From the NCBI RefSeq assembly GCF_964194155.1, contig NC_135906.1, positions 20,646,001-20,710,000 of the forward strand: DNA of 64,000 nucleotides, in the 5' to 3' direction. Within the stretch, counting starts at the first letter, position 1. Each line of letters begins with the position of its first letter. This DNA comes from Cetorhinus maximus. Its lineage: Eukaryota. Below the pieces are notes generated by a model. The model had not been told where the DNA came from. It saw only the letters and a list, made by a program, of their open reading frames with translations, and did not search any database. The translations under genes were made by a program, and so were the position numbers. Shown one piece after another: positions 1 to 64,000 of the stretch.

Positions 1-370
1 AATTTTCTTTGTTCTTTCATGGGATGTGAGCGTTTGCTGCCCATCCCTAATTGCCCTTGAATTGAGTGGCTGGCTCGGCCATTTCAGAGGCATTTAAGAG
101 TCAACCGCTTTGCTCTGGGGTCGGGAGTCACATATAGGCCAGACCAGGTAAGGATGGCAGATTTCTTTCCCTCATCAATGAACGAGATGGGCTTTTAACA
201 ACAACAATTGCTGGTAGTTTCATGGTCACCATTACTGAGACTAGCTTTCAATTCTCGATTTATTAATTGAATTTAAATTCCACCAGCTGCCGTGATGGGA
301 TTTAAACCTGTGTCCCCGGATCATTAGCAGGGACGTCTGGATTACTACTTCAGTGATGACACCATCGTGA
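1..370 (-). mobile_element. tRNA-derived SINE (shark-type, LINE-like 3' tail)
   Basis: Reverse complement matches the SINE at 53690-54048. Confidence 0.75.
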
Positions 371-720
371 TACAGGTCAGCTTTACCCTATTGCTGATTG
401 TTTGCTTGGCCTGGCATTGGCCGATTCCGGTGGGTGCACGTTGCCACTTGATTCAAGGCTGGAATGTGGCCAGGTGGGCAACACTTCCCTCCTGTTAATG
501 CACAGCATCTTCATGGGAATCCAGCGCTAAATTATTCATAAACAACCTGATTCTGGCTCAGGGTTTTGTACGTAGCTGAGCATTTATTTCGTTGGGATCT
601 ATTGAAAGCCATCCCTCGAGCCACAGCTGTCAGTCCTAAGAGATAAGCGAATGCCATTCTGAAGGGATGGGCAATGGCCTCCTTTGTCCTCAGCCAATCG
701 AACGGAACTCGGGTTCAGAT
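362..720 (+). pseudogene. Degenerate, rearranged 28S rRNA fragment
   Basis: ccatcgtgatacaggtcagctttaccctattg and gcgctaaattattcataaacaacctgattctggctcagggttttgtacgtagctgagc...gatctattgaaag resemble the 28S 3' region. gtcctaagagataagcgaatgccattctgaagggatgggcaatggcctcc...tcgggttcagat resembles an internal 28S segment. Recognised from memory. Confidence 0.75.
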
Positions 721-834
721 ATAACTTGAGATATCGTCCAATTCCAAGAACTCATTCAACCCCAACTGGTCTCACTATTCAAAATCACTTAAGTCAGTAG
801 AATACAATTATATTAATCACAATTACTCACTAAT

Positions 835-1055
835 CACTCAGGGGGTGGTGAACTTGTGGAATTCTCTGCCATAGAAGGCTGTGGAGGCCAAGTCCCGGAA
901 TATAGATAGATTTCTAGACTCTAAAGGCATAAAAGGGTATGGGGAGAGGGAGTACGACGTTGAGATAGAGGGTCAGTCATGATCATATTGAATGGTGGAG
1001 CGACTTTGAAGGGCCGAACGACCGACTCCTGCTCCTATTTTCCATGTTTCTAGGT
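835..1055 (+). mobile_element. CR1 LINE 3' tail fragment
   Basis: Same 3' end as the CR1 copies at 52800-53040 and 60410-60535. Confidence 0.7.
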
Positions 1056-3164
1056 TTAATTCTTTTAAACTGCTTATTTTGAGTTTTATCAATAAAAACA
1101 CTGGCTCTCTAACCGATGCACTGCCAGGTTAGTCTATACTTAGTTATCCTGAACTGGCTGAGCATTAACTCCAGGCTCCTTGTTATGAAAGAATCTTTTC
1201 ATTTTGACTTATTGACATGCCGTGAAAGCTTGCAGTTGTCTCAAGTAGAACCCTCTGCCAGGCAGCATTGCCAATCTCACAGCAGCTTCCTTGGATTTGC
1301 TCTTGTTATTTTGAACCATTTCCATGCTGTTTCCTGTGCTGCACTGCAAACAGCCAGCAGACAGTCCTCATCTCGCCTTCGGTGGGATCTCAGGTACGCT
1401 ATAATAATTGAAATACTGATGATTTTTCTCCAAAGGTTCCCCAGTACACTCAGCAGCAAACAGTGGCTCAATATGAATCAGTGCGTATGAATATGAATCT
1501 AGAAAATCAATACGTCTCTCAAGACTTGGGAGTGAGAAGTTAAGAGGAGAATAGCACTGTCCCAAGTGGAGTGGACCTCCTTGAAACTTTACGAAAAGAC
1601 TTGTACCAGGTAATCAGTGTCTTTTTTTAAATGGCTTATTTGTGCTTTTTGACATCAAATAACTGTGTTATTTAAAAGGAAGCAAAATTGTCCAAGTGAT
1701 ATTCAAAACGCTAAAATGCATTGCCCCAAAGAGCAGTCAAAGCAGATTTAATATTAAATCTCGCAAGAGAATTAGATAAATACCAAAAATGAAAAAAATC
1801 GCAGGGCTGTAAGGCAAGGATCAGGGCAGTTGGACAAATTGGATAGCTTTTTCAAAAAGCTGGCACAGGCATGATGGGCCGAATAGCCTCCTTCTGCACC
1901 GTCTGATTCTACCACAATGTCCTCATTACATTTTAAAAGCATTTCAAACTATGTGTTACGTTTGAAGAATCACTGTGCAGGCAAATGCTTCATCCCCTGT
2001 AACGGGTAAACTGTTTAAGCTACCTTTTTGGAAATTGAATCTCTCAGAATTACCACTGTGATTTTGTTAGCTTTTACAAGAAAATGAATATTCTATTTTC
2101 ATTAGAGGGCACATTCACTCCAGGCTATAAATTATTTTTACACCTGATTAAGAAAAAAATTAATCATTTAAAATTTGTAAACATTTTCTTAGCTTGAATT
2201 TAATTTATAGGACTTAACCTTCAGGTCCACTTCTACATCAGGGCTTAGTCACAATGATATTCTACACTCTGAATACAATCAAACAGAGCTCATAAATCAT
2301 GTTGCGTTTTGTCATATTCTTTTGTCTAGCTAATCAAGCATTTTATTTAGCTTTCATTATTTCTGAAATCCTCTTATTAAAACTCAGTATGCGGTAAGGA
2401 ACCATCCCATTCTGAAATTAATAATTTTGTGTTAGAATTACATTAAAACTCTAAGGAAATGGCTTCATGTAGATATTACAGCAATGATGTAAATGCAGTC
2501 TGAACCCAGAACCAAAGCTTTGAAGCAGGACACGACTCAGCTCAGGATTCAGAGCAAGTCTTGACTCTACATTTACACTTACCCATGTTTAACAGTGCTG
2601 TGAAGCACAGACTGCGTAACACCCATGTTAAATTCTTGGAGAATAGTTCAATTTGAGACTCTCAGAAAACATCACTAAGAGTTGATTGGCCCCCGCCAAT
2701 GTGACGCTGTGGAGATTCAAACAGGAAAGGCAGAGAAGATTGGAAATTCTGTGGACTCATAGATAGTCTGAGTTTCAAGGTAGTGGTGTAATATTTGCAT
2801 AATATTTCTGAACTAGTAACATTATTTGGTCTTTGAATGCAATCATCGTAATCCTTTTTGTTTGTTTTTAAACAGAAACTTCCCTAAAAGATACCAACAA
2901 CAACTTGCGTTTATAAAACACTGCTAACGCACCGAAACCTTCCAAAGTGTTTCATAGGGTGTTATCAAAACATTTGGCACAAAACCAAATAAGGAGATAG
3001 AATCTTCAACAAAGACACTTTCTTCTCAAAGGTACAAAAACCCAACAGGTTGCAACGCTTGAAAGAAAAAGTTAAATTTGTGAAGATTTAGAAACCTGAT
3101 CACAACAGCTTGGGTTCAATTTATAATCTTGGCTTTTTGGGATACAGACAAATCCAAGAGAGAC

Positions 3165-4742
3165 ATGGCAGAGGTAGAAGTTGGCAAGGGAATGACCACA
3201 CAGGAATCAGAAGAATATCCAGTTGAAATATCCACTATTGAGTGTGAAAATCCAGATGCCCCAAATAAAGAGCAAGCTGGAGACCTCACTATAACCGAAG
3301 AAATAATCGAGAAGAATGAGGCAACTGAAGAAACAATGTTTATGGAGATGCAACAGGAAGAAGAGAACCGTGGTGAGACTACTGTTGAAGAACAAGTGAC
3401 TGAAGGAAATGAAGATGCTGCAGGGAAAGGAGGGTTGGGTATCGAAACAAGAAATGAAAATGTGGAATCTGAACAGACCATCTCTGTAGAGACTGCAAAG
3501 GAACTTGAAGAAAACCTCCTCGAGGCCATAGGCAGCACTGATGTTGCACTTAAGGCAGGAGTATCAGATCGAAACTCATGTACAAAAGAGCTGTCCAATG
3601 AAAACAAAAGTAAATCTGTAGAAGATGGTCAAAATCAGTTACAAGAATCAGAAGGCCAGGACTGCAGAGAGGAGATTGAAGCATTAACAGCAATGAAGGA
3701 TATTGGACTTTCTACTACCCTGGAAGACACAGTAGGAGAAAATGTTCAAGCGTCTGACGATTCCCAGGCACAATGTAGAGATGTTGATAAAGAAAAGTCT
3801 GAAGCTACAGGAAATGCAGAAGAGAGTCAAAATGGTTCAGAAGGTGTGGCAGATATTCTGCTAAATATAGTAGCTGAGCCAGACTTCAAGGAATCCTCTG
3901 ACAACACAAAGGAGGCTCCTGTCAGTGTGAACAGTGGTGACAGGCCAGAAGAATATTGTACAGATGCTGAATCGATTCCAGGGCAGATGGAGTTGTCTAC
4001 ACACACAGTTATTGATAATGGCTCAATGATGGCTAGCCACAACAATGGTAAATCAGGTAAAGGTGACATGTTGCTTAAGGAAGCGCAAGAGGGTGTGGCT
4101 GCAGCACATATGTGTCATGATCAAGAGCCACCAACAGGTGTTGAAACTGGACTAGAAGCACCAGCAGAAATAGCCAAAACTGATCTACAAACAATGAAAA
4201 ATACTGATGCAGATTTAGAAATCCAAACCAAAGGTGTTGAAAGAATTCTAGAAACATCTGCCAAGGGTTCGGAAGAATGTCTGGATATTCCACCAGTACA
4301 TGCTCCACCATGCTTGGGAAATCTTATGGAATACCTAGAAGTTTCGGATCAAAATCAGGACATATCTTTAAAACCATCAGCAGAGAGAACAAGTGAAACT
4401 CCAGTCAACGTGGGAGATAATCCAACTGAAAAATTAGCAACAGAAGATGCTGAAGAACAAGCAACCTCAATTGATGCAGAACCCTCACAAGGCATACAAG
4501 ATACAACAGTGACCAATACAATGGAAAATACAGAAGGACAAGATCCTAGTCTAGGCAATCTGGTCAAACCTGTGCAAGCCACAGAATTACCAACAACAGC
4601 ACCTGGGGAGAGTGCAGAAGTCAGCAACACTAGTCTGCAACAACATTGTGAGGCAGGAATATCAGAATCTGAGGATCAAGGCACACAAGACCCAACAGCA
4701 GCAGCAGCGGATGATCAGATAATAGTAGCAGAGGAAGAATAG
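3165..4742 (+). CDS. Glu-rich, probably disordered protein (525 aa from first ATG), copy A; unidentified, possibly one large exon
   Basis: 1.6-kb open frame; gacATGG Kozak context; candidate acceptor tttttgggatacag at 3147; TAG directly followed by donor-like gtaaac; frame also open in copy B. Confidence 0.7.
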   Translation: MAEVEVGKGMTTQESEEYPVEISTIECENPDAPNKEQAGDLTITEEIIEKNEATEETMFMEMQQEEENRGETTVEEQVTEGNEDAAGKGGLGIETRNENVESEQTISVETAKELEENLLEAIGSTDVALKAGVSDRNSCTKELSNENKSKSVEDGQNQLQESEGQDCREEIEALTAMKDIGLSTTLEDTVGENVQASDDSQAQCRDVDKEKSEATGNAEESQNGSEGVADILLNIVAEPDFKESSDNTKEAPVSVNSGDRPEEYCTDAESIPGQMELSTHTVIDNGSMMASHNNGKSGKGDMLLKEAQEGVAAAHMCHDQEPPTGVETGLEAPAEIAKTDLQTMKNTDADLEIQTKGVERILETSAKGSEECLDIPPVHAPPCLGNLMEYLEVSDQNQDISLKPSAERTSETPVNVGDNPTEKLATEDAEEQATSIDAEPSQGIQDTTVTNTMENTEGQDPSLGNLVKPVQATELPTTAPGESAEVSNTSLQQHCEAGISESEDQGTQDPTAAAADDQIIVAEEE

Positions 4743-5033
4743 GTAAACGATGTTCCTCTTCAGCCTTTGAAATATTTACTAATGAAATACAGTTGAAACT
4801 GAATCGGGATACAGTGCGTTTGTAAACCAGAACAAAACTTAAACAAGAACATTGTCAAATGCTTCCAATAACGCCGCAAATTAACGGAAAAAGACCATTT
4901 TCAGTTATAGCTCAGTACAGAATGACAAGCTGTCACTTGGGCTTGAACACCAATTGTACAAGAAGCAAACCTTTCAGATAGCTCCAGTGAGATGCTAGAA
5001 AAAGGTACATAGTTTCCTATGTTACCAACACAA

Positions 5034-5799
5034 TGGCCCAGATTTTAAAATAGAAATAGTGGTGAGGTTATCAGTGCTCCCCGTCATTATGGAATAAATC
5101 AGCTAGTAGTTTCTGGTGTCCGCACGTGTGCGGTTAAACATGGAGATCCTGAATTTGCTGTCTGATTTACCCTGCTCTGCCACAGGCTTTGCTGCATGTT
5201 GTCAAGAGACATTGAAATACACAAAATGCATGAAGTTGCGATGCCAAACCACTAGTTACCCACTAAATAGGCCATTAAAAGTTAGGGCTGGTACATTCAG
5301 GGCAATTGAATTTTTTAAGAGCCTGCTAAGTCTTAATTACCACCAAACAGCCTCTCTGGCCCTGTAAGTGTAATTTTATAAGTGTGGAGTCTCAATCCTT
5401 CAGATTTTAACCATTGTTGGAGGTTTAAAAAACATTAAAATTAATTTTTAAAAATCTTTTTCCAACTTTTTACTCTCTTGCTTAATCCCAACTTTCATTC
5501 CCTTGCTTCATTTCACTTTCTATATGCGATTTTACAGTGAATTAAAATATTCTCATTTATATCTCCTGTTTTAGACTCTGCATTTCTCAATGAGGATTCT
5601 TCAGTCTAATTGATTGACCATTTTGTTGCTCGCCCTGCTCTCTCTCACACACCACAGATGCCCTGCCAAGGGGATCACACTGAAAAGACTCACTAAATAC
5701 CTTAAATTACTGCCCAACAGCCTAAGAAAATTCTGTGAGCAGCGGGAAACATGGACAGCAAGCACCATTCCTTTGCCGCTGACTGCAAATTTTAGGTCA
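5034..5799. mobile_element. Putative non-autonomous DNA transposon (MITE-like)
   Basis: Imperfect TIRs, clearer in copy B (31243 tggcccggattttaca / tgcaaaatccaggtca 31945). Confidence 0.45.
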
Positions 5800-5929
5800 A
5801 CTTATTCCACTCACCAGTGATGAACACTCAACTCCAGAACACAAAGCGGCAATCAATCCCTCACCTCCAACCTTTTACTCCATCAAAAAGATGTTTTGTT
5901 TTTTCTATTTTATCATCATACTATATATT

Positions 5930-6298
5930 GGATAGGAACATAGGACTTTGGAGCAGATCTGCTCTGTCATTCGATAAGACCATGGCTGATGTGACTGTGG
6001 TCTCAACTCCACTTACATGTCTGCCCCCTACTCTCCACCTCCCCATAACCCTGGACTCCCTCGTCCATCAAAGATCTGTCTAATTCAATCATGAATAAAT
6101 TCAATGACCCAGCCTCCACTGCTTTCAGGAAGAGGATTCCAGACTAACAACCCTCAGAAAAAAAATTCTCCTCATCTCGGTTTTAAAAGGTGGACCTCTT
6201 ACTTTTAAACTGTCCCCCCTAGTTCTAGTCTCTCCCACAGAGGAAACATCCACCCTCTCAACATCTTATGTTTCAATGCCTCTCATTCTTCTAAACTG
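5930..6298 (-). mobile_element. CR1 LINE 3' fragment
   Basis: Reverse complement of the CR1 3' end seen elsewhere in the window. Confidence 0.65.
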
Positions 6299-6867
6299 GA
6301 TTGACAGCATTTCAGGAGAGTCTGCTTAAGTCATCTAATCATAAATATCAAACCACACAGACATCATTAAAATGATTTTGTAGACTCCCTTCTTCTCCAT
6401 ATTCAGTTCCCAAGCTGAGCTACAGGCAGGTGAGAGCAAGTGGTAAAGTAACCTGGAAATAGACTGCCTGCTAACTTTCTCTGCTGGGGAGCAGTGCATA
6501 TTACAGAGTGACAGGAACGTCAGTAAGAGATTAAGATTCAGCAACAGCTGAATGAAAGAAATCACATTTCAAGTTCTCTTTAAGTTCCAGTTCTGTACTT
6601 AAATGTTAGACTTAAGTAAACCTGCAAATGTTGCTGACAGGCAATATGTGTAAGACTGTAATTGACCTATAAAATAGTCTTAGCCCTAACTTTCTGATGG
6701 TGAAATCTATGTGTTTAATATTTTCTGTACAAGTAATTAGATAAGTTACTTTATGTTGTGTCCCAAGGCAATGCTGTGAAGCCTTTTTAAATCTGCAGAA
6801 TATGGAAGCATAGTAGTTGTGTTCCTGGATTAGTAGCCTTGAGGCTTGGAATAATGATTGAGTTATG

Positions 6868-7220
6868 AGATGAAATCCCACCTTGAAAGCTGGAATAATT
6901 AAATTTAATTAAATGAATAAATCTAAACTGAAAAGCTAGTCTCCGTAATGGTGACCAGCAAGCTACTGGATTGTTGTAAAAACCCATCAAATTCATTAAT
7001 GACTTTAGGAAAAGAAATCTGCCGTCCTTACCCAGTCTGGCCTATATGTAATCCCAGACCCACAGCAATGTGGTTAATTTAAGGGCCCTCTGAAATGGCT
7101 CAGCAAGCCACTCAGTTGTTTTTGAGAAGGTAGCTCACCAGCACCTTCTCAAGGGCAATAAGGGAAGGACAATAAATGCTGGGCCTTGCCAGTGACATCC
7201 ACAACCTACGAGTGAAATTT
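6868..7220 (+). mobile_element. tRNA-derived SINE, 5'-truncated
   Basis: Matches body and tail of 53690-54048; duplicate at about 33030-33380. Confidence 0.7.
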
Positions 7221-7637
7221 TAACAAGACTCGGTATGTTAAGTTAAATAATACCAAATATAAAATCAAGAGTGCGGTCTTGGAGATGCTGTAAAGGCCTT
7301 TTAGCCAGGCTTACAAAGAATCCCTTTGTACGGTGAGGCGGATGACTAAGAAGGGAACCACCTGAAGAGTTGAACTCACCCGACTGTAATGTCTGCATCT
7401 TCTGCAACAAAGGATCCTTTATAATCTCATTATATTGGCCATGAGTATATGTATCATTTAACTTTTAATAAAAATTTCAAGCATTTGACTCCATGTTAAT
7501 TTCATTCTTGTCCTATAGGCACAGGGCTGCAGTGGTTTGTCTATATTATTGCAAAATTCACATTCCTAACAACAAAGCAAGGAAAATCTACTATGCAAGA
7601 AAAAGCTGCAGCAAATAAATTTTAACAATGATCAAAA

Positions 7638-9292
7638 TACGAATTAGGAGCAGGGGTGGACCACTTGGCCCTTCGAACCAGCTCCGCCATTCAACAAGAT
7701 CATGGCTGAATGGATTTCACCTCAACTCCACATTCCTGCCTACCCCCGATAACCTTTCACCCCCTTGCTTATCAAGAACTTAACTACCTCTGCCTTAAAA
7801 TATTCAAGGACTCTGCTTCCACCACCTTTTGAGGAAGAGTTCTAAAGACTCATGACCCTCTGACAGAAAAAAAATTCTCATCTATGTACTAAATGGGCGA
7901 CCCCTTATTTTTTAAACAGTGGCCCCCAGTACTAGATTCTCCCACAAGAGGAACCATCGTCTCCACTTCCCCTGTCGACACCCCTCAGGATCTTGTACGT
8001 TAATCAAGTTGCCTCTTACTTCTCTTAACTCCAGCGGATACAAGCCTAGCCTGTCCAACCTTTCTTCATAAGACAACTCACCCATTCCAGATATGAGTTT
8101 AGTAAACCTTCTCTGAACTTCTTCCAACACATTTACATCCTTCCTTAAATAAGACCAAGACCGTACACAGTAATCCAGATGTGGTCTCACCAATGCCCTG
8201 TGTAACTGAAATATAACCTCCATACTTTTGTATTTAATTCCCCTCGTATTGCATTCTGTAAGCTTTCCTAATTACTTGATGCACCTGCATACTAGCCTTT
8301 TGCAATTCATGCATTAGGACACCTAGATCCCACTGCATCTCAGAGCTCTGCAATCTGTCACCATTTAGATAATATGCTTCTTTTTTCACAGTAACCTTTG
8401 ATGTGGCACCTTATCAAATACCTTCTGGAAATCTAAATACTGACCAGCTCCCTTTCACTCACAGCATATGTTACTTTTTCAAAGAACTCCAATAAATTGG
8501 TTAAACATGACTTCCCTTTCACAAAACCATATTGACTCTGCCTGATTACCCTGAATTTTGCCAAGTGCCCTGCTATAACGTCTTTAATAACAGTTTTGAA
8601 CATTTTCCTTATGACAGATGTTAAGCTAAAAGGCCTTTTGTTTCCTGCCTTCTGGCTCCCTCCCTCTGTGAATAAAGGAGTTACATTTGCTATTTTCCAA
8701 TCTAATGGAACTTTCCCAAAATTTAGGGAATTTTAGAAAATTACAACCAATGCATCAACTATCTCACTAGCCACTTTTTTTAAGGCCTGAGGATGAAGTC
8801 CATCAGTACCTGGGGACTTGTCAGCCCGCGGCTCCAACAATTTACTGGGTATCATTTCCCAAGTTCCTCCGTCTTTTCCATTTCCTGATTTACAGCTATT
8901 TCTTGGATGTTACTTGTATCAACCAAAGTGAAGACCGATGCAAAATTCAATTATTCTGCCATCTCCTTATTTTCCATTATTAATTCCCCAGATTCATTTT
9001 CTATAGGACCAACACTCACTTTTTTAACTCTCCTTTTTTAAATAACTATAGAAACTCTTACTGTGTGTCTTTATATTCCCAGCTAGCTTTCTCTCGTACT
9101 CTAATTTTTCTTCCTGATCAATCTTTTGGTCATTCTTTGCTGTTTTTTATATTCTGCGCAATCTTCTGACCTGCCACCCATCTTTGCGTAATTATATGCT
9201 TTTTCTTTAAGTTTGATACCCTCTTTAACTTTTTGGTCAACCATGGACGGTGGGTCCTCCCCTTGGAATTTGTCTTTCTCGTTGGAATGTAC
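7638..9292 (-). mobile_element. Decayed CR1 LINE ORF2 fragment
   Basis: ORF 7912-8223 (ALVRPHLDYC...VQRRFTKLI) is CR1 RT C-terminus; duplicate at about 33800-35515. Confidence 0.85.
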
Positions 9293-10179
9293 ATTGGATC
9301 GATGAAGAAATACGAGTTATGATTGGGAATGCATAAACTGAATGGGTAGTGGAAGTAGATTCAAATGGGGAAAGAAGGGTGGGACTGACTGGGTAGATGT
9401 TTCGAAGAGCCAGCACAGGTATGACAGACCGAATGGCCTGCTTCTATACTGTGAGATCCTACGATGTCCATTAGTAAATATTTTAGACATCAATAGACAT
9501 TTGTACGATCTGATATCAATCAATTTACAGAATAATTAAAGGATGAGCTCAAGTCATTTGTGAGCCAGCCTGGTGTTGACACGATTTTCTTCAGTTACAA
9601 CAAAGAGACAGGTAGACCCGACATCCATACAGATGGACCACAGTTGGATTTCCCCTTCTGGTTCCAGGTGCCATCAGGGAGCAGGCCTCAGAGTACTTCA
9701 GCTTCAGGGTAAAGGCTACAAATACAACTGCTTCACACCAGGTCAGAATGAGGGCACACTGGCTACTTACATTCAGGTGAATGAAGAGGGAGAGAGGGAA
9801 ATCATCTGCCCTCAATAGTTTTGAGATCCCAGAGAAAATACATTAGTACACAAGTCTCTACAGCAGCTTTTAGTTCCAAAACAATGAACATATTAGAAGA
9901 AAAATGTGTCAATTATAGCAAGCTATGTAGCAAAAGAAACAATAGATTTCATAAAGTTACACATTTCATTGATTGGGATGCATTAGCTTTTTGTAGCTTT
10001 GCAAAAACATAATTAATTTTGAATCCAAAAAGCAAATTGTCAAGGGTAAATTACAGATAGCTGCTGGTCCTGTATATTCAGTTCATTTCAACAAACTATG
10101 GAGTTTCTGGATCTACTCTGCATGAAACTACTGATAGAGAAGAGGATAGGATAGCTGCAATGCATATTGGAACAGTTCA

Positions 10180-10570
10180 TTTTATTTGTTCTTTGATTGT
10201 GTGGCTAGCAAACCTGCATTTGTTGCCATCCCTAATTGCCCTTGAAAAGTGATGAGCCGCCTTCTTGATTCACTGCAGTCCATGGGATGTAGGTACAGCC
10301 ACAGTGCTGTTGGGAAATTCCAAATTTTTGGCCCAGCGACAGAAAGGGAACAGCGATATAGTTCCAAGTCAGGATGGTGTGCGCACTGGATAGGAGCTTG
10401 CACATATGCACCTGCTACCCTATCCTTCTAGGTGGTAGACGTCAAAGGTTTCGAAGGTACTGTCGAAAGAGCCTTGGCAAGTTGCTGCAATTAATCTCGT
10501 AGATAATACACACTGCAGCGACTGTGCACCAGTGGTGGAGGGAGGGAACGTTTAAGCTGGTGGAAGCAAA
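10180..10570 (-). mobile_element. Non-LTR retrotransposon 3' fragment (same family as 21090-21915)
   Basis: Reverse complement of the gggcaattagggatgg-tailed LINE. Confidence 0.65.
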
Positions 10571-11465
10571 AAAACTGGTTCTGACACAAGGTCAAGAGGG
10601 TGATTTTTATCCATTTAAAGACAAGTGCATTATCTAGAAATAAAAGGTGTATTAATCAGATATTAGCATTAGTTGTCCTTGCAGGCTTCTGGGACAGCTA
10701 ATAAACACCGTGCATAGATCTGGTATCAAAGTACAGGTTACACAGGGTGAAAAGTGCACCCTTAGAAACAGAGACACAGCGAGGCAAATCTCTGGATTTT
10801 AATTCTATTTAACCAATTTAAGTGTGCATATTAACATGGTTCTCTGACATTGCCCGGTTCACATGGGACAAAATCATTTTGAAGTCAAGTTAGCATTCCC
10901 TCTTGCCAACATCCTGCTAATACAATTTCTTGCATATGCCCTCAGGGAAAAAAAAAATGCTCGTTTCCAACCTCTACAAGATTAACCCAAAAGACTGAAC
11001 CTCAATAAACTATCAAGATCCATCCCCTCCCTAACTCAGTGAGCACTTCAATCTCTTGCAAGTCTTTTCGCTCTCCATGCTGGGCAAATTGTCAGCATTC
11101 TGCAAGTACAATAGAATGGAAAGTGTTGTGTAATGATACACCTCAGCTGTGGGAAGCACCATCACTGCTAGACTGAGTATTACACATAGCAAGGAAGGAG
11201 GAAGCACAGACAAAACAACTTTACCCATCTATAATTTTGGGATTTAGAAACCTCAGACTGGACACGGACAAGAAACCTGATAGTAAAGCTGTTCTGAAAT
11301 ATTATGTTAAAAAAAAAGGTGAACATAGGTCAATAAAGCAAAAACAAATGATCAGTGTTCATCAGAAAAGCAAACAAAACTTCATTGTGAAGTCATAAGT
11401 CGTTTCTCTCAGCTGAATGGTGTTGATGGTTGGTGATAAGCTTGGCCTCCTCAGGGGGATATATT

Positions 11466-11509
11466 TTACTGGTAGTACAGCTCCAGGTTCATTCCATCAT
11501 GGATCTCAT
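11466..11509 (-). CDS. UBL5: UBL5/Hub1 copy A, last coding exon ((Y)EIHDGMNLELYYQ*)
   Basis: Minus strand gccttaaccaggctgctttcag|ATGAGATCCATGATGGAATGAACCTGGAGCTGTACTACCAGTAA; C-terminal YYQ typical of UBL5. Confidence 0.96.
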
Positions 11510-11599
11510 CTGAAAGCAGCCTGGTTAAGGCGTATAAATGCTTAGAATGCACAGGCTGCATTAAGGTGTCCAATTAAATCCTAACCTGAATGCTAGGAG

Positions 11600-12480
11600 G
11601 CAAAAAGTTGTCAATGGGTTTGAATCTGGTTTGCAAGTGGCTACTGTTCCACAGAGATTGATGTTAGGAATTTTGCTATTTACAACTGGTATTAATAACC
11701 TGCTTTAAGAGTTGGGGAGATGATCCACAGGTTTTCAGAATTTACAAATTATGTGCGAGTATTAAAACTGAGAGAATCCTCAATTCCTGCAAACAGCGGA
11801 ATTTGTTGGAGAAATGGTCCAACAATTGGCAAATAGCATTTAATTTAAAAATATAATGTTATGCATGCAAACAAGTCTCATGCTAAATACGTGCACAATG
11901 TGCAGTGAACAGATTAGAGGCCATTGGTGAAAGAAAAGGAGCTGGGTGTTAAGAACATCACTCTCAAAATGATCATGGTCAAGTATAATGCTGCAGTTTC
12001 AAAACAAGCAAGATCTAGGCTCTATTCACATGATAATTTACCAAGATAAAATGTTTCCCTTGTACAAGATGTGGGTTAGACCTCCTTTAGAATATTGGCT
12101 CCAGTGTTGATTTTCCAATAATATGGTTGGGTAGCAGGAAAAGATGCAGAGAAGAGCCACAAGAGCATTATCCGGATTAAAATATCTTCATCACCCAAAC
12201 AAGCTCATCAGTCTATATACTGTAGAAAAGTTAGAGACTCTGGTAATTGGATCAAGGTTTAGAAAATAACGAAGGAGCTGGATTGCATTTACATGGACTG
12301 GGGTCACACTTATAAGCTATGCCATGGCAGGACTAGACTTGATGTTAGGCAGCATTTCTATTCCCAGAGACTAATTGAACAGGCCCTTGGCTGGTGAACA
12401 GGTCATCTCATTCAAGGGTTGGATATCCTACAACAAAGTGTCAACACAATTTCTTGTGACTAGTTTCAACCATCTAAAGT
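11600..12480 (+). mobile_element. Old, heavily decayed CR1-like RT fragment in UBL5 intron
   Basis: Residual RT-like order of motifs; no open frame. Confidence 0.5.
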
Positions 12481-13482
12481 GCTCAGAGAGAAATAGTCTG
12501 GATATTTTTTCCTCTAATTGGCCCGTTAATCCTTTTTATGCATCTCCCAGGAGACTATGTGGATCCAGGGTGAATAAGGTAGCATAATGCATCACAACGA
12601 TATGCAGCAGGCCAGATAGAAACAGTGGATAGAAGGAATAAAATCTCTGACATCTGGCAGAACGGTCCCAAGTGAATGGTTACAGATATAGTCTCAACTG
12701 AGTTCCTATTAGACTAAGTCAAGCAAAATTGTGCTTAATTTGACGGCAATTGGTAGTCTTCAAGAAGTCAGGAGGCGGCTGGTACAGGAAAGAGGAGTTG
12801 CATTCAGATTTGGGAAGGGTGAAAAGGGGAGGAAGGAGGTCACACTTAAAAGACTTACTCTGCATTTGGTCCATTCAGTACTCAAAGCCAAAAGCAAACC
12901 TAAAGTAAAGGTTCTATCCCATCCTTCATGTTACTCAACCTTGAAATCTACTGTAACCAGACAAACAAATTTTTTCCCTATAAATCACCCTTTGGACAGG
13001 TGCGTGGGCAGGTGCACAAGGACAATTGTTTCTATGGTATGAAACAGGAGCAGCTACCTTCCAATAGGTGCAATTCTTCCTTAAAGTCATGGTTAAAATT
13101 ACCCTTGTTGATGGGAGAATAGTTTGCCAATACACTCTGCTCCCAAGACTTTACCTGTGCTCATCAATATGCATCTCTATTCAATAACCACAAAATGTTC
13201 TACACTTGCGTGTGGACCATGAGTCTTCACTGTGGGATCTTGACCTCCCTAGGGTTCTGAAGTCAGCAGATTACACTCTCTGTATTTTTGACTTGCAAAT
13301 GTTGCAAACTAATAGGAAAAAAAAAATCTTTGTTCAGCAATATTTTCCTTTTGTAGACAAGCTTCTAGAAGTTAGAACAGGGTAGTGTAAGGAGTGTCTA
13401 AGTATTTTCTTATCCCTTCTGCCCCCATTCATACAGAAAAGGCTGGAAGCTATTGGCATAGTTTTATAACATCAAAAGATAC

Positions 13483-13520
13483 AATCTTGCAACTGAACGT
13501 GATTCTTGAAGATGGTATAC
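13483..13520 (-). CDS. UBL5: UBL5 copy A, coding exon 3 ((W)YTIFKNHVQLQD(Y))
   Basis: ttccag|GTATACCATC...CAAGATT|gtatctttt; 38 nt, phases fit. Confidence 0.95.
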
Positions 13521-13893
13521 CTGGAATCAGAACAAGTTAAATTAGAACAAATAATCCACTGGGACATTACAAGATGATGCTTCCAATTTCCACACAAGGA
13601 CCAAAATGCTGAAAAGTTACAATCCACACACGTGGAATGAAATTCTTTTTACATCGAGATAAATTCAATAAATATCTGCCCAATTTAATTTTTTTTTGCA
13701 AAAGGTGATTAGCATTCTAGATAAGCACATTAAACAAGTAGGAGGATATGCTGATAGGGTTAGATGAAGCAAACAACGAGAGGAGGCTCATCTGAAGCCC
13801 AGGTGTATGCCGGAGTTTGTTTCTGTGCTGCAAATTCTATGTAATTCAGGAAATTAGTGCCACTAAGCTATATAAGAGAACATAAGAACAAAC

Positions 13894-13977
13894 CATTTCT
13901 TTAGGACGAGCTTGTCCCATTTTGTTCCAGTCTGCGCAGCTATCAATTTCTTCAGGTCTTTTATGCTATCATCAGGA
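13894..13977 (-). CDS. UBL5: UBL5 copy A, coding exon 2 ((N)[27 protein letters not shown](W))
   Basis: ttccttaatttctgcctccag|TCCTGAT...AAATG|gtttgt; 84 nt. Confidence 0.96.
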
Positions 13978-14329
13978 CTGGAGGCAGAAATTAAGGAAAA
14001 AGAAGTCTCCAAGTTCGTGCCATTCTGTTTTTACTGCTCATGTGGCCTACTTTTGTAAAGTCGTAAAGTACATTCTGTGTGACTGTTACCATAGTGCATT
14101 ATCCCCCTTCACCTTCACTGCAGCTTCAGACAGTGCGGACCACACCATCCAGTTTAGGCCTTTATTCATTTAAGACAGGAGCAACCAAACCTTTTGCTTA
14201 GCTGAAAAAAAAGGCAGAGCCTCAAACACCACAGATTTGTATAACAAGCTGCAGTTCTGACACCCCAAAACATTTTGTTTCCAATTTTCACTCAATTATA
14301 ACTAATAATTTTGGGCTAATAAGATAACC

Positions 14330-17300
14330 ACCCCATCACACCCCAGTCAGAGAAGAGTGGACCTGCAGGAAACAGTCAGGAGCTGAGGTGGGCCTATAAA
14401 TACAGACCAGAGATTCGAGTGAGGCCTACCTTACTGGGAGTTGGAGCGGAGCTGAGGAGCGCGCGCTGTTTCAGCTGCAGTGAGGATGTTGCAGCAGTGG
14501 GACGCGGGAGCTTTTGGATGCCAAGGCGATCCATGGCAAACACATCTGCAGGAAGTCTAAGCAGCTTGAGGAATTTGGGATCAGAATTATTAATCTGGAA
14601 GCCAAAAAGCAGACACTGCACATCATAAGGGAGGTGGAGAAATATCTAGATACTTTGTTCCAGATGACAGTCACACCTCTTAGAAGCGGGTCATCTGTTT
14701 TGGTCAGCAGGATGTGACTGTCAATGAGGCAGGTAATGGGACAGAGCAGGCAGTAGTGGAGGAGCCTCAGACTTTGCAATTGTCAAACAGGTTTGAGGTA
14801 CTCACAACCTGTGTGGATGAAAGTGAGATCTGCAAGGTGGACGAGCTGACTGGCCATGGCACTGTGGCATAGGAAGCCATTCAAGCAGGGGGAGCAAGAA
14901 GGAATGTAGTGGCAGTAGCGGGTAAACACTGTTCTCTGCAGTAAGGAGAGTGAGAGTCTAGATGGCTATGTTGCCTGCCCGGTGCCAGGATTTGGGACAT
15001 CTGCTCAGGGCTGGAGGGAACTTGCAGTGGGAGAGGCAGGATTCAGTTGTCGTGGTCCATTTAGGTACCAGTGACAGGTAGAATCGGGAAGAGATTCTGC
15101 AAAGTCAGCATGAAGAGCTAGATACCAAATTAAGAAGCAGAACCTCAAAGGTAGCAATCTCTGGATTATTACCTGAGTCACGTACAAATTGACATAGGGC
15201 AAATAAAATTAGAGAAGTGAATGTGTGGCTGAAAGACTGGTGAGGGAGAAGCGGGTTCCGGTTTGTGGGGCACTTGCATCAGTACTGGGGAAAGTGGGGG
15301 TGTGCCGTTGGGACGGTTTACACCTGAACCATGCTGGGACAAGTGTCCTCACAAATCACAAAACTAGTGAAGTCAAGGGGGTTGAGGGTTAAGCTTGGGT
15401 AGAAGTAGCAATTTAAGGAGTAGAGTCAAGACAGGGGAGGGAAATAGTAATGAGAAATGAGGGTCAGTGAATGGTAGGAAGGGATAGAGAAAAAAATCTA
15501 AGAACACATCAACAGTCAAGACTAGACATTACAAAGGTAACAAAAAGACAAAACCGAAGGCTCTCTATCTGAATGCACGTAACATTCATTTACTTTCTTA
15601 TGAATGCATGGCCCACATTGAAGTAAATAAATATGATCTGATAGCAATTACGGAGACATGGATGTAGGACGACATAGATTGGGTCCTTAATATTGAAGCG
15701 TACATGGCTTTCAAGAAGAATAGGAAGCTTGGAAAAGGTGGAGGGACAACACTGTTAATCAAAGAGGGCATTGATGCAATAGTTAGAGATGACCTTGGTT
15801 CAGGAGATCAGGATGTAGAATCGGTTTGTTTGAAGATGAGGAATAGTAGGGGAAAAAAGTCATTAGTGGGAGTGGTCTACAGGCCCCCTAACAGTAACCA
15901 CGGTGTAGGACAAAGTATTCAAGAGAAAATATTGTGTGCTTGCAATAAAGGGATAATAATAACCATGGATGATTTTAATCTACATATAAGCTGGAAAAAT
16001 CAGACTGGCAGTAGTAGCTGGGATGAGTTCATAAAATGCTTTCAAGATAGTTTCTGGGACCAACCAGACAGCAGGTTATATTAGACTTGGTATTGTGTAT
16101 TGTGACAGGATTAATTAATGACCTCAGGGTAAAGGCACCTCTAGGTAGCAGTGGTCACAACATGCTTGAATTTTACATTCAGTTTGAAAGGGTGAAGTAT
16201 GAATCTAAGACTAGTATCTTAAACTTAAATAAGGGCAACTATGTGGGGACAAAAGCTGAGCTAGCTGAAGTGAACTGGGAAACTAGGCTAGAGGAAAGAT
16301 CAGTAGAGAATCAGTGGCAGACATTTAAGGGGATATTTCAGAGTATTCAGAATAAGTACATTCCTATTCTAAAGAAAAATTCTAAAGGGAGAACCCATCA
16401 TCCATAGTTAACTAAAAAAGTTAAGGAAAGCATCAAACTTAAGGAAAAAGCATACAACTCCGCAAAGATGAGTGTCGGGACAAATGATTTGGTCAGAATA
16501 TAAAGAATAGAAAGGAATGACTAAAAGGCTAATCAGGAGAAAGAAATTAGAGTAGGAGGGGAAGCTAGTTAGAAATCTAAAGACAGATAGCAAGAGTTTT
16601 TACAGGTATTTAAAAAAGAAAAGAATAAGTAATGTGAGTGTTGGTCCTCTAGAGAGTGACAATGGAGAGTTAATAGTAGATAATAAGGAAACGGCAGATG
16701 AAATGAACCAACATTTTGCTCTGTGTTCACTACAGAAGATACAAAAAACATTCCAGTAATAGATGCAAAGTAGCAAATATAATCCCTCTATTCAAGGGGG
16801 GAAATAGGCCAGTTGGCTTGATGTCTGTCATGGGGGAGTTGTTAGAATCGATCATTAAGGAGGTTTTAGCTGGGTACTGAGAAGAGCTCAAGGCAATTGG
16901 AAAGAGTCAGCATGGTTTTGTGAAAGGAAAATCATGTTTAACCAATTTATTGGAGTTTTTTTGAAGGTGTAACACGCACGGTGGATAAAGGGGAGCCTGT
17001 GGACATACTGTACTTGGGTTTCCAGAAGGCATTTGATAAGGGGTTACATCAAGGTTATTAGGAAAAATAAAAGCACATGGTGTAGGGGGTAACATGGGGT
17101 ATGGATAGAAGATTGGCTGGCTGGCAGAATGCAGAGTATGCATAAATGGGTCTTTTTCTGATTGGCAGGATGTGATGAGTGGAGACCCACAGGGATCTGT
17201 GCTGGGGTCTCAGCTTTTCACGATTTACATCAATGACTTAGACAACGGGAGTGGAGACATGGTAGCTAAATTTCTAGATGACACAAAGATAGGTAGGAAA

Positions 17301-18180
17301 GTGTGTTGTGAAGACGACATGAGGAGGTTGCAGATGGATATAGAAAGGTTGAGTGAGTGGGCAAAGATCTGGAAAATGGTGTTTAATGTGGCAAAATGTG
17401 AAGTTGTTCACTTTGACAGGAAGGACAAAAAAAAACAGTATTACTTAAATGGTGAACAGCTGCATAATTCTGAGGTGCGAAGGGATCTAGGTGTTCCAGT
17501 ACATGAGTCACAAATAGTATGCAGATGCAGCAAGTAGTTAAGAAGGCTAATGGAATGCTATCCTTTATTACGAGAGGGATTGAACATAAAAGTAAGGATG
17601 TTATGCTTCAGTTATATAGGGCATTGGTTAGACTGCATTTCAAATAGTGCGCGCAGTTTTGGTCTCCTTACTTAAGGAAGGATGTAAATGCGTTGGAGGC
17701 GGTTCAGAGGAGGTTTACTAGATTGATACCTGGAATGAGTGGGTTGTCTTATGGGGAACGGTTGGACAGACTGGGTTTGTTTCCACTGGCGTTTAGAAGA
17801 GTGAGGGGCGATTTGATTGAAGTTTCCAAGATCCTGAACAGCCTTGACAAGGTGGACGTTGAAAGGATGTTTCCTCTTGTGGGTGAGTCCAGAATTAGGG
17901 GTCACTGTTTTAAAGTTAGGGCAGATGAAGAGGATTTTTTTCTCTCAGAGGACTGTGCAACTTTAGAACTCTCTGTCTCAGAAGGTGGTGGAGGTGGGGT
18001 CATTGAATATTTTTAAGGCACAGGTAGATTGATTCCCTTGCCTAATCAGAGTCTAAGATTATCGGGGGTAGATGGAAATGTGGAAATCAAAACAGAAGTA
18101 GATCAGCCATGATCTTATTGAATGGCGGAGCAGGATCGAGGGGCCGAATGGTCTACACCTGTTCCTATTTCTTATGTTCT
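14330..18180 (+). mobile_element. Near full-length decayed CR1 LINE within UBL5 intron (antisense to UBL5)
   Basis: ORF1 remnants, APE endonuclease (VYRPPNS), RT (QGSVLGSQLFTIYINDL, FLDDTK) and 3' tail, with many stops and frameshifts. Confidence 0.92.
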
Positions 18181-18307
18181 AATAATTATAACTAATTATA
18201 TAGCCCATAATCAACAGTTAAGAAACCAACAGAAGAGTTCACTTAATGGCTGTAAATATTCCAATTAAAAAGACAGTAATGTTGCACTACCCATCTTAAA
18301 AGGATAC

Positions 18308-18363
18308 TTGCACTTCACTCGGACTTTCTTTCCTAAACGATCGTTGCAAATTATCTCAATCAT
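18308..18363 (-). CDS. UBL5: UBL5 copy A, coding exon 1 (MIEIICNDRLGKKVRVKC(N))
   Basis: ATGATTGAGATAATTTGCAACGATCGT...TGCAA|gtatcctttt. The four exons sum to 56+84+38+44=222 nt, i.e. 73 aa plus stop. Confidence 0.97.
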
Positions 18364-18949
18364 TCTTAGGAATTCCTAGGAAGATGGGAGGAAGAAAAAA
18401 AATGATGTGCTTAAAAGAAAGCTTAACAATGCAACTTTGCAGAACGCAGTGCAGAACCAAAGTACCATATCTACACGAACGTTAGAAAATTATTAAAGAG
18501 CTGTGATCCGGAACCCGATGTCTGCAAGCTTGTTGGAAGCAGATTCAATGGTAACTGCCAAAGAGAATTGGATAAATATTTCAAGTGAAGTGAAGCATGA
18601 ACAGGGCTATAGGGAAAGAGGAGAGACACAAGTTAGACAATTTCAAATAGCTAGCAAAGGTACGATAGGCCAAATGACCTTCCTCTGTACCATGCCATGG
18701 TTCTATTAGAATGCAAGGACATCCACATTTTGATCTTCACTGTATCTAAAGTCCAATACTGCCAGAGGAATAAAGTCCAATTTACAATATGGGCAAGTTT
18801 AGTCATATTTAAGCTATCATTTCCATTACATGGTCCAGTATCAAAATCGATTTGGACGCTGTAGGTGGGAGCACCGGAACGTTCCCCTGATTAGAAACCC
18901 CAGAGTGGGACTTTAACCTCCAGTCTGTTGAAATAAACTCCAGAAACAA

Positions 18950-19740
18950 CTGGCCATATAAATACTGTGGCTACAAGAGCAAGTCAGAGGCTAGAAATTC
19001 TGCAGCAAGTAACTCACCTCCTGACTCCCCAAAGCCTGTCCACCATCTACAAGGCACAAGTCAGGGGTGTGATGGAATACTCCCCACTTGCCTGGATGAG
19101 TGCAGCTCCAACAACACAAGAAGCTTGACATCATAAACAAAAACAGAATTACCTGGAAAAACTCAGCAGGTCTGGCAGCATCGGTGGAGAAGAAATCAGT
19201 TAACGTTTCGAGTCCTCATGACCCTTCGGCAGGTCATGAGGACTCGAAACGTTAACTGATTTCTTCTCCACCGATGCTGCCAGACCTGCTGAGTTTTTCC
19301 AGGTAATTCTGTTTTTGTTTTGGATTTCCAGCATCCGCAGTAGCTTTTAGCTTTTTGTTTTTATTTAAGCTTGACATCATCCAGGACAAAGCAGCCCACT
19401 TGATTGGCACCCCATCCACAAACATTCACTCCCTCCACCACTGACGCACAGTAGCAGCAGTGTGTGTACCATCTACAAGATGTATTGCAGGAACTCACCA
19501 AGGCTCCTTAGACAGCACCTTCCAAACCCACAACCACTACCATCTAGAAGGACAAGGGCCACTCACCAACCTGACTTGGAAATATATCACCGTTAGTTCA
19601 CTGTCGCTGGGTAAACACGTGGAACTCCCTCCCTAACAGCACAGTACATACACCACAGGGACTGCAGCGGTTCAAGAAGGCAGCGCACCACCACCTTCTG
19701 AAGGGCAATTAGGGATGGGCAACAAACACTGGCTATACCA
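18950..19740 (+). mobile_element. Non-LTR retrotransposon 3' fragment (L2/Jockey-like RT C-terminus)
   Basis: Matches 21090-21915; interrupted by a Penelope-derived insertion. Confidence 0.75.
19135..19366. mobile_element. Penelope-derived inverted-repeat insertion with 14-bp TSD
   Basis: Arms 19135-19223 and 19232-19320 are reverse complements; flanked by aagcttgacatcat at 19121 and 19367; absent in copy B. Confidence 0.88.
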
Positions 19741-20201
19741 ACAACACCCATATACACACAAGAAAAAACAGAAGGTGGTAGGGGTCTGGAAGTCACTACC
19801 TAGGAGGAAAGTGGAGGGAGAAACCCTCATCATGTTGCCACTTGAAATGCCTGAACCTACAAGGCTATGGACCAAGAGCTGGAAGGGGGTGGGGATGAGA
19901 CTGGATGGCTCTTTTTTCAGCTAGTACCAGCAAGATGGGCCAAACAGCCTCCGTTTCTGCTCCAGACCTTCAATCATCCATTCATTTTAACGAAATATCA
20001 AAATGAATGATCATTAATGCACCCGGGGCCCTGAATTCTCCAGCTGCCCAGACCACAAGTCCTCGGGATTTAATTAACATGCGCAGGAGGTCGTAGAAAA
20101 TCAGGCAGCTGTTTATTTACTGACAGTTTGTTGTATTTTCGAACATGTAAAGTCCCAGCTCACACTCGGGGACCGTTTATATCGGCGACATCTTCACTTA
20201 C

Positions 20202-21089
20202 CTGCTCACCTCCCCCCCCCCACGATTACTCAGGATCTCTTCCGCGCAGCAACATAACTAGGCCGCAGCCCCGCCCCTTAGCAACGGGTCCCTCCTCTGA
20301 TTGACGGCTCTCTTGGCCAATCACACCTCGGGAAAGCCAAGAAAGCGGTGCCATCGTCGCCTAGCGGACCAATAGGACCTCGGGGTAAAGAAACACCCGC
20401 CCCTTTCGCCCATTTAGAATCAGAGCAGCAATTTCTCGAAACAAAAACGTTTTAAAAAAAAAGCTTGCAACGCTTCATGTTGGTTAGATAATCTTAAAAT
20501 AAGATTTGCCGGTAAAATCATGTATTTTCGATGGTAGGAAAGCGAGATTACGGAACTCTCGCATGGTTGTCAATGCAAATAGCACAAGACATATAAATGC
20601 AGCTTTTTTTCTGTTTTCTTTCATGTCTTAATAGCCGCAATAATTTGTTTTAAGGGCGATAATACGATGGTTTTTCATATCCGAATCAGCGAACCTGAAT
20701 AAGTTGCTATCAAATATTTGGACGATTCGGGCCGAGCTGTGCTGCCCTCTTGACCAATCGGCGTATGGAACTCATGACTGACGTTTCCGGTTGTCCAATC
20801 GAAGCAAGGTATTAGCCCGAGGAGGCGGGCCTGATCTCAGGACCAATTGGGCGGGCTTACCAGGCAGTCTTGTTTTTGTTTTGGTCAGATCGCATGTCAA
20901 CGGCACGGAGGCGGGGACCTGCTCGCGACCGACATCGGGGTTGGCCAATCCCTCTCGGCGCTCTCGAACGGAGCCCTGATTGACGCGCGGATTACCCAAT
21001 CCGAATGGAGACCGTTGAAGGTGGCCTCCCAGCCCACGCCCCGCTCTTGGTTAGGGGTTATCTCCGTCCGGCTCATTCGACAAGAACCA
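20202..21089. promoter_or_regulatory. Duplicated bidirectional UBL5/PIN1 promoter, including probable non-coding UBL5 exon 1; PIN1 side orphaned
   Basis: CpG-rich; several CCAAT/ATTGG, GC boxes and TGACGT; minus-strand donor cag|gtaagt at 20201; homologous to 49041-49914. Confidence 0.8.
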
Positions 21090-21915
21090 CATTAACTGCT
21101 GTGGTTACAGGAGCAGGTCAGGGATTTGGGAATTCTACAGCGAGTCACTCACCTCCTGACTCCCCCCCCCCCCACCAAAGCCTGTCCACCATCTACAAGG
21201 CACAAGTCAGGAGTGTGATGGAATACTCTCCACTTGCCTGGATGAGTGCAGCTCCCACAACACTCAAGAAGCTCAACACCATCCAGGACAAAGCAGCCTG
21301 TTTGATTGACACCCCATCCACAAACATTCACTCCCTCCACCACCGACGCACAGTCGCAACAGTGTGTACCATCTACAAGATGCACTGCAGGAACTCACCA
21401 AGGCTCCTTAGACAGCACCTTCCAAATTCATGACCACCACCATCTAGAAGGACAAGGGCAGCAGACAGATGGGAACACCACCACCTGGAAGTTCCCCTCC
21501 AAGCCACTCACCATCCTGCCTTGGAAATATATCCCCATTCCCGCCATCCTGCCTTGGAAATATATTTCACCCCTCTCCTAACTATGCTTCAGTTCTGCCG
21601 AAGGGCTGTGAAGGCTTGAAACGTTAACTGATTTCTTCTCCACCGATGCTGCCAGACCTGCTGAGTTTTTCCAGGTAATTCTGTTTTTGTTTTGGAAATA
21701 TATCACCGTTCCCACCATCCTGACTTGGAAATATATCGGCCGTTCCTTCACTGTGCCGGGTCAAAATCCTGGAACTCCCTCCCTAACAACACTGTGACTG
21801 TACCATGGTTCAAGATGGCGGCTCAGCGCAACCTTCTCGGGGGCAATTAGGGATGGGCAACAAACGCTAACTGAGCCCGCGATTCCCACATCTTGTGAAA
21901 GAATTTTTTTAAATG
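21090..21915 (+). mobile_element. Non-LTR retrotransposon 3' fragment (L2/Jockey-like) with a nested Penelope tail at about 21590-21693
   Basis: LSTIYKAQVRSVMEYSPLAWMSAAPTTLKKL RT C-terminus; tail gggcaattagggatgggcaa shared with the SINE. Confidence 0.8.
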
Positions 21916-22109
21916 ATGAATAAGATACCTGAGGACATTGTGTTCAAGTGATTCGATGCCATTTGTTTCAACCCAAGTTGCATTCTTCCATTGTATAATT
22001 ACAGCCATAACAGATGGAACCTTCACAATAGCAGCAATATTCCTGATAGGAACAGTGAAATGTCCTGGGTTTATAACCATATCTACTAATATTAATTCAT
22101 CTCCATCAT

Positions 22110-25100
22110 ACAGACAGGCTCTAACGTTACTCCTTATCCAAGTGAATAGCACGTTTAGTGAGGTGGTTACACCGCAGGTGAAGATTACACAGGCTGAAAA
22201 GGAATGGGTGACCATCAGGAACAGTAAAAGACTCAGGAAGGTAGCGCAGGAGTCCCCTGTGGTCATCCCCCTCTCTAAGAGATATACCGCTTTGGCAGTT
22301 CTGATGAAGAGTCATTCGGACTCGAAACGTTAACTGTATTCCTCTCCGCAGATGCTGTCAGACCTGCTGAGTTTTTCCAGGTATTTTTGTTTTTGTTTTA
22401 CCGCTTTGGATACTATTTGAGGGGATGGCCTCTCAGGGGAAAGCAGCAACAGCCAAGTTCACGGCACCATGGGTGGCTCTGCTGCTCAGAATGGCAGGAG
22501 GAAAACAGGTGGCAGGGCTATAGTGATAGGGGATTCAGTAGTTAGGGGCATAGACAGACACTTCTGTGGCCGCAAACATGAATCAAGGATGGTATGTTGC
22601 TTCCCTGGTGCCAGGGTCCAAGATGTCACGGAGCGGCTGCAGGACGTTCTGGGGAGGGAAGGTAAACAGCCAGTGGTCGTGGTACACATTGGTACCAACG
22701 ACATAGGTAAACTAAGGGATGAGGACCTGCAAGCTCATTACAGGGAGTTAGGAGATAAATTAAAATGCAGGACCTCAAATGTAGTAATCTCAGGATTACT
22801 CCCAGTTCCACGTGCTAGCGAGAGCAGGAATAAGAGGATAGACCAAATGAACACGTGGCTGGAGAGATGGTGTAGCCGGGAGGGATTCAGATTCTTGAGG
22901 CACTGGGACCGGTTCTGGGGAAGGTGAGACCTGTACAAACTGGACGGGCTGCACCCAGGCAGAGCTGGGACCAGTGTCCTTGCAGGGGCTTTTGCTAGTT
23001 CTGTTGGGGAGTATTTAAACTAGTGTGGCAGGGGGATGGGATCCCGGGAGTAGGATCAGATAGGTCAGATTCAGATCAGAAAAATGGAGGTGGACCATTA
23101 GCTAGGGATGTTATGATAGACATGGAGTTACAGGAGAAGCAAAGTTTAAAAAGTGTCCAGCAAGGGAAATTGACAGGGTTAAACTGTTTGTACTTCAATG
23201 CAAGGAGTATTACAAACAAGGTAGATGAATTAAGGGCACAGGTAGACACATGGCAGCAGGATGTCATTGCTATAACGGAGACCTGGCTAAAGGAGGGACA
23301 AAACTGGCAGCTAAATATCCCTGGTTATAGAGTCTTCAGACACAATAGAGTAGGAGATAAAAAAGGAGGGGGGTAGCACTAATGGTTAAAGAATCAATTC
23401 CAGTTGTGAGAAGGGATGATATACTAAATGGGTCAACAAACGAGGCTTTATGGATTGAGCTTAGAAATAAAAAAGGGGCAGTCACACTACTGGGAGTATA
23501 CTACAGACCCCCAAATAGTGAAAGGGAGATAGAAGAACAAATACATAGGCAAATTTCTGCTTGTAAGAACAAGAGGGCAATAATAGTAGGAGACTTCAAC
23601 CATCCTAATATCAACTGGGATTCAAACAATATAGGGGGCACTGAGGGAGAAAAATTCATGCAGTGTGTCCAGGAAAGTTTTTCAACCAATTAGTGTCAAA
23701 CCCAACGAGAGGAGATGCAATTCTAGACCTAGTCTTGGGGAACGAAGAAGGGCAAGTGGGTGAAGTGACAGTTGGCGACCATATCGGGGACAGTGATCAC
23801 AATTCAGTTAGATTTAGCATTACCATGGAAAAGGACAGAGATAAGGCAGGAGTAAAAGTCTTGAACTGGGGGAAGGCAAATTTTGCAGAAAAGAGAAGGG
23901 ACTTGGCTGAGGTGGACTGGACAGCACTGCTGGAGGATAAAACAATGGAAAACCAGTGGGAAGCACTAAAAAGCGAGATTCTAATTGTACAAAGTAGACA
24001 TGACCCCTACAAAAATAAGAGTGGTACTGCCAAATCTAGACCCCCCTGGTTGTCTAGAGGAATACAGGGGAAGATCAAACAGAAAAAGAAAGCGTACAAC
24101 AGGCACAAAGAACTAAGCACTGCAGATAGCCTAGACGAATATAGGAAGTGCAGGGACGAAGTAAAAAAGGAAATAAGGAAATCAAAGAGAGGGCATGAAA
24201 AAAGATTAGCAAGTAAAGTTAAAGATAACCCAAAGATGTTTTACCAATACATTAATGCTAAAAGATTAGTTAAGGAAAAAGTGGGACCTATCAGAGATGA
24301 AGATGGAAACTTGTGTGTAGATGCAGAGGCTGTGGGAAGGGTTTTGAATGAATATTTTGTCTCCGTGTTTACAAAAGAAAGGGAGGATGTAGATATAGTA
24401 GTCCAGAAGGAACATTGCGAGATATTTGACGGGATAGTTATAAAGAGAGAGGAAGTACTCGAAGGGTTGAAATCCTTGAAAGTTGATAAGTCACCAGGGC
24501 CAGATGGATTGTTTCCGAGGCTGCTGAAGGAAGTCAGGGAGGAGATAGCAGATGCTCTGAGGATGATTTTCCAATATTCACTAGATACAGGGGAGGTACC
24601 GGAGGACTGGAGAAATGCAAACGTAGTTCCATTGTTTAAAAAGGGATCAAAGGAAATGCCAAACAATTATAGGCCAGTGAGTCTTACATCGGTGGTGAGC
24701 AAATGAGTAGAATCAATCCTGCGAGATAGGATTAACTGTCATGTGGAAAGGCATGGACTAGTCAGGGATGGTCAGCATGGATTTGTTAAAGGAAGGTCTT
24801 GCCTCACAAATTTGATTGAATTCTTTGAGGAAGTGACAAGAAGAATTGATGAAGGTAGTGCAGTGGATGTTGTGTACATGGATTTTAGCAAGGCATTTGA
24901 CAAGGTCCCACATGGCAGATTGGTCAGGAAAGTAAAAGCCCATGGGATTCAGGGTAATGTGGCAAACTGGATAAAAAGTTGGCTTTGTAACAGGAAACAA
25001 AGGGTAATGGTCGATGGATGCCCTTGCGAATGGAAAGTTGTCTCAAGTGGTGTTCCACATGGCTCAGTGTTGGGACCCTTGCTGTTTGTGTTATATATTA

Positions 25101-26065
25101 ACGATTTGGACGTGAACGTGAGGGGCACGATTGGGAAATTTGCAGATGACACAAAGATTGACCGAGTAGTGGATAGTGTAGAGGATAGCCATAATCTCCA
25201 AAACGATATAGATGGGTTGGTGGAGTGGGCGGTAAAGTGGCAGATGGATTTTAACATAGAGAAATGTGAGGTCATACATTTAAGGAGGTCAAACAGTTAC
25301 AGGGATTACATAATAAATGGGAATATACTAAGAGGAGTAGATGAAGTGAGAGATCTTGGCGTACAAGTACACAGGTCCCTGAAGGCAGCAGTTCAAGTAG
25401 ACAAGGTTGTAAAGAAGGCATATGGAATGCTCTCCTTCATTGGCAGAGATATAGAATATAAAAGTAAGGATATAATGTTGGAACTGTATAAAACATTGGT
25501 GAGGCCACAACTGGAGTATTGTGTGCAGTTCTGGTCACCACATGACAGGAAGGACGTAATAGCTCTGGAGAGAGTACAGAGGAGGTTTACAAGAATGTTG
25601 CCAGGGTTAGGAAAGTGTAGCTACGAGGAGAAATTAGATAGGTTGGGGTTATTTTCCTTAGAGCAAAGAAGGCTGAGAGGTGACTTGATTGAGGTGTACA
25701 AAATTATGAGGGGAATAGATAGAGTGGATAGGGTAAAATTGTTTCCCTTGATGGAGAATTCTAGAACCAGGGGACATAGATTCAAGATAAGTGGCAGAAG
25801 GTATCGGGGGGACATGAGGAAGAACTTTTTTACATAGAGGGTAGTGGGTGTCTGGAATTCGCTGCCCAAGTTGGTGGTAAGGGGCAGAAACTTTAAATTC
25901 TTTTAAAAAGTACCTGGATCTGCACCTAAAGTGCTGTAAGCTGCAGGGCTGTGGGCCGGGTGCAGGAAGGTGGGATTAGAAAGGGCACCTGGGTGTCCTC
26001 GGGCTGGCATGGAAAAGATGGGCCGAGTGGCCTCCTTCTGTGCTGTAACTTTTCTATGGTTCTAA
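22110..26065 (+). mobile_element. Relatively young, near full-length CR1 LINE (SGNH-esterase ORF1, APE-RT ORF2; few lesions)
   Basis: GDSVVR...VVHIGTND; FNARSI, ITETWL, YYRPPNS, VGDFNHP, SDHN; QHGFVKGRSCLTNL, FADDTK; tail ttctatggttcta. Confidence 0.95.
22296..22336 (+). ncRNA. Minimal type I hammerhead ribozyme motif (Penelope-type)
   Basis: cagtt-CTGATGA-a-gagtc-attcg-gactc-GAAA-cgtt-aactg: stem I cagtt/aactg, stem II gagtc/gactc, palindromic ACGT as stem III. Lies in a 103-bp insert (22296-22398) with TSD taccgctttgg. Confidence 0.75.
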
Positions 26066-26572
26066 GTAAATGAAGATGTTCAAACTCTACAATAAAGAGA
26101 TGGCACAACCCACACACCACCATGTCTGGGAAAGCAAAATAAACCCAGAGGGAAAAAGCTCTGAAATTCCGACACAGTCCCTGAAAACGATCAAGTGAGC
26201 TCCAGAAGCCCTCAATAGCTCACATCAATCATTTTCCGTTATCTCTCACGTTCCTTATAGCATTTGTTTTTATTTATTCTTTCTTTATTTCTATTCCAAA
26301 GCCAGAAAAATAAGAAGCAGATTATACTTTCTGTACTTGTGACCCACTAAATGTTGCATTCTTAAAAAAGCCTTGGTTCCGCGATATTTTTCTTTGAGTT
26401 GTTGCTAAATATTTAGAAGTTAGAACAGGGTGTTATCAGGAGTGTGTAAGTATTTGCAATGGGTCTCAATTTTCTTTATTCTCTCATGGGATGTGAGTGT
26501 TGCCGGCAAGGCCAGCGTTTGTTGCCCATTCCTAATTTCCCTTGAACTGAGTGGCTTGTTAGGCCATTTCAG

Positions 26573-26920
26573 AGGTTAGCTTTACCCTATTGCTGATTGT
26601 TTCCTTGGCCTGGCATTGGCCGATTCCGGTGGGTGCAGGTTGCCATTAGATTCAGGGCTGGAGTGTGGCCAGGTGGGCAACACTTCCCTCCTGTTAATGC
26701 ACAGCATCTTCATGGGAATCCGGTGCTAAATTATTCATAAACGACCTGATTCTGGCTCAGGGTTTTGTACGTAGCTGAGCATTTATTTCGTTGGGATCTA
26801 TTGAAAGCCATCCCTCGAGCCACAGCTGTCAGTCCTAAGAGATAAGCAAATGCCATTCTGAAGGGATGGGCAACGGCCTCTGTTGTCCTCAGCCAATCGA
26901 ACGGGGCTCGGGTTCAGATA
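26573..26920 (+). pseudogene. Degenerate 28S rRNA fragment, copy B
   Basis: Duplicate of 374-720. Confidence 0.72.
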
Positions 26921-29376
26921 TAACTTGAGATATTGTCCAATTCCAAGAACTCATTCAACCCCAACTGGTGTCGCTATTCAAAATCACTTAAGTCAATAGA
27001 ATATAATTATATTAATCACAATTACTCACTAATACCTCAGGGGGTGGTGAACTTGTGGAGTTCTCTACCACAGAAGGCTGTGGAGGCCAAGTCACAGAAT
27101 ATAGATAGATATCTAGACTCTAAAGGTGTCAAGGGGTGTAGGGAGAGAGAGGGAGTACGACGTTGAGATAGAGGGTCAGTCATGATCATATTGAATGGTG
27201 GAGCGACTTCAAAGGGCTGAACGACCGACTCCTGCTCCTATTTTCCATGTTTCTAGGTTTAATTCTTTTAAACTGCTTATTTTGAGTTTTATCAATAAAA
27301 ACACTGGCTCTCTAACCGATGCACTGCCAGGTTAGTCTATACTTAGTTATCCTGAACTGGCTGAGCATTAACTCCAGGCTCCTTGTTATGAAAGAATCTT
27401 TTCATTTTGACTTATTGACATGCCGTGAAAGCTTGCAGTTGTCTCAAGCAGAACCCTCTGCCAGGCAGCATTGCCAATCTCACAGCAGCTTCCTTGGATT
27501 TGCTCTTGTTATTTTGAACCATTTCCATGCTGTTTCCTGTGCTGCACTGCAAACAGCCAGCAGACAGTCCTCACCTCGCCTTCGGTGGGATCTCAGGTAC
27601 GCTATAATAATTGAAATACTGATGATTTTTCTCCAAAGGTTCCCCAGTACACTCAGCAGCAAACAGTGGCTCGATATGAATCAGTGCGTATGAATATGAA
27701 TCTAGAAAATCAATACGTCTCTCAAGACTTGGGAGTGAGGTGTTAAGAGGAGAATAGCACTGTCCCAAGTGGAGTGGACCTCCTTGAAACTTTACGAAAA
27801 GACTTGTACCAGGTAATCAGTGTCTTTTTTTAATGGCTAACTTGTGCTTTTTGACATCAAATAACTGTGCTATTTAAAAGGAAGCAAAATTGTCCAAGTG
27901 ATTCTCAAAATGCTACAATGCATTGCCCCGAAGAGCAGTCAAAGCAGATTTAATATTAAATCTCGCAAGAGAATTAGATAAATACCAAAAATGAAAAAAA
28001 TCGCAGGGCTGTAAGGCAAGGATCAGGGCAGTTGGACGAATTGGATAGCTTTTTCAAAAAGCTGGCACAGGCATGATGGGCCGAATAGCCTCCTTCTGCA
28101 CTGTCTGATTCTACCACAATGTCCTCATTACATTTTAAAAACATTTCACACCATGTGTTAACGTTTGAAGAATCACTGTGCAGGCAAATGCTTCATCCCC
28201 TGTAACGGGTAAACTGTTTAAGCTACATTTTTGGAAATTGAATATCTCGAAACTACCACTGTGATTTTGTTAGCTTTTACAAGAAAATGAATATTCTATT
28301 TTCATTAGAGGGCACATTCACTCCAGGCTATAAATTATTTTCACACCTGATTAAGAAAAAAATTAATCATTTAAAATTTGCAAACACTTTTCTTAGCTTG
28401 AACTTAATTTATAGGACTTTACTTTCCAATCCACTTCTACATCAGGGCTTAGTCACAATGATATTCTACACTCTGAATACAATTAAACAGAGCTCATAAA
28501 TCATGTTGTGTTTTGTCATATTCTTTTGTCTAGCTAATCAAGCATTTTATTTAGCTTTCATTATTTCTGAAATCCTCTTATTAAAACTCAGTATATCGTA
28601 AGGAACCATACCATTCTGGAATTAATAATTCTGTGTTAGAATTACATTTACATTTTAACTCTAGGGAAATGGCTTCATATAGTTATCACAGCAATGATGT
28701 AAATGCAGTCTGAATCCAGAACCAAAGCTTTGAAGCAGGACATGACTCAGCTCAGGATTCAGAGCAAGTCTTGACTCTACATTTACACTTACCCATGTTT
28801 AACATTGCTGTGAAGCACAGACTGCGTAACACCCATGTTAAATTCTTGGAGGATAGTTCAATTTGAGACTCTCAGAAAACATCACTAAGAGTTGATTGGC
28901 CCCTGCTGTTGTGACGTTGTGGAGATTCAAACAGGAAAGGCTGAGGAGAAGATTGAAAATTCTGTGGACTCATAGATAGTCTGAGTTTCAAGGTAGTGGT
29001 GTAATATTTGCATTTCTGAACTAGGAACATTATTTGGTCTTTAAATGCAATCATCGTAATCCTTTTTGTTTGTTTTTAAACAGAAATTGGCCTAAAAGAT
29101 ACCAACAACAACTTGCGTTTATATAGCACTGCTAACGCACCGAAACCTTCCAAAGTGTTTCATAGGGTGTTATCAAAACATTTGGCACAAAACCAAATAA
29201 GGAGATAGAATCTTCAACAAAGACACTTTCTTCTCAAAGGTACAAAAGCCCAACAGGTTGCAACGCTTGAAGGAAAGAAAAAGTTAAATTTGTGAAGATT
29301 TAGAAACCTGATCACAACAGCTTGGGTTCAATTTATAATCTTGGCTTCTTGGGATACAAACAAATCCAAGAGAGAC

Positions 29377-30951
29377 ATGGCAGAGGTAGAAGATGGCAAG
29401 GGAATGATCACACAGGAATCAGAAGAATATCCAGTTGAAATATCCACTATTGAGTGTGAAAATCCAGATGCCCCAAATAAAGAGCAAGCTGGAGACCTCA
29501 CTATAGCCGAAGAAATAATCGAGAAGAATGAGGCAACTGAAGAAACAATGTTTATGGAGATGCAACAGGAAGAAGAGAACCGTGGTGAGACTACTGTTGA
29601 AGAACAAGTGACTGAAGGAAATGAAGATGCTGCAGGGAAAGGAGGGTTGGGTATCGAAACAAGAAATGAAAATGTGGAATCTGAACAGACCATCTCTGTA
29701 GAGACTGCAAAGGAACTTGAAGAAAACCTCCTCGAGGCCATAGGCAGCACTGATGTTGCACTTAAGGCAGGAGTATCTGATCGAAACTCATGTAAAAAAG
29801 AGCTGTCCAATGAAAACAAAAGTAAATCTGTAGAAGATGGTCAAAATAGGTTACAAGAATCAGAAGGCCAGGGCTGCAGAGAGGAGATTGAAGCATTAAC
29901 AGTAATGAAGGATATTGGACTTTCTACTACCCTGGAAGACACAATAGGAGAAAATGTTCAAGCGTCTGACGATTCCCAGGCACAATGTATAGATGTTGAA
30001 GAAAAGTTTGAAGCTACAGGAAATGCAGAAGAGAGTCAAAATGGTTCAGAAGGTGTGGCAGATACTCTGCTAAATATAGTAGCTGAGCCAGACTTCAAGG
30101 AGTCCTCTGACAACACAAATGAGGCTCCTGTCAGTGTGAACAGTGGTGACAGGCCAGAAGAATATTGCACAGATGCTGAATCGATTGCAGGGCAGATGGA
30201 GTTGTCTACACACACAGTTATTGATAATGGTTCGATGATGGCTAGCCACAACAATGGTAAATCAGGTAAAGGTGACATGTTGCTTAAGGAAGCGCAAGAA
30301 GGTGTGGCTGCAGCACATATGTGTCATGATCAAGAGCCACCAACAGGTGTTGAAACTGGACTAGAAGCACCAGCAGAAATAGCCAAAACTGATCTACAAA
30401 CAATGAAAAATACTGAGGCAGATTTAGAAATCCAAACCAAAGGTGTTGAAAGAATTCTAGAAACATCTGCCAAGCGTTTGGAAGAATGTCTGGATATTCC
30501 ACCAGTGCATGCTCCACCATGCTTGGGAAATCTTATGGAATGCCTAGATGTTTGGGATCAAAATCAGGACATATACTTCAAACCATCAGCAGAGAGAACA
30601 AGTGAAACTCCAGTTAACGTGGGAGATAATCCAACTGAAAAATTGGCAACAGAAGATGCTGAAGAACAAGCAACCTCAATTGATGCAGAACCCTCACAAG
30701 GCATACAAGATACAACAGTGACCAATACAATGGAAAATACAGAAGGACAAGATCCTAGTCTAGGCAATCTGGTCAAACCTGTGCAAGCCACAGAATTACC
30801 AACAACAGCACCTGGGGAGAGTGCAGAAGTCAGCAACACTAGTCTGCAACAACATTGTGAGGCAGGAATATCAGAGTCTGAGGATCAAGGCATACAAGAC
30901 CCAACAGCAGCAGCAGCGGACGATCAGATAATAGTAGCAGAGGAAGGATAG
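29377..30951 (+). CDS. Glu-rich protein (524 aa), copy B
   Basis: Open paralog of 3165-4742 with one in-frame 3-nt indel; upstream candidate acceptor AG reads AA. Confidence 0.65.
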   Translation: MAEVEDGKGMITQESEEYPVEISTIECENPDAPNKEQAGDLTIAEEIIEKNEATEETMFMEMQQEEENRGETTVEEQVTEGNEDAAGKGGLGIETRNENVESEQTISVETAKELEENLLEAIGSTDVALKAGVSDRNSCKKELSNENKSKSVEDGQNRLQESEGQGCREEIEALTVMKDIGLSTTLEDTIGENVQASDDSQAQCIDVEEKFEATGNAEESQNGSEGVADTLLNIVAEPDFKESSDNTNEAPVSVNSGDRPEEYCTDAESIAGQMELSTHTVIDNGSMMASHNNGKSGKGDMLLKEAQEGVAAAHMCHDQEPPTGVETGLEAPAEIAKTDLQTMKNTEADLEIQTKGVERILETSAKRLEECLDIPPVHAPPCLGNLMECLDVWDQNQDIYFKPSAERTSETPVNVGDNPTEKLATEDAEEQATSIDAEPSQGIQDTTVTNTMENTEGQDPSLGNLVKPVQATELPTTAPGESAEVSNTSLQQHCEAGISESEDQGIQDPTAAAADDQIIVAEEG

Positions 30952-33799
30952 GTAAATGATGTTCCTCTTCAGCCTTTGAAATATTTACTAATGAAATACA
31001 GTTGAAACTGAATCGGGATACAGTGCGTTTGTAAACCAGAACAAAACTTAAACAAGAACATTGCCAAATGCTTCCAATAACGCCACAAATTAACGGAAAA
31101 AGACAGTTTTCAGTTATAGCTCAGTACAGAATGACAAGCTGTCACTTGGGCTTGAACACCAATTGTACAAGAAGCAAACCTTTCAGATAGCTCCAGTGAG
31201 TTGCTAGAAAAAGGTACATAGTTTCCTATGTTACCAACATAATGGCCCGGATTTTACAATAGAAATAGTGGTGAGGTTATCTGTGCTCCCCGTCATTATG
31301 GAGTAAATCAGCTAGTAGTTTCTGGTGTCCGCACGTGTGCGGTTAAACATGGAGATCCTGAATTTGCTGTCTGATTTACCCTGCTCTGCCACAGACTCTG
31401 CTGCATGTTGTCAAGAGACATTGAAATACACAAAATGCATGAAGTTGCGATGCCAAACCACTAGTTACCCACTAAATAGGCCATTAAAAGTTAGGGCTGG
31501 TACATTCAGGATAATTGAATTTTTAAAAGCCTGCTAAGTCTTAATTAGCTCCAAACAGCCTCTCTGGCCCTGTAAGTGTAATTTTATAAGTGTGGAGTCT
31601 CAATTCTTCAGATTTTAACCATTGTTGGAGGTTTAAAAAACATTAAAATTAATTTTCACTTTCTATATGCGATTTTACATTGAATTAAAATATTCTCATT
31701 TCTATCTCCTGTTTTAGACTCTGCATTTCTCAGTGAGGATTCTTCAGTCTAATTGATTGACCATTTTGTTGCTTGCCCTGCTCTCTCACACACACCACAG
31801 ATGCCCTGCCAAGGGGATCACATTGAAAAGACTTGCTAAATAACTCAAATTACTGCTCAACAGCCTAAGAAAATTCTGTGGGCAGCGGGAAACATGATGG
31901 ACAGCAAGCACCATTCTTTTGCTGCTGACTGCAAAATCCAGGTCAACTTGTTCCACTCACCAGTAATGAACACTCAACTCCAGAACACAAAGCGACAATC
32001 AATCCCTCACCTCCAACCTTTTACTCCATCAAAAAGGTTTTTCTCTTGTTCTATTTAATCATCATACAACATATTGGATAGGGACATAGGAGCAGGAGTA
32101 GGCCTGCTCTGTCATTCGATAAGACCATGGCTGATGTGACTGTGGTCTCAACTCCACTTACATGTCTGACCCCCCACTCTCCACCTCCCCATAACCCTGG
32201 GCTCCCTTGTCCATCAAAAATCTGTCTAATTCAATCATGAATAAATTCAATGATCCAGCCTCCACTGCTTTCACGGAAGAGAATTCCACAGACTAACAAC
32301 CCTCAGAAAAAAAATTCTCCTCATCTCGGTTTTAAAAGGGAGAACTCTTATTTTTAAACTGTGTCCCCTAGTACTAGTCTCCCCCACAGAGGAAACATAC
32401 TCCCTGTGCCAAACCTCTCAGCATCTTATGTTTCAATGCCTCTCATGCTTCTGAACTGGATAGACAGCATTTCAGAAGTGTCTGTTTAAGTCACCAATCA
32501 TAAATATCAAGCCACACAGACATCATTAAAATGATTTTGTAGATTCCCTTCTTCTCCATATTCAGTTCCCAAGTTGAGCTACAGGCAGGTGAGAGCAAGT
32601 GGTAAAGTAACCTGGAAATAGACTGCCTGCTAACTTTCTCTGCTGGGGAGCAGTGCATATTACAGAGTGACAGGAACGTCAGTAAGAGATTAAGATTCAG
32701 CGACAGCTGAATGAAATAAATCACATTTCAAGTTCCCTTTAAGTTCCAGTTCTGTACTTAAATGTTAGGCTGAAGAAAACCAGCAAATGTCGCTGACAGG
32801 CAATATGTGTAAGGCTGTAATTGACATATAAAATAGTCTTAGCCCTAACTTTCTGATGGATGCATTTATATGTTTAATCTTTTCTGTACAATTAAATAGA
32901 TAAGTTACTTTATGTTGTATCCCAAGGCAATGCTGTAAAGCCTTTTTAAATCTGCAGAATATGGAAGCATAGTAGTTGTGTTCCTGGATTAGTAACCTTG
33001 AGGCCTGGAATAATGATTGAGTTATGAGATGAAATCCCACCTTGAAAGCTGGAATAATTAAATTTAATTAAATAAATAAATCTAAACTGAAAAGCTAGTC
33101 TCCGTAATGGTGACCAGGAAACTACTGGATTGTCGTAAAAACCCATCGAATTCATTAATGACTTTAGGAAAGGAAATCTGCCGTCCTTACCCAGTCTGGC
33201 CTATATGTAACCCCAGACCCACAGCAATGTGGTTAATTTAAGGACCCTCCGAAATGGCTCAGCAAGCCACTCAGTTGTTTTTGAGAAGGTAGCTCACCAG
33301 CACCTTCTCAAGGGCAATAAGGGAAGGACAATAAATGCTGGGCCTTGCCAGTGACATCCACAACCTATGAGTGAAATTTTAACAAGACTCGGTATGTTAA
33401 ATTAAATAATACCAGATATAAAATCAAGAGTGAGGTCTTGGAGGAGATGCTGTAAAGGCCTTTTAGCCAGGCTTACAAAGAATCCCTTTGTACGGTGAGG
33501 CGGATGATTAAGAAGGGAACCACCTGAAGAGTTGAACTCACCCGACTGTAATGTCTGCATCTTCTGCAACAAAGGATCCTTTATAATCTCATTATATTGG
33601 CCATGAGTATATGTATCATTTAACTTTTAATAAAAATTTCAAGCATTTGACTCCATGTTAATTTCATTCTTGTCCTATAGGCACAGGGCTGCAGTGGTTT
33701 GTCTATATTATTGCAAAATTCACATTCCTAACAACAAAGCAAGGAAAATCTACTATGCAAGAAAAAGCTGCTGCAAATAAATTTTAACAATGATCAACA

Positions 33800-35515
33800 T
33801 ACGAATTAGGAGCAGGGGTGGACCACTTGGCCCTTCGAACCAGCTCCGCCATTCAACAAGATCATGGCTGAATGGATTTCACCTCAACTCCACATTCCCG
33901 CCTACCCCCGATAACCTTTCACCCCCTTGCTCATCAAGAACTTATCTACCTCTGCCTTAAAACTATTCAAGGACTCTGCTTTCACCACCTTTTGAGGAAG
34001 AGTTCTAAAGACTCATGACCCTCTGACAGAAAAAAATTCTCATCTCTGTCCTAAATGGCGACCCCTTATTTTTCAACAGTGGCCCCCAGTACTAGATTCT
34101 CCCACAAGAGGAACCATCGTCTCCACTTCCCCTGTCAACACCCCTCAGGATCTTGTATGTTAATCAAGTTGCCTCTTTTATGAACTCCAAAGGATATATG
34201 TCAACCCGACCAACCTTTCAAATGCCTTCTGGAAATTTACATACAGTACATCCACCAGAAATATAACCTCCTTACTTTTGTATTCAATTCCCTTCGCATT
34301 CTATTCTGTAAGCTTTCCTAATTACCTGTTGTACCTGAATATTAGCCTTTTGCAATTCATGCATTAGGACACCTGGACCCCTCTGCATCTCAGCGCTCTG
34401 CAAGCTGTCACCATTTAGATAATATGCTTCTTCTTTCACAGTAACCTTTGATGTGGCACCTTATCAAATGCCTTCTGGAAATCTAAATACAGACCGGCTC
34501 CCTTTCACTCACAGCATATGTTACTTTTTCAAAGAACTCCAATAAATTGGTTAAACATGACTTCCCTTTCACAAAACCATGTTGACTCTGCCTGATTACC
34601 CTGAATTTTGCAAAATGCCCTGCTATCACATCTTTAATAAGATAAAAGCAAAAAACTGCGGATGCTGGAAATCGAAAACAAAAGCAAAAATACCTGGAAA
34701 AACTCAGCAGGTCTGGCAGCATCTGTGGAAGGGAGCACAGTTAACATTTCGAGTCCGCATGACAGTTCTTTTGAAGGGTCATGCGGACTCGAAACGTTAA
34801 CTGACGTATTTAATAAGTTTTGAACATTTTCCTTATGACAGATGTTAAGCTAAAAGGCCTTTCGTTTCCTGCCTTCTGGCTCCCTCCCCCTGTGAATAAA
34901 GGAGTTACATTTGCTATTTTCCAATCTAATGGAACTTTCACCAAATATAGGGAATTTTGGAAAATTAAAACCAATCCATCAACTATCTCACTAGCCACGT
35001 TTTTTAGGACCTGAGGATGAAGTCCATCAGTACCTGGGGACTCATCAGCCTGCAGCTCCAACAATTTACTTCGTATCATTTCCCAAGTTCCTCCCTCTTT
35101 TCCATTTCCTGATTTACAGCTATTTCTTGGATGTTACTTGTATCATCCAAAGTGAAGACCAATGCAAAATACTTCTTTAATTAATCTGTCATCTCCTTAT
35201 TTTCCATTATTAATTCCCCAGACTCACTTTCTATCGGACCAATGCTCACTTTCTTAACTGTTTTTTAAATAACTATAGAAACTCTTACTGTGTGTCTTTA
35301 TATTCCCAGCTAGCTTTCTCTCGTAATCTAATTTTTCTTCCTGATCAATCTTTTGGTCATTCTTTGCTGTTTTTTATATTCTGCACAATCTTCTGACCTG
35401 CCACCCAACTTTGCGTAATTATATGCTTTTTCTTTAAGTTTGATACCATCCTTAACTTTTTAGTTAACCATGGACGGTGGGTCCTCCCCTTGGAATTTTT
35501 CTTTCTCATTGGAAT
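33800..35515 (-). mobile_element. Decayed CR1 ORF2 fragment, copy B
   Basis: ORFs 34483-34722 (QHGFVKGKSCLTNLLEFF) and 34810-35079. Confidence 0.85.
34641..34803. mobile_element. Penelope-derived short insertion with partial inversion
   Basis: Absent at about 8590 in copy A; imperfect ~13-bp TSD (acatctttaataa / acgtatttaataa); hairpin 34738-34763 / 34778-34803. Confidence 0.8.
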
Positions 35516-37675
35516 CGATGAAGAAATACATGAGTTATGATCGGGAATGCATAAACTGAATGGGCAGTGGAAGTAGATTCAAATGGGGGAAGAAGGGTGG
35601 GACTAACTGGGTAGATGTTTCAAAGAGCCAGCGCTGGTATAACAGGCCGAATGGCCTGCTTCTATACTGTATCATCCTACAATGTCAATTAGTAAATATT
35701 TTAGACAGCCCTAGGGCTTTGTACAATCTGATATCAATCTATTTACAGAATAATTAAAGGATGAGCTCAAGTCCTTTGCGAGCCAGCCTGGTGTTAATAC
35801 CATGACCTTGCCTCAGTTATGAGAAAGAGACAGGTAGACCCGACATACAGAGAGATGGACCACAGTTGGATTTCCCCTTCTGGTTCCAGGTGCCATCAGG
35901 GAGCAGGCCTCACAGTACTTCAGGTTCAGGGTAAAGGCTAAAAATACAACTGCTTCACACCAGGTCAGAATGAGGGCACACTGGCTACTTACATTCAGGT
36001 GAATGAAGAGGAAGAGAGGGAAATCATCTGCCCTCAATAGTTTTGAGATCCCAGAGAAAATACATTAGTGCACAAGTCTCTATAGCAGCTTTTGGTTCCA
36101 AAACTATGAATGTTTTGGAAGAAAAATGTGTCACACAAGAAATGTAGCAGAACAATAGATTTCAAAAAGTTACACATTTCATTGATTGGGATGCATTAGG
36201 TTTTTTGGCTTTGCAAAAACATAATTAATTTTGAATCCAAAAAGCAAATTGTCGAGGGTAAATTACAGATAGCTGCTGGTCCTGTATATCCAGTTCATTT
36301 CAACAAACTATGGAGTTTCTGGATCTACTCTGCATGAAACTACTGACAGAGAAGAGGATAGGATAGCTGCAACACATATTGGAACGGGTCATTTTATTTG
36401 TTCTTTGGATGTGTGGCTAGCAAACCTGCATTTGTTGCCATCCCTAATTGCCCTTGAGAAAGCAATGAGCCGCCTTCTTGATTCACTGCAGTCCATGGGA
36501 TGTAGGTACAGTCACAGTGCTGTTGGGGAGTTCCAAATATTTTGACCCAGCAACAGCAAAGGAGCAGCGATATCGTGCCAAGTCAGGATGGTCTGTGTAC
36601 TGGATAGGAACTTGTTTGTATGCACCTGCTACCCTGTCCTTCTAGGTGGTAGAGGTCACAGGCTTCGAAGGTACTGTCGAAAGAGCCTTGGCAAGTTGCT
36701 GCAATTAATCTTGTAGATAATACACACTGCAGCGACTGTGCACCAGTGGTGGAGGGAGGGAACGTTTAAGCTGGCGGAAGCAAAAAAACCGGTTCTGACA
36801 CAAGGTCAAGAGGGTGATTTTTATCCATTTAAAGACAAGTACATTATCTAGAAATAAAAGGTGTATTAATCAGATATTAGCATTAGCTGTCCCAGGAGCC
36901 TGCAAGGACAACTAATAAGCACTATGCATAGATCTGGTATTAAAGTACAGGTTACACAGGGAGAAAAGTGCACCATAAGAAACAGTCACAGCGAGGCAAA
37001 TCTATTTAATCCATTTAACCAATTTAAGTGTACATATTAACATGGTTCTCTTTGACATTGTCCAGTTCACAAGGGACAAAAAGTTTTTGAAGTCAAGTTA
37101 GCATTCCGTCTTGCCAACATCCTGCTAATACAATTTCTTGCATATGCACTCAGAGAAAGGAAAAATAAAATGCTTGTTTCCAACCTCTACTAAGATTAAC
37201 CCAAAAGACTGAACCTCAATAAACTATCAAGAACCATCCCCTCCCTAACCCAGTGAGCACTTCAATCTCTTGAAAGTCTTTTCGCTCTCCATGCTGGACA
37301 AATTGTCAGCAAGTACAATAGAGTGGAAAGAGTTGTGTAATGATACACCTCAGCTGTGGGAAGCACCATCACTGCTAGACTGAGTATTACACATAGCAAG
37401 GAAGGAGGAAGCACAGACAAAACAACTTTACCCATCTATAATTTTGGGATTTAGAAACCTCAGACTGGACATGGACAAGAAACCTAATAGTAAAGCTGTT
37501 CTGAAATGTAAAGTTAAAAAAAAGGGGAACATAGGTCAGTAAAGCAAAAACAAAGTGATCAGTGTTCATCAGAAAAGCAAACGCAAAAGCTTCATTGTGA
37601 AGTCATAAGTCGTTTCTCTCAGGTGAATGGTGTTGATGGTTGGTGATAACCTTGGCCTCCTCAGGGGGATAAATT

Positions 37676-37719
37676 TTATTGGTAGTACAGCTCCAGGTTC
37701 ATTCCATCATGGATCTCAT
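37676..37719 (-). CDS. UBL5: UBL5 copy B, last coding exon
   Basis: Same as copy A except synonymous CAG>CAA. Confidence 0.96.
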
Positions 37720-40322
37720 CTGAAAGCAGCCTGGTTAAGGCTTATAAATACTGAGAATGCACAGGCTGCATTAAAGTGTCCAATTCAATCCTACTTTACA
37801 CAGCAACATACAGAATTACTACGATCTGGATTACCATTTCAAATGGTATATAGCCTGGAAATAGGGTCATTGTCTTAATCCAAGCCGGAAAAATACTAAA
37901 TCTGAAACAAATAAAACAAATTTTTTGAAGTCGCCAGGTTAGTGAACAAGGGTAACTTAGTAGACAGAATCAGCTTTGGTTTTCTGAAAGCTGTGATAAA
38001 AGACTTCACAAGAAACTTCTCTAAAAGATTGAGTTACTGATAATTTTTCCCACTGAACTGAAAGCTGAATGCTAGCACAGCTAGCAGGCAAAAAGTTGTC
38101 AATGGGTTTGAATCTGGTTTGCAAGTGGCTACTGTTCCACAGAGACTGATGTTAGGAATTTTGCTATTTACAACTGGTATTAATGACCTGCTTTAAGAGT
38201 TGGGGAGATGGATCCACAGGTTTTCAGATTATACAAATTATGTGCGAGTGTTAGGACTGAGAGAATCCTCAATTCCTGCAAACAGCGCAATTTGCTGGAG
38301 AAATGGTCCAACAATTGGCAAATAGCATTTAACTTAAAAGTATAATGTTATGCATGCAAACAAGTCTCATGCTAAATATGTGCACAATGTGCAGTGAACA
38401 GATTAGAGGCCATTGGTGAAAGAAAAGGAGCTGGGTGTTAAGAGCATCACTCTCAAAACGATCATGGTCAAGGCATAATGCTGCAGTTTCAAAACAAGCA
38501 AGATTCACATGATAATTTACTAAGATAAAATGTTGCCCTTGTACAAGACTTGGGTTAGATCTCCTTTAGAATATTGGCTCCAGTGTTGATTTTCCAATAA
38601 TATGGTTGGGTAGCAGGAAAAGATGCAGGGAAGAGCCACAAGAGCATTATCCGGATTAAAATATCTTCATCACCCAAACAAGCTCATCAGTCTGTATACT
38701 GTAGAAAAGTTAGAGACTCTGGTAATTGGATCAAGGTTTAGAAAATGACGTAGGAGCTGGATTGCATTTACATGGACTGAAGAGATTTGGGGGAACCTGG
38801 GGTCACACTTATAAGCTACACCATGGCAGGACTAGACTTGGTGTTAGGCAGCACTTCTATTCCCAGAGACTAGTGGAACAGGCTGCTGGGTGGGGAACAG
38901 GTCATCTCATTCAAGGGTTGGGTATCCTACAACAAAGTGGCAACACAATTTCTTGCGACTAGTTTCAACCATCTAAAGTGCTGAGAGAGAAATAATCTGG
39001 ACATTTTTCCCCTAATTTGCCCGTTTATCCTTTTTCTGCATCTCCCAGGAGATTATGCGGATCCAGGATGAATAAGGTAGCATAATGCATCACAACTATA
39101 TGCAGCAGGCCAGATGGAAACAATGGATCTTTTCCTGCCGCTAACTTTTGTTTGTTCATGATTGGGATCGCAGATAGGCCAGACTGGGGAAAGATGGCAC
39201 ATCTTTCTGAAGGACATTAATGAAACATATTGGGTTTTTAAATTGCGTTTTACTTGCATCAGAATTTAAAACAGAATTCAAATACACAAGCTGCCATGTA
39301 GGATTGGAAACCCCTTCTCTGGGTTATTGCCTTAATTTTCAGGTAGAGTAGCATAATCACTACATTACAATCCCCAATTTATATAAAATAGTTTTGCAAG
39401 TTATCCATGCATCTGTTCATGCTTCAATGCAACTGCCTAAAGATACCTAGGCTAAGATTTAGCAAAGATAGATGGAATAAAATCCCGCTGTCATCTGGCA
39501 GAACAGTCCCAAGTGAATGGTTACAGATATAGTCTCAACTGAGTTCCTATTAGACTAAGTCAAGCAAAATTGTGCTTAATTTGATGGCAATTGGTAGCCT
39601 TCAAGATGTCCGGAGGCGGCTGGTACAGGAAAGAGGAATTGCATTCAGATTTGGGAAGGGTGAAAAGGGGAGGAAGGAGGTCACACTTAAAAGACTTACT
39701 CTGCATTTGGTCCATTCAGTACTCAAAGCCAAAAGCAAACCTAAAGTAAAGGTTCTATCCCATCCTTCATGTTACTCAACCTTGAAATCTACTGTAACCA
39801 GACAAACAAATGTTTTCCCTATAACTCAGCCTTTGGACAGGTGCGTGGGCAGGTGCACAAGGACAATTGTTTCTATGGTATAAAACAGGAGCAGCTACCT
39901 TCCAATGGGTGCAACTCTTCCTCAAAGTCATGGTTAAAATGACCCTTGTTGATGGGAGAATAGTTTGCCAATACGCTCTGCTCCCAAGACTTTACCCGTG
40001 CTCATCAATATGCATCTCTATTCAATAACCACAAAATGTTCTACACTTGCGTGTGGACCATGAGTCTTCACTGTGGGGTCTTGACCTCCCTAGGGTTCTG
40101 AAGTCAGCAGATTACACTCTCTGTATTTTTGACTTGCAAATGTTGCAAACTAATAGGGAAAAAAAAGCTTTGTTCAGCAATATTTTCCTTTTGTAGACAA
40201 GCTTTTAGAAGTTAGAACAGGGTATTATCAGGAGTGTCTAAGTATTTTCTTATCCCTTCTGCCCCCATTCATACAGAAAAGGCTGGAAGCTATTGGCATA
40301 GTTTTATAACATCAAAAGATAC

Positions 40323-40360
40323 AATCTTGCAACTGAACGTGATTCTTGAAGATGGTATAC
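40323..40360 (-). CDS. UBL5: UBL5 copy B, coding exon 3
   Basis: Identical to 13483-13520; splice sites intact. Confidence 0.95.
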
Positions 40361-40733
40361 CTGGAATCAGAACAAGTTGAATTAGAACAAATAATCCACT
40401 GGGACATTACAGGATGATGCTTCCAATTTCCCACAAGGACCAAAATGCTGAAAAGTTACAATCCTCACACATGGAATGAAATTCTTTTTACATCGAGATA
40501 AATTCAATAAACATCTGCCCAATTTAATTTTTTTTTTGCAAAAGGTGATTAGCATTCTAGATAAGCACATTAAATAAGTAGGAGGATATGCTGATAGGGT
40601 TAGATGAAGCAAACAATGAGAGGAGGCTCATCTGAAGCCCAGGTGTATGCCGGAGTTTGTTTCTGTGCTGCAAATTCTATGTAATTCAGGAAATTAGTGC
40701 CACTAAGCTATGTAAGAAAACATAAGAACAAAC

Positions 40734-40817
40734 CATTTCTTTAGGACGAGCTTGTCCCATTTTGTTCCAGTCTGCGCAGCTATCAATTTCTTCAGGTCTT
40801 TTATGCTATCATCAGGA
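40734..40817 (-). CDS. UBL5: UBL5 copy B, coding exon 2
   Basis: Identical to 13894-13977. Confidence 0.96.
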
Positions 40818-42244
40818 CTGGAGGCAGAAATTAAGGAAAAAGAAGTCTCCAAGTTCGTGCCATTCTGTTTTTACTGCTCATGTGGCCTACTTTTGTAAAG
40901 TTGTAAAGTACATTCTGTGCGACTGTTACCATAGTGCATTACCCCTCATCACCTTCACTGCAGCTTCTGACAGTGCGGGCCACACCATCTTTCTCAGAAT
41001 GCTGCTATACTATTATTATTACTATAACATCTCAAATTTAAAATCCTCATACTTGTTTAAATTCCTTCATGGTTTCCTATCTTTGTAAACTCAACTCTAC
41101 AATAACCTCTCCCCTGAACTCTCCACCACTCCGACCTTCAAGTCTGAGCACCACTCGTTCTCTGCCCTACCATTAAAAGCAATGCCTTCAGCTGCATGGA
41201 CCCATGTTCTGAGATTCACTTGCTAAACTACTCTGCCCTTCCGTGTTCTGAGCCTGCGATAAGACCTCCCTTTAATCCCCATCTTTGACCTGCATCTCAG
41301 CACCTTGTGCTGAGCAGGTTACAGTCTCTCTCAAGTATGTCACTCTTTAATGTTGTGGCTCTTAATGCAATTCTCCCCTACAATCAGAACATTGAGAATG
41401 ATCAGTGCTATAGTAATAACTGAATTTTTAAACAAGGAAATTCTAATTTAGTGAAGCTTAATGAAAAAAAAAAGCTACAATGAGGCTTTGAATTCCCAAG
41501 CTCACCATTATGATTTACAGAAAATCTAGTGACAAGGCTTGTGAACTCGCATTTTATAGGAACATTGTACGTACGAACGTATGAATTAGGAGAAGGCCAT
41601 TCAGCCCTTCGAGCCTGCTCTGCCATTCAATAAGATCGCGGCTGATCGGATTGTGGCCTCAACTCTGTGTTCCACCTACCCCCATTAACCTTGGAGTCCT
41701 TTGTTAGTCAAGAATCTACCTGCCTCTGCCTTCAAATTATTTGATGGTCCTGCCTTCATCGCTCTCTGGGGAAGTGAGAATTACGAAGATTCATGACCCA
41801 CAAGAAAAATTCTCCTCATCTCCATCTTAAATAGGAGATTCTGTATGTTAAAAATGTGTCCCCTGGTTTTAGTCTCTCCCACAAGGGGAAACCATCCTTT
41901 CCGAATCGCTTCTCCTCATAAGGTAACCACCCCCTTCACCTCAGGTATCAGTTGAGTGAACCTTCTCTGAACTGCTTCTTAAGGCAGCCTTATCTTGTTG
42001 GTTATTTCATGAAAACCCCCTCATAACAGGAAGGGTAAAAAGAGATTCTCATTCCAGTTTAGGCCTTTATTCATTTAAGACAGGAGCATCCAAACCTTTT
42101 GCTTAGCTGAAAAAAAAGGTAGAGCCTCAAACACCACAAATTTGTATAACAAGCTGCAGTTCTGACACCCCAAAATAATTTGTCTCCAATTTTAACTAAT
42201 TACAACTAATAATTTTGAGCTAATAAGATAACCACCCCTCACAC

Positions 42245-45200
42245 CCCAGTCAGAGAAGATCGGACCTGCAGGAGATAGTCAGGAGCTGAGGAATGCCTAT
42301 AAATACAGACCAGGGATTCGAGTGAGGCCTACCTTGCTGGGAGTCAGAGCAGAGCTATTTCAGCTGCTGTGGGATGTGGGAGCTTTTGGACGCCAAGGCG
42401 ATCCATGGCAAACACATCTGCAGGAAGTCTAAGCAGCTTGAGGAATTCCGGATCAGGATTATTGATCTGAAAGCCCAAACGCAGACATTGCGCATCATAA
42501 GGGAGGTGGAGAAATATCTGGATGCTTTGTTCCAGATGACAGTCACACCTCTTAGAAGAGGGTCATCTGTTTTGGTCAGCAGGATGTGACTGTCAATGAG
42601 GCAGGTAATGGGACTGAGCAGGCAGTAGTGGAAGAGCCTCAAGCCTTGCAATTGTCAAACAGGTTTGAGGTACTCACAACCTGTGTGGATGAAAGAGAGA
42701 TCTGCAAGGTGGATGAGCTGACTGGCCATGGCACTGTGGCACAGGAAGCCATTCAAGCAGGGGGAGCAAAATTAAACATAGCCGTAGTAGGGGGGTAAAC
42801 ACTGTTCTCTGCAGTAAAGAGAGAGAGTCCAGATGGCTATGTTGCCTGCCCGGTGCCAGGATTCGGGACATCCGCTCAGGGCTGGAGGGAACTTGCAGTA
42901 GGAACGCGGGATCCAGTTGTCGTGGTCCATGTAGGTACCAGTGACAGGTAGAACTCGGGAAGAGATTCTGCAAAGTCAGTATGAAGAGTTAGATACCAAA
43001 TTAAGAAGTAGAACCTCAAAGGTAGCAATCTCTGGATCATTACCTGAGTCACATACAAATTGGCATAGGGCAAATAAAATTAGAGAAGTGAATGTGTGGC
43101 TGAAAGACTGGTGAGGGAGAAGCGGGTTCTGGTTTGTGGGGCACTGGCATCAGTACTGGGGAAAGTGGGGTCTGTACTGTTAGGACGGTTTACACCTGAA
43201 CCATGCTGGGACAAGTGTCCTCACAAATCACAGAACTAGGGAACTCAAGAGGTCTGAGGATTAAGCTTGGGTAGAGGTAGCAATTCAAGGTGTAGAATCA
43301 AGACAGGGGAGGGAAATACTAATGAGAAATGAGGATCAGAGAATGGTAGGAAGGGATAGAGAAAAAAACCTAAGAATATATCAACAGTCAAGACTAGACA
43401 TTACAAAGGTAACAAAAAGACAAAACCGAAGGCTCTCTATCTGAATGCACGTAACATTCATTTACTTTCTTATGAATGCATGGCCCACGTTGAAGTAAAT
43501 AAATATGATCTGATAGCAATTACGGAGACATGGATGTAGGACGACAAAGATTGGGTCCTTAATATTGAGGCGTACATGGCTTTCAAGAAGAATAGGAAGC
43601 TTGGAAAAGGTGGAGGGATAACACTGTTAATTAAAGAGGGCATTGATGCAATAGTTAGAGATGACCTTGGTTCAGGAGATCGGGATGTAGAATCGGTTTG
43701 GGTGGAGATGAGGAATAGTAGGAGAAAAAAGTCATTAGTGGGAGTGGTCTATAGGCCCCCTAACAGTAACCACAGTGTAGGACAAAGTATTCAAGAGAAA
43801 ATATTGTATGCTTGCAATCAAGGGATGATAATAACCATGGATGATTTTAATCTACATATAAGCTGGAAAAAAATCAGACTGATAGCAGTAACCGGGACGA
43901 GTTCATAAAATGCTTTCAAGATAGTTTCTTAGAGCAACCAACCAGACAGCAGGTTATATTAGACTTGGTATTGTGTAATGTGACAGGATTAATTAATGAC
44001 CTCAGGGTAAAGGCACCTCTAGGTGGCAGTGGTCACAACATGCTTGAATTTTATATCCAGTTTGAAAGGGTGAAGAACAAATCTAAGACTAGTATCTTAA
44101 ACTTAAATAAGGGCAACTATGTGGGGACAAAAGCTGAGCTAGCTGAAGTGAACTGGGAAACTAGGCTAGAGGAAAGATCAATAGAGAAGCAGTGGCAGAC
44201 ATTTAGGGGGATATTTCAGAGTATTCAGAATAAGTACATTCCTATTCTAAAGAAAAATTCTAAAAGGGAGAACCCATCATCCATAGTTAACTAAAAAAGT
44301 TAAGGAAAGCATCAAACTTAAGGAAAAAGCATACAACTCCGCAAAGATGAGTGTCGAGGCAGATGATTTGGTCAGAATTTAAAGAATGGAAAAGAATGAC
44401 TAAAAGGTTAATCAGGAGAAAGAAATTAGAGTATAAGGGGAAGCTAGCTAGAAATCTAAAAACGGATTGCAAGAGTTTTTACAGGTATTTAAAAAAGAAA
44501 AGAATAAGTAAAGTGAGTGTTGGTCCTCTAGAGAGTGACAATGGAGAGTTAATAGTTGATAATAAGGAAATGGCAGATGAAATGAACCAACATTTTGCTC
44601 TGTGTTCACAATAGAAGATACAAAAAAACATTCCAGTAATAGATGCAAATCAGGAGGTGAAAGGGAGAGAGGAACTTGGTGAAATTGAAATCACTAGGGA
44701 AACAGTACTAAGCAAATTGATGGAGCTGCAGACTGACAAGTCTCCGGGTCCCGATGGACTTTATCCTAGGGTCTTAAAAGAGGTAGTTAATGAGGTAGTC
44801 GTGCGCTGGTGTTAATTTTCCAAAATTCACTAGATTGTGGAAAGGTTCCATCGGACTGGCAAATATAACCCCTCTATTCAAGGGGGAAATAAGCCAGTTG
44901 GCTTGATGTCTGTCATGGGGGAGTTGTTAGAATCGATCATTAAGGAGGTTTTAGCTGGGTACTGAGAAGAGCTCAAGGCAATTGGAAAGAGTCAGCATGG
45001 CTTTGTGAAAGGGAAATCATGTTTAACCAATTTATTGGAGTTTTTTTGAAGGTGTAACACGCACGGTGGATAAAGGGGAGCCTGCAGACATACTGTACTT
45101 GGATTTCCAGGAAGCATTTGATAAGGGGTTACATCAAGGTTATTAGGGAAAATAAAAGTGCATGGTGCAGGGGGTAACATGAGGTATGGATAGAAGATTG

Positions 45201-46250
45201 GCTGGCTGGCAGAATGCAGAGCATGCATAAATGGGTCTTTTTCTGATTGGCAGGATGTGATGAGTAGAGACCCACAGGGATCTGTACTGGGGCCTCAGCT
45301 TTTCACGATTTACATCAATGACTTAGACGACGGGAGTGGAGACATCGTAGCCAAATTTCCAGATGACACAAAGATAGGTAGGAAAGTATGTTGTGAAGAG
45401 GACATGAGGAGGTTGCAGATGGATATAGAAAGTGAGTGGGCAAAGATCTGGAAAATGGTGTTTAACGCGGCAAAATGTGAAGTTGTTCACTTTGACAGGA
45501 AGGACCAAAACAGTATTACTTAAATGGAGAACAGCTGCATAATTCTTAGATGCAGAGGTATCTAGGTGTTCCAGTACATGAGTCACAAATAGTATGCAGG
45601 TACAGCAAGTAATTAAGGCTAATGGAATGCTATCCTTTATTACGAGAGGGATTGAGCATAAAAGTAAGGATTTTATGCTTCAGTTATACAGGGCATTGGT
45701 GAGACCACATCTCGAATACTATGTGCAGTTTTGGTCTCTTTATTTAAGGAAGGGTGTAAATGCGTTGGAGGCAGTTCAGGTTTACTAGATTGATACCTGG
45801 AATGAGTGGGTTGTCTTATGGGGAACGGTTGGACAGACTGGGCTTGTTTCCACTGGAGTTTAGAAGAGTGAGGGGCGATTTGATTGAAGTTTCCAAGATC
45901 CTGAACAGGCTTGACAAGGTGGACGTTGAAAGGACGTTTCCTCTTGTGGGTGAGTCCAGAATTAGGGGTCACTGTTTTAAAGTTAGGGCAGATGAAGAGG
46001 ATTTTTTTCTCTCAGAGGGCTGTGCAACTTTGGAACTCTCTGTCTCAGAAGGTGGTGGAGGTGGGGTCATTGAATATTTTTAAGGCACAGGTAGATTGAT
46101 TCCCTTGCCTAATCAGAATCTAAGATTATCGGGGGTAGATGGAAATGAGGAAATCAAAACAGAAGTAGATCAGCCATGATCTTATTGAATGGCGCAGCAG
46201 ACTCGAGGGGCTGAATGGTCTCCTCCTGTTCCTATTTCTTATGTTCTAAT
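42245..46250 (+). mobile_element. Decayed CR1 LINE in UBL5 intron, copy B
   Basis: Paralog of 14330-18180; retains about 44650-44860, which copy A lacks. Confidence 0.92.
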
Positions 46251-46374
46251 AATTATAACTAATTATATAGCCCATAACCAACAGTTAAGAAACCAACAGA
46301 AGAGTTCACTTAATGGCTGTAAATATTCCAATTAAAAAGACAGTAATGTTGCACTACCCATCTTAAAAGGATAC

Positions 46375-46430
46375 TTGCACTTCACTCGGACTTTCTTTCC
46401 TAAACGATCGTTGCAAATTATCTCAATCAT
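46375..46430 (-). CDS. UBL5: UBL5 copy B, coding exon 1
   Basis: Identical to 18308-18363; U12 donor gtatcctttt. Confidence 0.97.
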
Positions 46431-47024
46431 TCTTAGGAATTCCTAGGAAGATGGTGGGGAGGGAAGAAAAAAAAATATAGTGCTTAAAAGAAAGCTTAAC
46501 AATGCAACTTTGCAGAACGCAGTGCAGAACCAAAGTACCATATCTACACGAACGTTAGAAAATTATTAAAGAGCTGTGATCCGGAACCCGACGTCTACGA
46601 GCTTGTTGGAAGCAGATTCAATGGTAACTGCCAAAGAGAATTGGATAAATATTTGAAGTGAAGTGAAGCATGAACGGGGCTATAGGGAAAGAGGAGAGAC
46701 ACAAGTTAGACAATTTCAAATAGCTAGCAAAGGTACGATAGGCCAAATGACCTTCCTCTGTACCATACCACGGTTCTATTAGAATGCAAGGACATCCATA
46801 TTTTGATCTTCACTGTATCTAAAGTCCAATACTCCCAGAGGAATAAAGTCCAATTTACAATATGGGCAAGTTTAGTCATATTTAAGCTATCATTTCCATA
46901 ACATGGTCCAGTATCAAAATCGATTTGGACACTGTAGGTTGAAGCACCGGAACGTTCTCCTGATTAGAAACCCCAGAGTGATGCTTTAACCTCCAGCCTG
47001 TTGAAATAAACTCCAGAAACTGAA

Positions 47025-47550
47025 CTGGCCATAGAAATACTGTGGCTACACCAGCAGGTCAGAGGCTAGAAATCCTGCAGCAAGTATCTCACTTCCTGAC
47101 TCCCCAAAGCCTGTCCACCATCTACATGGCACAAGTCAGGGGTATGATGGAATACCCCCCACTTGCCTGGATGAGTGCAGCTCCAACAACACAAGGAGCT
47201 TGACACCATTCAGGACAAAGCAGCCCGCTTGATTGGCCATCTACAAAGCGCACTGCAGCAACTCACCAAGCCTCCTTAGACAGCACCTTCCAAACCCACA
47301 ACCACTACCATCTAGAAGGACAAGGGCCACTCACCATCCTGACTTGGAAATATATCGCCGTTAGTTCACTGTTACTGGGTAAACATGTGGAACTCCCTCC
47401 CTAACAGCACTGTGGGTGTACCTACACCACGTGGACTGCAGCAGTTCAAGGCAGCAACTCAGCAACACCTTCTCCAGGGCAATTAGGGATGGGTAATAAA
47501 TGCTGGCCTAGTCAGCAACGCCCACATCCCATGAGTGAATATTAAAAAAA
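47025..47550 (+). mobile_element. Non-LTR retrotransposon 3' fragment, copy B
   Basis: Paralog of 18950-19740 without the Penelope insertion. Confidence 0.72.
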
Positions 47551-49040
47551 GTCAAGTTTACACTCCTGACTCTAGGGTAAAAGAATCACACGGCACAGAT
47601 GGAAGCCATTTGTAAAAGTGTTATTAAATTCGTCCCACGCTCCTGTTCTTCCCCCATAAACCTATAATTCTTTTCTTTTTCAAGTATTTATTCAATTCCA
47701 TTTTGAAAGTTACTACTGAATCTGTCTCCACTGCCCTTTAGGGCAATGTATCTGATGCAAAATATTCCCACAGTAGAAGGATTAGAGTGGAGTTGAATAA
47801 GAAATAGGAGTATCAGTAGGCCAAATGGCCCCTTGAGCCTGCTCCACCTTTCAAGAAGATCATAGCTGGCTGGTTGACCTGAACACCACCTTCCCACCCA
47901 AATACAAAATCCCTCGATTTCCTCAACATCCAAACTATCAATCACACTCCTCAACAACTTAGCATCCACAGCTCTGAGTGACAAAATTCCTCCTCATTCC
48001 CGTCCTAAATGGTCAACCCCTTACCTTGAGGTTATGCTCTCTAGTTCTAGGATGTCTGTCCCAGGGCGGGGGCGGGGGCAGGGGCAGGGAAGAAACAACC
48101 TCCCAACATCTAATCGAACATACAGACTAACAAGGAGGAGGCCATTCAGCCCCTCGAGCCTGCTTTGCCATTCAATAAGATCATGACTGATCTGATAGTA
48201 ACCCTAAATCTGCATCGCGCCTACCCCATCCTGTCAAGCCCTCCCGGAGTGCTATTTTTCCTATGAGATCATCCCTCATTCTTCTGAGCTCTAGAGCCCA
48301 AGCACATACTATTCAGTAACTCATCTCAAGGACAACAGAGGCATGGGGAAAACCACTCAGCCGCAAGTTCCCCTCCAAGCCACACTCACCATCCTGACTT
48401 GGAAATATACCACCGTTCCTTCACTGCAGGGCGGGTCAAAATCCTGGAACTCCTTCCCTAACAGCACCTTGGGTGTACCTACACCGCAGGGACAATAGCG
48501 GTTCAAAGCAGCAGCCCACCACCACCACCACCTTCTCAAGGGCAATTAGGGATGGGCAACAAACACTGGCTATACCAACAACACCCATATACACACACAA
48601 GAAAAAACAGAAGGTGATAGAGGTCTGGAAGTCACTACCTAGGAGGAAAGTGGAGGGAGAAACCCTCATCATGTTGGCACTTGAAATGCCTGAACCTACA
48701 AGGCTATGGACCAAGAGCTGGAAGGGGGTGGGGATGAGACTGGATGGCTCTTTTTTCAGCTAGTACCAGCAAGATGGGCCAAACAGCCTCCGTTTCTGCT
48801 CCAGACCTTCAATAATCCATTAATTTTAACGAAATATCAAAATGAATGATCATTAATGCACCCGGGGCCCTGAATTCTCCAGCTGCCCAGACCACAAGTC
48901 CTCGGGATTTAATTAACATGCGCAGGAGGTCGTAGAAAATCAGGCAGCTGTTTATTTACTGACAGTTTGTTGTATTTTCGAACATGGAAAGTCCCAGCTC
49001 ACACTCGGGGACCGTTTATATCGGCGACATCTTCACTTAC

Positions 49041-49913
49041 CTGCTCACCCCCCCCCCCCACCCGATTACTCAGGATCTCTTCCGCGCAGCAACATAACTA
49101 GGCCGCAGCCCCGCCCGTTAGCAACAGGGTCCCCCTCGCCTGATTGACGGCTCTCTTGGCCAATGAGACGTCGGGAAAGCCATGCGGACGGCACCATCGT
49201 CGCCTAGCGGACCAATAGGACCTCGGGATAAAGAAATACCCGCCCCTTTCGCCCATTTAGAATCAGAGCAGCAATTTCTCGAAACAAAAACGTTTTTAAG
49301 ACATCGACTTGCAACGCTTCATGTTGATTAGATAATTTTAAAATAAGATTTGCCGGTAAAATCATGTATTTTCGATGGTAGGAAAGCGAGATTACAGAAC
49401 TCTCGCATGGTTGTCAATGCAAATAGCACAAGACATATAAATGCAGCTTTTTTTCTGTTTTCTCTCATGTCTTAATAGCCGCAATAATTTGTTTTAAGGG
49501 CAATAATACGATGGTTTATCATATCCGAATCAGCGAACCTGAATAAGTTGCTATCAAATTTGGACGCTTTGGGGCCGAGCTTTACTGCCCTCTTGACCAA
49601 TCGGCGTACGGAATTCATGACTGACGTTCCGCTCCTCCAGTAGAAGCAAGGTATTAGCCCGAGGAGGCGGGCCTTATCTCAGGATCAATTGGGCGGGCTT
49701 ACCAGGCACTAAGTTAGTTTGCATGTCAACGCCACGGAGGCGGGACCTGCTCGTGACTGGCATCAGCTTTGACCAATCGTCATTGGAGAACTGGAACAGG
49801 GACGTCATTGACGTACGGAGAGACCAATCAAAATGCAGAGCGACGTATGCGTGCTTCCCGCCCACGCCGCGCTCAGGTTAGGTTGTCTCCGCTCGGCTCA
49901 TTCGACAAGAACC
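49041..49913. promoter_or_regulatory. Bidirectional UBL5/PIN1 CpG-rich promoter
   Basis: Lies between a minus-strand donor at 49040 and the PIN1 ATG; multiple CCAAT, GC boxes and CRE-like gacgtcattgacgt. Confidence 0.85.
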
Positions 49914-49971
49914 ATGGCTGAGGAGGAGCCCCTACCGCCTGGCTGGGAGAAGCGAATGAGTCGCAAGTCAG
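49914..49971 (+). CDS. PIN1: PIN1 coding exon 1 (MAEEEPLPPGWEKRMSRKS(G)), WW domain start
   Basis: accATGG Kozak; 58 nt then G|gtaata; matches the PIN1 N-terminus. Confidence 0.97.
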
Positions 49972-50224
49972 GTAATAAATAAAGAATTTAAAACAAAAAA
50001 TAATCATCATAGAAACACTGGCCCCTTGGAAAAAAAAAACAATTACTGACTCTGAGTCGGGTGGAATAGGCCCGGGCCCTGGATTTCAGGCCTGGCTGAA
50101 AATTTACACCATAGGCGCCCGGGCCTCAGCCCATCCTGTGGAATGTTTTGGTTCCGACCCCTTCAGGCCTGGATTTCTACAGGCATTGCTCGGGGCGGGC
50201 TGAATTGAAGGACCCCGAGCCTCC

Positions 50225-51477
50225 AACTCCCCGCCCCCACCCTCTTGTTGCCCTCCCCCTACCCTCTTGTTGCCCCCCCACCATTTTGTTGCCCCCCCCA
50301 CCATTTTGTTGCCCCCCCCACCACCATCTTGTTGCCCCCCCCACCCTCTTGTTGCCCCCCCCACCCTCTTGTTGCCCCCCCCACCCTCTTGTTGCCCCCC
50401 CCACCTCTTGTTGCCCCCCCACCCTCTTGTTGCCCCCCACCCTCTTGTTGCCCCTCTCACCCTCTTGTTGCCCCCCCCCGGCCCTCTTGTTGCCCCCCCC
50501 CCCCTCTTGTTGCCCCCCCCCCCCCCGGCCCTCTTGTTGCCCCCCCCCCCCCCCCCCCGGCCCTCTTGTTGCCCCCCCACCCCGCCCTCGGGTTGTTCCC
50601 TTCCCCCCCCCTGCCCTCGGGTTGCCCCCCTCCCGCCCTCGGGCTGCCCTCCCGCCCTCGGGTTGTCCCGCCCTCGGGTTGCCCCCCCCTCCCCGCCCTC
50701 GGGTTGCCCCCCCCTCCCGCCCTCTGGTTGCCCCCCCCCCCCGCCCTCGGGTTGCCCCCCCCCCCCGCCCTCGGGTTGCCCCCCCCTCCCGCCCTCGGGT
50801 TGCCCCCCCCTCCCGCCCTCGGGTTGCCCCCCCCTCCCGCCCTCGGGTTGCCCCCCCTCCCGCCCTCGGGTTGTTCCCTCCCCCCCCCCCCCGCCCTCGG
50901 GTTGCCCCCCCTCCCGCCCTCGGGTTGCCCCCCCTCCCGCCCTCGGGTTGCCCCCCCTCCCGCCCTCGGGTTGCCCACCCTCCCGCCCTCGGGTTGCCCC
51001 CCCCCCCGCCCTCGGGTTGCCGCCCGCCCTCGGGCTGTCCTCCCGCTCTCGGGTTGCCCCCCTCCCGCCCTCGGGTTGCCCCCCTCCCGCCCTCGGGTTG
51101 CCCCCCTCCCGCCCTCGGGTTGCCCCCCTCCCGCCCTCGGGTTGCCCCCCTCCCGCCCTCGTGGTGCCCCCACTCCCGCCCTCGGGTTGCCCCCCCTCCC
51201 GCCCGCCCGCCCTCCCTCTTGTTGCCCCCTCCGCCCTCTTGCCTCTTGTTGCCCCCTCCGCCCACCCTCTTGTTGCCCCCTCCGCCCACCCTCTTGTTGC
51301 CCCCTCCCGCCCTCGGGTTGCCCCCTCCCGCCCTCGGGTTGCCCCCCCCTCCCGCCCTCGGGTTGCCCCCCCCTCCCGCCCTCGGGTTGCCCCCACCCTC
51401 TCTGACCCCCCTCCAGAGCCCCCCACCCCCTCTCAGAACCCCACCCCCTCTCAGAACCCCACCCCCTCCAGAGCCCC
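50225..51477. repeat. C-rich minisatellite (~17-22-bp units cccaccctcttgttgcccc / cccgccctcgggttgcccc) in PIN1 intron 1
   Basis: Directly visible tandem array with variable C-run lengths. Confidence 0.95.
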
Positions 51478-51677
51478 NNNNNNNNNNNNNNNNNNNNNNN
51501 NNNNNNNNNNNNNNNNNNNNNNNNNNNNNNNNNNNNNNNNNNNNNNNNNNNNNNNNNNNNNNNNNNNNNNNNNNNNNNNNNNNNNNNNNNNNNNNNNNNN
51601 NNNNNNNNNNNNNNNNNNNNNNNNNNNNNNNNNNNNNNNNNNNNNNNNNNNNNNNNNNNNNNNNNNNNNNNNNNNNN
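51478..51677. other. Assembly gap (200 N)
   Basis: Run of N. Confidence 1.
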
Positions 51678-52061
51678 CACATCTTTGCTACACCTTACCT
51701 ACCACTGTGCGAATTGTAAACTGCTGTAAAATGTTTAACCTGTGAGGCATCACAGCTGCGACCAACCCTGTCCTTACCTGAAGTTCACCTGCCTGTCTTT
51801 TCCAGCAGGTGTCACTGAATAGTATTTCAGAGTGGAAGGAACAGATCTGTACCTGGGGCCCTTGAGGCTGGTATGAGCATCCCCACTGCCACATTGAGAT
51901 CAGTTAACAGCAATCAGAGCTGGAACTTCCTGGCCTGTGTGACTAACTTATCCAACTCATCCACTCTACATTCCCTGTTATTTTTCTGATTCCCAAATGA
52001 GGATAGGTGTCTTAAGTTCCTGCAAGCCATGAAATTATTCCAAATAAAGTGACCTTGCTAA

Positions 52062-53040
52062 ATACATTATACATTAATGATCTAGATGAAGGAACTGAGG
52101 GCATCCTGGCTAAGTTTGCAGATGATACAAAGATAGGTGGAGGGACAGGTAGTATTGAGGAGGCGGGGAGGCTGCAGAGGGATTTGGACAGGTTAGGAGA
52201 ATGGGCAAAGAAGTGGCAGAATGGAATACAACGTGGGGAAGTGTGAGGTCATGCACTTTGGTAGGAAGGATAGAGGCATAGACTATTTTCTGAATGGGGA
52301 GAGAATTCAGAAATCTGGAGTGCAAAGGGACTTGGGAGTCCTAGTCCAGGATTCTCTTAAGGTTAACTTGCAGGTTGAGTCAGTAGTTAGGAAGGCAAAT
52401 GCAATGTTGGCATTTATTTCAAGAGGACTAGAATATAAAAGCAGGGATGTGCTGCTGAGGCTTTATAAGGCTCTGGTCAGACCACATTTAGAATATTATG
52501 AGCAATTTTGGGCCACGTATCTCAGGAAGGATGTGCTGGCCCTGGAGAGGGTCCAGAGGAGGTTCACGAGAATGATCCCACGAATGGAAGGCTTAACATA
52601 TGAGGAACGTTTGAGGATTCTGGGTCTATACTCGATGGAGTTTAGAAGGATGAGGGGGGGGATCTGATTGAAACTTACAGAATACTGAAAGGCCTGGAAG
52701 AGTGGACGTGGGGAAGATGTTTCCATTAGTAGGAGAGACTAGGACCCGAGGGCACAGCCTCAGAGTAAAGGGAAGACCTTTTAGAACAGAGATGAGGAGA
52801 AACTTCTTTAGCCAGAGAGTGGTGAATCTATGGAATTCATTGCCACAGAAAGCTGTGGAGGCCAGGTCATTGAGTGTATTTAAGACCGAGATAGATAGGT
52901 TCTTGATTGGTAAGGGGATCCAAGGTTACGGGGAGAAGGTGGGAGAATAGGGTTGAGAAACTTATCAGCCATGATTGAACGGCGGAGCAGGCTCGATGGG
53001 CTGAATGGCCTAATTTCTGCTCCGATGTCTTATGGTCTTA
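52062..53040 (+). mobile_element. CR1 LINE 3' fragment
   Basis: YINDLDEG...[25 protein letters not shown]; tail tcttatggtctta. Confidence 0.92.
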
Positions 53041-53689
53041 AATACATATACCATAGCTCAAGACTGGAGGTGCCAAGCATAGTTAGTGAGGCTGCACTTT
53101 GACGTTCATTTTAGATTAAAAAAATGTTAGTGCTATTGATGATTTGCTGAATGACATTTACCAGTCCTTGAAATAATTGTTCTGGAGATCATACAAAACA
53201 CAGTTAATGCTTCAGGTCGACGATCTTTCGTTGGAAGGCGTTGACCTGAAACATTAAATCTCTCACCACGGGGGTCTCGTCTGACCTGAGTGTTTCCCAG
53301 CATTTTCTACTTTTATTAACACAACAGCACATTGCCGTTAGAATCTAGCTTGAATTCAAAATCTTTAATAATTTTAACACCCCTAACAACTGTAAATGAT
53401 GGATGGCGAGGCAAGGGTTTTGCATTGTGAATTCATTGGTTTAATATTGCATGAGATATTCAATCAGAGCATTTGCCTTGCGGAATGTAACTCCAGTCCT
53501 CTAAGCTTTTTGGCTATTCAACCAAATTACTTTGAATCCCTCTCTCCAGCCTTGTATTTTACATTTGACAGCCACTAGAGAATTGTAAATGGGTCACCTA
53601 TCTGTTTGTCTCTTCATTGGTATATCTACCCTTGGACTGCAGTTTAGACGTGTCTTCAGCTGTTAGAGTCAAGAGAAGTAGGAGGAGGC

Positions 53690-54048
53690 GATGTGCAGTG
53701 GTATTGTCGCTGGACTAGTAATCCAGAGACCCAGGGCAATGCTTTGGGGACCCAGGTTCGAATCCCACCACTGCAGATGGTGAAATTTGAATTCAATAAA
53801 ATATCTGGAATTAAAAGCCTAATGATGACCATGAAACCATTGTCAATTGTTGTAAAAACCCATCTGGTTCACTAATGTCCTTTAGGGAAGGAAATCTGCC
53901 GTTCTTACCTGGTCTGGCTGACAGGTGACTCCAGACCTATAGCAATGTGTTTGGCTCTTAATTGCCCTTGTTCAGAGAGCATTTAGGGATGGGCAATGAA
54001 TGCTGGCCTAGCCAGTGGCGTCCACATCCCATGAATGAATAAGAAAAA
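53690..54048 (+). mobile_element. tRNA-derived SINE, near complete
   Basis: A-box-like gcagtggta, B box ggttcgaatccc, LINE-like tail ending atgaatgaataa. Confidence 0.85.
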
Positions 54049-54630
54049 ACAGTACCATTTGCTCTGCCCAGAGTGTAATTTTAAAATTGCATTGTATGGG
54101 TACCTAAAATAGTGAAGATTCTTCACGTTGGGAATAAGCTTTCCCTTTCTTTGTGCTGCATGAACACAACCCTGCTACTTTTGAGAACCAATAAGAGTGG
54201 CTGTGGATCTGGGTTGTGCATGGAACTCTCTGCAATTATTATAATAGGCTCCAGGTCAAGCATGTTGGGTTATTACATAGCCAACTTCGTAGTGCAGAGA
54301 TTATCCCATTAATGTGGCCTCAGTTGCAACCTGGAAGCTAGAATTGAGATCCGGTAGCTTTGCTATGCCGAGCATGTCAGATATTTTAATTGTTTGACAT
54401 GATGCACTGTAACTTGGTGCAAAGCGTATGTTTTGTATCATTGTGATACAAGAAGTCTGAAGACGTTTCCGCTTACTCAAAATGCATAAGACAACAACAA
54501 ACTGGCACCAACGGACACTTGTGGATAAGAGGCACAGGGTAAGCAAATGTGAAAAGTTGAGAAAACACAAGGGAACCGTGTCTCATTTGTTAATGGACTT
54601 TTTGTTATAAACCTGGCCGAGGACTGTATA

Positions 54631-54761
54631 AAAGCAAAAAACTGTGGATGCTGGAAATCCAAAACAAAAATAAAAATACCTGGAAAAACTCAGCAGGTCC
54701 GACAGCATCTGCGGAAAGGAACACAGTCAACGTCTCGAGTTCGTATGATTCCTCAACAGAA
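54631..54761 (-). mobile_element. Short Penelope-derived insertion with 13-bp TSD
   Basis: cgaggactgtata at 54618 and 54762; degenerate hammerhead at its 5' end. Confidence 0.85.
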
Positions 54762-54982
54762 CGAGGACTGTATAGTTGGTTTTGAAATTTATGCATATTT
54801 ACACATGACTTGGGCAAAAACACTTTGATATATTGATACCCTGCCCTCTAAGACTGTCCTGGGTTGCTACAGATTGCATGGTAATGAGCATAGTGAGATA
54901 ATTTCATTGTATTCATCAGTATATAGACCTCTTGTGTGAATTTCAGTTCCCTTGTGTTTTCTCAGCTGTTTATATTTTCTTA

Positions 54983-56110
54983 ACAAAAACAGAAGCAGAA
55001 ATACCTAGAAAAACTCAGCAGGTCTGGCAGCATCAGCGGGGAAGAGCATAGTTGACGTTTCGAGTCCTCATGACCCTTCAACAGAACTAAGTAAAAATAG
55101 GAAAGGGGTGAAATATAAGCTGGTTTAAGGGGGGGGTTTGTTGGGACAAGCAGCCAGAGATAGGTGGAAATAACCAAAAGCTGTCACAGACAAAAGAACA
55201 AAGAGGTGTTGAAGGTAGTGATATTATCTAAAGGAATGTACTAATTAAGAGTAGAAGACAGGACAGATAAGGTACAGATAGCTCTAGTGGAGGTGGGGGG
55301 ATACTAAAAGGTAGAAATAAACAATGGGTGGAAATACATTTAAAAATAATGGAAATAGGTGGGAAAAGAAAAATCTATATAAATTATTGGAAAAAACAAG
55401 AAGGAGGAGGAAGAAATGGGAAGGGGGTGGGGATGGAGGAGAGAGTTCAAGATCTAAAATTGTTGAACTCCATATTCAGTCCGGAAGGCTGTAAAGTGCC
55501 TAGTCGGAAGATGAGGTGCTGTTCCTCCAGTTTGTGTTGAGCTTCACTGGAACAATGCAGGAGGCCAAGGACGGACATGTGGGCATGAGAGCAGGGTGGA
55601 GTGTTGAAATGGCAAGCGACAGGGAGGTCTGGGTCATGCTTACGGACAGACCGAAGGTGTTCTGCAAAGCGGTCACCCAGTCTGCGTTTGGTCTCTCCAA
55701 TGTAGAGGAAACCGCATTGGGAGCAACTAATGCAGTAGACTAAGTTGAGGGAAGTGCAAGTGAAATGCTGCTTCACTTGAAAGGAGTGTTTGGGCCCTTG
55801 GACGGTGAGGAGAGAGGAAGTGAAGGGGCAGGTGTTGCATCTTCTGCGTTTGCATGGGAAGGTACCATGGGAGGGTGTTGAGGTGTAGGGGGTTGGAGGG
55901 GTGGACCAGGGTGTCACGGAGGGAACGATCCCTACAGAATGCCACCAGGGGGGGTGAAGGGAAGATGTGTTTGGTGGTGGCATCATGCTGGAGTTGGCAG
56001 AAATGGCGGAGGATGATCCTTTGAATGCGGAGGCTGGTGGGGTGATAAGTGAGGACAAGGGGGACCCTATCATGTTTCTGGGAGGGAGCAGAAGGCGTGA
56101 GGGCGGATGC
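54983..56110 (-). mobile_element. 5'-truncated Penelope-like element (GIY-YIG endonuclease)
   Basis: NLVYCISCSQCGFLYIGETKRRLGDRFAEH...HFN...LEEQHLIFRLGTLQPSGLN; hammerhead-like motif at about 55049-55089. Confidence 0.92.
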
Positions 56111-56844
56111 CTCTTTCTTACCTTGTGCCTCTTATCCAGAGGTGTCCATTGGTGCCAGTTTGTTGCCTTGTGCATTTTGAGTAAGTGGAAACCTAGTGCA
56201 ATCTAGTGTACATTAAAAGAGAGGAATTGTGTAAATCTAGCTTAAAAACTGAAATGCTGCAACTCCATCACTAACAGCACAGGTGTATCTACACCGCTTG
56301 GACTGCAATGGTTAACCACCACCACTACCTCAAGGGCAATTAGGAATGGGCAACAAATGCTGGCCTAGCCTGGGATGCTCACATCCCATGAATGAGTAAA
56401 TAACCATTGGATATTTGTCCCTTTTAACACACATTTACTTCATGCAAGGAATTGAGAAAGTGCAAACCAGACTGATTTATTCATGGGGAAACCAACTGCA
56501 GGATGTGAAAATTTCCATTATGTTTTTGAGAATGTGCACTGTAAACAGTAAATAAAATTATATGCCCATGATCAGTCCAAAGTTGTAGAAAAACACCATA
56601 TGATGGCAGGTTGTATTGTTGACACTTAATTTTAAATCTTGCAATAAATTTGAATGACGCAATAGCGGGACTAAATCAGCAGAGTAGTGTAACACATGCT
56701 GTGCTTAACTTTACACCTTCTGTTCTAAAATAGTACCTTACCAGAAAATTGGCTCCATTCAGCAAAACACCTACACGAGAGTCCACGTTGAAAAGCTTTG
56801 TGAAAAATCAATCTCATGGGGTCCCTATTAGCACCAACTTTTTT

Positions 56845-57220
56845 TTTTATTTATTCATGGGGTGTGGGCTTCGCTGGCTAGGCCAGCATTTATTGCCCAT
56901 CCCTAGTTGTCCTTGAGAAGGTGGTGGTGAGCTGCCTTCTACAGCTGAGTGTCTTGCTAGGCCATTTCAGAGGGCATTTAAGAGTCAACCACATTGCTGT
57001 GGGCCTGGAGTCACATGTAGGCCAGACCAGGTGAAGACAACGGATTTCCTTCCATAAAGGACGTTAGTGAACCAGATGGGTTTTTACAACAATCGACAAT
57101 GGTTTCATGGTCATCTTTAGACTTTTAATTCCAGATTTTTATTGAATTCAAATTCCATCATCTGCCGTGGCGGGTCCCCAAAGCATCACCCTGGTTCTCT
57201 GGATCACCAGCCCAGTGACC
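56845..57220 (-). mobile_element. tRNA-derived SINE
   Basis: Reverse complement of the 53690-54048 family. Confidence 0.8.
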
Positions 57221-58359
57221 TGGAAGGATCAGATAGTATGGTGGTATGGAAAAATGGGGGAGCTGAATGTAGTGTGCCACCTGGATATATGCTTTCTTTC
57301 AATGTTCAATCTAGTCTTCACAGTTAATCACAGCTCTCTCACTTCAGTTTGCTTCCTGCAGTGATGCACCAGAAACTTCTGCATGTAAACAACTTAGGCA
57401 AACAAAGCCTAGCTGAATAATACTTGACTTGATTAGGTTCAGACCTTAGTCATCTCTTTGCTTTACTTGCAGACTAGTGCTCAGAAAGACAAAGAAGATT
57501 TCAGAATAGAGGCGTCTTCCTTTGAAAATTCTTAGTGCCTTGGCCATACTACAAGTTGATAATGAAAGTGTCGCCAGCTATTTAATTGAAAGGTTTTTTG
57601 TGCTGTAGCTGAAATGTTCTAATAATTGGAACTGTTAAATATAAATAACACAGCAAAGCTTTCCTGTGGAGAGAAAATAAAGTCTAATGAATAAGAGCAG
57701 TGTAGCACAGAATCCTTATGAATTGAAACTAATCCGTCCTGGAATCCTTCATTTACTAATGTCAAGATGGCAGTATTTTGAGCTTGAACAGTGGTCAAAT
57801 AGTGGCAGCCTGTCTGCGCAGGTGCTGGTTGCCAGGATTAAGTTTGCAGTTGATCTGTACAGAGGCGGCACTGTTTACATAGGAGAGGGGCACACTCAGA
57901 TCAGCCACCAACCTCCAAGACCACCAAAAACAGTTTAAGCTGGTGCCAAATAGGTGACAAACACTGTGTATTTAAAATTAGAACTGCTATGATTGTCAAC
58001 AGCAGTTAGGTTTGACTGATAATTTATGCTGATATGAATGCCATATAAATCTCCCCATTGATACATCAGGTTGGACCATGGAAAATGTTCTGATCGTGTT
58101 CTTAGTCCCTACAATTCAATTTTTTTCTGCAGGCTTTTTTATAATATATAGTTTGTTATTTTTAAATGTTTTTATATATTTTAGAATAATTTAGGTGGTA
58201 ATGGGAGGTGTGAATGCCACAAGGGCTCTCTGTCCCTGGGCTGCTCATTATTCAATGAACCCTGCTGAAGGTACATATGGCAAATGATGGAATGAAAGTC
58301 CAATACTGCTCAACAGCTTTCCAGCAGTCACTTAGGGCACCCTGTTCTTGGGTGTCCGC

Positions 58360-58765
58360 CTGGGCTCAGTGGTAACACACTCTTTATCACAGCAAACTTG
58401 TGGGCACAAGCTCCATCATAGGGATTTGGCTATATCATCTAGGCTGACTCACACCAGTTAGCAAGTGCTGCACTGTTGGAGATGCTGTCTTTTTGATGAG
58501 ATATTAAAATGAGGCTCCGTCTGCCCTCCCATGTGACTGTTAATTCTAAGAACAACAGGGGCGTTCTCCCCAGTGTCCTGGCTAATATTTATCTCTCAGC
58601 CTACATCTCTCTTTAAGAAAAAAAATCCAGTCACAACCTTGCTAATTTGGGACCTCGCTTTCGCAATTCTTACATTACAACAGTGACTACGTTTTGAAGG
58701 TGCTTAATTGATTGTCAAAGGTTTTGGGATATCCGGGTTTGTGAAAGATGTAATAGAAACACAAG
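58360..58765 (+). mobile_element. DeuSINE (SacSINE1/AmnSINE1-like), degenerate
   Basis: Deu-domain-like gtgctgcactgttggagatgctgtctttttgatgagatattaaaatgaggctccgtctgccctc, recognised from memory. Confidence 0.65.
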
Positions 58766-58940
58766 CTGATTGTCAGTGTCCATGGATCTGCATCTTAGAC
58801 TTTCAGAGAAATGGGGAGAAAGGTTATGGAGAGGAGGAGGAGGAGGAAGGAAAAGCCATTTGAGTGAGATTCTAAAGATGTGGTCCTGATTGGTTTGTGT
58901 ACATTAATGCCTCTGACTTCACTTGGTGTCTCTTTTGTAG

Positions 58941-59141
58941 GTCGTATTTACTTCTTCAATCATATAACTAATCGGAGTCAATGGGAGCGCCCAAAAGCAG
59001 GTGGAAGTTACAATTCTGTTGAACCTGACAAAGTTCGCTGTTCCCACCTGTTAGTGAAGCACAACCAGTCACGCCGTCCTTCTTCCTGGAGACAGGAGGA
59101 GATCACACGGAGCAAAGAGGAGGCGCTAGAGACATTAAACG
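58941..59141 (+). CDS. PIN1: PIN1 coding exon 2 (rest of WW domain, start of parvulin PPIase)
   Basis: ttttgtag|GTCGT...AACG|gtaagc; [17 protein letters not shown]...[33 protein letters not shown]. Confidence 0.98.
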
Positions 59142-59394
59142 GTAAGCTGATGACAAACACACACCTCACTAAAAGCACAAACCCTTTTTGCTTGTGCTGT
59201 TGACTGCTCCTTGGTTAAAGTGTCATGTGGGTGGGGAAGAGGAGAACAAACCTTTTTCTTAATTCTCAAGGTAACATTTGGTTCAGCGGGTCTATATTTT
59301 TATAATGGCTTTATATCAAAAGGAGATTGTTGTGGCAACATAGTGGTAATGTCACTGGGTGAGTAATCAGAGGCCCAGTAATCAGGGGACACGG

Positions 59395-60535
59395 CATGAT
59401 AACAGAATACTTAGAAAATATCAGCGGGATTAGCCAAAGTCAACATGGATTTATGAAAGGGAAATCATGTTTGACAAACCTCCTGGAGATTTTTGAGGAT
59501 GTAACTAGCAGAATAGATAAGGGAGAACCAGTGGGTGTGGTGTATTTAGATTTTCAAAATATGTTTGATAAAGTCTCACTTAAGAGGTTACTGTGCAAAA
59601 TTAAAGCACATGGGATTAGGGATAAAATATTGGCATGGATTGAGAATTGGTTGACAGACAAGAGACAGAGAAAAGGATGAAATGGGTCTTTTTTTGGTGT
59701 GGCAGGCAGTGACTAGTGGGGTACCGCAGGGATCAGTGCTTGGGCCCCAGCTATTCACAATATATATCAATGATTTGGATGAGGGAACCAAATGTAATAT
59801 TTCAAAGCTTGCTGACGACATGAAACTAGGTAGGAATGTGAGTGATGAGGAGAGTGTGAAGAGGCTTCAAGGCGATTTAGATAAATTGAGTGGGCAAATA
59901 CATGGCAGATGCAGTATAACGTGGATAAGTGTGAAGTTTTCCACTTTGGTAGGAAAACCAGAATAGCAAGCATGCAGGTGCAGAAGCAGTTAGGAAGGCA
60001 AATGGTATGTTGGCCTTCATTGCAAGAAGATTTGAGTATAAAAGCAAGGATGTCTTACTGCAGGGCCTTGGTGAGACCACACCTGGAGTATTGTATGCAA
60101 TTTTGGTCTCCTTACCTAAGAAAGGATATACTTGCCAAAGAGGGAGTGCAGCAAATGTTCACCAGACTAATTCTAGGATGGCAGGATTGTTGTATGAGGA
60201 GCGATTGGGTCGACTAGGCTGGAGTTTAGAAGAATGAGAGGGGATCTCATTAAAATGTATAAAATTCTGACAGGACTGGACAGACCGGGTGCAGGGATGA
60301 TGTTTCTCCTGGCTGATGTGGGGAGGAGGTGGGGGGTGGTAGTAGCTGTAGAGCAAGGGTCGCAGTCTCAGGATATGGGGTGGGCTATTCAACTGAGGTG
60401 AGGGGAACTTCTTCACTCAGGGTGGTGAAGCTGGAATTCTCTACCACAGAGGGCTGTGGAGGCCAAGTCACTGAATATATTTAAATAGATAGCTCGAAGG
60501 GCCGAATGACCACCACCTCCTATTTTTTATGTTTC
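59395..60535 (+). mobile_element. CR1 LINE 3' fragment apparently splitting a SINE (head about 59335-59390, tail about 60540-60720)
   Basis: RT motifs QHGFMKGKSCLTNL and PQGSVLGPQLFTIYINDL. Confidence 0.88.
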
Positions 60536-62270
60536 TAAATCTGCTGTCCTTCCCTGGTCTGGCCTAGTTGTGACTCCAGACTCACAGCAATGTGGTTGAC
60601 TCTTAACTGCCCTCTGAAATGGCCTAGCGAGCCACTCAGTTCAAGGGCAATTAGGGATGTGCAATAAATGCTGACCTTGCCAGTGACACCCACACCCCAT
60701 GAAAGAATAAAGGAAAAAAAGTATTAAACTGATTTGAAACTTAGATTTTAATTAAATTAGGGAAGGTATTACATTGACTTGTGCAGAAAGTTGTACAAAT
60801 GACGCTTGTATAATATTAGTACCAATTGGATGTGAACCTCCCCTTTGGGTTCTTCCCGTACCTTAACCCTAGCTGGCTGAGAGAGCCTATGCCTAAGCAT
60901 GCTGCTGTTACGTGTAGTACAAGCTCTTGGGGATAATTGATCCTCTGATATTCTTCTCTCCCCTGTTAAGTTCTTGGAATCTGCTTGCAGCACCCCACAC
61001 CCCACTCCCCAAAAATCATGGTGGTGCAAGCGAGGTGAGCAGTTTGCTATAAAGATTTAGGCTGAAGCATTGGGGTTCAAACCTGCTGTGATTCGCATTG
61101 TATGTTTATTTTCTCTTTAGGGATCGTAAAACTCCTCATTAGAAACGCAGGCACCTTTCTAAAGTGAAACTAAAACTCCATTTGACCTTTCTTAACACAG
61201 ACACAGAAATACAAATCAGACTTAAACTTTAAAGCTAAAACTCACTCCTAACACCCATAAATACCGATAAAACTTAAACTATCTCTATTTCCTAACACAC
61301 AGGTTGGTGCTGGAATAGGTGGGGAAAAGACATTTCTGTATTTCTAGTCAGGACTAAAGACTATCTTTAGTCATAACTTCTCCTCCCAATTGCTGCCTGT
61401 TTCCAGAAATTCTGTTAAAAGTTGGAACACTTGGGCGATGACTTATTTTAAGATTAAACCGTTTTTTTAATGGGCTGATGAAAATTAAGTGTTTGGATCA
61501 CATATGGCACAAATATGTAGGTGTGTGTGGGGACTGGTACAATATGAAGTGCTGTATGGATTTTCCACATGCCAAGTTGTTACCTCCATGCTATCTGGAA
61601 GAGCTGTAGCATACGGTCTTGACACTTTCAATTTCAAGGACTTTATTATATTGTGTGGTAGATGTTGGAAAGGTGTGAACTAATACGGGAGTGCTGTTAA
61701 CCAATGAAGAACCATTAGAGATTTGCCTCCACTGAAGTCTTCATATGTCTCCGTACTAGCATTAGTATTACTGATGGAGTAACTAAGCACTACTGCTTAT
61801 GAGTTTACTACTGATGTCCTGCACTATGGGCCTGGATTTAAAACAAACATCAGTGACTGAAGCCTGAGAGGTAGAGATGGGGATACGATGTGAAATAATT
61901 CTCAAGGCTGCTGATCCATCTTTCCTAATGAGCTGCCTGGTCTACTCCTATCTTGAGTGCCTTCCATATGCTTCAATATTTCTATTTTTCAACCTTTTTT
62001 GATGCAGTCATGTGGAGTCAGTGATACTTTGGAATCAAAGTTGTATACGGATTAAAAGCTAATTTTCCCCCCTCGCCTTAATTAGTCCAAAGGTGGCGTG
62101 TAACTGACAGCTGGCTTTGTTGGAAGTGGAGGGAAAGTGATTTTTAAAAAATGTTTTAAAAGTTGTCTTCATGCTGTTAACTGCTTCAAAAACATCTTGT
62201 AAAGTCCGAATACAGAAAAAAATTGTCGCCATTTGTGAGCCTATTCTGTTAACCTTGTATCTTTGTTCAG

Positions 62271-62381
62271 AGTATATCCAAATGATCAAATCTGGAGATG
62301 CAACATTTGAACACTTAGCATCCAAATATAGTGATTGCAGCTCTGCAAAAGAAGGGGGAGATCTGGGCTACTTTGGCAAAG
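62271..62381 (+). CDS. PIN1: PIN1 coding exon 3; final exon lies beyond the window
   Basis: ttgttcag|AGTAT...AAAG|gtaaga; [36 protein letters not shown] with the catalytic Cys. Confidence 0.98.
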
Positions 62382-62839
62382 GTAAGAAGTGACCTATTCA
62401 CCACTGATTTTACCAACCTGTGTGATTATTTTTGAAGTATGATATTGAACAGACGCCAGTGTTAAGTGCTCTGTGTTCTGCCAGTGTGACTATTGTAATA
62501 AATCCAATAACACCAGATTCTAATTCAGTAATATCAAGTACATGTTTTTCAAATTTGATTGCATGTGCTTAGCAGTCATCAGCCTCCTGTCTTCAATAGT
62601 CAAAACCCCTTGTGGATTCCAGTATTAGTAATGTGACACGTGGTGATTACATTATGTATCACTGAATTTATAGCAAACTGCCTGCTGCCTTTTCTTAATA
62701 AGTAAGTAGCAGTAAAAGGAAAATTGGCACTGTTGTGGAATAAATGGGCTATTTAATCTAGATGTATAGGATTGCTACTTTCTTGCTGCCAGCTTTCTTC
62801 CCTCTTGTGAAGCTTCTTGATTCTTGCAACAGTTTCCAT

Positions 62840-64000
62840 TGACCCTCAGCCTCCTCTCCCTCCCAGAACCATGATCATGTCCCCTTTGTCCTCACTTTTC
62901 ACCCCACCAGCCTCCGCATTCAAAGGATCATCCTCCGCCATTTCCGCCAACTCCAGCATGATGCCACCACCAAACACATATTCCTTTCACCCCCGCTGTC
63001 GGCATTCCGTAGGGACCGTTCCCTCCGGGACACCCTGGTCCACTCCTCCATCACCCCCAACACCTCAACTCCCTCCCACGGCACCTTCCATGCAACCGCA
63101 GAAGGTGCAACACCTGCCCCTTTACTTCCCCCCTCCTCACTGCGCAAGGGCCCAAACATTCCTTTCAAGTGAAGCAGCATTTCACTTGCACTTCCCTCAA
63201 TTTAGTCCACTGCATTCGCTGCTCCCAATGCGGTTTCCTCTACATTTGAGAAACCAAACGCAGACTGGGTGACCGCTTTGTGGAACACCTTCGGTCTGTC
63301 CGCAAGCATGGCCCAGACCTCCCTGTCGCTTGCCATTTCAACACCCCACCCTGCTCTCATGCCCACATGTCCGTCCTTGGCCTGCTGCAATGTTCCAGTG
63401 AAGCTCAACGCAAACTGGAGGAACAGCACCTCATCTTCCGACCAGGCACTTTACAGCCTTCCGGACTGAATATTGAGTTCAACAATTTTAGATCATGAAC
63501 TCTCTCCTCCATCCCCACCCCCTTTCCGATCCCCCTTTTTCAAATATTTATTTTAAAATTTTTATATATACATTTTTTCCCACCTATTTCTATTACTATT
63601 TTTAAAATGTATTTCCATTCATTGTTTTGTCTCCACCTTTTAACCTATTTTGATCTTTTTTCCCACACCGTCCCCTCCCCCCACCCCACCCCCACTAGGG
63701 TCATCTGTCACTTGCTCATCCTGCTTTCCACTCTTAATGTCACCATTAGCTTAGTCAGTATCATCACCGTCAACACCCCTTCGACTTTTTGTCCATGACA
63801 TCTTTTGCAATCTCTGCCTCCACCTATCACTGACCTTCTATCCAGCTTCACCTGTCCCCCCTCCTTAAACAGTATATATTTCACCACATTTCTTCTACTC
63901 TTTAGTTCCGAAAAAGAGCCATCTGGACTTGAAACATTAATCCTGTTTTTCTCTCCACAGGTGCTGTCAGACCTGCTGAGTTTTTCCAGTAATTTTTGTT
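62840..64000 (+). mobile_element. 5'-truncated Penelope-like element (disrupted GIY-YIG) in PIN1 intron 3
   Basis: EHLRSVRKHGPDLPVACHFN...GTLQPSGLNIEFN; degenerate hammerhead and tail at about 63903-64000. Confidence 0.9.

Follow-up and report, generated by a model that had tools for sequence, protein, structure and literature searches.

Two intact UBL5 genes in a head-to-tail tandem duplication upstream of PIN1 in the shark Cetorhinus maximus

Tandem segmental duplicates under partial concerted evolution are a familiar general class, and the locus described here is a retained tandem duplicate whose kind of mechanism is already known. It shares with that class a head-to-tail unit, patchy divergence, variants found across species and high divergence beside the junction, but it differs in its content, namely a housekeeping splicing factor together with a bidirectional promoter cut at the start codon of the partner gene. 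The splicing factor is UBL5 (Hub1), for which one study gives a single homologue in the animals and yeasts examined and several genes in plants, with AtUBL5a and AtUBL5b in Arabidopsis, three genes in rice and two in maize (PMC6857937). The plant duplicates resemble the shark locus in that one genome holds more than one intact UBL5 gene; the Arabidopsis pair, going by its locus tags, is split between chromosomes 3 and 5 and shares 94% protein identity, whereas the shark genes are adjacent and their proteins 100% identical (PMC6857937). Human UBL5/Hub1 is essential in cells and binds the HIND of Snu66 through D22 (PMC4141198). A further paper describes a Hub1/UBL5 C-terminus of di-tyrosine plus one residue, with no di-glycine, and reports that excess yeast Hub1 relaxes splice-site choice and splicing fidelity (PMC8431670). 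Our literature search, which covered few subscription papers, found no report of a UBL5 duplication in sharks.

The window, by which we mean the whole stretch of 64,000 nucleotides analysed here, contains two UBL5/Hub1 genes, copies A and B, both on the minus strand and each with four coding exons (56, 84, 38 and 44 nt):

18308..18363, minus strand, UBL5 copy A coding exon 1, from the spliced frame; probable acceptor at 18375
13894..13977, minus strand, UBL5 copy A coding exon 2, from the spliced frame and PDB matches
13483..13520, minus strand, UBL5 copy A coding exon 3, from the spliced frame
11466..11509, minus strand, UBL5 copy A coding exon 4, from the spliced frame; codon 73 is CAG
46375..46430, minus strand, UBL5 copy B coding exon 1, from the spliced frame; probable acceptor at 46442
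40734..40817, minus strand, UBL5 copy B coding exon 2, from the spliced frame
40323..40360, minus strand, UBL5 copy B coding exon 3, from the spliced frame
37676..37719, minus strand, UBL5 copy B coding exon 4, from the spliced frame; codon 73 is CAA, the letter of organism C, a related species

All three introns of each copy are of the GT-AG type with intact splice sites, and the two 222-nt frames encode the same 73-aa protein, their lone difference being the synonymous CAG (A) or CAA (B) at codon 73. The initial annotation had reported two intact tandem genes with an identical protein and a single synonymous difference in 222 nt, and we confirm both statements. Its remark that the open-reading-frame list missed the genes is correct as well; with exons of just 38-84 nt, such absence is expected and uninformative. 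Searches of the genome with UBL5 exon 2, as DNA and as protein, gave two matches each, all within the window, and its four matches among PDB chains are all UBL5 (best: 4PYU, 1P0R and the spliceosome chain 6AHD). Intron loss, by which a processed-pseudogene origin was tested, was seen in neither copy, both retaining all introns.

The encoded protein is identical to catshark UBL5 (XP_038640554.1) at 72 of 73 residues, and both copies have Asp22 and end in LYYQ, that is, in di-tyrosine plus one residue without di-glycine. They thus have the 73 aa, Asp22, di-tyrosine and lack of di-glycine of vertebrate UBL5/Hub1, and differ from it in being two intact tandem genes. The near-complete match to catshark and the retained Asp22 and di-tyrosine end give no sign of a new UBL5 function; by sequence identity, both copies would bind Snu66/SART1 and take part in splicing. 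Faster protein change after the duplication was considered and rejected, the unusual residues being common to catsharks. Probable RNA contigs of organism C pass from exon 4 straight into 30 letters of exon 3, which confirms the exon 3-4 splice, in that relative only. Two sequence types occur among these contigs (at 11245 and 11453 in run X16 and at 11374-11433 in run X17), either alleles or paralogues, and they play no part in the argument below. As a separate observation, some 55 bases of UBL5 3' UTR (window 11322-11376) occur in two organism C contigs of run X12 with unrelated flanks on both sides, possibly a small displaced copy or an insertion variant.

The genes lie in a head-to-tail tandem duplication with units of about 22 and 29 kb, each comprising an acidic open reading frame (ORF), UBL5 and the UBL5/PIN1 promoter. 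Gene order was read over the window together with 150 kb of its flanks (214 kb examined in all); it runs from a VAV-like gene, whose last SH3 exon is about 28 kb upstream, through two successive sets of acidic ORF, UBL5 and promoter to PIN1:

1..21089, tandem unit A, about 22.3 kb, starting about 1220 bases before the window
3165..4742, plus strand, acidic ORF copy A, intact, 525 aa
20150..21089, CpG-island promoter region of copy A (CpG o/e 0.96 and 1.01), its PIN1-facing half without PIN1 behind it
near 20202-20260, likely non-coding first exon of UBL5 copy A, judged from a donor motif
21089..21090, duplication junction, where a retroelement fragment follows the PIN1 5' leader, whose last base is the A of the PIN1 ATG
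21090..49914, tandem unit B, about 28.8 kb, continuing into PIN1
22144..26060 (end approximate), plus strand, LINE retrotransposon of about 3.9 kb, in unit B only
29377..30951, plus strand, acidic ORF copy B, intact, 524 aa
48990..49914, CpG-island promoter shared head to head by UBL5 copy B and PIN1 (CpG o/e 1.03 and 1.02)
49914..49971, plus strand, what we take, from a motif, to be PIN1 coding exon 1 (single copy)
58982-59131, plus strand, PIN1 exon-2 stretch, matching solved PIN1 (E 3e-18)

The final 21 bases of unit A are identical to the bases that precede PIN1 in unit B. At the junction point, other copies of the junction repeat read CCAT, from which we infer a short CCA(T) microhomology. 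The junction repeat has 8 of 15 derived letters in common with the repeat at the start of unit A, against 0-4 for seven other copies, and it is much nearer the family majority than the latter repeat (15 vs 52 derived letters), a difference for which a simple shared origin of the two would not account. The initial annotation had placed the junction across 21089-26573, an interval that we resolve differently: the break is at 21089/21090, and 21090-26572 is a part of unit B that matches DNA upstream of the window. A junction at 26573 was rejected, since 21089-26573 is mostly the 3.9-kb element inside unit B. This element, presumably a LINE by its motifs, has open frames of 168, 353 and 376 aa and the orientation of the acidic gene, and its flanks on both sides match sequence upstream of unit A, indicating insertion within unit B. 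Other repeats were observed in the region. Unit A alone has a near-perfect palindrome of 216 bp (window 19120-19335; 93%), in which the end of a short repeat occurs twice in inverted orientation. PIN1 intron 1 contains a GC-rich tandem repeat (window 50229-51677) that runs into a 200-N gap, the sole gap in the 214 kb, and the first 2.7 kb after the window form a tandem array that repeats every 70 bp, its offsets being 92-95% identical.

CpG o/e values near 1.0 at both islands suggest that both promoters remain unmethylated, and CpG losses are even between the copies (65 vs 60). The UBL5-facing ends of the promoter are 98% identical between A and B; the PIN1-facing halves (20890-21069 in A, 49719-49894 in B) are 28% diverged, with two CCAAT boxes kept in register. 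Retention of both boxes in the orphan half of A despite this divergence has a p of 0.036, a post hoc value, and among seven promoter motifs of the PIN1-facing half of B, four are altered in A and three intact (p 0.13).

The acidic protein has six relatives, with 46-59% identity over nearly the full length, and all five named ones are from sharks, including Heptranchias (XP_067828894.1), Mustelus (XP_078090790.1) and Stegostoma (XP_048377760.1). The likeness to this family is thus near full-length, and the difference here lies in the two intact copies. The protein matched no Pfam family at the cut-off and nothing in the Atlas, and only that of copy B is present as an exact sequence in the protein collection. 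Between A and B, pN is 0.020 and pS 0.037 (p 0.10), with one in-frame indel and no frameshifts against 3-6 expected (3.0 if one copy were free, p 0.05). The promoter of the acidic gene was not located in three CpG-rich stretches upstream of the unit, all of which held high-copy repeats. In catshark, a relative of the acidic gene and UBL5 are found on contigs of equal length, and this suggests that the neighbourhood is conserved. Neither this second intact gene nor the PIN1 promoter in the unit was noticed in the initial annotation, and UBL5 may possibly be a passenger.

In the alignment of non-coding DNA, 864 of 17861 sites (4.8%) differ between the two units. There are 86 gaps, nine of which measure 61-1065 bp, besides the 3.9-kb LINE in B. 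When four segments of the UBL5 exon lengths were drawn at random, one mismatch or none was found in 0.6% of 20000 draws. The intron substitutions and kb-scale indels described at the outset are real, but not every indel is a copy-specific insertion: a B-only segment near 37794-38079 also occurs in organism C (at loose ends of contigs), which makes a deletion in A more likely than an insertion in B. Divergence is patchy, with a dispersion index of 3.65, where shuffles have their 99.9th percentile at 1.5. Locally it is 1.8% at 19769-20283 and 4.0% at 11040-11579, and beside the junction it reaches 15.5% on the right (repeat) and 28.4% on the left (promoter).

Comparison with relatives places some of this pattern in time. 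Differences from A at 19769-20283 number 29 in 515 sites (5.6%) for organism C and 37 in 521 for organism B, the other related species; A and B are therefore closer to each other there than A is to the relatives, and exchange after the split is needed if the duplication predates it. Local gene conversion between the units is likely on these comparisons. At 11040-11579, A is 3.9% different from organism C (21 sites in about 540) and 4.0% from B. Among the 21 A/B sites of this segment, 11 carry the B letter in organism C and 10 have no row; seven letters are private to organism C, and 11 letters of A are absent from both B and organism C, a pattern suggesting that in this lineage the segment has seen little exchange after the split. 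Uneven constraint is another possible cause of patchy divergence. The duplication seems to be older than about 5% divergence would suggest.

The assembly between the UBL5 copies is free of N, and a contig of run X1 (20803-21192) crosses 21089/21090 with no other letters and one gap; X1 may be the assembled sample. Among the contigs listed, none spans 21192-21840. In runs X1 and X2 alike, one promoter type is missing at most sites, for which the partial reading of the runs (96% and 62%) and the cleaning of contigs may account in part. At position 19975 in X2, contig depth is 54 for A and 134 for B, nearer 1:2 than 1:1, and at 22110 it is 119 vs 108; the former leaves room for a one-copy chromosome in that individual, although uncalibrated contig depth is a weak hint and not a copy number.

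In the promoter region, the one to which the comparison of letters applies, both types could be read from depth ratios in the two related species. Among the 40 rows listed, from a table with 183 more, 13 A/B substitution sites are covered in organism C (run X8), with both letters at five, B only at three and A only at five, and three indel rows are split in the same way; in organism B (run X5), 17 sites are covered, with both letters at four, B only at four and A only at nine. The presence of A and B letters in two related species speaks against alleles of one individual, and the duplication likely predates the split from both species. A false duplication of haplotypes had been named in advance as an outcome to check for, and the contig spanning the junction and the two letter sets in two relatives both speak for a real duplication. 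In the two DNA runs of organism C, a single sequence type is present over 11040-11579, which fits two near-identical collapsed copies as well as a single copy; its depth, roughly double that of adjacent contigs (19 vs 8-11 and 32-36 vs 15-18), is a weak hint of the former.

With UBL5 coding sites weighted for the observed transition bias (163 nonsynonymous, 56 synonymous), no amino-acid change is seen against 6.7-7.8 expected at 4.1-4.8% divergence if both copies were free (p 0.001-0.0004), and against 3.3-3.9 if one copy were free (p 0.036-0.02; p 0.087 at a 3% local rate). The one synonymous change, against 2-3 expected, is uninformative either way. A/B differences lie 3 and 22 bases outside exon 4 and one, synonymous, within it, so that no recent conversion tract covers this exon. 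Exons 1-3 sit in A/B-identical runs of 149-183 bases (combined p 0.006-0.08) and are covered by three of the ten longest such runs; short conversion tracts may be part of the cause of their identity. Both UBL5 copies are likely still under selection. The earlier proposal of selection or conversion appears to hold for each process, but not as an either/or, as the conversion-like patches are non-coding and selection bears on the coding exons.

Taken together, these observations make it probable, in our judgement, that the locus is a real tandem duplication, older than the split from the two relatives, linked in part by conversion and with both intact UBL5 copies selected. It is unlikely that one of the UBL5 copies is a silent or neutral passenger with its identity owed to short conversion tracts and chance; were it so, A would be the better candidate, its promoter having lost PIN1. 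The test with one copy free yields a p of just 0.02-0.09, three of the ten longest identical runs fall over exons 1-3, A has its 11 private letters in 11040-11579, and four of the seven motifs in the PIN1-facing half are altered in A, all as such a passenger would have it; yet all splice sites are intact, the CpG island of A is undecayed, with CpG losses even at 65 vs 60, exon 4 is outside any recent tract, and the UBL5-facing promoter end has stayed 98% identical. We also consider it unlikely that the unit was kept for the acidic gene and not for UBL5, with acidic copy B gaining a PIN1-like promoter. The arrangement itself would allow this, as the PIN1-facing half of A and its leader, with no ATG at the break, stand on the strand of acidic copy B, 8.3 kb upstream of it, and the break falls at the PIN1 start codon. 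The orphan half has a CpG o/e of 1.01 and has kept both CCAAT boxes (p 0.036, post hoc), its A-type letters persist in relatives, and both acidic ORFs are intact (no frameshifts vs 3-6 expected; pN 0.020, pS 0.037). However, just three of seven motifs are intact overall (p 0.13), there is no GTRAG donor in 20860-22143, the half of A contains two ATGs, and a sense-strand LINE separates it from acidic copy B; UBL5-A by itself may be reason enough for the CpG island to persist, and the three CpG-rich stretches searched revealed no promoter of the acidic gene itself.

A lineage-specific duplication close to the split from the relatives, without conversion and with patchiness arising from uneven constraint and mutation rate, is quite improbable. 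The 3' end of UBL5 would suit it, A, B and organism C being about equidistant there and organism C of one type, but both letter sets occur in the promoter of both relatives, A and B are three times closer than A and organism C at 19769-20283, and divergence beside the junction is 15-28%. An assembly artefact, in which two haplotypes of one locus were laid in tandem, we consider very improbable, even though a single promoter type predominates in X1 and likewise in X2, and depth at 19975 in X2 is 54 (A) vs 134 (B): no gap separates the copies, a contig bridges the junction, haplotype A would require PIN1 to be broken at its start codon, and diagnostic letters are common to two other species. Shark heterozygosity is low, and 4.8% divergence, kb-scale indels and 28% locally seem too high for alleles.

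On the preferred reading of an old, conversion-linked duplication with both UBL5 copies selected, a single microhomology-guided repair event would have fused the PIN1 start codon with a retroelement lying some 22 kb upstream of it. The acidic gene, UBL5 and the promoter between UBL5 and PIN1 would thereby have been copied, without any PIN1 coding sequence. Later exchange between the neighbouring units would have reset divergence in patches, with the junction-side DNA escaping, and transposons and deletions would since have accumulated in each unit. Each UBL5 copy would yield a normal, non-conjugated spliceosome cofactor, and total UBL5 output may be up to twice the single-copy level or divided between the copies. 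A more far-reaching version, in which an ancestral duplication, fixed in a shark clade, cut the promoter exactly at the PIN1 ATG, gave acidic copy B a housekeeping-type promoter and left two active, conversion-linked UBL5 genes, is tentative and improbable as a whole; if true, it would amount to an enduring natural experiment on UBL5 dose in a vertebrate.

With the protein unchanged and the mechanism of a known kind, the relevance of the locus is moderate and of a specialist nature. It illustrates that percent identity can under-date duplicates, and related shark assemblies may have collapsed the UBL5 region. A lineage that has carried two intact UBL5 copies across speciation would offer a natural case in which the dose of this splicing factor is tolerated, buffered or used.

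Follow-up and report, generated by a model that had tools for sequence, protein, structure and literature searches.

Introduction

Microhomology-mediated tandem duplication junctions are known (MMEJ/MMBIR), and a transcription start site without a nearby splice donor usually gives a short unstable RNA. Rogers et al. (2017, PMC5460883) described, in the part of their paper available here, 43 'recruited non-coding sequence' tandem duplications from Drosophila yakuba, of which 15 lack the parental start codon and 30 show new transcription, 385 bp on average. In human, according to the accessible portions of two further studies, breakpoints are enriched at sites that are open in the germ line (Kaiser et al. 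2021, PMC8559717), and start sites expressed in testis show hypermutability together with suppressed CpG decay (Qiu et al. 2026, PMC13712754).

We analysed a stretch of 64,000 nucleotides, hereafter the window (G000:C29:20646001-20710000), from a shark genome of 4 Gb and compared it with its flanks (80 kb upstream and 40 kb downstream). A preliminary description of this DNA had proposed that a duplication broke exactly at the PIN1 start codon and left behind a promoter aimed at LINE sequence; as a whole, that interpretation is partly supported. We observed the duplication and its junction, the ancestry of the LINE found there, a single PIN1 gene, two intact copies of both UBL5 and a Glu-rich gene, retention of CpGs in the stranded promoter and, within it, a peak of 28% divergence. 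Among the listed matches to a literature search on UBL5, PIN1, duplication and shark, no paper treats this locus.

Results

A tandem duplication that breaks at the PIN1 start codon

The window contains a direct tandem segmental duplication, in which two colinear copies lie on the same strand and the end of copy A (1-21089, +) is joined to the start of copy B (21090-49914, +), which continues into the intact PIN1 gene. Comparison with the flanks gives a unit length of ~22.3 kb, since the true start of copy A lies ~1,220 bases (~1.2 kb) before the window, within an old LINE that we call U (G000:C29 ~20644635-20645290). When aligned, the two copies differ by 1,162 mismatches over 21,387 columns and by 15 indels of at least 30 bp. 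The same comparison identified the supposed spacer at 21090-26572 as the beginning of copy B: 21713-22143 is 94% identical to the sequence 801-373 bases before the window, and 26042-26575 is an 85% match to the next stretch of the upstream flank. The LINE fragment that copy A had been said to enter is therefore present, but not as a stray piece: copy B begins with it, and its homologue lies in the upstream flank.

The 18-mer ctcattcgacaagaacca, which ends in gacaagaaccA, occurs exactly twice in the window, at 21072-21089, where it is followed by cattaactgctg, and at 49897-49914, where, and only where, it is followed by TGGCTGAG. The last A common to both occurrences (21089 = 49914) is the A of the PIN1 ATG. 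At the junction (21087-21090, +), where PIN1 reads GACAAGAACCAT and the most frequent form of the LINE family reads GGACTAGCCATA (21/58 copies), CCA is common to the PIN1 start context (ACCA|TG) and to the LINE, whose family mostly has AGCCAT; the overlap becomes CCAT if the LINE had its family's commonest state. A short shared sequence and no long homology are thus found, as at a microhomology-mediated junction. Because of this CCA/CCAT microhomology, the break can be placed only to -3..+2 of the ATG, so that its position at the start codon is confirmed while the word 'exactly' has to be read as that interval.

The break could have fallen anywhere in the 14,751 bp that extend from the UBL5 promoter into PIN1, and since this interval has 248 CCA and 58 CCAT, microhomology gives a mechanism but does not explain the choice of the ATG. 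By our own arithmetic, the uniform chance of a break within ~6 bases of the ATG is ~4 in 10,000. We read this position as a by-product, since breaks favour open germline sites in human data and since any landmark would be noticed in a large scan.

A mis-join at 21089, which would have undone this picture, is unlikely, since run X1 yields a 395-bp contig (20803-21199, with 1 differing letter and 2 gaps) that spans the junction, reaching 286 letters into one flank and 110 into the other. Run X1 is possibly, even probably, the assembled sample and not an independent individual, so that its contig is stronger evidence against a mis-join than for fixation. This origin of X1 and the 200-N gap at 51478-51677 would be compatible with an assembly artefact, in which two haplotypes were set in tandem or wrongly joined; given the 5% divergence, the 15 large copy-specific indels and the contig over the junction, we consider the chance of an artefact next to negligible.

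The LINE at the junction descends from the upstream LINE

We aligned U and the junction LINE with 58 family copies, 29 of them nearest to the junction LINE and 29 nearest to U. The piece that follows the junction (21090-21140, +) carries, in 21099-21140, seven rare states, five of which are common to U while any of the 58 family copies has at most two; one of those shared with U is a 1-bp insertion present in 0/58 family copies. At the other end, where the LINE 3' end and unique sequence are paralogous to the upstream flank (21781-22143, +), 8 of the 9 rare states in 21781-21830 are again found in U. The middle (21141-21780, +) carries only 1 of 49 U rare states, has a median identity of 92-94% to other family copies versus 82-90% to U, and also contains a poly-C expansion and a short local duplication. 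A degenerate hammerhead-type element lies within it at ~21560-21696. The shared rare states argue for a join made directly into U, with the middle likely overwritten later by family-like sequence. Since U is absent from the best 40 genome matches to the 63 bases after the junction, this link rests on the shared rare states and not on overall identity. The first 48 LINE bases after the junction are over-diverged, 10/48 differing from U (p 1e-4).

The nearness of 21141-21780 to other family copies is what would be expected if a young LINE had landed at the PIN1 ATG and had then undergone unequal crossing-over with the LINE upstream, thereby making the duplication. Yet this scenario predicts the opposite of what is seen in the first 50 bp past the junction, whose ancestor is U itself, and the PIN1 side has no LINE with which a LINE-LINE crossing-over could have occurred. 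The insertion model is scarcely plausible and, judged by these sequence comparisons, appears largely refuted.

Two further candidates were discarded. A spread of CpGs into the downstream LINE was rejected, as 21099-21541 has 4 CpGs and none of the 58 family copies has fewer. A LINE reading frame accounts for the 149-aa frame at 20984-21433, which has no Pfam match and no ATG before 21218 and was not retained as a gene.

One PIN1 and two UBL5 genes

PIN1 (49914-64000, +) is intact, with exons at 49914-49971, 58941-59141 and 62271-62381 and a fourth exon ~3.7 kb past the end of the window; the four exons give 480 nt, 159 aa and one terminal stop, and the protein matches human PIN1 with E 9e-28. 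Exon 2 has one match in the genome and the promoter has two, and no remnant of exon 1 was found elsewhere within the window. The PIN1 dose is hence single, as had been anticipated, and the promoter and 5' UTR in copy A were indeed retained without any PIN1 codon. A C-rich minisatellite (50228-51477; its opposite strand is G-rich) was noted in PIN1 intron 1, where it runs into the 200-N assembly gap.

UBL5 is present on the opposite strand in both copies. Copy A (11466-20250, -), with coding exons at 18363-18308, 13977-13894, 13520-13483 and 11509-11466, is intact and encodes 73 aa; copy B (37676-49100, -) encodes an identical 73-aa protein with one synonymous nucleotide difference. The match to human UBL5 has E 2e-10. 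Two UBL5 introns (window 18307 and 13482, -, and their copy B paralogues) begin GTATCCTTT and GTATCTTTT and have a CCTTAA-type branch sequence before the acceptor, kept in both copies; we take these features to be the pattern of the minor (U12) spliceosome. In intron 1 of UBL5 A, two head-to-head hammerhead-type repeats, absent from copy B, form a long inverted repeat (19135-19324) that has sub-threshold matches to miRNA families. Outside the duplication, 28-46 kb upstream (G000:C29 ~20600000-20618000, + strand), we noticed exon-like frames (L009-L011) that presumably resemble the C1 and SH3 domains of a VAV-type gene.

The stranded promoter keeps its CpG island

The stranded PIN1 promoter and 5' UTR (20720-21089, +) have a CpG observed/expected ratio of 1.01, compared with 0.28 in the background, and contain motifs that we take to be CCAAT, GC-box and CRE-like elements. 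Over 20150-21089, 3 of the 61 CpGs of copy B read TpG or CpA in copy A, compared with 61/230 background CpGs (Fisher p 1e-4); restricted to the PIN1 half, the count is 3/27, which is not significant (p 0.10). The number of CpGs in 20720-21089 is 33 in A and 28 in B. The AT-rich spacer that joins the UBL5 and PIN1 islands also retains its CpGs, the whole forming one CpG-rich kilobase. With a ratio close to 1 and CpGs that, set against the paralogue, show no decay to TpG, the region resembles an unmethylated CpG island at the level of its composition.

It had been suggested that this promoter is kept open for UBL5 copy A, which fits the lack of methylation-type CpG decay and the CpG-rich kilobase held in common with the intact gene. 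As the island is shared, the stranded promoter is likely open, and UBL5 A may hold the whole CpG-rich kilobase open. Within copy A, both proximal CCAAT boxes retain their core and lose the strict NF-Y pattern, which we take to be RRCCAATSR, and 6 of the 15 CRE half-site positions differ between A and B.

A peak of divergence in the stranded promoter

Differences between A and B were counted by stretch from the UBL5 side up to the junction. They amount to 9/561 in 19700-20260, 25/241 in the UBL5 core promoter, 5/220 in the spacer, 17/140 in the distal PIN1 module, 54/191 (28%) in 20860-21067 (+) and 1/22 in the last bases, for a background of 976/19,709 (5%). No other gap-poor window in the duplicate reaches the 28% of this one, which is 5- to 6-fold over the rest and had gone unnoticed in the preliminary description; a second peak, at 7998-8298, was rejected as an indel-flanked patch. 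In 20860-21089 we counted 30 transversions and 25 transitions versus 348 and 628 in the background (p 0.006), and the differences favour G/C in A (26 vs 12, p 0.034, unpolarised).

Contigs of two related organisms follow copy A at ~94% identity up to ~20866 and not beyond, where a contig of run X20 (organism C, presumed RNA) continues for ~1,700 letters unlike copy A. Copy A is thus not ancestral-like beyond that point, and the excess of change may belong to every lineage and not to A alone, so that the peak is not fully polarised. Copy B equals the outgroup at 6/6 listed sites where A and B differ, which gives no polarisation since rows were listed only where A differs; outgroup letters cover 36/40 of these rows, and 177 further rows lie outside the list. 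The 2,117-nt X20 contig of organism C covers the whole PIN1 upstream region (20433-20866), which in this relative may reflect promoter-upstream transcription or a long leader, the contig itself carrying no start or strand information. For the window itself, no run recorded as RNA was listed as containing 19800-21100, a negative that says nothing about expression.

Over the 7 intervals with contigs from organism C, A and B differ at 114/4,158 positions (2.7%) and B and C at 185/4,170 (4.4%). The duplication therefore looks younger than the split from organism C, and too young to reach 28% through age alone. In organism C, a single contig of 2,225 bp spans the Glu-rich ORF without a break, at a depth like that of its neighbours, which suggests a single copy there. 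Several tracts are only ~0.4-1.6% apart between A and B, compared with 5% elsewhere (1033-1610, 3224-3568, 7320-7664 and 19700-20260); the first has 5 differences in 578 positions, and outgroups differ by 4-7% where checked. Such a pattern probably reflects gene conversion, and conversion in the interior means that the 5% background understates the age and blurs the clock.

If conversion homogenises the interior while the ends escape it, or if error-prone repair damaged both sides of the junction, the peak would be an edge effect to which promoter activity is irrelevant. Both junction sides are over-diverged (the 54/191 and the 10/48 given above) and conversion-like tracts lie in the interior, as this explanation would have it; however, the outermost 22 columns hold one mismatch, the UBL5 core promoter is also raised although it lies 600 bp inside, and the 4.4% distance to organism C, if C is single-copy, caps age-driven divergence far below 28%. 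We regard an edge effect as unlikely.

Selection, perhaps together with GC-biased conversion, could instead have remodelled the stranded half into an upstream element of UBL5 A or into a new promoter. The CCAAT-type cores are relatively spared (2/20 changed vs 52/171 for other positions, p 0.067), G/C is favoured in A, A has more CpGs than B, and the part of the literature on human fast-evolved regions available here gives a similar signature (PMC12687773). But these statistics are marginal and unpolarised, and bound motif cores could be spared through protection and not selection, which leaves remodelling quite improbable in our view. We rather favour mutation at an open start site: a germline promoter that is open and freed from selection for PIN1 likely mutates fast, and this reading fits in kind what the human testis start sites would lead one to expect.

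The path from the stranded promoter to the Glu-rich gene

Downstream of the junction, in the same sense, lie the LINE tail, a CR1 element, a hammerhead motif and the Glu-rich ORF of copy B, as announced by the preliminary description, except that the CR1 is truncated and broken and not near full-length. This 3.9-kb CR1 LINE (22144-26063, +) is present in copy B only; it has esterase and RT Pfam matches, is 5'-truncated inside ORF1, contains stops and frameshifts, and is flanked by a probable AAGT target-site duplication. Inside it lies a minimal hammerhead-like motif (~22297-22335, +) with CUGAUGA, a GAGUC/GACUC stem and GAAA, in line with what we take to be the hammerhead core consensus. The motif is putative: helix II is present, with a fold z of -1.96, and an Rfam search returned no hammerhead match for it. 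Upstream of the Glu-rich gene, both copies contain a piece of the 28S rRNA 3' end (374-630 and 26575-26830, +; Rfam LSU_rRNA_eukarya E 3.6e-5), 80% identical to the rDNA arrays.

The Glu-rich ORF is open in both copies, with 525 aa in A (3165-4742, +) and 524 aa in B (29377-30951, +), the only two copies in the genome. Orthologues occur in at least 6 named shark species and all named relatives are sharks, so that the gene is, as far as these matches go, shark-specific; 7 relatives in other genomes, at 46-59% identity, all have the same start Met. Pfam and the protein atlas gave no usable match for the protein. For the A/B pair, pN/pS is 0.55 (p 0.10, not significant), and 4.5 frameshifting indels are expected at the background rate whereas none was seen (P 0.011). 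A possible acceptor 18 nt before the ATG reads GATACAG in A (3146) and GATACAA in B (~29358), and a stronger acceptor-like site ~290 nt upstream (~29084 in B) is kept in both copies. Over 26580-31600, runs X20 and X24 (presumed RNA) cover the Glu-rich ORF of organism C thinly and in patches, with no informative splice joints, and a capture run, from another sample of the same species, gives sparse cover.

The stranded PIN1 promoter had also been proposed to give the Glu-rich copy B a housekeeping promoter. Such a capture would consist of a spliced transcript from the stranded promoter into Glu-rich B, which would be promoterless if its native first exon lies upstream of the unit. Promoter and ORF are on the same strand ~8 kb apart, and donor-like sites at 21672, 22175 and 27810 could be spliced to the acceptor-like site at ~29084; the ORF of B has stayed open, no CpG-island promoter was found in the unit upstream of it, the exact protein of B and not that of A is in the NCBI-derived protein collection, and B has 14 derived amino-acid changes compared with 7 in A (p 0.19). 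On the other hand, the PIN1 exon-1 donor lies outside copy A and is lost, and the first donor-like site, at 21672, is ~580 nt downstream behind 7 ATGs. Nine A[AT]TAAA hexamers (6 AATAAA and 3 ATTAAA) and the sense hammerhead motif stand before the ORF, and both proximal strict NF-Y sites are gone from A. Moreover, a native Glu-rich promoter may lie within the unit, and the absence of the A protein from the collection may be an annotation accident. With the donor lost and the ATGs, hexamers and hammerhead motif en route, a fusion to Glu-rich B is unlikely, the case for it is weak, and we judge capture distinctly improbable. A version that goes further is more doubtful still: the stranded promoter would be an accelerated lineage-specific element, 28% rewritten with its CCAAT cores and CpG island kept, and the sole promoter of a fast-evolving Glu-rich B, spliced across a dead CR1.

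Discussion

The account that we favour, with moderate confidence, is that of a ~22 kb tandem duplication made at microhomology, whose stranded promoter stays open through the UBL5 A island, fires only short unstable RNA and mutates fast. A break in an open promoter would have been repaired by microhomology-mediated joining or template switching, the ATG position being a by-product and not a target. The CpG island would be unmethylated in the germ line, and transcription or accessibility there would underlie both the divergence peak and the scars of later repair immediately downstream. The sense RNA would end early, as a short unstable non-coding transcript running into the LINE. The mechanism is ordinary; what is new here is that a stranded promoter which kept its CpG island has, locally, diverged 5- to 6-fold more than the rest.

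A promoter cut from its gene and kept open by a neighbour would be a natural control for the germline mutation rate of start sites without constraint from the gene itself, with the working twin 29 kb away serving as comparison. If copy A alone carries the 28%, the locus would provide a single-locus shark test of the start-site hypermutation known from human averages; if the stranded promoter also drives Glu-rich B, it would illustrate how a new gene comes under housekeeping control. Failing both, what remains is an ordinary scar of duplication, with PIN1 single and UBL5 doubled.

Three kinds of described element can be set beside particular parts of the locus. The junction is like those of MMEJ/MMBIR tandem duplications in its head-to-tail join, its 3-4 bp shared and the imperfect likeness of its flanks; unlike them, it is old and has mutated since, so that it does not single out one repair pathway. 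The hammerhead-like motif shares with the minimal hammerheads of Penelope-like elements, as given in the accessible part of that work (PMC6155905), a short core inside a dispersed repeat, with helix II present and helix III reduced or missing, but here it is a predicted passenger in a dead CR1, with no Rfam match. The germline promoter and TF-site hotspots of human, to the extent covered by the available text of both studies (PMC8559717; PMC13712754), resemble this locus in a break at an open promoter and in raised substitution near the start with suppressed CpG decay. Those human figures average rare variants over the whole genome, with breakpoints mostly of deletions, whereas here a single freed promoter, whose germline activity we infer, can be compared with its working twin.

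In structure, the locus would fit promoter capture by tandem duplication, a known class, as far as its sequence tells. As in the Drosophila cases, within what the available part of that paper describes (PMC5460883), a tandem duplication has put the 5' end of a gene beside unrelated sequence. Those cases are young polymorphisms with RNA data, whereas the present one, ~5% diverged, is found in a shark, and its stranded promoter has a CpG island in common with a second, fully duplicated gene.
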